Notes: generated by a model from the letters alone, not told the origin. DNA of 64,000 nt from Eledone cirrhosa (GCA_964016885.1 OZ024748.1:35092001-35156000), one strand, 5' to 3'; shown: positions 1 to 64,000, numbered from the stretch's first letter. Translations and numbers: made by a program.

Positions 1-50
1 AATGAACCTCAGATGAAAAGCAAACTCTAAAACAATTAACTTCATCATAC

Positions 51-155
51 CAGTAATATATTGAGGTCACTATAATTGACTCTACCAGTAATATATTGAG
101 GTCACTATAATTGACTCTACCAGTAATATATTGAGGCCACTATAATTGACTCTAC
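51..155 (+). repeat. 35-bp tandem repeat x3 (CAGTAATATATTGAGGTCACTATAATTGACTCTAC), probably within a decayed SINE 3' region
   Basis: Three near-identical units at 51-85, 86-120 and 121-155 read directly. The SINE context is inferred from the flanking sequence. Confidence 0.85.
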
Positions 156-338
156 CCATGTCCCAAAATATGTTGCCTTGTGTCCATGTCAGAAATCATT
201 AATATGGTGTTGGTGTTTCTCTTCTTTGACCATCAAAGGTAGGAGGAGAATTGATGTTTCTTGATTGATTTTTCAATGTCATGTCAATCATTTTACTATC
301 TCTCTCCCCCGCCACTCTCTCTTCCTGTTTCTCTTTAA

Positions 339-912
339 CTCTTAATGTCCTGTACCACATGAAACCACATTAACAAAACATTCCTGAAAAGTACAAAACA
401 GCTCTGTGACTGCACCTCATTAAAGATTGGAGTCTTTTCTTTAATACTACAAATATTTACAGTGATCTGTTTACTAGTAAAGATACTATAAACATTTGAA
501 TTAACAAACTTGTTTAAAGCTATTTTCTATTAAATCATTAATTCAACATAACTAATCTCTCTCTCCTGTTTCTAAAAGCAATAATCCGCAAGCTGGGTGA
601 AAGATGTTGGGGTGGTGGTATTATTGGGTGACAAAGGACTGGGGCTCCTATCATTAAAACTCCCAAGAAACCTCCTGAGATGCAACGGGAGCTAGCTTGT
701 TGGACCTGCCATCAGAAGCTCATATATAATCGAAAATAGCAAAACTACTGAGAAAATTTGTGACATGGTCATGTACATGACTCCTAAGTGGTTTTACTCT
801 AAGACCCCAAATTTCCGCACTACTGTTTCCACTAGTAAAGTTACTATAAACATTTTAATTAAGAGACCCATTTTTAGATGTTTTCTGCTAAACCATTACA
901 GGATGTTAAGAG
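339..912. mobile_element. piggyBac-type non-autonomous element (MITE)
   Basis: TTAA at 335-338 and 913-916. 16-bp TIRs CTCTTAATGTCCTGTA (339-354) and TACAGGATGTTAAGAG (897-912), 2 mismatches. Internal direct repeat ACTAGTAAAG(A/T)TACTATAAACATTT near 473 and 831. No ORF. Confidence 0.65.
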
Positions 913-1028
913 TTAAACAGAATGATGAATAGTTGGTGTGTTTATTAACAAAAGAATGACAACTTTTATTCTTATTTCCATCTAGACTAGGTTGATGACA
1001 ATTTGAGACAGGTAGAAATAAACGTTAC

Positions 1029-1171
1029 CTTGGCTAATTCCACAACAGTGATTCTAGCAAGATTTTGAATTCCTAACCTGGAGTCTGCAATATTAAGGGT
1101 CCATGAGGTTGTGAAGAAGACATAACTAGGGTCTTTGGCAGTGAAATACTTATGAACCACTGGTCTATAGT
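1029..1171 (-). CDS. Candidate internal coding exon of an unidentified host gene
   Basis: ATACAG acceptor and AAG|GTAACG donor flank a 143-nt segment with one open frame (YRPVVHKYFTAKDPSYVFFTTSWTLNIADSRLGIQNLARITVVELAK). No homology recognised. Confidence 0.3.
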
Positions 1172-2828
1172 CTGTATAGCAAGTGTCTTTATATTAGAAA
1201 TTCAAAAATGAGTCGGTTTCAGGTTTGCTTTTTTTTTTCCAGATATATTTGTTATTAATATTTCTCAAGATTTCTTTAAAATGTTGTCATTGATTCTTTG
1301 TGATGAGACAACCTCTCTCTCTCTGCTAACTACACAACTATATGTGGTAGTTTCTCTATTAATGCTAGCTTAGTGCTCCACCCACTCTATCTCTCTCCTT
1401 CTCTCTGTATGTATGTATATATATATACACATACACATATAGAACTTCCCCTTTCACTCTTCGTCTCACCTCCAATTCTTACCTGATTGATTTTCTACTG
1501 CCAGATGCACTGAAGGAAGTGACGTGGGGTGTGGTGGGTTGTATGTGTTTTACTACACAGCTGTCCAGACTAATTAACCCATGGAGGGATAATACTAACA
1601 GTTGTTCAGCAGAGAAGCAAGACATCCATCACCCTAACCACCCTAACCAAAACTGTAATTTTGGCAAATATATGAATTCATTGCTAGAAATATTTTTAAC
1701 TTCCTCTCTCAGTAGTTAGTCTGTCTTATTTGTGGCTGTTGTTGTTGCTGTTATTATTATTGTTGTTGTATACTGATAGCTCCTAGAGTTTTTTGTTTTT
1801 TCTTGGACCAACAAACAATTGACTGACATTCCATGTGAGACTAAAACATATCTCCTCCTCTTTTATAATTTTACTCATTCACTGTCCAAGTCACTTCCTT
1901 AACTTTCCCCAGTCTTCTTCTTCTTCTTCGCCTTCTACTTCTTCTTCTTCATCTTCTACTGATATTCTTGTGTGCAATATTAGCAACGTAGAATTTTTTT
2001 CAATTAATAGAATAAAAAAAGGCAGACTGGGTGTTTAACCCTCTTTAGTCAACTAGGGGTTTCTTTTCTACTACATCAATTTTTTTAAATTCAGATGTCA
2101 ACATTTTGAAAGTATATACATATATAGTGTACAAATATAAATATAGAATACATATATACATATATATATATATATGAATGTATATACATTTGTATGTATA
2201 TATATGTATGTATATATATGAATGTATGTGTGTGTGTGTGGGAGAGTGTAAGAGTGTGTGTGTCTGTGTATGAATAAATGGGGTCTTTTTTTCTTTTCTT
2301 TTTATTAATTTATTTAGCTTGCCATTTTTCTATGGGGAAAATAAATAAAAAAAAAATAAACATCTTGTATAAGAATGTGTTTCTGCTTTGTTTTATAAAT
2401 TTGTTAAAACTTTTCATGTTTTCTGTTCCTCGCAGAGTCAAGGAATTGGCAGATTCATTAGAATATCAGATAAAATAATTTGTGCTATTTCAGCTCTCTC
2501 TGTTTTAAGTTCACCAAAGTCAACTTTGCCTCCTTTCGAGGTAATCAAACAATACCAGTCCAGTTCAGGGGTCATATTTTCCTCTACAAGTATATCTCTT
2601 GCTCACTTCATCTTGAAAAAGAAATCAGCTGTGTTGAAACCCAGAGAAGGGATGCTCTTTGCCAGGTTGGACCAAGACATGCCTTATGTCACACAGAACC
2701 CCTTTAGCTCCTTACACACATACATTACAGCTAAAGAATATGGAGGATCTGCTTACTTAACCCTTTCGATAACTAATCTGGTTCTATAATGTATGTGTGG
2801 ACCTTTAACTCCTGATAGAATCATAGGA

Positions 2829-2899
2829 GTGCCGTAGTGACATACAACATAGTGGTGCCGTAGTGACATACAACATAGTGGTGCTGTAGTGACATACAG
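2829..2899 (+). repeat. 26-bp tandem repeat x2.7 (GTGCCGTAGTGACATACAACATAGTG)
   Basis: Units at 2829-2854 and 2855-2880, plus a partial unit at 2881-2899. Confidence 0.85.
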
Positions 2900-3140
2900 C
2901 TTGTCTTTGGCACTTTTGAAACCTGGGGACCATCCTCTCTAGATGTCTAAACACAGCTGATTTCTGCCAGAGAGAGAGAAAGAGATGTAGAGGAAGAATC
3001 AACCCCAGTATTGGACTGGTATTTCTTTATCGACTTTGAAAGATAAAATTGACCTTGGTGGGTTTCGAATTTAGAGTACAGGGTACCAGAACAAATAGTG
3101 CAAATTCAGACATTCTAAGGACTCTGCAATTTGCCATTTG
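2900..3140 (-). mobile_element. Decayed SINE-like element, with an oppositely oriented relative at ~2490-2700
   Basis: CCCCAGTATTGGACTGGTATTTCTTTATCGAC...TTGACCTTGG is the reverse-complement relative of CAAAGTCAACTTTGCC...ATACCAGTCCAGTTCAGGGGT at ~2515-2571. The two also share AAATCAGCTGTGTT / AACACAGCTGATTT. Confidence 0.5.
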
Positions 3141-3598
3141 ATTCTACAATACAATGCTGTTTAATTTAATGTTAAATTATACTCTAAATATCAGATAAAT
3201 AATGAAAGTTATTAAATCCATTGAAATATCTGCTTATCTTAAAAGTTATTTGAAAACTATTGGCAATGTTTTCATTACAGAGATAGTAATGAAAGTGTTT
3301 ATTATTATTACATTTGAGACCAATATACTCCCCAGGTTACTTCCACAAGTCCAATATATTGGCCTGACAACGCTATTGTGAATCCTGTTTGTGGTTAGAT
3401 TTCGAAGGAGAAAAATGTCTTTGTGTTTCAATAAATTTTTGATACATTCAATAAGGTATCCGTTACATAATATATTGGTATATATTATGTCAGTGATGAC
3501 AACTTAAACCTCATATTATTATTGATATTATAATGACACTCTGATCTAACTCTTAATGTCCTGTACCACATAATACCTCATTGCCAACATTATATATA

Positions 3599-4871
3599 CA
3601 GGGTGCGGACGATATTTGTTAGCAAGATTACTGTCTAGGAAAAAATAACACAGTAGTTTTATTTTTTAAGATATATTTAACAAACTTGGGTCAGTTTGTC
3701 TTCATGACTTGTTCTTTCGATCTCACTCGATAAACCCGCCATTGGCTTTGATGACGGCCTCAGATCCGACTACAGGCCTTCGTCACTGTCTCCTGACTTA
3801 GGCCCCTAAAGGCACTTGTGATCCTGGCCTTCAGATCGTCTTTCATATTGCAGCTAGATCTGTTGGTGTATCGTTCCACTGCGCCCCACACAAAGAAGTC
3901 GAGGGGGTTGCAGTCAGGTGAGCTGGGAGGCCAGATGTCAGGTGAAGTGTGGTCGACGAAGTTCTCTGACAGTCAGGCTTGGGTCTTTCGGCTGGTATGG
4001 CAGGGCACTGAGTCTTGCTGCCGCACGTACGGCCTACCTGCAGCTACCTGGTCGATCCAGGGCTTTACTACCTCACTCAGAACGCGAATGTAGCCATCGG
4101 TGTTCAGCTTGAGGCCCCCAGAGAAGTGAGGTGACATGACATCACCTTGATTGCTGACGACAACTAAGACGAATGTTGTCGCTGGAAACTTTGTCTGCAT
4201 GACTCTGGGCACGTCTTTGGATGAGACAGCGAGCCACCTGTTGTTCTGGGAGTTGATCTTCTGGTCTTGGCAGAAGTTTTTCTCGTCGGAGAAAAACCAC
4301 AGCATGTCTGGCTCCAGAGGGTGTTTCAACTTGTTGATCAGCTTCTTTGCGTGCTTCAGTCGCTTTTCTTGCATCGCCTTTGACAGAAATTGTCTTTTCC
4401 TCATCTTGTATGAAACATAGCGAATGTCTTCATGTACCACCAGCCAAATGAGCTTTTCATCCACGCCTTTCTCCCTTGCAATGACACACATCGACTTGCT
4501 AGGTTCATTGTTGATGATATCCTGAACTTCAGCGACGAACTCGGGAGTTCTGAAGGCGTCAGATCGTCGATCATGTGCTTTCCTCTCTGATGTTGCTTCG
4601 TAGTCGAATCCTGAATCTTCCAATTCCTTTCTGACCTTCTCCACCATTCTCCTGCTGACGCTGAGAAAGTCTGAAATTTCCTTATTTGTCCTCCCGGCGC
4701 GGATTCCAAGAAGTCTCTTCCACAAATTTGGAGGTTCAAAATTATTCATAATCAATTATTCTGAAAATAAATAATGGAAATATAGTCACTGTTTTTATGA
4801 AGACAAGAGTGACAACGGAAGTAAAAAAAATTTGCAGCTGAAAATTGCGAACAAATATCGTCCACACCCTG
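3599..4871 (-). mobile_element. Tc1/mariner-superfamily DNA transposon, DD37D (maT) family, full length (~1.27 kb), defective
   Basis: 27-bp TIRs CAGGGTGCGGACGATATTTGTTAGCAA (from 3599) and TTGCGAACAAATATCGTCCACACCCTG (to 4871), 2 mismatches. TA on the left flank (right flank reads TC) in a TA-rich site. Transposase inside. Confidence 0.93.
3723..4749 (-). pseudogene. DD37D transposase pseudogene
   Basis: HTH-like N-terminus, WFFSDEK, QQDSVPCH, then after a TGA (3973-3975) LSENFVDHTSPDIWPPSSPDCNPLDFFVWG. There are 37 residues between the 2nd and 3rd Asp. The C-terminus EAVIKANGGFIE* is reached via a frameshift. Confidence 0.92.
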
Positions 4872-5574
4872 TCTATATATACACACATTAGTGAAAGTAG
4901 AGAATCTACCGTGAGCTCGACAGTTTCGACTAGCTATATACATTTCATATATATGTGTGTGTGTACAAGAGACAGAGATGTAGGTATATGAAAGAGGTAT
5001 CTAGAAATGATCAGAACAAATTAAAATGCAAGGGAGATAATTCTTACAGTTTCAACTGCAAGTTATATATTTCCATTGCGTTGACTTTGCCTAAAAAATT
5101 TTTAGAGGGAGATTCCAGCACATCTAGTGTCTAGTTGAATGTGGAGGTCTTCTCTCCTCCCTTTTTTTAGTACTGTATATATCTGCATAGTCTTATAAAT
5201 TGAATTGACAGTCTTTTTCTAGTTCTGCTTAGTATCACTTAAGTTAAACTATATACAAAATAACAAGCGGTGATTTATTGAACTGTTATATATTGGATAA
5301 CAAATATTGACAAATGTAAGGAAGAGCAATCTATCTCTAAAGTTTGTTTTGTGTACCCACCTCACCGGAAGCTCTTTTTTCTGCTGACCAATTCAATAAG
5401 TCCGCAGTAAAGATCTATCGGCAACCGTTCGTCTTCTACAAGCTTGCAGGCAATGTTCTCTATTAGTTTTATAAATTGTATTGATATAGTCGTATAGCTA
5501 TTTATTTTTACTCCCTTTTATTTTGTGTGTGTTCGATGATGGGACGAAAGAGACAGTTTTTGAGAACTTCCTTA

Positions 5575-6060
5575 ATTGGATAATGGTCAAATAACAAGTA
5601 GTCCGCTTCACAACCACGTGCTTTCGGGTTCAGTTCCATAGGTAAGTATTTTCGGCACTACAACGCTATTAGCTGTCAGTCGTGAAAGCAGGCGAAGGTG
5701 ACGTCATTCGTCATCGTTTATTTCCGTATTACTACCACCACGCGTAAGTGGAGTTTTCACGCGTTTTTTTTTTTTTTTTTTTTTTTTACTAAAGCATATC
5801 GATGTAAGTGGAGTTACTTAAATGAAAATATAGGTGGCTCTTAAAAGGGCAAAATTAGAAAATAAATTTAAGTTAATTAGAAAGAAAAAAAAACTCCACT
5901 TACGCGTGGTAGTAATACGGAAATAAACGATGTTTTGCTTTCGACTGACAGCGTTGTAGTGGCGTATTTTCTACTATACCCTCGTGAATAAAATTTGGCA
6001 GATGGAAACTGGGCCAAAGTTTGTCGAAGGCAGGACCGCAGTCAAATAACTAAATCCAGT
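5575..6060 (+). mobile_element. Decayed tRNA-derived SINE interrupted by a MITE
   Basis: A-box-like TAATGG and B-box-like GGGTTCAGTTCC. The sequence reads through as GGTAAGTATTTTC|TACTATA once the 5654-5963 insert and one TSD copy are removed. Confidence 0.55.
5654..5963. mobile_element. MITE with 8-bp TSD and long TIRs (Merlin-like)
   Basis: Perfect TSD GTATTTTC at 5646-5653 and 5964-5971. Ends GGCACTACAACGCT and AGCGTTGTAGTGGC. The inverted match extends ~85-105 bp with indels (CATCGTTTATTTCCGTATTACTACCAC(AC)GCGTAAGTGGAGTTTT). An 8-bp TSD with a GG terminus fits Merlin; hAT or P is not excluded. Confidence 0.85.
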
Positions 6061-6189
6061 AAAAGAGTAAATATACACACATGTGTATATAGATTGTGTC
6101 TTTAACTAATCAACATCTATATTGTTTTTAAAGTAACCTATATTTAGTATGGGTAAACTGTGTGATCTGGAGATACGGGTGGTCTGAGT

Positions 6190-6960
6190 CTGCAACAATC
6201 AGAAGGAACTTTGATGTGAATGTTTTCTCATCATAACTGGAGGCTGCTGGCCCAGACCGTAGTGATGGCAAGCACCTGGACGGGATAACCCAAGGGGGTT
6301 AAATCTCTAATTTGGGCTGTAACGTCTCCATCTCTAAACCTTGTCATTTCGGCCACAAACTCAGGCATTGCCCCCGTAATACAGAAGAGAGGAACTAAAA
6401 CTCTGGTGTCCTCGGTTCCCAACTTAGCGTTTTTTCTCCACAGAACTGAGGCCTCCATCATGGATGTGTAAGTATTACTCTACCATGTTCATGTGACTCT
6501 AAAACGAGATGTTCTCAACCTTGGGTCACCATTCCTTTCAATTCTGATCTACCCTTAAGTCTTCAAACTACATCTCATGACGAGCATTTAACTCTTCAGA
6601 TTGAAGAACTGTTTCACCATACCAAAGCTTTTGTATACCTTTCGCAGTGCTTCCTCTTACAGTCATACATCTCGTCACACAGATCTCGATGTTTACATGG
6701 TGTGGAGGAGATAAACAACAACCAGTGGAATATCGGGTGACAACAAGCTACCTTACTCGTCAGATACGGTGGCATTGGTATCTGGTATCCAGGCATTTCT
6801 TTCGTCGTTGACTTCCTGTCGTGCCCTCGTCAACAAGGTTCTCCCTAACACATCAAAGCTTACGGTCAAAATGACTAGAATCCAACTCAGCCTTCACTAT
6901 GGACATCCAATATCACCAACACAAATGGGACAGAATCCTGTGTGACAAACCTTCGGGCAG
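6190..6960 (+). mobile_element. Degenerate CRE-like (RLE-type) non-LTR retrotransposon fragments
   Basis: Manual translation across stops and frameshifts gives the RLE motif LEAAGPDRSDGKHLDGIT...SLIWAVT (~6238-6325). RT C-terminal motifs follow: LGSP (~6520), LKNCFTIPKLLYTFRSA (~6601-6650), QATLLVRYGGIGI (~6744-6783) and PSS...LR...L.L.YG.PI (~6820-6915). Confidence 0.7.
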
Positions 6961-7239
6961 CCTTGTGCACTTTATTGACCAGCAGCGCCTGACAAGATAT
7001 CATTTTACTTTCTAGCCTTAGAGCGTCACCTCGCTAAACGCTGATCCCTCACAGTTAACTGGTACTCAGATGATCACTGTCTATGCACCGGTGTTTCCCT
7101 GAGGTTTGGCTCCTGGATCAGTGAGCAACACAAATGCCGCCTTAACCCACTGCTGTCAAAGTGCCGCCTGAACCCACTACTGTCCTGCTGTCACAGTGCC
7201 GCCTTAACCCACTATCATCTCCCACATAACATATTTCTG

Positions 7240-7472
7240 AAAGGGTATTCAGACACTCCTTCCAGAAGGTTCTATCAGAAACAACCGTCTCCAATTGACC
7301 CGACTGGATCCCCAAGTGAGACCAGCCGAACCCAAGGATGTTATCCAACTATCTTGCTCGTGGTCTACCCCTGGGCCTCCTGTCTGTTGGTTTTGCCTGT
7401 AAAATCTGTCCAACAATTCTTTCCTAATGATCTAACCACATGTCAGAAGTACTGGAGCTGTGATCTCTCGGA
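7240..7472 (-). mobile_element. RTE-type LINE C-terminal fragment
   Basis: The minus strand encodes RSQLQYF*HVVR...ILQAKPTDRRPRGRPRAR*LDNILGFGWSHLGIQSGQLETVVSDRTFWKECL, a typical RTE ORF C-terminus. Confidence 0.7.
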
Positions 7473-8004
7473 TTTAAATTACTGAATCAGAGAGAGGGAG
7501 AGAGTGTGAGGAAGAAAGGATAGGAAGGGGAGAGAGAAATAAAAGGGGAAAGAAAGAAAAATATAGGTAGAGCAGAGATGGAGAGTAGGAAACTAAAGGG
7601 ACATAACTCTTTTAGTCATTGTTACTGTTATTTCGACCGCGACAGCTTTGGGGTGAGTTGATTGTTTTAAGGTAAACTAAAAATCCAGGAAGTATCTATT
7701 TAAAGTTTATGTTTATATATGTATATATATATATATTAATATTCTTTTATTTAATTGTTTTTCTACTTCGTAAAACTAGTAACTCTCCTGTAGTTTTGTG
7801 TCAAATGTTGTTTAGTCCTTCTTACTAAATATTGTCCGCTGGACAACAATTTGGACAGTAGCTTAAAACTATTTATTTAAGGATATTTAATTGATATATT
7901 TGGTTAGAATTTTGAATGTAAAATTTGTTTTTATTGTGACTTTTTAATGTTTTTGTTTTTTTTAAAAACAAATATGGCATTTAAAACCTTTGTAAATAAG
8001 TGTT

Positions 8005-8140
8005 TTACTGTGGACCCCTCCCCCTGCCAACCCTATAATACCTTTCGCGGCGGATTTGATCGCCCACAGGTGCGAGCCCCGCGAGGAGGTGTGTCTGTCC
8101 AGCGTGTCTCCCTCGCCATCCTCAGGGGCATTGTTCATCC
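8005..8140 (+). mobile_element. CRE-like retrotransposon C-terminal fragment
   Basis: GC-rich island encoding EPREEVCL / QRVSLAILRG, resembling the CRE terminal motif GEPR...L.QR.S.A..RGN. Confidence 0.55.
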
Positions 8141-8328
8141 TGTCAGCCGCCGGGACACAGTGGCGGAGGGTAAGTTAGTTGGAGGTGGAGGATACTCGTT
8201 CGGACATCTCACACACACAAAGTTTCTGTTCTAAACAACTTTAACTTTACTGTTTAATCTTTTTGCTAATATTTCATGTGAAACATCATTAAACAACATT
8301 TACTTCTAAACTACGTAGGTTTTAATAT

Positions 8329-8840
8329 CGGAACTCCTTCCTTATCTCTCTCTCTCTCTCTCCCTCTCTCTCTCTCTGAACTCCCTCCTTATCTCTCTCT
8401 CTCTCTCTCCCCCTTCCTAATATCTCTCTCTCTCTGAACTCCCTCCTAATCTCTCTCTCTGAACTCCCTCCTAATCTCTCTCTCGGAACCCCTCATCTCT
8501 CTCTCTCGGAACTCCTTCCTATCTCTCTCTCTGAACTCCCTCCTAATCTCTCTCTCGGAACTCCCTCTTTATCTCTCTCTCTCTCTCTGAACTCCCTCCT
8601 AATCTTTCTCTCGGAACTCCTTCCTAATCTCTCTCTCTGAACTCCATCCTAATCTCTCTCTCGGAACTCCCTCCTTATCTCTCTCTCTCTCGGAACTCCT
8701 TCCTAATCTCTCTCTCTGAATTCCCTCCTAATCTCTCTCTCGGAACTCCCTCCTTATCTCTCTCTCTCTCTATCTCGGAACTCCCTCCTAATCTCTCTCT
8801 CGGAACTCCTTCCTAATCTCTCTCTCTCTGAACTCCTTCC

Positions 8841-8892
<52 letters not shown>

Positions 8893-9782
8893 ATCTCTCT
8901 CTCGGAACTCCTTCCTAATCTCTCTCTCTGAACTCCTTCCTATCTCTCTCTCTGAACTCCCTCCTAATCTCTCTCTCGGAATTCCCTCTTTATCTTTCTC
9001 TCTCTCTCTGAACTCCCTCCTAATCTCTCTCTCGGAATTCCCTCTTTATCTCTCTCTCTCTCTCTGAACTCCCTCCTAATCTCTCTCTCGGAACTCCTTC
9101 CTAATCTCTCTCTCTCTGAACTCCCTCCTAATCTCTCTCTCGGAACTCCTTCCTAATCTCTCTCTCGGAACTCCTTCCTAATCTCTCTCTCTGAACTCCT
9201 TCCTAATCTCTCTCTCTGAACTCCCTCCTTATCTCTCTCTCTCTCTCTCTCCCTCCTTATCTCTCTCTCTCTCGGAACTCCTTCCTAATCTCTCTCTCTG
9301 AACTCCTTCCTATCTCTCTCTCTGAACTCCCTCCTAATCTCTCTCTCGGAATTCCCTCTTTATCTTTCTCTCTCTCTCTGAACTCCCTCCTAATCTCTCT
9401 CTCGGAATTCCCTCTTTATCTCTCTCTCTCTCTCTGAACTCCTTCCTAATCTCTCTCTCTCGGAACTCCTTCCTAATCTCTCTCTCTCTGAACTCCCTCC
9501 TAATCTCTCTCTCGGAACTCCTTCCTAATCTCTCTCTCGGAACTCCTTCCTAATCTCTCTCTCTGAACTCCTTCCTAATCTCTCTCTCTGAACTCCTTCC
9601 TAATCTCTCTCTCTGAACTCCCTCCTTATCTCTCTCTCTCTCTCTCTCCCTCCTTATCTCTCTCTCTCTCGGAACTCCTTCCTAATCTCTCTCTCTGAAC
9701 TCCTTCCTAATCTCTCTCTCTGAACTCCCTCCTAATCTCTCTCTCTGAACTCCTTCCCAATCTCTCTCTCTGAACTCCCTCC

Positions 9783-9817
<35 letters not shown>

Positions 9818-10727
9818 CTAATCTCTCTCTCGGAACTCCCTCCTTATCTCTCTCTCTCTCGGAACTCCTTCCTAATCTCTCTCTCTGAACTCCTTCCTAA
9901 TCTCTCTCTCTGAACTCCCTCCTAATCTCTCTCTCTGAACTCCTTCCTAATCTCTCTCTCGGAACTCCCTCCTTATCTCTCTCTCGGAACTCCTCCCTAA
10001 TCTCTCTCTCTGAACTCCCTCCTAATCTCTCTCTCGGAACTCCTTCCTAATCTCTCTCTCGGAACTCCTTCCTAATCTCTCTCTCTGAACTCCCTCCTAA
10101 TCTCTCTCTCGGAACTCCTTCCTAATCTCTCTCTCTCTGAACTCCCTCCTAATCTCTCTCTCGGAACTCCTTCCTAATCTCTCTCTCGGAACTCCTTCCT
10201 AATCTCTCTCTCTGAACTCCTTCCTAATCTCTCTCTCTGAACTCCCTCCTTATCTCTCTCTCTCTCCCTCCTAATCTCTCTCTCTGAACTCCCTCCTTAT
10301 CTCTCTCTCTCTCTCTCTCCCTCCTAATCTCTCTCTCTCGGAACTCCTTCCTAATCTCTCTCTGAATTCCCTCCTAATCTCTCTCTCGGAACTCCCTCTT
10401 TATCTCTCTCTCTCTCTCTATCTCGGAACTCCCTCCTAATCTCTCTCTCGGAACTCCTTCCTAATCTCTCTCTCTGAACTCCCTCCTAATCTCTCTCTCT
10501 GAACTCCCTCCTTATCTCTCTCTCTCTCCTCCTTATCTCTCTCTCGGAACTCCTTCCTAATCTCTCTCTCTCTCTGAACTCCCTTCTTATCTCTCTCTCT
10601 CCCTCCCTCCTTATCTCTCTCTCTCTCTCCCTCCCTCCTTATCTCTCTCTCTCTCTCCTCATTATCTCTCTCTGAACTCCTTCCTAATCTCTCTCTCAGA
10701 ACTCTCTCTTTATCTCTCTCTCTCCCA
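8329..10727 (+). repeat. ~2.4-kb CT-rich satellite, unit ~25-30 bp: (C/T)(G)GAACTCCYTCCTWATC(TC)n
   Basis: Read directly. The motif GAACTCC(C/T)TCCT(A/T)AT is separated by variable (CT)n. Internal 370-bp duplication (8941 vs 9311). Confidence 0.95.
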
Positions 10728-10925
10728 ATACTAATCCCAACAACTAGTATGTAAATCTACTGATAAGCCATTTTTACAACTACTAAACCCATGTCAATAG
10801 AAAGATGCTGTTTACATTACCACCTTCAACTTCACTTTCCTCCAATTTCATAAACATACATATTTGTCCAAAAAATGTCTTTATATTTGATACATACACA
10901 GACAAACCACAAATATATACTATAC

Positions 10926-11087
10926 ATTGTTAATACACACACACACTTAGACACCACCACACACATACACACTGTTAATACAGCCACACACACACACTTA
11001 GACACCACCACACACATATACACTGTTAATACAACCACACACACATACACACTTAATACAACCACACACACACACTTAGACACCATC
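10926..11087 (+). repeat. CA-rich minisatellite (~49-bp period)
   Basis: Repeating ACACACACTTAGACACCACCACACACATACACACTGTTAATACA units. Confidence 0.8.
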
Positions 11088-11846
11088 ATAAACAATATAT
11101 AGAACACTCCACCAATATGTACGATGACACACAAAATTAAAAACAACTCACATGTTCCCCCTTTTTCTATTTTTTTATTTTCTAATCTCTGAACTGTTGT
11201 ACTTTCTCGATGAAAGATTAACGTCTGATACATTGAAAGTTTTTCTCTTTTTCAGTCAAAGCCTGAACCGGTTTTTGTATTTCCATGTTTGTCATTTTTT
11301 TTATTATATATATATATATATATATGCTCACACACATTTATATATAAGCTGAACACTACATCTGCTCTCTCATAGTACTGATGTCACAAAAATAAAGCAC
11401 ACAACCCACTCTGTAGAGTGACAGTGCTAGTGTCATGACATAAATTATGTATTGTTTAATCCTCATCAAACATTTGATTTGTTTAAAATATTAAAGACAA
11501 ATCCACTGTCAACTACAAGACACATCTTTCAATAATTGACAATTAATGATATTTTCTTAATTCATCACCTTTAAAACTATTATTTCCATAACTGTGATAA
11601 AATGAGATGAAAATAACTGTTCTAATAATCTTTTATATGAAAAAGCTTTGTTAATCTCACTCAAGAAGAATGTATTTTACAGAAAGAATTTGGTGACTAA
11701 CCTGGTCTGGCAGCTATCAACCACAGTGGAGCTATATAAATAATTATTAACATTGTAGTTAACTAATTTAGACAAATGGATTTAAAAAAATTCTTCTGGA
11801 GACATGGTATGATATAATACTCAAGTACATACATACATATATGTGC

Positions 11847-11879
<33 letters not shown>

Positions 11880-11976
11880 CTGACCCCCCCAAAATGTATA
11901 CAGACTTCAACAGCATTCTAATTAAAGTATGTATACATTTTGGGGAACAAACTCTGTGTGTATGTATATATATATA

Positions 11977-14035
11977 TCATCATCATCATTTTACGTCCGC
12001 TTTTCCCTGCTTGCAAGGGTGGGACGGGTCTTATTCAGCATAGCATCTCTCCACTTGTCACGGTCCTTCGTCATCACCACTGTGAGCTTCAGCAATCTGA
12101 GGTCTGTTCTCACCACCTCCGCCCATGTTTTTCGTGGTCTACCTCTACCACGACTTCCTTCAACTGACATTTCCTGGCACTTCTTCACCCATCGGTCATC
12201 CTCCATGCTCATCACATGTGCATACCTCCTCAGTCTCCTCTCTCGCACACTACATTCTATCCCTCTCAGACACAGTTTCTCTCTCAACACATCCATGCTG
12301 GGTCGTTCACACACATTGACATTGCACATCCAATGGAGCATGCTTGCCTCGTTTCTCTCCAGCCGTCGCATATCCTCTGCAGTTGCTGCCCATGTCTCAC
12401 TACCATGCATCATTGCGCTCCTCACACGGGCATCATATAACCGGCCTTTCATACGCAGGGAGAAACCCTTCTTCGACAGCAGACGAAGCAGCTCCCTAAA
12501 CTTCTTCCAACCCGTCCTTATTCTAGATACTAAGGCCTCGGAACACCCCCCCTCCTATGCTAATCTGATCTCCTAGGTACCGGAAGCTATCTACCACTTC
12601 TATAGCACCCGCCTGCATTTGAAAAATGTGTCTATCAATGCAACTTCTACTGTCTAATTTCCTTGTACATCTACTGCATACGTATTTCTCCCTACCTGTT
12701 ATTTTGCCTGCTATCCCACTACATCTCTTGTGTACCCAGGATCTGCATTGTGTGCATTTTATAGAATTTATGCCAGTTCCTTTTCTGCATATCGAACATG
12801 GCCATTTCCCTGACGGAATCAGAGTTTTGGCCTCTTTTCTACTCATCAACACTTTTGTCTTAGCTCGGTTCACTCTCAGTCCTCTTGCTTCCAACTGCTG
12901 TTTCCATAGGCAGAATTTATTCTCTAGCTCCTCTACTGATTCTGCTATAAGAACCAGATCGTCAGCATAGAGAAGTTCCCATGGACAGCCAGTCTTAAAC
13001 TCCTCTGTTATGGCTTGGAGGACTATAATGAACAAGAGCGGGCTGAGGACCGAACCTTAATGTACTCCTACTTGTATCTGGAATTCCTCACTAAACTCCA
13101 TTCCTACCCTCACTTTACTGACAGCATCTCTACAAAGTTTGCACTGTCCTCACAAGTCATTCCTCAACACCTAGTTTCCTTAGGGACCACCAGATGACAG
13201 ATCGGGGTACCCTATCAAAGGCCTTCTCTAGCTCAATATGTTGACCTAGAGAAGGCCTTTGATAGGCTAAGTATAGTGGCTTATTCTTCTCTAAGAATCT
13301 CTCTTGTAATTGTCTCACCAAGAAGAGGGCATCTGTTGTACTTTTCCCAGGCACAAAACCAAACTGTATCTCATCTAGTTTGACCCTTTCTCTAATTAGT
13401 TGTGCTAATATCCTTTCTGCCACTTTCATAACCTGATCCATCAGTTTTATACCCCTATAATTGCTCCTCTCCAGAGCATCCCCTTTACCTTTGTAGCAGT
13501 TTATGAGAATACTGCTGCACCAGTCTTTGGGTATGACACCACCATATATAGCCTGATTGATGATGCGTACAACCAGTTTAGTGCTTACGTCTCCTGATGC
13601 CTTCAGCATCTCAGCGACTATCCCCGACGGTCCAGCAGCCTTACCATTTTTCATTTCCTTAATCACCTCTTGGACCCTATATTCGTCAATCTCAATAGCT
13701 GGTCCCTCTGTCGGATCTACTGAGGGTAATTTCTCTCTCTCCCATTCGTTCTCCACATTCATCAGTCTCTCATAATAACATTTCCAGGCCTCCTTTTTCT
13801 GATCATTCGTGACATAAGTACACCGGCATCATTCCGGACACATTTATCTCCAACAACATCCTGATTTGCATTGACACACTGCCTTGCAATGTGGAACACC
13901 GCACGCCTCTGATCTTCCCGTCTCAGAACATTGGCAAACCTCCTACTCTCAGCCTTCCTACGTGCTAAGTACACCTGACATCTAGCTTCTCTCTTAGCGG
14001 CTGTATATCCTTCTCTACTCCCATCCTTTTTCCAA
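11977..14035 (-). mobile_element. RTE-clade LINE (family A), 5'-truncated, defective
   Basis: ORF pieces 13157-13762, 12523-13035 and 11991-12452 carry RT motifs ([57 protein letters not shown]). The ORF stop runs straight into an (ATG)n tail at 11977-11990. Flanked by TA-rich DNA. Confidence 0.95.
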
Positions 14036-14174
14036 ATATATGTACGAGAAAGTATACGTACCTTCACAAAACATACAGGTAATATATACTTACTTATACA
14101 AATAAGTAATGGTATAAACATAACATATACTTAGCTACCACATCAAGACGTAAATTATCCGTGTATAGTTCGTA

Positions 14175-15563
14175 CTATCCGTTAGGGTATAATGTGGGGC
14201 TGTAATACAGGAAAGTTTTGTGCAATTTATGTTTACAAGCCGAAATTGCCTCAGATTTTTTGTTTAAGATGTGGTCTGTGGCGTAGAGTATTTCCAGGGC
14301 TTCAGTGGCGCAGAGGTCACATGGTCTTTTATTCCCGTTATACGATCTAGCCCTAGCTAGTATCTCCCAGTGTAACTTATATTGGGTGAGGTTGTCTTAG
14401 ATTCTAGATATAAACTGAAAGTGATGTCATATTCCTTCTTAAAGGGTTAAGAAAAGAATGGGTATGCATGTAAAGACGCTGCTTGAATCTATTGGTGGTT
14501 AACCCTATGTAGGCCCTACGGGATGTGGGTGTTTCAACCTTACATTTGTAGACAATGTTACTAGAGAGGCATTTCCCGGATAGGGGGCAGTCAACACGAT
14601 TCCTACAATTACAGTTAGTACTAGCTACAGGGTTGCACGTATTCCTACGGCTAGGTAATTTAGCTAAATTTGAAGCTGTGATGTTATGTGCAAGGTTAGG
14701 AGTCGTAGAGTAAGAAATTTTAATAGTATTTCTATTAAAAATGTTACTATATTTATGTGCTGGGGGTAAATGCTTCATAATAAGGGAGAGAAAGATCTTA
14801 GCTAATGGTGTGGCCACCTCCCTATATGGTGGGTTATACCATATAATGCGTCGGGATCTATTTTTCCTAGGTCTATTCTCATATTCTGTATATGCTACCT
14901 TATCAACAAATCCACTCCGAGCAAGAGCTTCATTGTAATATGTGGAATGGTCATTGAAAATATGCTCATTTGTAGATAGACGGGAAAGCCTCAAAGAAAC
15001 GTTTCTTACCAGGTTCTTGGTTATGCTGGCAGGATTGTTAGAATGCTTACTTATGTAATTAAGCGTATCATTCGACTTTCTATACGGGTAGTGCAAACCA
15101 TTCGACAAATTGAGGGTAACGTCGAGGTAATTAACGACCGAGAGGTTGGCCTCAACCTGTATGGAGAGGTTGAAGCCTTTAAAGAAGGCTGTGAGTTCTT
15201 TTCTGAACCTGTCACAAGCACGTGGGCTGCATTTTGTCATGGCCGTCATCACGATACAAACCACCACCCGCGTTGGGGAATTCTTCCTTGATAGAGAAAA
15301 GAAGGAAAAGGCCGATAAGATCTGTAACCTCCGCAGAATCACTGGCGCCCATACTCATGTCGAATGGGGTACTATTAGATTTTTTAATCCAAATAGAGTC
15401 GTTGAAATTAATCACGGACTTACAGGCATTGAGGATGACATCAACTTCGAAATCCTTAACCACAGAGTTTTAGTGAAATTTATAGCTCTAAGAAGAAGTG
15501 GTAAAGTGATGGAGGAGTAGTAATTATTGATGTCGAATTGGATAAAATGGCAATGTTCCTTGA
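14175..15563 (-). mobile_element. Penelope-like element (RT + C-terminal GIY-YIG; Naiad-type motifs), 5'-truncated, frameshifted
   Basis: RT motifs FIQFDINNYYSSI, FDMSMGASDSAEVTDLIG, GLYRDDG, VNYLDVTL and IIWYNPPY. Cys-rich linker CNCRNRVDCPLSGKC and GIY-YIG NIVYKC...AYIGLT. Tail (frameshifted) LHWEILARARSY...CDLCATE...LNKKSE...CKH, stop at 14175-14177. Confidence 0.92.
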
Positions 15564-15683
15564 ATGTGTATGTACGTATATGGATGCGTGCATGTATATA
15601 TTTAATTTTTGTTGATTTCAATTACCTCTGTAATTTATTTACATTATTCTTAACACTGAAGCCGAGAATCATTCGGTTTCCTA

Positions 15684-15944
15684 AATAGAATTTTAGTCTA
15701 CGACTTCAGTTACACCATAAACGTGGTTTTGTCTTTGCGTGTAATTGTTCTCATCGGTCCACATAATGACGTATTATCTTTGTTTTTTCCGTTCATTGCC
15801 AGAGAAAGTCTCCACGAACCACCTAATAGAATATTAGTCTACGACTTCATTTATACCATAAACATGGTTTTGTCTTTGCGTGTAATTGTTTTCACCGCTC
15901 CAAATAATGACGTATTATCTTTGCTTTTTTCCGTTCTTTGCCAG
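15684..15944 (+). repeat. Direct duplication, 141-bp period, two copies
   Basis: AATAGAAT(T/A)TTAGTCTACGACTTCA...TTGCCAG starts at 15684 and again at 15825. Confidence 0.85.
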
Positions 15945-16114
15945 GGAACGTTTCCACTAACCAAAGTATCGTCTTCCTGTCTTCCTTTGGTTGCAACGTT
16001 TTTCGAAATATTTACTTCTGCGTTCACAGATTGATTTTTTTAGTTTCAGAAGATCCCGTTAAGGGTGAAAACAGCAATTCTTTGCTTAAACTTTAATCTG
16101 TTATTTTAATTAAT

Positions 16115-16350
<236 letters not shown>

Positions 16351-18827
16351 CATCATCATCATCATCAACGTTTAACGTCCGTGTTCCACGCTTGCATGGG
16401 TTTGGACGGGGGTAGTCCCACTTGAGGCAAGAGTGATTGTCTTGCTCGCATAGGACTGTCTGGCAGGTTTTCTACAGTTGGATGCCCTTCCTAACACCAA
16501 CCACATTTACAGTGTGGGTCTGGGAGGTTTTTACCGTGTTGCCTACACGGCCACATTACAGCGTGGACTGTGTGTTTTTTTGTCGTGACACCTACACGAT
16601 CTCATTTGTTTCGGCCTGGATGGCGCGGCACCAACATAACTTTACATAGAATGGGGTGGTGTGGATGGGGTGGGGGGACGGGGTGTATTTTGTTAGAGAT
16701 GCCTACTGGCTGTAGTAGGTTTTACTATGTATTTAGGTAAGGCGGGTCTTCTCTGTTACTGAGTACCGCCAAAGGTCTCGGTCCAGTGACATTGTCTTGG
16801 AGAGGTGTAAGTGTGTGATGTCGGAGTTTATCAGCTCGTCCCAGGTTTTTCTAGGTCTGCCTATTCCGTGACTACCGTCTATCTTTATTGCCCTGCACTT
16901 TGTTATACAGCTATTGACTTTCATGCGCATCACGTGTCCATACCAACGTAGCCTTCTCTCGAGTAAACAACATCTGATCCCTCTTATCTCTAATTTTTTC
17001 CTTAGTTCGTTTATGCTTTGCCGTTCACGTATATTACTGTTACACATCCAGCGGAGCATGCAAGCTTCGTTCCTCTCTAGTCTGCGTATATCCTCTGCAC
17101 ACAATGCCCAGGTCTCACTGCCATGCAGCATTGCTGTTCGTATGCAGGCATCGTACAACCTGCCTTTCATTTTTAGGGAGAACCCTTTAGCAGCTAATAG
17201 TGGTATAAGCTCTCTGAACTTTTTCCAACCAGTTCTGACTCTAGCTACAGTACTTTCAAAGCACCCTCCCCCACTGCTGATTTTATCGCCCAGGTAACGG
17301 AAGCTGTCCACTATTTCTATAGAACCCTCTGCGCAATTGAAAGAGCTAGTATTTTGTGGGCACTTGCTGCTACTTATTGCACCAGAGCACCGGCCACATG
17401 TAAAATCTATGTTCTTAGTTAGCTTACCTGTGATCCCACTACATCTTTTATGCACCCATACTTTGCATTTAGGACATAAAATGGAGTTTCTACCTACGCC
17501 TTTCCTACACACCGAGCACGACCATTTCCCAGAAGGGACCGCCGCCTTGTTTTCTTTCCTACAAACTAGAACTTTGGTCTTAGCCAGGTTAATTTTAAGT
17601 CCTTTTGACTCTAGGCCGTGCTTCCATGTTTGGAATTTCTTCTCTAGCTCGGCCATTGATTCCGCTATGAGTGTCAGGTCGTTTGCGTATAGGAGTTCCC
17701 ATGGGCAGCCTGTCTTGAACTCCTCTGTTATAGCCTGAAGGGCAATAATAAATAGTAGGGGGCTGAGAACAGAGCCCTGATGGACGCCAACTTTTACGCT
17801 AAACTCTTCACTATATTCGTTGTTAATTCTAACCTTGCTGACTGTTTCTTTATACATGGCTTGTATAGCCCTCAAGCCATTCGTCAACGCCTAGTTTTCT
17901 AAGAGCCCACCAGATAATGGAGCGGGGGACTCTGTCGAAGGCTTTCTCCAAGTCGACAAAAGCTAAGTAGAGGGGTTTACCTTTAGCTAGGTACTTCTCC
18001 TGTAGTTGTCGTACTATGAAAAGAGCGTCTGTGGTACTTTTGCCTGACACAAACCCGAACTGCATTTCATCTAGGTCAATTCTCTCTCTGATTAGTTGCG
18101 CTATTACTTTTTCCGTGACCTTCATGACCTGGTCGATTAATTTAATGCCTCTATAGTTACTCCTATCTAGGGCGTCTCCTTTACCCTTATAACAGTTAAC
18201 GATGATGCTGCTATGCCAGTCCTTCGGAACAACCCCATTCTGTACGACTTGGTTAACTATGCGGGTGACCATGGTGTGTCCCACCGTGCCAGATGCCTTC
18301 AGCATCTCAGCAACTATTTCCGAAGGCCCAGCCGCCTTGCCCGTTTTCATATCCTTGATTGCCTTACTTATTATACTCCCCTCGACTAACATTGCTGGTC
18401 CCTCTATTGGGTCGATATGGGGGAGACTGTCTTTCTCCCATTTATTCTCCTCATTTAGTAGCCTTTCATAGTGACACTTCCAAGCTACCCTCTTATCAGC
18501 GTCGGTGATGGCAAGTGTGCCATCGTCGTTTAGTACACACTTCTCCCCGACAATATCACGGTTTTCCTTGACGCATTGCCTAGCAATCCTGAACACCTCA
18601 CGTTTTTGGTCATCGCGTTGTAGAACATGCTTGAACTTTCTTTCCTCAGCTTCCCTTCTTGCTAAGTACACTTGTCTCCTAGCTTCCCTCCTGGCCACTT
18701 GATAGTCTTCTCTACTTCCCCCATCCCGCCATACTTTCCAAGCCTGCTTTTTGGCCTTAATTGACCCCTCCACCTTACTGTTCCACCACCATGTTACTCT
18801 CCTCCTGCCTACAAGCCTGCTCCAGCC

Positions 18828-18828
<1 letters not shown>
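16351..18828 (-). mobile_element. RTE-clade LINE (family B) copy 1, 5'-truncated, defective
   Basis: ORFs 17850-~18828 and 16733-17887 (a 2-bp deletion frameshift near 17875) encode the RT: [57 protein letters not shown]. ~380-bp 3' UTR and (ATG)n tail at 16351. Confidence 0.96.
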
Positions 18829-18861
<33 letters not shown>

Positions 18862-18922
18862 ATATATGTATATATATATATATATGTATATATGTATATA
18901 TATATGTATATATATGTATATA

Positions 18923-19010
<88 letters not shown>

Positions 19011-19020
19011 CATATATATA
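18828..19020. repeat. (TA)n microsatellite between RTE copies
   Basis: Read directly. Confidence 0.97.
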
Positions 19021-21328
19021 TCTTCATCATTGTTTAACGTCCATCTTCCACGCTAGCATGGGTCTGGATGGGGATTGTCCCATGTGAGGCAAGATTGGTT
19101 GTCTTGCTCAGGACTGTCTGGCAGGTTTTCTACAGCTGGATGCCCTTCCTAACACCAACCACGTTTACAGTGTGGACTGGGAGGTTTTTACTGTGTTACC
19201 TACACGGCCACATTTCAGCGTGGACTGTGTGTTTTTTTTTGTTGTGACACCTACACAACCTCATTTATTTAGGACTGGATGTTGTGGTACCAACATAGCT
19301 TTACATCGAAAAGGGTGATGTAGATGGGGGTGGGGGTAGTGGGACGGGGGTGTATTTTGGTTAAGAGGTGCCTACTGACTGTAGGTTTCGCTTTGTACTC
19401 AGGCAAGGCGGGTCTTCTGTATTACTACGTAGCGCCAAAGATCTCGGTTCAGTGACATTGTCTTGGAGAGGTGTAAGTGTATGAGGTCGGATTTTATCAA
19501 GTCGTCCCAGGTTTTTCTGGGTCTGCCTACTCCATAGCTACCGTCTATTTTGATCGCCCTGCACTTTTTTATACAGCTGTCACCTTTCATGCGCATCACG
19601 TGACCATACCAACATAGTCTTCTCTCGAGTAAACAGCATCTGATCCCTCTTATTCCTAATTTCTCACTTAGTTCATTTATGCTTTGCCATTCGCGTATAT
19701 TACTATTACACATCCAACGGAGCATGCAAGCTTCGTTCCTCTCCAGTCTGCGTAGATCCTCTGCACACAAGGCCCATGTCTCACTGCCATTTTTAGAGAG
19801 AAACCTTTAGCGGCCAATAGTGGTATAAGCTCTCTGAACTTTTTCCATCCCGTTGGGACTCTAGCTACTGTACTTTCGGAGCACCCTCCACCCCTGCTGA
19901 TTTTGTCACCCAGGTAACGGAAGGTGTCCACTATTTCTATAGAACCATCTGGGCAATGGAATGAGCTAGTATTCAGTGGGCACTTGCTGCTATTTATTGC
20001 ACCTGAGCACCGGCCACATATAACATCTATATTCTTAGTTAGCTTACCTGTGATCCCACTACATCTTTTATGCACCCATACTTTGCATTTGGGACATAAA
20101 ATGGAGTTTCTGCCTACTCCTTTCCTACACACTGAGCATGGCCATTTCCCAGCTGGGACCAGTGCCCTATTTTCCTTCCTACAAACTAGAACTTTAATTT
20201 AGACAGGTTAATTTTAAGGCCTTTTGATTCTAGGCCATGCTTCCATGTTTGGAATTTCTTCTCTACTTCAGCCATTGATTAAGCTATGAGCGTTAGATCA
20301 TGTGCGTATAGAAGTTCCCATGGGCAGCTGGTCTTGAGCTCCTCTGTTATAGCCTGAAGGGCAATAATAAATAGTAGGGGCTAAGGACGGAGCCCTGATG
20401 AACAACAACTTTTACGCTAAACTCTTCACTATATTCGTTGTTAATTCTAACCTTGCTGACTGTTTCTTTATACATGGCTTGTATAGCTCTCACAAGCCAT
20501 TCATCAACACCTAGTTTTCTAAGAGTCCACCGGATAATGGAGCGGAGGACTCTGTCAAAGGCTTTCTCCAGGTCTACAAAAGCTAAGTAGAGGGGTTTAC
20601 TTTTAGCTAGGTACTTCTCCTGTTGTTGTCATACAATGAAAAGAGCGTCTGTGGTACTTTTACCTGACACAAATCTCAACTGCATTTCATCTAGATCAAT
20701 TCTCTCTCTGATTAGTTGTGCTATAACTTTTTCTGTGACCTTCATGACCTGGTCAATTAATTTAATGCCTCTAGAGTTTCCCCTATCTAGAGCATCTCCT
20801 TTACCCTTGTAGCAGTTAATGATGATGCTGCTACGCCAGTCCTTTGGTACGACCCCATTCTGTATAACTTGGTTTACTATCCGGGTGACCATAGTGTGTC
20901 CCACCGTTCCAGATGCTTTCAGCATTTCAGCAACTATTTCCGAAGGCCCAGCCGCCTTGCCCGTCTTCATATCTTTGATTGCCTTACTTATTATACTACC
21001 TTCAACTTGCACTGCTGGTCCCTCTATTGGATTGATGTGGGGGAGACTGTCTTTCTCCCATTTATTCTCCTCATTTAGTAGCCTTTCGTAGTGACACTTC
21101 CAAGCTACCTTCTTATCAGCGTCAGTGATGTAAGTACACCATCATCATTACGGACACACTTCTCCTCGACAATATCACGGTTCTCCTTGACACATTGTCT
21201 AGCAATCCTGAACACCTCACGTTTTTGGTCCTCGCGTTGTAGGACATGCTTGAACTTTCTTTCCTCTGCTTCCCTTCTTGCGAAGTACACTTGTCTCCTA
21301 GCTTCCCTCCTGGCCACTTGATACTCAC
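19021..21328 (-). mobile_element. RTE-clade LINE (family B) copy 2, 5'-truncated, defective
   Basis: Colinear and highly similar to copy 1 (ORF pieces 21105-21317, 20629-21012, 19677-20132, 19399-19770). YAHD in place of YADD, ~50-bp deletion near 19788, same 3' UTR and tail. Confidence 0.95.
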
Positions 21329-21380
21329 TTGTGTGTGTAAATATCTATATCTATCTATATATATATATACATATATATAT

Positions 21381-22281
21381 CATCATCAACGTTTAACGTC
21401 TATCTTCCACGCTAGCAAGGGTTAGACGGGAATTGTCCCACTTGAGGCAAGATTGGGTGAACATGTGATCGGGTGAACGTGTCTTGCTTGTGTAGCACTA
21501 TCTGGCAGGTTTGCTACAGCTGGATGCCCTTGCTAACACCAACCACATTTACAGTGTGGACTGGGAGGTTTTTACCGTGTTACCTACACGGCCACATTAC
21601 AGCGTGGACTGTGTGTTTTTTTGTCGTGATACCTACAAGACCTTATTAGTTTGGACTGGATGTTGTGGTACCAACATAACTTTACAGAGAAAGGGTGGTG
21701 TTGGTGGGGGATTGGGGTAGTGGGATGGGGGTGTATATTTGGTTAAGAGGTGCTTACTGACTGTAGGTTTCGCTTTGTAACTTCCAACAATTTTGATTGC
21801 CCTGTACTTTTTTATACAGCTGTCGTCTTTCATGCGCATTACATGACCATACCAACGTAGTTTTCTCTCAAGTAAACAACATCTGATCCCTCTTATTCCT
21901 AATTTCTCACTTAGTTCCTTTATGTTTTGCCGTTCATGTATATTACTATTGCACATCCAAAGGAGCATACATGATTCGTTCCTTTCCAGTCTGCGCAGGT
22001 CCTCTGCACACAATGCCCATGTCTGACTGCCATGTAACATTGCTGTTCGTATACAGGCATCAGACAATCTGCCTTTCATTTTTAGAGAGAAACCTTTAGC
22101 AGCCAATAGTAGTATAAGCTCTCTGAACTTTTTCCATCCCGTTCTGACTCTGGCTACTGTACTTTCAGAACACTCTCCACCACTGCTGATTTTGTCACCC
22201 AGGTAACGGAAATTGTCCACTATTTCTATAGAACCATCTAGGCAATAGAAGGAGCTAGTATCCTGTGGCACTTGCTACTTA
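21381..22281 (-). mobile_element. RTE-clade LINE (family B) copy 3, short 3' fragment
   Basis: ORF 21633-22271 (FRYLG...WYGHVMRM) with an internal deletion near 21780. Same 3' UTR and (ATG)n tail. Confidence 0.93.
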
Positions 22282-22301
22282 TATATATATAAGTATATAT
22301 A

Positions 22302-22475
22302 TCATCATCATCATCATCGTTTTACATCCGTTCTTCCACGCTAGCATGGGTTAAATGGGTTGTCTTGTTGTGAGCAGTGTCCAGTCGGCTGACCTTGTCT
22401 TGCTCATACAGGAACTGATTCTGGCTTGATTTCTACAGCTGGATGCCCTTCCTAACACCAACCTCATTTACAGTG
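22302..22475 (-). mobile_element. RTE-family 3' end fragment (related fragments at 22795-22870, 23186-23228 and ~63880-63920)
   Basis: (CAT)n tail followed by TTCCACGCTAGCATGGG...CTACAGCTGGATGCCCTTCCTAACACCAACC, matching the 3' UTRs of the family-B copies. Confidence 0.8.
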
Positions 22476-22488
22476 AGTATATATATTT

Positions 22489-22751
22489 GCTTAATGGTTA
22501 GAGCATTGGCCTTGCAATCGAAAGGTTGTGAGTTCAATTCTCAGACCGGGTGATGTGTTGTTTCCTTGAGCAAGACACTTTATTTCACATTGCTCCAGTT
22601 TACTCAGCTGTAGAAATGAGATGATAGGGACTGGGGTCCATATCATTCCACTGCAAAGTGGTCATAAAGGGCACCCAGCTGTAGAAATCAAGCGAGAATC
22701 AGTTCCTGTCCCACCCTAGCAAGCAGGGAAAAGCGGACGTAAAATGATGAT
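22489..22751 (+). mobile_element. tRNA-derived SINE with RTE-derived 3' tail
   Basis: A box TAATGGTTAGAGC and B box GAGTTCAATTC, central CCTTGAGCAAGACACTTT domain. The 3' 44 nt match the 3' terminus of RTE family A with 1 mismatch and end in ATGATGAT. Confidence 0.75.
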
Positions 22752-23234
22752 ATATGTATATATCTATATATGTATATATATATATGTATATATCCTCATC
22801 ATTGTTTAACGTCTATCTTCCATGCTAGCATTTGAGGCAAGATTGGTCGGGTGACCGTGTCTCGCTTGTATTCTCCAGTATAACTGCAAGATCAGTCGAA
22901 TTTGATCTGATAACGATGACCATCACAATTTATTTTTCAATTCACAGACTGTTTTTGTGGTGGGATTTTGGTCAGGTATGTTTAAGTTGCTAGAGGTTGT
23001 CTATATCTCCACGGAAAGATATTTTATGTCAGATATATAATGTTGAACAATAAAAACAAATAAGGCAAGGTTTACTTGTTAATTAATCCCTTGTTTTAGG
23101 ATCGTTTCAGAGGACAAAAACATCAAAAAGTTTATTGATTTATTGATGTATATATATGGTGTGTGTGTATGCATATATATATATATCATCATCATCATAA
23201 CGTCTGCTTTCCCTGCTAACAAGAGTTGTATATA

Positions 23235-23907
23235 TCTCTTTGTTGTCCATCATAAATGATGATGACATCTTCTTTATTGTTGTTCCTGTCTGTCGTGGGC
23301 ACGAAGGTGGCTGTGGAGGCCGATCCTTGACTTGCAGGTCTGGGGACAGTGGGGGCAGGGGAAGAGACTGGAGTCAGCCTGGCAACTCCCAAAGGTTACC
23401 TCCACCTGTTACCTCCGCCTCTTGCCTATCACCGCAGGGCTTTGGGAGTGCACGCTAAAGAAGAAACCTGTGTGGGAAAGGTTTATAGTGACGGTCCCAC
23501 TCACTCGGCCGCAGAAGCCAGAATCCGGTGGTATGGAGGACTGTGACGACCAGGGACTTCCTTGGCTGTAGTGGATGGCCACGCTGTCTGTAGTGCCTTG
23601 CTGTGTCCTAGTGCTCCACACCGCCTTTGTGACCGTTGGGACGTTGTTGTCCTCCTCCACTCACTCTGCAGGGGCAGGCATCCGCGATCTAACTCACCGG
23701 GGGGTTTCAGACCCGTCCGTCTACCCTCAACCTGGTTCGGCCTGCCAGCCAAGGTGGTTTACCGGGATGTGGCCGCTGTCGCATGCTACAGCTTCTTGGG
23801 GCCACAGGTGAGAGCTGAGTGTCAGGTGAGAGCCAATGCAGGATGAGCTGTCCTGAAAAGGGCATGGCTAGCCCCCCCCCCCCCCCCCCGAGGTATATGC
23901 CCCAGGC
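23235..23907 (-). mobile_element. Non-autonomous (internally deleted) RTE element: structured 5' UTR fused to the C2H2-finger-coding 3' end
   Basis: The 3' part encodes FPCPHCPQTCKSRIGLHSHLRAH...* (23274-23367), a typical RTE C-terminal zinc finger. The 5' part is GC-rich, stem-loop-rich and RTE-5'UTR-like. No RT or APE. Both ends abut TA repeats. Confidence 0.7.
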
Positions 23908-23962
23908 ATATACACACACATACACATACATATGTTCATGTGCATATACATATTTACACATT

Positions 23963-24157
23963 TTTGGATAGCCGTTGACTCTTATGGGTTCTTCCGCCCT
24001 TTGTCAGGTTTTGTTTTTTGTCCTGCAGGGTGTCCAAAATCACCCTCCTCACCAAGTAAACTTGGAGGGGTTGCCAGTTTAGTCGCTGACGACCCGACCA
24101 AGCGACAGTTTGTTCTGGTTTACATGTTACCAGTAGCACTCAAGAGTGACCTGACAT
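23963..24157 (-). mobile_element. Probable 5' UTR fragment of another RTE-type LINE
   Basis: GC-rich block between TA/TG microsatellites (GGTCGGGTCGTCAGCGACTAAACTGGCAACCCC...CAAAGGGCGGAAGAACCC...GAGTCAACGGCTATCCAA) resembling RTE 5' UTRs. Recognised from memory only. Confidence 0.4.
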
Positions 24158-24300
24158 AATTGTATATACATATATCCCCTTAAACTCTGACACACCTGTG
24201 CTATAGTAACTGTTATCACCACAGTACCTCCCACACTGCTGACTCCCCTGCTGTCCAACCCCGTCAATAATGTAGAAAGAGCTCTTCAGTATCAATAATA

Positions 24301-24515
24301 AATTATTGATAGAAATGACAGGTTAGCTTGTGAAGTTAAGTAGTTGTGGTCAGTGAAAAAGGTGGTGGTAATACCAATAATAGTTGGAGTCTTGGGAACT
24401 GTGAGTAAAGATCTTCAGAAGGACACAAATAGGGATTGGAATACAGATGGAACACTTACAAAATACAGCATTGCTTGGAACAGATCGAATATACTGGTGG
24501 GTACTCGAAAAATAA
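24301..24515 (+). mobile_element. R4/Dong-clade non-LTR retrotransposon, C-terminal end of ORF (RLE region), 5'-truncated
   Basis: Translation (with a frameshift) DRLACEVK*LWSVKKVVVIPIIVGVLGTVSKDLQK / IGIGIQMEHLQNTALLGTDRIYWWVLEK*, stop TAA at 24513-24515. This resembles the R4/Dong terminus L..E...LW...V.V.P.V.GALG.....L......LQK.ALLGT.RI. Preceded by AATAATA. Confidence 0.85.
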
Positions 24516-24525
24516 GGATGAACAA

Positions 24526-24718
24526 CTAGAGATGTATTACAGTGGACTGAGGTAACACCCCTTATCTCGGTTTCTAACACTACAGATGTATTACAGTGAA
24601 CTGAGGTAACACCTCTTATCTAAGCTTCTAACACTAGAGATGTATTACAGTGGACTGAGATAACACCCCTTATCTCAGCTTCTAATACTAGAGATGTATT
24701 ACAGTTAACTGAGGTAAC
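24526..24718 (-). repeat. ~3.6 inverted monomers of the 54-bp satellite
   Basis: CTAGAGATGTATTACAGTGGACTGAGGTAACACCCCTTATCTC... is the reverse complement of the array monomer. Confidence 0.97.
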
Positions 24719-27700
24719 ACTGTAATACATCTCTAGTATTAGAAGCTGAGATAAGGGGTGTTACCTCAGTCCACTAATACATCTCTTGAGTTGGAAGCTG
24801 AGATAAGGAGTGTTACCTCAGTCCACTGTAATACATCTCTAGTGTTGGAAGATGAGATAAGGGGTGTTACCTCAGTCCACTGTAATACATCTCTAGTGTT
24901 AGAAGCTGAGATAAGGGGTGTTACCTCAGTCCACTGTAATACATCTCTAGTGTTGGAAGATGAGATAAGGGGTGTTACCTCAGTCCACTGTAATACATCT
25001 CTAGTGTTGGAAGATGAGATAAGGGGTGTTACCTCAGTCCACTGTAATACATCTCTAGTGTTAGAAGCTGAGATAAGGGGTGTTACCTCAGTCCACTGTA
25101 ATACATCTCTAGTGTTAGAAGCTGAGATAAGGGGTGTTACCTCAGTCCACTGTAATACATCTCTAGTGTTAGAAGCTGAGATAAGGAGTGTTACCTCAGT
25201 CCACTGTAATACATCTCTAGTGTTGGAAGATGAGATAAGAGGTGTTACCTCAGTCCACTGTAATACATCTATAGTGTTAGAAGCTGAGATAAGGGGTGTT
25301 ATCTCAGTCCACTGTAATACATCTCTAGTGTTAGAAGCTGAGATAAGGGGTGTTACCTCAGTCCACTGTAATACATCTCTAGTGTTAGAAGCTGAGATAA
25401 GGGGTGTTATCTCAGTCCACTGTAATACATCTCTAGTGTTAGAAGCTGAGATAAGGGGTGTTACCTCAGTCCACTGTAATACATCTCTAGTGTTAGAAGC
25501 TGAGATAAGGGGTGTTATCTCAGTCCACTGTAATACATCTCTAGTGTTAGAAGCTGAGATAAGGGGTGTTACCTCAGTCCACTGTAATACATCTCTAGTG
25601 TTGGAAGATGAGATAAGAGGTGTTACCTCAGTCCACAGTAATACATCTTTAGTGTTAGAAATTGAGATAAGGGTTGTTACCTCAGTCCACTGTAATACAT
25701 CTCTAGAGTTGGAAGCTGAGATAAGGGGTGTTACGTCAGTCCACTGTAATACATCTATAGTGTTACAAGCTGAGATAAGGGGTGTTACCTCTGTTCACTG
25801 TAATACATCTATAGTGTTAGAATCTGAGATAAGGGGTGTTACCTCAGTCCACTGTAATACATCTCTAGTGTTAGAAGCTGAGATAAGGGGTGTTACCTCA
25901 GTCCACTGTGATACATCTCTAGTGTTAGAAGCTGAGATAAGGGGTGTTATCTCAGTCCACTGTAATACATCTCTAGTGTTAGAAGCTGAGATAAGGGGTG
26001 TTACCTCAGTCCACTGTAATACATCTCTAGTGTTAGAAGCTGAGATAAGGGGTGTTACCTCAGTCCACTGTAATACATCTCTAGTGTTAGAAGCTGAGAT
26101 AAGGGGTGTTACCTCAGTCCACTGTAATACATCTCTAGTGTTAGAAGCTGAGATAAGGGGTGTTACCTCAGTCCACTGTAATACATCTCTAGTGTTAGAA
26201 GCTGAGATAAGGGGTATTACCTCAGTCCACTGTAATATATCTCTAGTGTTAGAAGCTGAGATAAGGGGTGTTATGTCAGTCCACTGTAATACATCTCTAG
26301 TGTTAGAAGCTTAGATAAGAGGTGTTACCTCAGTTCACTGTAATACATCTCTAGTGTTAGAAGCTGAGATAAGGGGTGTTATCTCAGTCCACTGTAATAC
26401 ATCTCTAGAGTTGGAAGCTGAGATAAGGGGTGTTACCTCAGTCCACTGTAATACATCTCTAGTGTTGGAAGATGAGATAAGGGGTGTTACCACAGTCCAC
26501 TGTAATACATCTCTAGAGTTGGAAGCTGAGATAAGGGGTGTTACCTCAGTCCACTGTAATACATCTCTAGTTTTGGAAGCTGAGATAAGGGGTGTTACCT
26601 CACTCCACTGTAATACATCTCTAGAGTTGGAAGCTGAGATAAGGGGTGTTACCTCAATCCACTGTAATACATCTATAGTGTTAGAAGCTTAGATAAGGGG
26701 TGTTACCTCAGTCCACTGTAATACATCTCTAGTGTTAGAAGCTGAGATAAGGGGTGTTACTTCAGTACACTGTAATACATCTCTCGTGTTAGAAGCTGAG
26801 ATAAGGGGTGTTATCTCAGTCCACTGTAATACATCTCCAGTGTTAGAAGCTGAGATAAGGGGTGTTACCTCAGTCCACTGTAATATATCTCTAGTGTTAG
26901 AATCTGAGATAAAAGGTGTTACCTCAGTCCACTGTAATACATCTCTAGTGTTAGAAGCTGAGATAAGGGGTGTTACCTCAGTGCACTGTAATACATCTCT
27001 AGTGTTGGGAGCTGAGATAAGGGGTGTTACCTCAGTCCACTGTAATACATCTCTAGTGTTAGAAGCTGAGATAAGAGGTGTTATCTCAGTCCACTGTAAT
27101 ACATCTCTAGTGTTAGATGCTGAGATAAGGGGTGTTACCTCAGTCCACTGTAATATATCTCTAGTGTTAGAATCTGAGATAAGGGGTGTTACCTCAGTCC
27201 ACTGTAATATATCTCTAGTGTTGGAAGCTGAGATAAGGGGTGTTACCTCAGTCCACTGTAATACATCTCTAGTGTTAGAAGCTGAGATAAGAGATGTTAT
27301 CTCAGTCCACTGTAATACATCTCTAGTGTTAGAAGCTGAGATAAGGGGTGTTACCTCAGTCCACTGTAATATATCTCTAGTGTTAGAATCTGAGATAAGG
27401 GGTGTTACGTCAGTCCACTGTAATACATCTCCAGTGTTAGAAGCTGAGATAAGGGGTATTATCTCAGTCCACTGTAATACATCTCTAGTGTTAGAAGCTG
27501 AGATAAGGGGTGTTACCTCAGTCCACTGTAATACATCTCTAGTGTTAGAAGCTGAGATAAGGGGTGTTACCTCAGTCCACTGTAATACATCTCTAGAGTT
27601 GGAAGCTGAGATAAGGGTGTTATCTCAGTCCACTGTAATACATCTCTAAAGTTGGAAGCTGTGATAAGGGTGTTATCTCAGTCCACTGTAATACATCTCT

Positions 27701-30700
27701 AGTGTTAGAAGCTGAGATAAGGGGTGTTACTTCAGTCCACTGTAATACATCTCTAGTGTTAAAAGCTGAGATAAGGGGTGTTATCTCAGTCCACTGTAAT
27801 ACATCTCCAGTGTAAGAAGCTGAGATAAGGTGTGTTATCTCAATCCACTGTAATACATCTCTACTGTTAGAAGCTGAGATAAGGGCTGTTATCTCAGTCC
27901 ACTGTAATACATCTCTAGTGTTAGAAGCTGAGATAAGGAGTGTTACCTCAGTCCACTGTAATACATCTCTAGTGTTGGAAGATGAGATAAGAGGTGTTAC
28001 CTCAGTCCACTGTAATACATCTTTAGTGTTAGAAGCTGAGATTAGGGGTGTTACCTCAGTCCACTGTAATACATCTCTAGGGTTAGAAACTGAGATAAAG
28101 GGTGTTATCTCAGTCCACTGTAATACATCTCTAGAGTTAGAAGCTGAGATAAGGGGTGTTATCTCAATCCACTGTAATACATCTCTAGTGTTAGAAACTC
28201 AGATAAGGAGTTACCTCAGTCCACTGTAATACATCTCTAGTGTTGGAAGATGAGATAAGGGGTGTTACCTCAGTCCACTGTAATATATCTCTAGTGTTAG
28301 AATCTGAGATAAGAGGTGTTACCTCAGTCAACTGTAATACATCTCTAGTGTTAGAAGCTGAGATAAGGGGTGTTACCTCAGTCAACTGTAATACATCTCT
28401 AGTGTTAGAAGCTGAGATAAGGGGTGTTACCTCAGTCAACTGTAATACATCTCTAGTTTTGGAAGCTGAGATAAGGGGTGTTACCTCAGTTCACTGTAAT
28501 CCACTGTAATACATCTCCAGTGTAAGAAGCTGAGATAAGGTGTGTTATCTCAATCCACTGTAATACATCTCTAGTGTTAGAAGCTGAGATAAGGAGTGTT
28601 ACCTCAGTCCACTGTAATACATCTCTAGTGTTGGAAGATGAGATAAGAGGTGTTACCTCAGTCCACTGAAATACATCTCTAGTGTTAGAAGCTGAGATAA
28701 GGAGTGTTACCTCAGTCCACTGTAATACATCTCTAGAGTTGGAAGCTGAGATAAGGGGTGTTACGTCAGTCCACTGTAATACATCTCCAGTGTTAGAAGC
28801 TGAGATAAGGGGTGTTACCTCAGTTCACTGTAATACATCTCCAGTGTTAGAAGCTGAGATAAGGGGTGTTACCTCAGTTCACTGTAATACATCTCTAGAG
28901 TTGGAAGCTGAGATAAGGGGTGTTACGTCAGTCCACTGTAATACATCTATAGTGTTACAAGCTGAGATAAGGGGTGTTACCTCAGTCCACTGTAATACAT
29001 CTCTAGTGTTGGAAGCTGAGATAAGGAGTGTTACCTCAGTCCACTGTAATACATCTCTAGTTTTGGAAGCTGAGATAAGGGGTGTTACCTCAGTTTACTG
29101 TAATACATCTCTAGTTTTGGAAGCTGAGATAAGGGGTGTTACCTCAGTCCACTGCAATACATCTCTAGTGTTAGAAGCTGAGATAAGGGGTGTTACCTCA
29201 GTCCACTGTAATACATCTCTAGTGTTAGAAGCTGAGATAAGGGGTGTTACCTCAGTCCACTGTAATACATCTCTAGAGTTGGAAGCTGAGATAAGGGTGT
29301 TATCTCAGTCCACTGTAATACATCTCTAAAGTTGGAAGCTGAGATAAGGGTGTTATCTCAGTCCACTGTAATACATCTCTAGTGTTAGAAGCTGAGATAA
29401 GGGGTGTTACTTCAGTCCAATGTAATACATCTCTAGTGTTGGAAGATGAGATAAGAGGTGTTACCTCAGTCCACTGTAATATATCTCTAGTGTTAGAATC
29501 TGAGATAAGAGGTGTTACCTCAGTCCACTGTAATACATCTCTAGTGTTAGAAGCTGAGATAAGGGGTGTTACCTCGGGCCACTGTAATACATCTCTAGTG
29601 TTAGAAGCTGAGATAAGGGGTGTTACCTCAGTCCACTGCAATACATCTCTAGTGTTAGAAGCTGAGATAAGGGGTGTTACCTCAGTCCACTGTAATACAT
29701 CTCCAGTGTTAGAAGCTGAGATAAGGGGTGTTACCTCAGTCCACTGTAATACATCTCTAGAGTTGGAAGCTGAGTTAAGGGGTGTTACCTCAGTCCACTG
29801 TAATACATCTCTAGTGTTAGAAGCTGAGATAAGGGCTGTTATCTCAGTCCACTGTAATACATCTCTAGAGTTGGAAGCTGAGATAAGGGGTGTTAACTCA
29901 GTCCACTGTAATACATCTCTAGTGTTAGAAGCTGAGATAAAGGGTGTTACCTCAGTCAACTGTAATACATCTCTAGTGTTAGAAGCTGAGATAAGGGATG
30001 TTATCTCAGTCCACTGTAATACATCTGTAAAGTTGGAAGCTGAGATAAGGGTGTTATCTCAGTCCACTGTAATACATCTCTAGTGTTAGAAGCTGAGATA
30101 AGGGGTGTTACTTCAGTCCACTGTAATACATCTCTAGTGTTAGAAGCTGAGATAAGGGGTGTTATCTCAGTCCACTGTAATACATCTCCAGTGTAAGAAG
30201 CTGAGATAAGGTGTGTTATCTCAATCCACTGTAATACATCTCTACTGTTAGAAGCTGAGATAAGGGCTGTTATCTCAGACCACTGTAATACATCTCTAGT
30301 GTTAGAAGCTGAGATAAGGAGTGTTCCCTCAGTCCACTGTAATACATCTCTAGTGTTGGAAGATGAGATAAGAGGTGTTACCTCAGTCCACTGTAATACA
30401 TCTTTAGTGTTAGAAGCTGAGATTAGGGGTGTTACCTCAGTCCACTGTAATACATCTCTAGTGTTAGAAACTGAGATAAAGGGTGTTATCTCAGTCCACT
30501 GTAATACATCTCTAGAGTTAGAAGCTGAGATAAGGGGTGTTATCTCAATCCACTGTAATACATCTCTAGTGTTAGAAACTCAGATAAGGAGTTACCTCAG
30601 TCCACTGTAATACATCTCTAGTGTTGGAAGATGAGATAAGAGGTGTTACCTCAGTCCACTGTAATACATCTCTAGTGTTAGAATCTGAGATAAGAGGTGT

Positions 30701-33700
30701 TACCTCAGTCCACTGTAATACATCTCTAGTGTTAGAAGCTGAGATAAGGGGTTTTACCTCAGTCCACTGTAATACATCTCTAGTGTTAGAAGCTGAGATA
30801 AGGAGTGTTATCTCAGTCCACTGTAATACATCTCTAGAGCTGGAAGCTGAGATAAGGGGTGTTACCTCAGTTCACTGTAATACATCTCCAGTGTTAGAAG
30901 CTGAGATAAGGGGTGTTACCTCAGTCCACTGTAATACATCTCTAGTGTTAGAAGCTGAGATTAGGGGTGTTACCTCAGTCCACTGTAATACATCTCTAGT
31001 GTTAGAAGCTGAGATAAGGGGTGTTACCTCAGTCCACTGTAATACATCTCTAGTGTTAGAAGCTGAGATAAGCAGTGTTATCTCAGTCCACTGTAATACA
31101 TCTCTAGAGCTGGAAGCTGAGATAAGGGGTGTTACGTCAGTTCACTGTAATACATCTCCAGTGTTAGAAGCTGAGATAAGGGGTGTTACCTCAGTCCACT
31201 GTAATACGTCTCTAGTGTTAGAAGCTGAGATAAGGGGTGTTACTTCAGTTCACTGTAAAACATCTCCAGTGTTGGAAGCTGAGATAAGAGGTGTTACCTC
31301 AATCCACTGTAATAGACCTGTAGAGTTGGAAGCTGAGATAAGGGGTGTTACCTCAGTCCACTGTAATACATCTCTAGTGTTAGAAGCTGAGATAAGGGGT
31401 GTTACCTCAGTCCACTGTAATACATCTCTAGTGTTAGAAGCTGAGATAAGGGGTGTTACCTCAGTCCACTGTAATATATCTCTAGTGTTAGAATCTGAGA
31501 TAAGGGGTGTTACGTCAGTCCACTGTAATACATCTCTAGTGTTAGAAGCTGAGATAAGGGGTGTTACCTCAGTCCACTGTAATACATCTCTAGTGTTAGA
31601 AGCTGAGATAAGGGGTGTTACCTCAGTCCACTGTAATACATCTCTAGTGTTAGAAGCTGAGATAAGGGGTGTTACCTCAGTTCACTGTAATACATCTCCA
31701 GTGTTAGAAGCTGAGATAAGGGGTGTTACCTCAGTCCACTGTAATACGTCTGTAGAGTTAGAAGCTGAGATAAGGGGTGTTACCTCAGTTCACTGTAATA
31801 CATCTATAGTGTTAGAATCGTAGATAAGGGGTGTTACCTCAGTCCACTGTAATACATCTATAGTGTTAGAAGCTGAGATAAGGGGTGTTACCTCAGTTCA
31901 CTGTAATACATCTCCAGTGTTAGAAGCTGAGATAAGGGGTTTATCTCAATCCACTGTAATACATCTCTAGTGTTAGAAGCTGAGATAAGGAGTGTTACCT
32001 CAGTCCACTGTAATACATCTCTAGTGTTGGAAGATGAGATAAGAGGTGTTACCTCAGTCCACAGTAATACATCTTTAGCGTTAGAAACTGAGATAAGGGG
32101 TTTTACCTCAGTCCACTGTAATACATCTCTAGTGTTAGAAGCTGAGATAAGGAGTGTTATCTCAGTCCACTGTAATACATCTCTAGAGCTGGAAGCTGAG
32201 ATAAGGGGTGTTACGTCAGTTCACTGTAATACATCTCCAGTGTTAGAAGCTGAGATAAGGGGTGTTACCTCAGTCCACTGTAATACATCTGTAGAGTTAG
32301 AAGCTGAGATAAGGGGTGTTACCTCAGTCCACTGTAATACATCTCTAGAGTTAGAAGCTGAGATAAGGAGTGTTACCTCAGTCCACTGTAATACATCTCT
32401 AGTTTTGGAAGCTGAGATAAGGGGTGTTACTTCAGTCCACTGTAATACATCTCTAGTGTTAGAAGCTGAGATAATGGGTGTTACCTCAGTCCACTGTAAT
32501 ACATCTATAGTGTTACAAGCTGAGATAAGGGGTGTTACCTCAGTTCACTGTAATACATCTATAGTGTTAGAATCGTAGATAAGGGGTGTTACCTCAGTCC
32601 ACTGTAATACATCTATAGTGTTAGAAGCTGAGATAAGGGGTGTTACCTCAGTTCACTGTAATACATCTCCAGTGTTAGAAGCTGAGATAAGAGGTTTATC
32701 TCAATCCACTGTAATACTTCTCTAGTGTTAGAAGCTGAGATAAGGAGTGTTACCTCAGTCCACTGTAATACATCTCTAGTGTTGGAAGATGAGATAAGAG
32801 GTGTTACCTCAGTCCACAGTAATACATCTTTAGCGTTAGAAACTGAGATAAGGGGTGTTACCTCAGTCCACTGTAATACCTCTCTAGAGTTGGAAGCTGA
32901 GATAAGGGGTGTTACGTCAGTCCACTGTAATACATCTATAGTGTTACAAGCTGTTATAAGGGGTGTTACCTCAGTCCACTGTAATACATCTCTAGTTTTG
33001 GAAGCTGAGATAAGGGGTGTTACCTCAGTCCACTGTAATACATCTGTAGAGTTAGAAGCTGAGATAAGGGGTGTTACCTCAGTCCACTGTAATACATCTC
33101 TAGAGTTAGAAGCTGAGATAAGGGGTGTTACCTCAGTCCACTGTAATACATCTCTAGTGTTAGAAGCTGAGATAAGGGGTGTTACCTCAGTCCACTGTAA
33201 TACATCTATAGTGTTACAAGCTGAGATAAGGGGTGTTACCTCAGTTCACTGTAATACATCTATAGTGTTAGAATCGTAGATAAGGGGTGTTACCTCAGTC
33301 CACTGTAATACATCTATAGTGTTAGAAGCTGAGATAAGGGGTGTTACCTCAGTTCACTGTAATACATCTCCAGTGTTAGAAGCTGAGATAAGGGGTTTAT
33401 CTCAATCCACTGTAATACATCTCTAGTGTTAGAAGCTGAGATAAGGAGTGTTACCTCAGTCCACTGTAATACATCTCTAGTGTTGGAAGATGAGATAAGA
33501 GGTGTTACCTCAGTCCACAGTAATACATCTTTAGCGTTAGAAACTGAGATAAGGGGTTTTACCTCAGTCCACTGTAATACATCTCTAGTGTTAGAAGCTG
33601 AGATAAGGAGTGTTATCTCAGTCCACTGTAATACATCTCTAGAGATGGAAGCTGAGATAAGGGGTGTTACGTCAGTTCACTGTAATACATCTCCAGTGTT

Positions 33701-36700
33701 AGAAGCTGAGATAAGGGGTGTTACCTCAGTCCACTGTAATACATCTCTAGTGTTAGAAGCTGAGATAAGGGGTGTTACTTCAGTTCACTGTAAAACATCT
33801 CCAGTGTTGGAAGCTGAGATAAGAGGTGTTACCTCAATCCACTGTAATAGACCTGTAGAGTTGGAAGCTGAGATAAGGGGTGTTACCTCAGTCCACTGTA
33901 ATACATCTCTAGTGTTAGAAGCTGAGATAAGGGGTGTTACCTCAGTCCACTGTAATACATCTCTAGTGTTAGAAGCTGAGATAAGGGGTGTTACCTCAGT
34001 CCACTGTAATATATCTCTAGTGTTAGAATCTGAGATAAGGGGTGTTACGTCAGTCCACTGTAATACATCTCTAGTGTTAGAAGCTGAGATAAGGGGTGTT
34101 ACCTCAGTCCACTGTAATACATCTCTAGTGTTAGAAGCTGAGATAAGGGGTGTTACCTCAGTTCACTGTAATACATCTCCAGTGTTAGAAGCTGAGATAA
34201 GGGGTGTTACCTCAGTCCACTGTAATACATCTGTAGAGTTAGAAGCTGAGATAAGGGGTGTTACCTCAGTCCACTGTAATACATCTCTAGAGTTAGAAGC
34301 TGAGATAAGGAGTGTTACCTCAGTCCACTGTAATACATCTCTAGTTTTGGAAGCTGAGATAAGGGGTGTTACTTCAGTCCACTGTAATACATCTCTAGTG
34401 TTAGAAGCTGAGATAATGGGTGTTACCTCAGTCCACTGTAATACATCTATAGTGTTACAAGCTGAGATAAGGGGTGTTACCTCAGTTCACTGTAATACAT
34501 CTATAGTGTTAGAATCGTAGATAAGGGGTGTTACCTCAGTCCACTGTAATACATCTATAGTGTTAGAAGCTGAGATAAGGGGTGTTACCTCAGTTCACTG
34601 TAATACATCTCCAGTGTTAGAAGCTGAGATAAGGGGTTTATCTCAATCCACTGTAATACTTCTCTAGTGTTAGAAGCTGAGATAAGGAGTGTTACCTCAG
34701 TCCACTGTAATACATCTCTAGTGTTGGAAGATGAGATAAGAGGTGTTACCTCAGTCCACAGTAATACATCTTTAGCGTTAGAAACTGAGATAAGGGGTGT
34801 TACCTCAGTCCACTGTAATACATCTCTAGAGTTGGAAGCTGAGATAAGGGGTGTTACGTCAGTCCACTGTAATACATCTATAGTGTTACAAGCTGAGATA
34901 AGGGGTGTTACCTCAGTCCACTGTAATACATCTCTAGTTTTGGAAGCTGTGATAAGGGGTGTTACCTCAGTCCACTGTAATACATCTCTAGTTTTGGAAG
35001 CTGAGATAAGGGGTGTTACCTCAGTTCACTGTAATACATCTCTAGTTTTGTAAGCTGAGATAAGGGGTGTTACCTCAGTCCACTGTAATACATCTCTAGT
35101 TTTGGAAGCTGAGATAAGGGGTGTTACCTCAGTCCACTGTAATACATCTCTAGTGTTAGAAGCTGAGATAAGGGGTGTTACCTCAGTCCACTGTAATACA
35201 TCTCTAGTGTTAGAAGCTGAGATAAGGGGTGTTACCTCAGTCCACTGTAATACATCTCTAGTGTTAGAAGCTGAGATAAGGGGTGTTACCTCAGTTCACT
35301 GTAATACATCTCCAGTGTTAGAAGCTGAGATAAGGGGTGTTACCTCAGTCCACTGTAATACATCTGTAGAGTTAGAAGCTGAGATAAGGGGTGTTACCTC
35401 AGTCCACTGTAATACATCTCTAGAGTTAGAAGCTGAGATAAGGAGTGTTACCTCAGTCCACTGTAATACATCTCTAGTTTTGGAAGCTGAGATAAGGGGT
35501 GTTACTTCAGTCCACTGTAATACATCTCTAGTGTTAGAAGCTGAGATAATGGGTGTTACCTCAGTCCACTGTAATACATCTATAGTGTTACAAGCTGAGA
35601 TAAGGGGTGTTACCTCAGTTCACTGTAATACATCTATAGTGTTAGAATCGTAGATAAGGGGTGTTACCTCAGTCCACTGTAATACATCTATAGTGTTAGA
35701 AGCTGAGATAAGGGGTGTTACCTCAGTTCACTGTAATACATCTCCAGTGTTAGAAGCTGAGATAAGGGGTTTATCTCAATCCACTGTAATACTTCTCTAG
35801 TGTTAGAAGCTGAGATAAGGGGTGTTACCTCAGTCCACTGTAATACATCTCTAGTTTTGGAAGCTGAGATAAGGGGTGTTACCTCAGTCCACTGTAATAC
35901 ATCTCTAGTGTTAGAAGCTGAGATAAGGGGTGTTACCTCAGTCCACTGTAATACATCTCTAGTGTTAGAAGCTGAGATAAGGGGTGTTACCTCAGTCCAC
36001 TGTAATACATCTCTAGTGTTAGAAGCTGAGATAAGGGGTGTTACCTCAGTTCACTGTAATACATCTCCAGTGTTAGAAGCTGAGATAAGGGGTGTTACCT
36101 CAGTCCACTGTAATACATCTGTAGAGTTAGAAGCTGAGATAAGGGGTGTTACCTCAGTCCACTGTAATACATCTCTAGAGTTAGAAGCTGAGATAAGGAG
36201 TGTTACCTCAGTCCACTGTAATACATCTCTAGTTTTGGAAGCTGAGATAAGGGGTGTTACTTCAGTCCACTGTAATACATCTCTAGTGTTAGAAGCTGAG
36301 ATAATGGGTGTTACCTCAGTCCACTGTAATACATCTATAGTGTTACAAGCTGAGATAAGGGGTGTTACCTCAGTTCACTGTAATACATCTATAGTGTTAG
36401 AATCGTAGATAAGGGGTGTTACCTCAGTCCACTGTAATACATCTATAGTGTTAGAAGCTGAGATAAGGGGTGTTACCTCAGTTCACTGTAATACATCTCC
36501 AGTGTTAGAAGCTGAGATAAGGGGTTTATCTCAATCCACTGTAATACTTCTCTAGTGTTAGAAGCTGAGATAAGGAGTGTTACCTCAGTCCACTGTAATA
36601 CATCTCTAGTGTTGGAAGATGAGATAAGAGGTGTTACCTCAGTCCACAGTAATACATCTTTAGCGTTAGAAACTGAGATAAGGGGTGTTACCTCAGTCCA

Positions 36701-39700
36701 CTGTAATACATCTCTAGAGTTGGAAGCTGAGATAAGGGGTGTTACGTCAGTCCACTGTAATACATCTATAGTGTTACAAGCTGAGATAAGGGGTGTTACC
36801 TCAGTCCACTGTAATACATCTCTAGTTTTGGAAGCTGAGATAAGGGGTGTTACCTCAGTCCACTGCAATACATCTCTAGTTTTGGAAGCTGAGATAAGGG
36901 GTGTTACCTCAGTCCACTGTAATACATCTCTAGTGTTAGAAGCTGAGATAAGGGGTGTTACCTCAGTCCACTGTAATATATCTCTAGTGTTAGAATCTGA
37001 GATAAGGGGTGTTACGTCAGTCCACTGTAATACATCTCTAGTGTTAGAAGCTGAGATAAGGGGTGTTACCTCAGTCCACTGTAATACATCTCTAGTGTTA
37101 GAAGCTGAGATAAGGGGTGTTACCTCAGTCCACTGTAATACATCTCTAGTGTTAGAAGCTGAGATAAGGGGTGTTACCTCAGTTCACTGTAATACATCTC
37201 CAGTGTTAGAAGCTGAGATAAGGGGTGTTACCTCAGTCCACTGTAATACATCTGTAGAGTTAGAAGCTGAGATAAGGGGTGTTACCTCAGTCCACTGTAA
37301 TACATCTCTAGAGTTAGAAGCTGAGATAAGGAGTGTTACCTCAGTCCACTGTAATACATCTCTAGTTTTGGAAGCTGAGATAAGGGGTGTTACTTCAGTC
37401 CACTGTAATACATCTCTAGTGTTAGAAGCTGAGATAATGGGTGTTACCTCAGTCCACTGTAATACATCTATAGTGTTACAAGCTGAGATAAGGGGTGTTA
37501 CCTCAGTTCACTGTAATACATCTATAGTGTTAGAATCGTAGATAAGGGGTGTTACCTCAGTCCACTGTAATACATCTATAGTGTTAGAAGCTGAGATAAG
37601 GGGTGTTACCTCAGTTCACTGTAATACATCTCCAGTGTTAGAAGCTGAGATAAGGGGTTTATCTCAATCCACTGTAATACTTCTCTAGTGTTAGAAGCTG
37701 AGATAAGGAGTGTTACCTCAGTCCACTGTAATACATCTCTAGTGTTGGAAGATGAGATAAGAGGTGTTACCTCAGTCCACAGTAATACATCTTTAGCGTT
37801 AGAAACTGAGATAAGGGGTGTTACCTCAGTCCACTGTAATACATCTCTAGAGTTGGAAGCTGAGATAAGGGGTGTTACGTCAGTCCACTGTAATACATCT
37901 ATAGTGTTACAAGCTGAGATAAGGGGTGTTACCTCAGTCCACTGTAATACATCTCTAGTTTTGGAAGCTGAGATAAGGGGTGTTACCTCAGTCCACTGTA
38001 ATACATCTGTAGAGTTAGAAGCTGAGATAAGGGGTGTTACCTCAGTCCACTGTAATACATCTCTAGGGTTAGAAGATGAGATAAGGGGTGTTACCTCAGT
38101 CCACTGTAATACATCTCTAATTTTGGAAGCTGAGATAAGGGGTGTTACTTCAGTCCACTGTAATACATCTCTAGTGTTAGAAGCTGAGATAAGGGGTGTT
38201 ACCTCAGTCCACTGTAATACATCTATAGTGTTACAAGCTGAGATAAGGGGTGTTACCTCAGTTCACTGTAATACATCTCCAGTGTTAGAAGCTGAGATAA
38301 GGGGTTTATCTCAATCCACTGTAATACATCTCTAGTGTTAGAAGCTGAGATAAGGAGTGTTACCTCAGTCCACTGTAATACATCTCTAGTGTTGGAAGAT
38401 GAGATAAGAGGTGTTACCTCAGTCCACAGTAATACATCTTTAGCGTTAGAAACTGAGATAAGGGGTTTTACCTCAGTCCACTGTAATACATCTCTAGTGT
38501 TAGAAGCTGAGATAAGGAGTGTTATCTCAGTCCACTGTAATACATCTCTAGAGATGGAAGCTGAGATAAGGGGTGTTACGTCAGTTCACTGTAATACATC
38601 TCCAGTGTTAGAAGCTGAGATAAGGGGTGTTACCTCAGTCCACTGTAATACATCTCTAGTGTTAGAAGCTGAGATAAGGGGTGTTACCTCAGTCCACTGT
38701 AATACATCTCTAGTGTTAGAAGCTGAGATAAGGGGTGTTACCTCAGTACACTGTAATACATCTCTAGTGTTAGAAGCTGAGATAAGGAGTGTTATCTCAG
38801 TCCACTGTAATACATCTCTAGAGCTGGAAGCTGAGATAAGGGGTGTTACGTCAGTTCACTGTAATACATCTCCAGTGTTAGAAGCTGAGATAAGGGGTGT
38901 TACCTCAGTCCACTGTAATACATCTCTAGTGTTAGAAGCTGAGATAAGGGGTGTTACTTCAGTTCACTGTAAAACATCTCCAGTGTTGGAAGCTGAGATA
39001 AGAGGTGTTACCTCAATCCACTGTAATAGACCTGTAGAGTTGGAAGCTGAGATAAGGGGTGTTACCTCAGTCCACTGTAATACATCTCTAGTGTTAGAAG
39101 CTGAGATAAGGGGTGTTACCTCAGTCCACTGTAATACATCTCTAGTGTTAGAAGCTGAGATAAGGGGTGTTACCTCAGTCCACTGTAATATATCTCTAGT
39201 GTTAGAATCTGAGATAAGGGGTGTTACGTCAGTCCACTGTAATACATCTCTAGTGTTAGAAGCTGAGATAAGGGGTGTTACCTCAGTCCACTGTAATACA
39301 TCTCTAGTGTTAGAAGCTGAGATAAGGGGTGTTACCTCAGTTCACTGTAATACATCTCCAGTGTTAGAAGCTGAGATAAGGGGTGTTACCTCAGTCCACT
39401 GTAATACATCTGTAGAGTTAGAAGCTGAGATAAGGGGTGTTACCTCAGTCCACTGTAATACATCTCTAGAGTTAGAAGCTGAGATAAGGAGTGTTACCTC
39501 AGTCCACTGTAATACATCTCTAGTTTTGGAAGCTGAGATAAGGGGTGTTACTTCAATGCACTGTAATACATCTCTAGTGTTAGAAGCTGAGATAATGGGT
39601 GTTACCTCAGTCCACTGTAATACATCTATAGTGTTACAAGCTGAGATAAGGGGTGTTACCTCAGTTCACTGTAATACATCTATAGTGTTAGAATCGTAGA

Positions 39701-42700
39701 TAAGGGGTGTTACCTCAGTCCACTGTAATACATCTATAGTGTTAGAAGCTGAGATAAGGGGTGTTACCTCAGTTCACTGTAATACATCTCCAGTGTTAGA
39801 AGCTGAGATAAGGGGTTTATCTCAATCCACTGTAATACTTCTCTAGTGTTAGAAGCTGAGATAAGGAGTGTTACCTCAGTCCACTGTAATACATCTCTAG
39901 TGTTGGAAGATGAGATAAGAGGTGTTACCTCAATCCACAGTAATACATCTTTAGCGTTAGAAACTGAGATAAGGGGTGTTACCTCAGTCCACTGTAATAC
40001 ATCTCTAGAGTTGGAAGCTGAGATAAGGGGTGTTACGTCAGTCCACTGTAATACATCTATAGTGTTACAAGCTGAGATAAGGGGTGTTACCTCAGTCCAC
40101 TGTAATACATCTCTAGTTTTGGAAGCTGAGATAAGGGGTGTTACCTCAGTCCACTGTAATACATCTCTAGTTTTGGAAGCTGAGATAAGGGGTGTTACCT
40201 CAGTCCACTGTAATACATCTCTAGTTTTGTAAGCTGAGATAAGGGGTGTTACCTCAGTCCACTGTAATACATCTCTAGTTTTGGAAGCTGAGATAAGGGG
40301 TGTTACCTCAGTCCACTGTAATACATCTCTAGTGTTAGAAGCTGAGATAAGGGGTGTTACCTCAGTCCACTGTAATATATCTCTAGTGTTAGAATCTGAG
40401 ATAAGGGGTGTTAAGTCAGTCCACTGTAATACATCTCTAGTGTTAGAAGCTGAGATAAGGGGTGTTACCTCAGTCCACTGTAATACATCTCTAGTGTTAG
40501 AAGCTGAGATAAGGGGTGTTACCTCAGTCCACTGTAATACATCTCTAGTGTTAGAAGCTGAGATAAGGGGTGTTACCTCAGTTCACTGTAATACATCTCC
40601 AGTGTTAGAAGCTGAGATAAGGGGTGTTACCTCAGTCCACTGTAATACATCTGTAGAGTTAGAAGCTGAGATAAGGGGTGTTACCTCAGTCCACTGTAAT
40701 ACATCTCTAGAGTTAGAAGCTGAGATAAGGAGTGTTACCTCAGTCCACTGTAATACATCTCTAGTTTTGGAAGCTGAGATAAGGGGTGTTACTTCAGTCC
40801 ATTGTAATACATCTCTAGTGTTAGAAGCTGAGATAATGGGTGTCACCTCAGTCCACTGTAATACATCTATAGTGTTACAAGCTGAGATAAGGGGTGTTAC
40901 CTCAGTTCACTGTAATACATCTATAGTGTTAGAATCGTAGATAAGGGGTGTTACCTCAGTCCACTGTAATACATCTATAGTGTTAGAAGCTGAGATAAGG
41001 GGTGTTACCTCAGTTCACTGTAATACATCTCCAGTGTTAGAAGCTGAGATAAGGGGTTTATCTCAATCCACTGTAATACTTCTCTAGTGTTAGAAGCTGA
41101 GATAAGGAGTGTTACCTCAGTCCACTGTAATACATCTCTAGTGTTGGAAGATGAGATAAGAGGTGTTACCTCAGTCCACAGTAATACATCTTTAGCGTTA
41201 GAAACTGAGATAAGGGGTGTTACCTCAGTCCACTGTAATACATCTCTAGAGTTGGAAGCTGAGATAAGGGGTGTTACGTCAGTCCACTGTAATACATCTA
41301 TAGTGTTACAAGCTGAGATAAGGGGTGTTACCTCAGTTCACTGTAATACATCTCTAGTTTTGGAAGCTGAGATAAGGGGTGTTACCTCAGTCCACTGTAA
41401 TACATCTCTAGTTTTGGAAGCTGAGATAAGGGGTGTTACCTCAGTTCACTGTAATACATCTCTAGTTTTGTAAGCTGAGATAAGGGGTGTTACCTCAGTC
41501 CACTGTAATACATCTCTAGTTTTGGAAGCTGAGATAAGGGGTGTTACCTCAGTCCACTGTAATACATCTCTAGTGTTAGAAGCTGAGATAAGGGGTGTTA
41601 CCTCAGTCCACTGTAATACATCTATAATGTTACAAGCTGAGATAAGGGGTGTTACCTCAGTTCACTGTAATACATCTCTAGTTATGTAAGCTGAGATAAG
41701 GGGTGTTACCTCAGTCCACTGTAATACATCTCTAGTTTTGGAAGCTGAGATAAGGGGTGTTACCTCAGTCCACTGTAATACATCTCTAGTGTTAGAAGCT
41801 GAGATAAGGGGTGTTATCTCAGTCCACTGTAATACATCTCTAGAGTTAGAAGCTGAGATAAGGGGTGTTATCTCAATCCACTGTAATACATCTCTAGTGT
41901 TAGAAACTCAGATAAGGAGTTACCTCAGTCCACTGTAATACATCTCTAGTGTTGGAAGATGAGATAAGAGGTGTTACCTCAGTCCACTGTAATACATCTC
42001 TAGTGTTAGAATCTGAGATAAGAGGTGTTACCTCAGTCCACTGTAATACATCTCTAGTGTTAGAAGCTGAGATAAGGGGTTTTACCTCAGTCCACTGTAA
42101 TACATCTCTAGTGTTAGAAGCTGAGATAAGGAGTGTTATCTCAGTCCACTGTAATACATCTCTAGAGCTGGAAGCTGAGATAAGGGGTGTTACGTCAGTT
42201 CACTGTAATACATCTCCAGTGTTAGAAGCTGAGATAAGGGGTGTTACCTCAGTCCACTGTAATACATCTCTAGTGTTAGAAGCTGAGATAAGGGGTGTTA
42301 CCTCAGTCCACTGTAATACATCTATAGTGTTAGAATCGTAGATAAGGGGTGTTACCTCAGTCCACTGTAATACATCTATAGTGTTAGAAGCTGAGATAAG
42401 GGGTGTTACCTCAGTTCACTGTAATACATCTCCAGTGTTAGAAGCTGAGATAAGGGGTTTATCTCAATCCACTGTAATACTTCTCTAGTGTTAGAAGCTG
42501 AGATAAGGAGTGTTACCTCAGTCCACTGTAATACATCTCTAGTGTTGGAAGATGAGATAAGAGGTGTTACCTCAGTCCACAGTAATACATCTTTAGCGTT
42601 AGAAACTGAGATAAGGGGTGTTACCTCAGTCCACTGTAATACATCTCTAGAGTTGGAAGCTGAGATAAGGGGTGTTACGTCAGTCCACTGTAATACATCT

Positions 42701-45700
42701 ATAGTGTTACAAGCTGAGATAAGGGGTGTTACCTCAGTCCACTGTAATACATCTCTAGTTTTGGAAGCTGAGATAAGGGGTGTTACCTCAGTCCACTGTA
42801 ATACATCTGTAGAGTTAGAAGCTGAGATAAGGGGTGTTACCTCAGTCCACTGTAATACATCTCTAGGGTTAGAAGATGAGATAAGGGGTGTTACCTCAGT
42901 CCACTGTAATACATCTCTAGTTTTGGAAGCTGAGATAAGGGGTGTTACTTCAGTCCACTGTAATACATCTCTAGTGTTAGAAGCTGAGATAAGGGGTGTT
43001 ACCTCAGTCCACTGTAATACATCTATAGTGTTACAAGCTGAGATAAGGGGTGTTACCTCAGTTCACTGTAATACATCTCCAGTGTTAGAAGCTGAGATAA
43101 GGGGTTTATCTCAATCCACTGTAATACATCTCTAGTGTTAGAAGCTGAGATAAGGAGTGTTACCTCAGTCCACTGTAATACATCTCTAGTGTTGGAAGAT
43201 GAGATAAGAGGTGTTACCTCAGTCCACAGTAATACATCTTTAGCGTTAGAAACTGAGATAAGGGGTTTTACCTCAGTCCACTGTAATACATCTCTAGTGT
43301 TAGAAGCTGAGATAAGGAGTGTTATCTCAGTCCACTGTAATACATCTCTAGAGATGGAAGCTGAGATAAGGGGTGTTACGTCAGTTCACTGTAATACATC
43401 TCCAGTGTTAGAAGCTGAGATAAGGGGTGTTACCTCAGTCCACTGTAATACATCTCTAGTGTTAGAAGCTGAGATAAGGGGTGTTACCTCAGTCCACTGT
43501 AATACATCTCTAGTGTTAGAAGCTGAGATAAGGGGTGTTACCTCAGTACACTGTAATACATCTCTAGTGTTAGAAGCTGAGATAAGGAGTGTTATCTCAG
43601 TCCACTGTAATACATCTCTAGAGCTGGAAGCTGAGATAAGGGGTGTTACGTCAGTTCACTGTAATACATCTCCAGTGTTAGAAGCTGAGATAAGGGGTGT
43701 TACCTCAGTCCACTGTAATACATCTCTAGTGTTAGAAGCTGAGATAAGGGGTGTTACTTCAGTTCACTGTAAAACATCTCCAGTGTTGGAAGCTGAGATA
43801 AGAGGTGTTACCTCAATCCACTGTAATAGACCTGTAGAGTTGGAAGCTGAGATAAGGGGTGTTACCTCAGTCCACTGTAATACATCTCTAGTGTTAGAAG
43901 CTGAGATAAGGGGTGTTACCTCAGTCCACTGTAATACATCTCTAGTGTTAGAAGCTGAGATAAGGGGTGTTACCTCAGTCCACTGTAATATATCTCTAGT
44001 GTTAGAATCTGAGATAAGGGGTGTTACGTCAGTCCACTGTAATACATCTCTAGTGTTAGAAGCTGAGATAAGGGGTGTTACCTCAGTCCACTGTAATACA
44101 TCTCTAGTGTTAGAAGCTGAGATAAGGGGTGTTACCTCAGTTCACTGTAATACATCTCCAGTGTTAGAAGCTGAGATAAGGGGTGTTACCTCAGTCCACT
44201 GTAATACATCTGTAGAGTTAGAAGCTGAGATAAGGGGTGTTACCTCAGTCCACTGTAATACATCTCTAGAGTTAGAAGCTGAGATAAGGAGTGTTACCTC
44301 AGTCCACTGTAATACATCTCTAGTTTTGGAAGCTGAGATAAGGGGTGTTACTTCAATCCACTGTAATACATCTCTAGTGTTAGAAGCTGAGATAATGGGT
44401 GTTACCTCAGTCCACTGTAATACATCTATAGTGTTACAAGCTGAGATAAGGGGTGTTACCTCAGTTCACTGTAATACATCTATAGTGTTAGAATCGTAGA
44501 TAAGGGGTGTTACCTCAGTCCACTGTAATACATCTATAGTGTTAGAAGCTGAGATAAGGGGTGTTACCTCAGTTCACTGTAATACATCTCCAGTGTTAGA
44601 AGCTGAGATAAGGGGTTTATCTCAATCCACTGTAATACTTCTCTAGTGTTAGAAGCTGAGATAAGGAGTGTTACCTCAGTCCACTGTAATACATCTCTAG
44701 TGTTGGAAGATGAGATAAGAGGTGTTACCTCAGTCCACAGTAATACATCTTTAGCGTTAGAAACTGAGATAAGGGGTGTTACCTCAGTCCACTGTAATAC
44801 ATCTCTAGAGTTGGAAGCTGAGATAAGGGGTGTTACGTCAGTCCACTGTAATACATCTATAGTGTTACAAGCTGAGATAAGGGGTGTTACCTCAGTCCAC
44901 TGTAATACATCTCTAGTTTTGGAAGCTGAGATAAGGGGTGTTACCTCAGTCCACTGTAATACATCTCTAGTTTTGGAAGCTGAGATAAGGGGTGTTACCT
45001 CAGTCCACTGTAATACATCTCTAGTTTTGTAAGCTGAGATAAGGGGTGTTACCTCAGTCCACTGTAATACATCTCTAGTTTTGGAAGCTGAGATAAGGGG
45101 TGTTACCTCAGTCCACTGTAATACATCTCTAGTGTTAGAAGCTGAGATAAGGGGTGTTACCTCAGTCCACTGTAATATATCTCTAGTGTTAGAATCTGAG
45201 ATAAGGGGTGTTAAGTCAGTCCACTGTAATACATCTCTAGTGTTAGAAGCTGAGATAAGGGGTGTTACCTCAGTCCACTGTAATACATCTCTAGTGTTAG
45301 AAGCTGAGATAAGGGGTGTTACCTCAGTCCACTGTAATACATCTCTAGTGTTAGAAGCTGAGATAAGGGGTGTTACCTCAGTTCACTGTAATACATCTCC
45401 AGTGTTAGAAGCTGAGATAAGGGGTGTTACCTCAGTCCACTGTAATACATCTGTAGAGTTAGAAGCTGAGATAAGGGGTGTTACCTCAGTCCACTGTAAT
45501 ACATCTCTAGAGTTAGAAGCTGAGATAAGGAGTGTTACCTCAGTCCACTGTAATACATCTCTAGTTTTGGAAGCTGAGATAAGGGGTGTTACTTCAGTCC
45601 ATTGTAATACATCTCTAGTGTTAGAAGCTGAGATAATGGGTGTCACCTCAGTCCACTGTAATACATCTATAGTGTTACAAGCTGAGATAAGGGGTGTTAC

Positions 45701-48700
45701 CTCAGTTCACTGTAATACATCTATAGTGTTAGAATCGTAGATAAGGGGTGTTACCTCAGTCCACTGTAATACATCTATAGTGTTAGAAGCTGAGATAAGG
45801 GGTGTTACCTCAGTTCACTGTAATACATCTCCAGTGTTAGAAGCTGAGATAAGGGGTTTATCTCAATCCACTGTAATACTTCTCTAGTGTTAGAAGCTGA
45901 GATAAGGAGTGTTACCTCAGTCCACTGTAATACATCTCTAGTGTTGGAAGATGAGATAAGAGGTGTTACCTCAGTCCACAGTAATACATCTTTAGCGTTA
46001 GAAACTGAGATAAGGGGTGTTACCTCAGTCCACTGTAATACATCTCTAGAGTTGGAAGCTGAGATAAGGGGTGTTACGTCAGTCCACTGTAATACATCTA
46101 TAGTGTTACAAGCTGAGATAAGGGGTGTTACCTCAGTTCACTGTAATACATCTCTAGTTTTGGAAGCTGAGATAAGGGGTGTTACCTCAGTCCACTGTAA
46201 TACATCTCTAGTTTTGGAAGCTGAGATAAGGGGTGTTACCTCAGTTCACTGTAATACATCTCTAGTTTTGTAAGCTGAGATAAGGGGTGTTACCTCAGTC
46301 CACTGTAATACATCTCTAGTTTTGGAAGCTGAGATAAGGGGTGTTACCTCAGTCCACTGTAATACATCTCTAGTGTTAGAAGCTGAGATAAGGGGTGTTA
46401 CCTCAGTCCACTGTAATACATCTATAATGTTACAAGCTGAGATAAGGGGTGTTACCTCAGTTCACTGTAATACATCTCTAGTTTTGTAAGCTGAGATAAG
46501 GGGTGTTACCTCAGTCCACTGTAATACATCTCTAGTTTTGGAAGCTGAGATAAGGGGTGTTACCTCAGTCCACTGTAATACATCTCTAGTGTTAGAAGCT
46601 GAGATAAGGGGTGTTATCTCAGTCCACTGTAATACATCTCTAGAGTTAGAAGCTGAGATAAGGGGTGTTATCTCAATCCACTGTAATACATCTCTAGTGT
46701 TAGAAACTCAGATAAGGAGTTACCTCAGTCCACTGTAATACATCTCTAGTGTTGGAAGATGAGATAAGAGGTGTTACCTCAGTCCACTGTAATACATCTC
46801 TAGTGTTAGAATCTGAGATAAGAGGTGTTACCTCAGTCCACTGTAATACATCTCTAGTGTTAGAAGCTGAGATAAGGGGTTTTACCTCAGTCCACTGTAA
46901 TACATCTCTAGTGTTAGAAGCTGAGATAAGGAGTGTTATCTCAGTCCACTGTAATACATCTCTAGAGCTGGAAGCTGAGATAAGGGGTGTTACGTCAGTT
47001 CACTGTAATACATCTCCAGTGTTAGAAGCTGAGATAAGGGGTGTTACCTCAGTCCACTGTAATACATCTCTAGTGTTAGAAGCTGAGATAAGGGGTGTTA
47101 CCTCAGTCCACTGTAATACATCTATAGTGTTAGAATCGTAGATAAGGGGTGTTACCTCAGTCCACTGTAATACATCTATAGTGTTAGAAGCTGAGATAAG
47201 GGGTGTTACCTCAGTTCACTGTAATACATCTCCAGTGTTAGAAGCTGAGATAAGGGGTTTATCTCAATCCACTGTAATACTTCTCTAGTGTTAGAAGCTG
47301 AGATAAGGAGTGTTACCTCAGTCCACTGTAATACATCTCTAGTGTTGGAAGATGAGATAAGAGGTGTTACCTCAGTCCACAGTAATACATCTTTAGCGTT
47401 AGAAACTGAGATAAGGGGTGTTACCTCAGTCCACTGTAATACATCTCTAGAGTTGGAAGCTGAGATAAGGGGTGTTACGTCAGTCCACTGTAATACATCT
47501 ATAGTGTTACAAGCTGAGATAAGGGGTGTTACCTCAGTCCACTGTAATACATCTCTAGTTTTGGAAGCTGAGATAAGGGGTGTTACCTCAGTCCACTGTA
47601 ATACATCTGTAGAGTTAGAAGCTGAGATAAGGGGTGTTACCTCAGTCCACTGTAATACATCTCTAGGGTTAGAAGATGAGATAAGGGGTGTTACCTCAGT
47701 CCACTGTAATACATCTCTAGTTTTGGAAGCTGAGATAAGGGGTGTTACTTCAGTCCACTGTAATACATCTCTAGTGTTAGAAGCTGAGATAAGGGGTGTT
47801 ACCTCAGTCCACTGTAATACATCTATAGTGTTACAAGCTGAGATAAGGGGTGTTACCTCAGTTCACTGTAATACATCTATAGTGTTAGAATCGTAGATAA
47901 GGGGTGTTACCTCAGTCCACTGTAATACATCTATAGTGTTAGAAGCTGAGATAAGGGGTGTTACCTCAGTTCACTGTAATACATCTCCAGTGTTAGAAGC
48001 TGAGATAAGGGGTTTATCTCAATCCACTGTAATACATCTCTAGTGTTAGATGCTGAGATAAGGAGTGTTACCTCAGTCCACTGTAATACATCTCTAGTGT
48101 TGGAAGATGAGATAAGAGGTGTTACCTCAGTCCACAGTAATACATCTTTAGCGTTAGAAACTGAGATAAGGGGTTTTACCTCAGTCCACTGTAATACATC
48201 TCTAGTGTTAGAAGCTGAGATAAGGAGTGTTATCTCAGTCCACTGTAATACATCTCTAGAGATGGAAGCTGAGATAAGGGGTGTTACGTCAGTTCACTGT
48301 AATACATCTCCAGTGTTAGAAGCTGAGATAAGGGGTGTTACCTCAGTCCACTGTAATACATCTCTAGTGTTAGAAGCTGAGATAAGGGGTGTTACCTCAG
48401 TCCACTGTAATACATCTCTAGTGTTAGAAGCTGAGATAAGGGGTGTTACCTCAGTACACTGTAATACATCTCTAGTGTTAGAAGCTGAGATAAGGAGTGT
48501 TATCTCAGTCCACTGTAATACATCTCTAGAGCTGGAAGCTGAGATAAGGGGTGTTACGTCAGTTCACTGTAATACATCTCCAGTGTTAGAAGCTGAGATA
48601 AGGGGTGTTACCTCAGTCCACTGTAATACATCTCTAGTGTTAGAAGCTGAGATAAGGGGTGTTACTTCAGTTCACTGTAAAACATCTCCAGTGTTGGAAG

Positions 48701-51700
48701 CTGAGATAAGAGGTGTTACCTCAATCCACTGTAATAGACCTGTAGAGTTGGAAGCTGAGATAAGGGGTGTTACCTCAGTCCACTGTAATACATCTCTAGT
48801 GTTAGAAGCTGAGATAAGGGGTGTTACCTCAGTCCACTGTAATACATCTCTAGTGTTAGAAGCTGAGATAAGGGGTGTTACCTCAGTCCACTGTAATATA
48901 TCTCTAGTGTTAGAATCTGAGATAAGGGGTGTTACGTCAGTCCACTGTAATACATCTCTAGTGTTAGAAGCTGAGATAAGGGGTGTTACCTCAGTCCACT
49001 GTAATACATCTCTAGTGTTAGAAGCTGAGATAAGGGGTGTTACCTCAGTTCACTGTAATACATCTCCAGTGTTAGAAGCTGAGATAAGGGGTGTTACCTC
49101 AGTCCACTGTAATACATCTGTAGAGTTAGAAGCTGAGATAAGGGGTGTTACCTCAGTCCACTGTAATACATCTCTAGAGTTAGAAGCTGAGATAAGGAGT
49201 GTTACCTCAGTCCACTGTAATACATCTCTAGTTTTGGAAGCTGAGATAAGGGGTGTTACTTCAATCCACTGTAATACATCTCTAGTGTTAGAAGCTGAGA
49301 TAATGGGTGTTACCTCAGTCCACTGTAATACATCTATAGTGTTACAAGCTGAGATAAGGGGTGTTACCTCAGTTCACTGTAATACATCTATAGTGTTAGA
49401 ATCGTAGATAAGGGGTGTTACCTCAGTCCACTGTAATACATCTATAGTGTTAGAAGCTGAGATAAGGGGTGTTACCTCAGTTCACTGTAATACATCTCCA
49501 GTGTTAGAAGCTGAGATAAGGGGTTTATCTCAATCCACTGTAATACTTCTCTAGTGTTAGAAGCTGAGATAAGGAGTGTTACCTCAGTCCACTGTAATAC
49601 ATCTCTAGTGTTGGAAGATGAGATAAGAGGTGTTACCTCAGTCCACAGTAATACATCTTTAGCGTTAGAAACTGAGATAAGGGGTGTTACCTCAGTCCAC
49701 TGTAATACATCTCTAGAGTTGGAAGCTGAGATAAGGGGTGTTACGTCAGTCCACTGTAATACATCTATAGTGTTACAAGCTGAGATAAGGGGTGTTACCT
49801 CAGTCCACTGTAATACATCTCTAGTTTTGGAAGCTGAGATAAGGGGTGTTACCTCAGTCCACTGTAATACATCTCTAGTTTTGGAAGCTGAGATAAGGGG
49901 TGTTACCTCAGTTCACTGTAATACATCTCTAGTTTTGTAAGCTGAGATAAGGGGTGTTACCTCAGTCCACTGTAATACATCTCTAGTTTTGGAAGCTGAG
50001 ATAAGGGGTGTTACCTCAGTCCACTGTAATACATCTCTAGTGTTAGAAGCTGAGATAAGGGGTGTTACCTCAGTCCACTGTAATATATCTCTAGTGTTAG
50101 AATCTGAGATAAGGGGTGTTACGTCAGTCCACTGTAATACATCTCTAGTGTTAGAAGCTGAGATAAGGGGTGTTACCTCAGTCCACTGTAATACATCTCT
50201 AGTGTTAGAAGCTGAGATAAGGGGTGTTACCTCAGTCCACTGTAATACATCTCTAGTGTTAGAAGCTGAGATAAGGGGTGTTACCTCAGTTCACTGTAAT
50301 ACATCTCCAGTGTTAGAAGCTGAGATAAGGGGTGTTACCTCAGTCCACTGTAATACATCTGTAGAGTTAGAAGCTGAGATAAGGGGTGTTACCTCAGTCC
50401 ACTGTAATACATCTCTAGAGTTAGAAGCTGAGATAAGGAGTGTTACCTCAGTCCACTGTAATACATCTCTAGTTTTGGAAGCTGAGATAAGGGGTGTTAC
50501 TTCAGTCCACTGTAATACATCTCTAGTGTTAGAAGCTGAGATAATGGGTGTCACCTCAGTCCACTGTAATACATCTATAGTGTTACAAGCTGAGATAAGG
50601 GGTGTTACCTCAGTTCACTGTAATACATCTATAGTGTTAGAATCGTAGATAAGGGGTGTTACCTCAGTACACTGTAATACATCTATAGTGTTAGAAGCTG
50701 AGATAAGGGGTGTTACCTCAGTTCACTGTAATACATCTCCAGTGTTAGAAGCTGAGATAAGGGGTTTATCTCAATCCACTGTAATACTTCTCTAGTGTTA
50801 GAAGCTGAGATAAGGAGTGTTACCTCAGTCCACTGTAATACATCTCTAGTGTTGGAAGATGAGATAAGAGGTGTTACCTCAGTCCACAGTAATACATCTT
50901 TAGCGTTAGAAACTGAGATAAGGGGTGTTACCTCAGTCCACTGTAATACATCTCTAGAGTTGGAAGCTGAGATAAGGGGTGTTACGTCAGTCCACTGTAA
51001 TACATCTATAGTGTTACAAGCTGAGATAAGGGGTGTTACCTCAGTTCACTGTAATACATCTCTAGTTTTGGAAGCTGAGATAAGGGGTGTTACCTCAGTC
51101 CACTGTAATACATCTCTAGTTTTGGAAGCTGAGATAAGGGGTGTTACCTCAGTTCACTGTAATACATCTCTAGTTTTGTAAGCTGAGATAAGGGGTGTTA
51201 CCTCAGTCCACTGTAATACATCTCTAGTTTTGGAAGCTGAGATAAGGGGTGTTACCTCAGTCCACTGTAATACATCTCTAGTGTTAGAAGCTGAGATAAG
51301 GGGTGTTACCTCAGTCCACTGTAATACATCTATAGTGTTACAAGCTGAGATAAGGGGTGTTACCTCAGTTCACTGTAATACATCTCTAGTTTTGTAAGCT
51401 GAGATAAGGGGTGTTACCTCAGTCCACTGTAATACATCTCTAGTTTTGGAAGCTGAGATAAGGGGTGTTACCTCAGTCCACTGTAATACATCTCTAGTGT
51501 TAGAAGCTGAGATAAGGGGTGTTATCTCAGTCCACTGTAATACATCTCTAGAGTTAGAAGCTGAGATAAGGGGTGTTATCACAATCCACTGTAATACATC
51601 TCTAGTGTTAGAAACTCAGATAAGGAGTTACCTCAGTCCACTGTAATACATCTCTAGTGTTGGAAGATGAGATAAGAGGTGTTACCTCAGTCCACTGTAA

Positions 51701-54700
51701 TACATCTCTAGTGTTAGAATCTGAGATAAGAGGTGTTACCTCAGTCCACTGTAATACATCTCTAGTGTTAGAAGCTGAGATAAGGGGTTTTACCTCAGTC
51801 CACTGTAATACATCTCTAGTGTTAGAAGCTGAGATAAGGAGTGTTATCTCAGTCCACTGTAATACATCTCTAGAGCTGGAAGCTGAGATAAGGGGTGTTA
51901 CGTCAGTTCACTGTAATACATCTCCAGTGTTAGAAGCTGAGATAAGGGGTGTTACCTCAGTCCACTGTAATACATCTCTAGTGTTAGAAGCTGAGATAAG
52001 GGGTGTTACCTCAGTCCACTGTAATACATCTCTAGTGTTAGAAGCTGAGATAAGGGGTGTTACCTCAGTCCACTGTAATACATCTCTAGTGTTAGAAGCT
52101 GAGATAAGGAGTGTTATCTCAGTCCACTGTAATACATCTCTAGAGCTGGAAGCTGAGATAAGGGGTGTTACGTCAGTTCACTGTAATACATCTCCAGTGT
52201 TAGAAGCTGAGATAAGGGGTGTTACCTCAGTCCACTGTAATACATCTCTAGTGTTAGAAGCTGAGATAAGGGGTGTTACTTCAGTTCACTGTAAAACATC
52301 TCCAGTGTTGGAAGCTGAGATAAGAGGTGTTACCTCAATCCACTGTAATAGACCTGTAGAGTTGGAAGCTGAGATAAGGGGTGTTACCTCAGTCCACTGT
52401 AATACATCTCTAGTGTTAGAAGCTGAGATAAGGGGTGTTACCTCAGTCCACTGTAATACATCTCTAGTGTTAGAAGCTGAGATAAGGGGTGTTACCTCAG
52501 TCCACTGTAATATATCTCTAGTGTTAGAATCTGAGATAAGGGGTGTTACGTCAGTCCACTGTAATACATCTCTAGTGTTAGAAGCTGAGATAAGGGGTGT
52601 TACCTCAGTCCACTGTAATACATCTCTAGTGTTAGAAGCTGAGATAAGGGGTGTTACCTCAGTCCACTGTAATACATCTCTAGTGTTAGAAGCTGAGATA
52701 AGGGGTGTTACCTCAGTTCACTGTAATACATCTCCAGTGTTAGAAGCTGAGATAAGGGGTGTTACCTCAGTCCACTGTAATACATCTGTAGAGTTAGAAG
52801 CTGAGATAAGGGGTGTTACCTCAGTCCACTGTAATACATCTCTAGAGTTAGAAGCTGAGATAAAGGGTGTTACCTCAGTCCACTGTAATACATCTCTAGT
52901 TTTGGAAGCTGAGATAAGGGGTGTTACTTCAGTCCACTGTAATACATCTCTAGTGTTAGAAGCTGAGATAAGGGGTGTTACCTCAGTCCACTGTAATACA
53001 TCTATAGTGTTACAAGCTGAGATAAGGGGTGTTACCTCAGTTCACTGTAATACATCTATAGTGTTAGAATCGTAGATAAGGGGTGTTACCTCAGTCCACT
53101 GTAATACATCTATAGTGTTAGAAGCTGAGATAAGGGGTGTTACCTCAGTTCACTGTAATACATCTCCAGTGTTAGAAGCTGAGATAAGGGGTTTATCTCA
53201 ATCCACTGTAATACATCTCTAGTGTTAGAAGCTGAGATAAGGAGTGTTACCTCAGTCCACTGTAATACATCTCTAGTGTTGGAAGATGAGATAAGAGGTG
53301 TTACCTCAGTCCACAGTAATACATCTTTAGCGTTAGAAACTGAGATAAGGGGTTTTACCTCAGTCCACTGTAATACATCTCTAGTGTTAGAAGCTGAGAT
53401 AAGGAGTGTTATCTCAGTCCACTGTAATACATCTCTAGAGCTGGAAGCTGAGATAAGGGGTGTTACGTCAGTTCACTGTAATACATCTCCAGTGTTAGAA
53501 GCTGAGATAAGGGGTGTTACCTCAGTCCACTGTAATACATCTCTAGTGTTAGAAGCTGAGATAAGGGGTGTTACCTCAGTCCACTGTAATACATCTCTAG
53601 TGTTAGAAGCTGAGATAAGGGGTGTTACCTCAGTCCACTGTAATACATCTCTAGTGTTAGAAGCTGAGATAAGGAGTGTTATCTCAGTCCACTGTAATAC
53701 ATCTCTAGAGCTGGAAGCTGAGATAAGGGGTGTTACCTCAGTCCACTGTAATACATCTATAGTGTTAGAAGCTGAGATAAGGGGTGTTACCTCAGTTCAC
53801 TGTAATACATCTCCAGTGTTAGAAGCTGAGATAAGGGGTTTATCTCAATCCACTGTAATACTTCTCTAGTGTTAGAAGCTGAGATAAGGAGTGTTACCTC
53901 AGTCCACTGTAATACATCTCTAGTGTTGGAAGATGAGATAAGAGGTGTTACCTCAGTCCACAGTAATACATCTTTAGCGTTAGAAACTGAGATAAGGGGT
54001 GTTACCTCAGTCCACTGTAATACATCTCTAGAGTTGGAAGCTGAGATAAGGGGTGTTACGTCAGTCCACTGTAATACATCTATAGTGTTACAAGCTGAGA
54101 TAAGGGGTGTTACCTCTGTTCACTGTAATACATCTATAGTGTTAGAATCTGAGATAAGGGGTGTTACCTTAGTCCACTGTAATACATCTCTAGTTTTTGA
54201 AGCTGAGATAAGGGGTGTTACCTCAGTCCACTGTAATACATCTCTAGTTTTGGAAGCTGAGATAAGGGGTGTTACCTCAGTCCACTGTAATACATCTCTA
54301 GTTTTGGAAGCTGAGATAAGGGGTGTTACCTCAGTTCACTGTAATACATCTCTAGTTTTGGAAGCTGAGATAAGGGGTGTTACCTCAGTCCACTGTAATA
54401 CATCTCTAGTGTTAGAAGCTGAGATAAGGGGTGTTACCTCAGTCCACTGTAATACATCTATAGTGTTACAAGCTGAGATAAGGGGTGTTACCTCAGTTCA
54501 CTGTAATACATCTATAGTGTTAGAATCTGAGATAAGGGGTGTTACCTCAGTCCACTGTAATACATCAATAGTGTTAGAAGCTGAGATAAGGGGTGTTATC
54601 TCAGTCCACTGTAATACATCTGTAGTGTTAGAAGATAGATAAGGGGTGTTACCTCAGTCCACTGTAATACATCTCTAGTGTTAGAAGCTGAGATAAGGGG

Positions 54701-57700
54701 TGTTATCTAAGTCCACTGTAATACATCTTCAGTGTTTGAAGCTGAGATAAGGGGTTTATCTCAATCCACTGTAATACATCTCTAGTGTTAGAAGCTGAGA
54801 TAAGGAGTGTTACTTCAGTCCACTGTAATACATCTCTAGTGTTGGAAGATGAGATAAGAGGTGTTACCTCAGTCCACTGTAATACATCTCTAGTGTTGGA
54901 TGCTGAGATAAGGGGTGTTACCTCAGTCCACTGTAATATATCTCTAGTGTTAGAATCTGAGATAAGGGGTGTTACCTCAGTCCACTAATACATCTCCAGT
55001 GTTAGAAGCTGAGATAAGGGGTGTTATCTCAGTCCACTGAAATACATCTCTAGAGTTGGAAGCTGAGATAAGGGTGTTATCTCAGTCCACTTTAATACAT
55101 CTTTAGTGTTAGAAGCTGAGATAAGGGGTGTTACCTCAGTCCACTGTAATACATCTCTAGTGTTAGAAGCTGAGATAAGGGGTGTTACCTCAGTCCACTG
55201 TAATACATCTCTAGTGTTAGAAGCTGAGATAAGGGGTGTTACCTCAGTCCGCTGTAATACATCTCTAGTGTTAGAAGCTGAGATAAAGGGTGTTACCTCA
55301 GTCCAATGTAATACATCTCTAGTGTTAGAAGCTGAGATAAGGGGTGTTATCTCAGTCCACTGTAATACATCTCTAGAGTTGGAAGCTGAGATAAGGGTGT
55401 TATCTCAGTCCACTGTAATACATCTCTAGAGTTGGAAGCTGAGTTAAGGGGTGTTATCTCAGTCCACTGTAATACATCTCTAGGGTTAGAAGATGAGATA
55501 AGGGGTGTTACCTCAGTCCACTGTAATACATCTCTAGTGTTAGAAGCTGAGATAAGGGCTGTTATCTCAGTCCACTGTAATACATCTCTAAAGTTGGAAG
55601 CTGAGATAAGGGGTGTTAACTCAGTCCACTGTAATACATCTCTAGTGTTAGAAGCCGAGATAAAGGGTGTTACCTCAGTCCACTGTAATACATCTCTAGT
55701 GTTAGAAGCTGAGATAAGGGGTGTTATCTCAGTCCACTGTAATACATCTCTAAAGTTTGAAGCTGAGATAAGGGTGTTATCTCAGTCCACTGTAATACAT
55801 CTTTAGTCTTAGAAGCTGAGATAAGGGGTGTTACCTCTGGAAGCTGAGATAAGGGGTGTTACCTCAGTTCACTGTAATCCACTGTAATACATCTCCAGTG
55901 TAAGAAGCCAGAGAGAAGGTGTGTTATCTCAATCCACTGTAATACATCTGTAGTGTTAGAAGCTGAGATAAGGGCTGTTATCTCAGTCCACTGTAATACA
56001 TCTCTAGTGTTAGAAGCTGAGATAAGGAGTGTTACCTCAGTCCACTGTAATACATCTCTAGTGTTGGAAGATGAGATAAGAGGTGTTACCTCAGTCCACA
56101 GTAATACATCTTTAGCGTTAGAAACTGAGATAAGGGGTGTTACCTCAGTCCACTGTAATACATCTCTAGAGTTGGAAGCTGAGATAAGGGGTGTTACGTC
56201 AGTCCACTGTAATACATCTATAGTGTTACAAGCTGAGATAAGGGGTGTTACCTCAGTTCACTGTAATACATCTCTAGTTTTGGAAGCTGAGATAAGGGGT
56301 GTTACCTCAGTCAACTGTAATACATCTCTAGTTTTGGAAGCTGAGATAAGGGGTGTTACCTCAGTTCACTGTAATACATCTCTAGTTTTGTAAGCTGAGA
56401 TAAGGGGTGTTACCTCAGTCCACTGTAATACATCTCTAGTTTTGGAAGCTGAGATAAGGGGTGTTACCTCAGTCCACTGTAATACATCTCTAGTGTTAGA
56501 AGCTGAGATAAGGGGTGTTACCTCAGTCCACTGTAATACATCTATAGTGTTACAAGCTGAGATAAGGGGTGTTACCTCAGTTCACTGTAATACATCTCTA
56601 GTTTTGTAAGCTGAGATAAGGGGTGTTACCTCAGTCCACTGTAATACATCTCTAGTTTTGGAAGCTGAGATAAGGGGTGTTACCTCAGTCCACTGTAATA
56701 CATCTCTAGTGTTAGAAGCTGAGATAAGGGGTGTTATCTCAGTCCACTGTAATACATCTCTAGAGTTAGAAGCTGAGATAAGGGGTGTTATCTCAATCCA
56801 CTGTAATACATCTCTAGTGTTAGAAACTCAGATAAGGAGTTACCTCAGTCCACTGTAATACATCTCTAGTGTTGGAAGATGAGATAAGAGGTGTTACCTC
56901 AGTCCACTGTAATACATCTCTAGTGTTAGAATCTGAGATAAGAGGTGTTACCTCAGTCCACTGTAATACATCTCTAGTGTTAGAAGCTGAGATAAGGGGT
57001 TTTACCTCAGTCCACTGTAATACATCTCTAGTGTTAGAAGCTGAGATAAGGAGTGTTATCTCAGTCCACTGTAATACATCTCTAGAGCTGGAAGCTGAGA
57101 TAAGGGGTGTTACGTCAGTTCACTGTAATACATCTCCAGTGTTAGAAGCTGAGATAAGGGGTGTTACCTCAGTCCACTGTAATACATCTCTAGTGTTAGA
57201 AGCTGAGATAAGGGGTGTTACCTCAGTCCACTGTAATACATCTCTAGTGTTAGAAGCTGAGATAAGGGGTGTTACCTCAGTCCACTGTAATACATCTCTA
57301 GTGTTAGAAGCTGAGATAAGGAGTGTTATCTCAGTCCACTGTAATACATCTCTAGAGCTGGAAGCTGAGATAAGGGGTGTTACGTCAGTTCACTGTAATA
57401 CATCTCCAGTGTTAGAAGCTGAGATAAGGGGTGTTACCTCAGTCCACTGTAATACATCTCTAGTGTTAGAAGCTGAGATAAGGGGTGTTACTTCAGTTCA
57501 CTGTAAAACATCTCCAGTGTTGGAAGCTGAGATAAGAGGTGTTACCTCAATCCACTGTAATAGACCTGTAGAGTTGGAAGCTGAGATAAGGGGTGTTACC
57601 TCAGTCCACTGTAATACATCTCTAGTGTTAGAAGCTGAGATAAGGGGTGTTACCTCAGTCCACTGTAATACATCTCTAGTGTTAGAAGCTGAGATAAGGG

Positions 57701-60700
57701 GTGTTACCTCAGTCCACTGTAATATATCTCTAGTGTTAGAATCTGAGATAAGGGGTGTTACGTCAGTCCACTGTAATACATCTCTAGTGTTAGAAGCTGA
57801 GATAAGGGGTGTTACCTCAGTCCACTGTAATACATCTCTAGTGTTAGAAGCTGAGATAAGGGGTGTTACCTCAGTCCACTGTAATACATCTCTAGTGTTA
57901 GAAGCTGAGATAAGGGGTGTTACCTCAGTTCACTGTAATACATCTCCAGTGTTAGAAGCTGAGATAAGGGGTGTTACCTCAGTCCACTGTAATACATCTG
58001 TAGAGTTAGAAGCTGAGATAAGGGGTGTTACCTCAGTCCACTGTAATACATCTCTAGAGTTAGAAGCTGAGATAAGGGGTGTTACCTCAGTCCACTGTAA
58101 TACATCTCTAGTTTTGGAAGCTGAGATAAGGGGTGTTACTTCAGTCCACTGTAATACATCTCTAGTGTTACAAGCTGAGATAAGGGGTGTTACCTCTGTT
58201 CACTGTAATACATCTATAGTGTTAGAATCTGAGATAAGGGGTGTTACCTTAGTCCACTGTAATACATCTCTAGTTTTTGAAGCTGAGATAAGGGGTGTTA
58301 CCTCAGTCCACTGTAATACATCTCTAGTTTTGGAAGCTGAGATAAGGGGTGTTACCTCAGTCCACTGTAATACATCTCTAGTTTTGGAAGCTGAGATAAG
58401 GGGTGTTACCTCAGTTCACTGTAATACATCTCTAGTTTTGGAAGCTGAGATAAGGGGTGTTACCTCAGTCCACTGTAATACATCTCTAGTGTTAGAAGCT
58501 GAGATAAGGGGTGTTACCTCAGTCCACTGTAATACATCTATAGTGTTACAAGCTGAGATAAGGGGTGTTACCTCAGTTCACTGTAATACATCTATAGTGT
58601 TAGAATCTGAGATAAGGGGTGTTACCTCAGTCCACTGTAATACATCAATAGTGTTAGAAGCTGAGATAAGGGGTGTTATCTCAGTCCACTGTAATACATC
58701 TGTAGTGTTAGAAGATAGATAAGGGGTGTTACCTCAGTCCACTGTAATACATCTCTAGTGTTAGAAGCTGAGATAAGGGGTGTTATCTAAGTCCACTGTA
58801 ATACATCTTCAGTGTTTGAAGCTGAGATAAGGGGTTTATCTCAATCCACTGTAATACATCTCTAGTGTTAGAAGCTGAGATAAGGAGTGTTACTTCAGTC
58901 CACTGTAATACATCTCTAGTGTTGGAAGATGAGATAAGAGGTGTTACCTCAGTCCACTGTAATACATCTCTAGTGTTGGATGCTGAGATAAGGGGTGTTA
59001 CCTCAGTCCACTGTAATATATCTCTAGTGTTAGAATCTGAGATAAGGGGTGTTACCTCAGTCCACTAATACATCTCCAGTGTTAGAAGCTGAGATAAGGG
59101 GTGTTATCTCAGTCCACTGAAATACATCTCTAGAGTTGGAAGCTGAGATAAGGGTGTTATCTCAGTCCACTTTAATACATCTTTAGTGTTAGAAGCTGAG
59201 ATAAGGGGTGTTACCTCAGTCCACTGTAATACATCTCTAGTGTTAGAAGCTGAGATAAGGGGTGTTACCTCAGTCCACTGTAATACATCTCTAGTGTTAG
59301 AAGCTGAGATAAGGGGTGTTACCTCAGTCCGCTGTAATACATCTCTAGTGTTAGAAGCTGAGATAAAGGGTGTTACCTCAGTCCAATGTAATACATCTCT
59401 AGTGTTAGAAGCTGAGATAAGGGGTGTTATCTCAGTCCACTGTAATACATCTCTAGAGTTGGAAGCTGAGATAAGGGTGTTATCTCAGTCCACTGTAATA
59501 CATCTCTAGAGTTGGAAGCTGAGTTAAGGGGTGTTATCTCAGTCCACTGTAATACATCTCTAGTGTTAGAAGCTGAGATAAGGGGTGTTATCTCAATCCA
59601 CTGTAATACATCTCTAGTGTTAGAAGCTGAGATAAGGGCTGTTATCTCAGTCCACTGTAATACATCTCTAAAGTTGGAAGCTGAGATAAGGGGTGTTAAC
59701 TCAGTCCACTGTAATACATCTCTAGTGTTAGAAGCCGAGATAAGGGGTGTTACCTCAGTCCACTGTAATACATCAATAGTGTTAGAAGCTGAGATAAGGG
59801 GTGTTATCTCAGTCCACTGTAATACATCTGTAGTGTTAGAAGATAGATAAGGGGTGTTACCTCAGTCCACTGTAATACATCTCTAGTGTTAGAAGCTGAG
59901 ATAAGGGGTGTTATCTAAGTCCACTGTAATACATCTTCAGTGTTTGAAGCTGAGATAAGGGGTTTATCTCAATCCACTGTAATACATCTCTAGTGTTAGA
60001 AGCTGAGATAAGGAGTGTTACTTCAGTCCACTGTAATACATCTCTAGTGTTGGAAGATGAGATAAGAGGTGTTACCTCAGTCCACTGTAATACATCTCTA
60101 GTGTTGGATGCTGAGATAAGGGGTGTTACCTCAGTCCACTGTAATATATCTCTAGTGTTAGAATCTGAGATAAGGGGTGTTACCTCAGTCCACTAATACA
60201 TCTCCAGTGTTAGAAGCTGAGATAAGGGGTGTTATCTCAGTCCACTGTAATACATCTCTAGAGTTGGAAGCTGAGATAAGGGTGTTATCTCAGTCCACTT
60301 TAATACATCTTTAGTGTTAGAAGCTGAGATAAGGGGTGTTACCTCAGTCCACTGTAATACATCTCTAGTGTTAGAAGCTGAGATAAGGGGTGTTACCTCA
60401 GTCCACTGTAATACATCTCTAGTGTTAGAAGCTGAGATAAGGGGTGTTACCTCAGTCCGCTGTAATACATCTCTAGTGTTAGAAGCTGAGATAAAGGGTG
60501 TTACCTCAGTCCAATGTAATACATCTCTAGTGTTAGAAGCTGAGATAAGGGGTGTTATCTCAGTCCACTGTAATACATCTCTAGAGTTGGAAGCTGAGAT
60601 AAGGGTGTTATCTCAGTCCACTGTAATACATCTCTAGAGTTGGAAGCTGAGTTAAGGGGTGTTATCTCAGTCCACTGTAATACATCTCTAGTGTTAGAAG

Positions 60701-63700
60701 CTGAGATAAGGGGTGTTATCTCAATCCACTGTAATACATCTCTAGTGTTAGAAGCTGAGATAAGGGCTGTTATCTCAGTCCACTGTAATACATCTCTAAA
60801 GTTGGAAGCTGAGATAAGGGGTGTTAACTCAGTCCACTGTAATACATCTCTAGTGTTAGAAGCCGAGATAAAGGGTGTTACCTCAGTCCACTGTAATACA
60901 TCTCTAGTGTTAGAAGCTGAGATAAGGGGTGTTATCTCAGTCCACTGTAATACATCTCTAAAGTTTGAAGCTGAGATAAGGGTGTTATCTCAGTCCACTG
61001 TAATACATCTTTAGTGTTAGAAGCTGAGATAAGGGGTGTTACCTCTGGAAGCTGAGATAAGGGGTGTTACCTCAGTTCACTGTAATACATCTCCAGTGTA
61101 AGAAGCCAGAGATAAGGTGTGTTATCTCAATCCACTGTAATACATCTGTAGTGTTAGAAGCTGAGATAAGGGCTGTTATCTCAGTCCACTGTAATACATC
61201 TCTAGTGTTAGAAGCTGAGATAAGGAGTGTTACCTCAGTCCACTGTAATACATCTCTAGTGTTGGAAGATGAGATAAGAGGTGTTACCTCAGTCCACTGT
61301 AATACATCTTTAGTGCTAGAAGCTGAGATTAGGGGTGTTACCTTAGTCCACTGTAATACATCTTTAGTGTTAGAAACTGAGATAAGGGGTGTTATCTCAG
61401 TACACTGTAATACATCTCTAGTGTTAGAAGCTGAGATAAGGGGTGTTATCTCAATCCACTGTAATACATCTCTAGTGTTAGAAGCTGAGATAAGGAGTGT
61501 TACCTCAGTCCACTGTAATACATCTCTAGTGTTGGAAGATGAGATAAGAGGTGTTACCTCAGTCGACTGTAATACATCTCTAGTGTTAGAAGCTGAGATA
61601 AGGGGTGTTACCTCAGTTCACTGTAATACATCTCCAGTTTTATAAGCTGAGATAAGGGGTGTTACCTCAGTTCACTGCAATACATCTCCAGTGTTAGAAG
61701 CTGAGATAAGGGGTGTTACCTCAGTCCACTGTAATACATCTCTAGAGTTGGAAGCTGAGATAAGGGGTGTTACGTTAGTCCACTGTAATACATCTATAGT
61801 GTTACAAGCTGAGATAAGGGGTGTTACCTCAGTTCACTGTAATACATCTATAGTGTTAGAAGCTGAGATAAGGGGTGTTACCTCAGTCCACTGTAATACA
61901 TCTCTAGAGTTGGAAGCTGAGATAAGGGGTGTTACGTTAGTCCACTGTAATACATCTCTAGTGTTAGAAGCTGAGATAAGGGGTGTTACCTCAGTTCACT
62001 GTAATACTTCTCCAGTTTTATAAGCTGAGATAAGGGGTGTTACCTCAGTTCACTGTAATACATCTCCAGTGTTAGAAGCTGAGATAAGGGGTGTTACCTC
62101 AGTCCACTGTAATACATCTCTAGAGTTGGAAGCTGAGATAAGGGGTGTTACGTTAGTCCACTGTAATACATCTATAGTGTTACAAGCTGAGATAAGGGGT
62201 GTTACCTCAGTTCACTGTAATACATCTATAGTGTTAGAAGCTGAGATAAGGGGTGTTACCTCAGTCCACTGTAATACATCTCTAGAGTTGGAAGCTGAGA
62301 TAAGGGGTGTTACGTTAGTCCACTGTAATACATCTATAGTGTTAGAATCTGAGATAAGGGGTGTTACCTCAGTCCACTGTAATACATCTATAGTGTTAGA
62401 AGCTGAGATAAGGGGTGTTACCTCAGTTCACTGTAATACATCTCCAGTGTTAGAAGCTGAGATAAGGGGTGTTACCTCAGTCCACTGTAATACATCTCTA
62501 GAGTTGGAAGCTGAGATAAGGGGTGTTACGTTAGTCCACTGTAATACATCTCTAGTGTTACAAGCTGAGATAAGGGGTGTTACCTCAGTTCACTGTAATA
62601 CATCTATAGTGTTAGAATCTGAGATAAGGGGTGTTACCTCAGTCTACTGTAATACATCTATAGTGTTAGAAGCTGAGATAACGGGTGTTACCTCAGTTCA
62701 CTGTAATACATCTCTAGTTTTGGAAGCTGAGATAAGAGGTGTTACCTCAGTTCACTGTAATACATCTCTAGTTTTGGAAGCTGAGATAAGGGGTGTTACC
62801 TCAGTCCACTGTAATACATCTCTAGTGTTGGAAGATGAGATAAGGGGTGTTACCTCAGTCCACTGTAATACATCTATAGTGTTAGAATCTGAGATAAGGG
62901 GTGTTACCTCAGTCCACTGTAATACTTCTATAGTGTTAGAAGCTGAGATAAGGGGTGTTACCTCAGTCCACTGTAATACATCTATAGTGTTAGAATCTGA
63001 GATAAGGGGTGTTACCTCAGTCCACTGTAATACATCAATAGTGTTAGAAGCTGAGATAAGAGGTGTTACCTCAGTTCACTGTAATACATCTCCAGTGTTC
63101 GAAGCTGAGATAAGGGGTGTTACCTCAGTCCACTGTAATACATCTCTAGTGTTAGAAGCTGAGATAAGGGGTGTTATCTCGGTCTACCGTAATACATCTC
63201 TAGTGTTAGAAGCTGAGATAAGGGGTGTTATCTCAATCCACTGTAATACATCTGTAGTGTTAGAAGCTGAGATAAGGGGTGTTATCTAAGTCCACTGTAA
63301 TACATCTCCAGTGTTTGAAGCTGAGATAATGGGTTTATCTCAATCCACTGTAATACATCTCTAGTGTTAGAAACTGAGATAAGGAGTGTTACCTCAGTCC
63401 ACTGTAATACATCTCTAGAGTTGGAAGCTGAGATAAGGGTGTTATCTCAGTCCACTGTAATACATCTCTAGAGTTGGAAGCTGAGTTAAGGGGTGTTATC
63501 TCAGTCCACTGTAATACATCTCTAGTGTTGGAAGATGAGATAAGAGGTGTTACCTCAGTCCACTGTAATACATCTCTAGTGTTGGAAGATGAGATAAGAG
63601 GTGTTACCTCAGTCCACTGTAATACATCTCTAGTGTTAGAAGCTGAGATAAGAGGTGTTATCTCAGTCCACTGTAATACATCTCTAGTGTTAGAAGCTGA

Positions 63701-63775
63701 GATATGGGGCGTTACCTCAGTCCACTGGTAGTGAACAGCTAACACTGTAATACATCTCTAGTGTTAGAAGCTGAG
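24719..63775 (+). repeat. ~39-kb satellite array of a 54-bp monomer (about 720 copies) with higher-order structure
   Basis: Consensus GAGATAAGGGGTGTTACCTCAGTCCACTGTAATACATCTCTAGTGTTAGAAGCT repeated head-to-tail throughout, with recurrent point and 1-2-bp indel variants. Confidence 0.99.
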
Positions 63776-63793
63776 TGCAGAAACAATAATAAT
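63701..63793 (+). mobile_element. Putative 3' UTR and (AAT)n tail of the R4/Dong-like element
   Basis: The last unit carries an extra 20 bp (GTAGTGAACAGCTAACACTG, 63728-63747), then GAAGCTGAG TGCAGAAAC AATAATAAT (63785-63793). Confidence 0.75.
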
Positions 63794-64000
63794 GTTTTTA
63801 AATTTATTTTCTTTGCTAAAGCAGGAGTTAGCCTTGCAGATCCCATAACAGATTTCTCATTGTGGGATTCTTTTGGGGGCAGAGTTTTATGGTTAGATGC
63901 CCTTCTTGGCACCAAACATTTTATTTGCCTCTCACAACATGCAGGAATACAGTGTACCTATACTATACTACATATATTCAGTGAAACAATAATAATAATA

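Follow-up and report, generated by a model that had tools for sequence, protein, structure and literature searches.

Introduction

Satellites derived from transposon 3′ UTRs are already known. Short arrays in the 3′ UTR of Ogre elements occasionally expand into satellites, examples being PisTR-A in pea and the FabTR repeats of Lathyrus sativus (PMC7004042). Reviews of LINE-derived satellites list the common cetacean satellite, from the 3′ end of L1, the chicken HinfI satellite, from CR1, and the Drosophila 18HT satellite, from HeT-A/TART (PMC9659126, PMC6947457); satellites from the 3′ regions of L1, CR1, and HeT-A are also reviewed in PMC12628747. How a first tandem copy arises, and why some arrays run away, is a long-standing question about satellite DNA, since few satellites still have their ancestor beside them.

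The array described here adjoins a LINE that resembles Dong/R4 elements, which target TAA (PMC3812793); the TAA-targeting Dong, DongAg, and DongBg are RLE elements of the R4 clade (PMC3812793, PMC4640811), and Dong-R4 elements are abundant in octopus (PMC13282606, PMC8967140). Literature searches over titles and the opening parts of abstracts found no Dong/R4-derived satellite; “Dong” has no match in the main text of PMC9659126, and no word beginning with “satellite” occurs in the main texts of PMC8967140 and PMC13282606, where supplements or repeat libraries could hold the family. The present case is set in a LINE and is replicated many times: most of its 33 loci retain the ancestor and both boundaries and have, in the ORF stump, an internal clock, and together they form a series from 2 to ~720 units, in several unit lengths, from one 74-bp parent.

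Results

The window, by which we mean the whole 64-kb stretch of Eledone cirrhosa DNA that was analysed (OZ024748.1, contig C8:35092001-35156000, in a genome of 3.0 Gb), contains a 54-bp-period array (TRF) of ~722 unit lengths, set between the two ends of a LINE:

24294..24301, +, target remnant or possible target-site duplication, AATAATAA (sequence)
24305..24515, +, decayed ORF stump, truncated at its 5′ end, from an RLE-type (R4/Dong-like) LINE (tblastn; family-consensus alignment)
24512..24528, +, scarred first UTR unit, ATAAGG plus part of the 20-bp segment (comparison with dispersed copies)
24525..24720, −, inverted block of 3.6 × 54-bp monomers, inside the 20-bp segment (TRF)
24718..63727, +, 54-bp satellite array, ~722 units, with near-exact block repeats at offsets of 4.08-5.2 kb (TRF)
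63702..63775, +, last unit, a full 74-bp UTR (matches the UTR of dispersed copies)
63776..63793, +, LINE terminus TGCAGAAAC with (AAT)3 tail (same terminus in dispersed copies)

The array, the ORF stop at 24515, and the 74-bp unit at the right end all lie where the preliminary description of this DNA had put them (TRF, sequence). The 655 full monomers comprise 145 distinct 54-mers, with a mean divergence of 4.2% from the array consensus. In tblastn, positions 24305-24512 correspond to the C-terminal end, ~70 aa, of proteins of RLE-type LINEs (P0004 443-513, E 8.6e-10), with one stop and one frameshift; TAA at 24513-24515 is followed by GGA and then by TGAACAACTA at 24519-24528. The 20-bp segment is intact in the last unit, at 63728-63747; GTAGTGAACA occurs once in the window, at 63728, and a scan of the window placed TAACACTG at 24715 and 63740 and at an unrelated site, 15651. 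Remnants of the segment had been reported on the left at 24519-24528 and 24715-24722; both were located, but a 196-bp inverted block between them had been overlooked. AATAATAA is present on both sides of the insertion and is indistinguishable from the AAT tail, and the flanks gave eight matches, all weak, with no paralogue that could represent an empty target site. A short-read contig (24135-24371) spans the left flank and ORF stump with 0 differences in runs X1 and X2, which are one sample, possibly the assembly's own.

Elsewhere in the window, a CT-rich 25-bp minisatellite of ~94 copies occupies 8331-10723 (TRF). We take an open frame at 3973-4755 (−) to resemble a Tc1/mariner transposase, another at 14404-15354 (−) to resemble a Penelope-like RT/GIY-YIG element, and 11926-14130 and 16733-22274 (−) to hold several decayed RTE-like LINE fragments. 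Just beyond the window's end, ~250 bp past the LINE tail, is an MPPED2-like metallophosphoesterase coding exon (C8:35156041-35156322, L206:42-323; Pfam Metallophos, PDB 3rl4 E 9e-14) that follows an AG acceptor-like site; the array therefore probably lies in an intron of that gene or just upstream of it. We claim no function for the array.

The host element fits an RLE-type, R4/Dong-like LINE, the R4/Dong label coming from domain features and the TAA tail. A longer copy (L122) encodes P0001, which matches Pfam RVT_1 (E 3.4e-9) as a non-LTR-type reverse transcriptase, the closest solved structures to which are R2 proteins. Homologues have a single ORF of ~1,100-1,200 aa; a CCHC knuckle and a PD-(D/E)xK (PD..D) endonuclease motif occur together in 31 of the 32 that are at least 1,080 aa long, and the APE family is absent from the three proteins scanned. 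The C-terminal CCHC and endonuclease motifs are still visible in a decayed copy (L126), and the window stump maps to the C-terminus of the protein. Nearly all copies have (AAT)n tails. The 5′ junction has AAT-like repeats no more than 15 bp away in 13/32 copies versus 3/32 controls, which points to a target preference that is not strict.

The window's ORF stump and its terminal 74-bp unit are parts of one LINE. Among 29 other loci read after the best 40 of 380 candidates from an ORF-stump search were scored, the ORF end continues into the UTR in every one, with the UTR present once in 27 and repeated in 2; as anticipated from the window alone, dispersed copies run contiguously from ORF end through UTR to (AAT)n, mostly terminating in GAAGAAAC(AAT)n or CpG-decayed versions of it. 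Comparison with these copies also bears out the proposal that the 54-bp monomer is the 74-bp UTR minus 20 bp between two CACTG motifs. In a sample unbiased for the UTR, 48 copies chosen solely by an ORF 21-mer, the UTR is single in 41, arrayed in 4, and missing from 3. Duplication probably began with the complete 74-bp UTR, the loss of 20 bp being secondary and recurrent.

At least 33 loci on 21 contigs, the window included, carry more than one UTR unit, with 2 to 617 units at the other 32 and 2,450 units counted in all (the window entered as 700, an undercount). The best 40 of 491 candidates from a right-end search were scored, and pattern searches supplied further loci. This count of loci is not complete: the 26 loci found first account for 1,157 of 1,311 join matches, a figure that predates the addition of seven more loci; 8 of the 12 matches to an independent pattern were already among the known array loci. 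The array hosts, spread over 21 contigs, differ in their flanks and 5′ ends and are separate insertions. The order of ORF, array, and tail recurs at loci short enough for safe assembly, and three arrays (L073, L087, C6:101.35M) have the tail without this LINE family's ORF. Arrays of at least 120 units are found at six loci, among them:

C12:18470074-18515695, 74-bp-unit array, 45.6 kb, 617 units, directly after the ORF end
C3:2594373-2615188, 74-bp-unit array, 20.8 kb, 277 units, directly after the ORF end
C28:34277877-34292874, 74-bp-unit array, 15.0 kb, 195 units, directly after the ORF end
C17:11.79-11.80M, 74-bp-unit array, 120 units, directly after the ORF end
C6:101339780-101349094, second 54-bp satellite (L112, L113, L063), 8.7 kb, 161 inverted and 8 forward units and tail

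Unit lengths over all arrays are 74, 76, 70, 60, 56, 54, 40, and 34 bp. The 54-bp deleted unit, which the preliminary description had proposed to seek elsewhere, forms arrays at C6:101.35M, C6:100.78M, and C20:34.02M and is also present in one single-UTR copy; exact copies of its deletion junction number 537 in the genome, of which the window contains 420, C6:101.35M 85, and another four loci 10 between them, with 22 unplaced.

All array loci share one head-to-tail join, GAG|ATAAG. At 26 loci 1,140 of 1,157 junctions read GAG-AT-AAG and the remainder are single-base variants; slippage on the AAG present at both the start and the end of the UTR should yield CG, TG, or CA, which appears in 0 of these 1,157. 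No alternative join was seen at the 33 loci, and the join is without microhomology in the normal element. The array had been read as a unique birth at this locus; with the identical join at 32 other loci, that reading is not supported, and the join was likely made once. A variant, 58T, reaches at least 15% in 16/25 arrays versus 1/38 single UTRs (p 8e-8) and is absent from 4 of 6 arrays found later by other patterns; the window's end was the query for many array loci, leaving some residual bias towards the window's variants. Despite this bias, the simplest reading of these sequences remains a common origin of the join. Arrays on the same contig share more variants (p 0.001), an excess that stands at p 0.011 with more loci and at p 0.058 without pairs less than 5 Mb apart, in a test whose 15% variant threshold and weights were our own choice. 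This sharing points to DNA-level exchange: two C6 loci 570 kb apart have four variants in common. An identical 40-bp unit with a G-to-A change is found at C6:100.78M and C21:28.45M.

Block repeats and locus-private variants show that the long array grew in place. Within the window array exact runs of 22-33 units recur at offsets of 4.08-9.7 kb, and near-exact blocks of 4.8-4.9 kb are repeated. Private variants are fixed in L072, L074, L075, and L076, the last being one trimer repeated three times, and in several small arrays they reach the first or last unit; L213 contains two founder types ~7 changes apart plus hybrids of both aged founders, and the two units of L136 are both aged. The arrays likely expanded separately in place. 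Of the ~720-fold amplification of one insertion in place that had been proposed for the window, growth in place and the preservation of both ends stand, and origin in a single event does not. The window's 39-kb array would exceed what one retrotransposition event could deliver.

Judged by divergence, the window units are as old as the window's own ORF stump (6.9% from the family consensus versus 14/199, or 7.0%). Across loci, internal array units diverge by 4.2% versus 7.7% for single UTRs, and by 2.2% versus 10.4% over the first 13 bases. From these counts we excluded CpG positions, repeated entries for a single locus, and copies that lack a UTR or are truncated within it.

The UTR contains two imperfect inverted repeats. 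It folds modestly better than shuffled sequences (DNA z −2.05, 10/300; RNA z −1.9, 13/300), and the 54-bp dimer shows no strong folding (z +0.77, +0.32). In some copies one hairpin arm has been changed so that it pairs perfectly with its partner, sometimes with the 3-base spacer inverted; perfected arms occur in 3 of the 41 single copies of the unbiased sample and in arrays. Deletions across the hairpins have several different end points, giving units of 54, 56, 40, and 34 bp. Hairpin-1 scars are found in 11/30 first units of arrays versus 3/41 single UTRs (p 0.005), and rearrangements of any kind in 11/30 versus 7/41 (p 0.10), first-unit scars having been scored by hand; in the window's scarred first unit the left arm of hairpin 1 is gone.

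The window's inverted block (24525-24720, 196 bp) is entered via CTA on the left and left via TAACAC on the right, both microhomologies. The TAACAC exit makes TAACACTG both a remnant and an inversion junction, and the return junction has the same sequence as a perfected hairpin arm. The block was copied from 54-bp units and so postdates the array; its source within the forward array gave no exact match, the best having 12 mismatches in 198. In quasi-palindrome template-switch mutation, imperfect inverted repeats are perfected and the spacer may invert. The perfected arms, inverted spacer, and inverted insert between short microhomologies seen here resemble that process, and the unit variants of 34, 40, 54, 56, 60, 74, and 76 bp, together with the inversion, would match hairpin template switches.

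In twin priming, which produces 5′ inversions of L1, the inverted 5′ part joins the target directly and the forward 3′ part keeps the tail. We rejected this for the window, where the inversion has both its breakpoints within the UTR and a forward ORF upstream. The C6:101.35M locus has a shape that recalls a twin-primed insertion, and its left flank resembles a different LINE; no target-site duplication was found there.

Discussion

We prefer, with slightly less than even confidence, a reading in which a source element with a duplicated UTR seeded the loci, and the window copy then grew to ~720 units. The head-to-tail join likely arose a single time, in that element, and retrotransposition would likely have carried short arrays of two to a few units to many loci; unequal exchange likely expanded the window copy in place to ~720 units. 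Hairpin template switching or slippage would have produced the 20-bp deletion, which swept the window array, and the same hairpin process could account for the 34-, 40-, 56-, 60-, and 76-bp units elsewhere and for the window's left-end inverted block. Some nearby arrays would later have undergone DNA-level exchange. The single join, the aged founders, and the tailed arrays without an ORF favour such a source element, arrays of the last kind (L073, L087, C6:101.35M) being expected from 5′ truncation within an array.

The host ORFs do not mark a lineage of array-bearing copies. No ORF change distinguishes them, the best occurring in 5/16 versus 2/39, so that we rejected an array-specific ORF subfamily; hosts share ORF changes in excess (p 0.045), a figure to which one close pair on the same contig contributes. 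The idea that array copies have shorter ORF stumps was likewise rejected (median 192 versus 246 bp, p 0.23), and no long array-bearing source element was seen, the longest array-host stump being ~1 kb. The pair L071/L080 was not taken to prove a mobile array master, since its members are only 2.3 Mb from each other on C18 and single copies that form close pairs are also mostly same-contig neighbours. Near-identical single-copy pairs (L013/L020, L016/L017, L177/L178, L234/L238, L028/L110) each lie on one contig, 0.1-17 Mb apart, which suggests local duplications in this genome. In one further host (L220:1330-1503) the last ~70 bp of the ORF diverge sharply from the family with the Dong-like frame kept, possibly as a chimera with a sister family; as a separate subfamily it was rejected, with no close relative in 40 scored matches (best 83%, short partials aside).

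The lack of an ORF diagnostic, the equal stumps, the younger internal units, and the same-contig sharing argue against a source element and for DNA-level copying, by which arrays would have spread after insertion: a hairpin break in an old single-UTR copy would be repaired from an existing array, with ectopic gene conversion or synthesis-dependent strand annealing copying several units and the join. We consider this somewhat unlikely. It would suit hosts that are star-like and show no array lineage, internal units that appear younger than their hosts' first A block (3.5% versus 8.6%), and variants common to arrays on one contig, such as the four at the two C6 loci, as well as the 40-bp unit with its G-to-A change on C6 and C21. 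Against it, the founders in arrays of 2-4 units are aged, the window units are of the same age as their host, some arrays have a tail without an ORF, the same-contig signal weakens once close pairs are removed, and the join still requires a single origin.

The scarred first units fit such conversion, and equally a jump of the reverse transcriptase, which would make a short array afresh at some insertions by jumping back and recopying the UTR, re-annealing, despite two mismatched terminal bases, on the AAG close to the 3′ end of the RNA. Low-level template jumping has been reported for R2Bm in vitro (PMC10499050). A jump of this kind would give one join without an array lineage and equal stump lengths, would place scars in the unit on the ORF side, and would accord with a steady share of insertions with arrays (4/48, 2/29, 5/24) and with the one host whose ORF end is chimeric. 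Enzyme slips should however scatter the join positions, where the 33 loci show no other join, and the abundance of 58T in arrays against its rarity in single copies would be left unexplained; we think this origin unlikely.

Independent DNA replication slippage at each locus, window included, generalises the in-place origin first suggested for the window and is highly improbable, the uniform join already disfavouring independent origins. The UTR is indeed a deletion hot spot with varied end points (54, 56, 40, and 34 bp), and a CG-to-AT change, possibly hairpin-templated, could create the ATAAG direct repeats on which slippage would act; one single-UTR copy (L129) terminates in GAGATAAGAAAC, yet it could be a collapsed array. 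The predicted ATAAG-type terminus is present in only 3 tail-ending arrays, most retaining the CG-derived terminus, the join is without microhomology in the normal element, and variants are shared between arrays. Finally, it is unlikely in the extreme that the window's two ends come from different insertions, through assembly error or recombination through the array: none of the short-read contigs listed (runs X1, X2) bridges ORF stump and array, the target-site duplication is inseparable from the AAT tail, and near-exact 4.8-kb blocks could be mis-assembled in number, but the same ORF-array-tail anatomy stands at safely assembled short loci and the microhomology structure of the left junction is coherent.

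Beyond seeding by a source element, it is quite possible, if on balance not what we expect, that the LINE's hairpin 3′ UTR is a self-spreading satellite seed, propagating one join by homology or by its own reverse transcriptase. About one copy in ten would then have been converted into an array, and at least six satellites, 8-46 kb long and differing in unit length, would have been launched independently, providing replicate, datable satellite births from one ancestor.

The host has in common with the Dong/R4 clade, as far as described, a reverse transcriptase, a CCHC knuckle, a PD-(D/E)xK-type endonuclease, an (AAT)n tail, and enrichment at AAT repeats; the descriptions drawn on here (PMC3812793, PMC4640811) make no mention of a tandemly repeated UTR. 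In its working the system is similar to Ogre as reported, with short arrays in many dispersed elements, few of them expanded, and element sequence still adjoining. It is not a member of that group: Ogre is an LTR element (Ty3/Ogre) and the host here is a non-LTR RLE element, whose unit takes in almost all of the 74-bp UTR, always with the same join, and whose UTR is single in 41/48 copies. As in the cetacean, HinfI, and 18HT satellites, the monomer comes from the 3′ part of a non-LTR retrotransposon. For those satellites, the origin as summarised in reviews is drawn from monomer similarity; here most arrays still lie between ORF end and tail, and the range from 1 to ~720 units is found in one genome.
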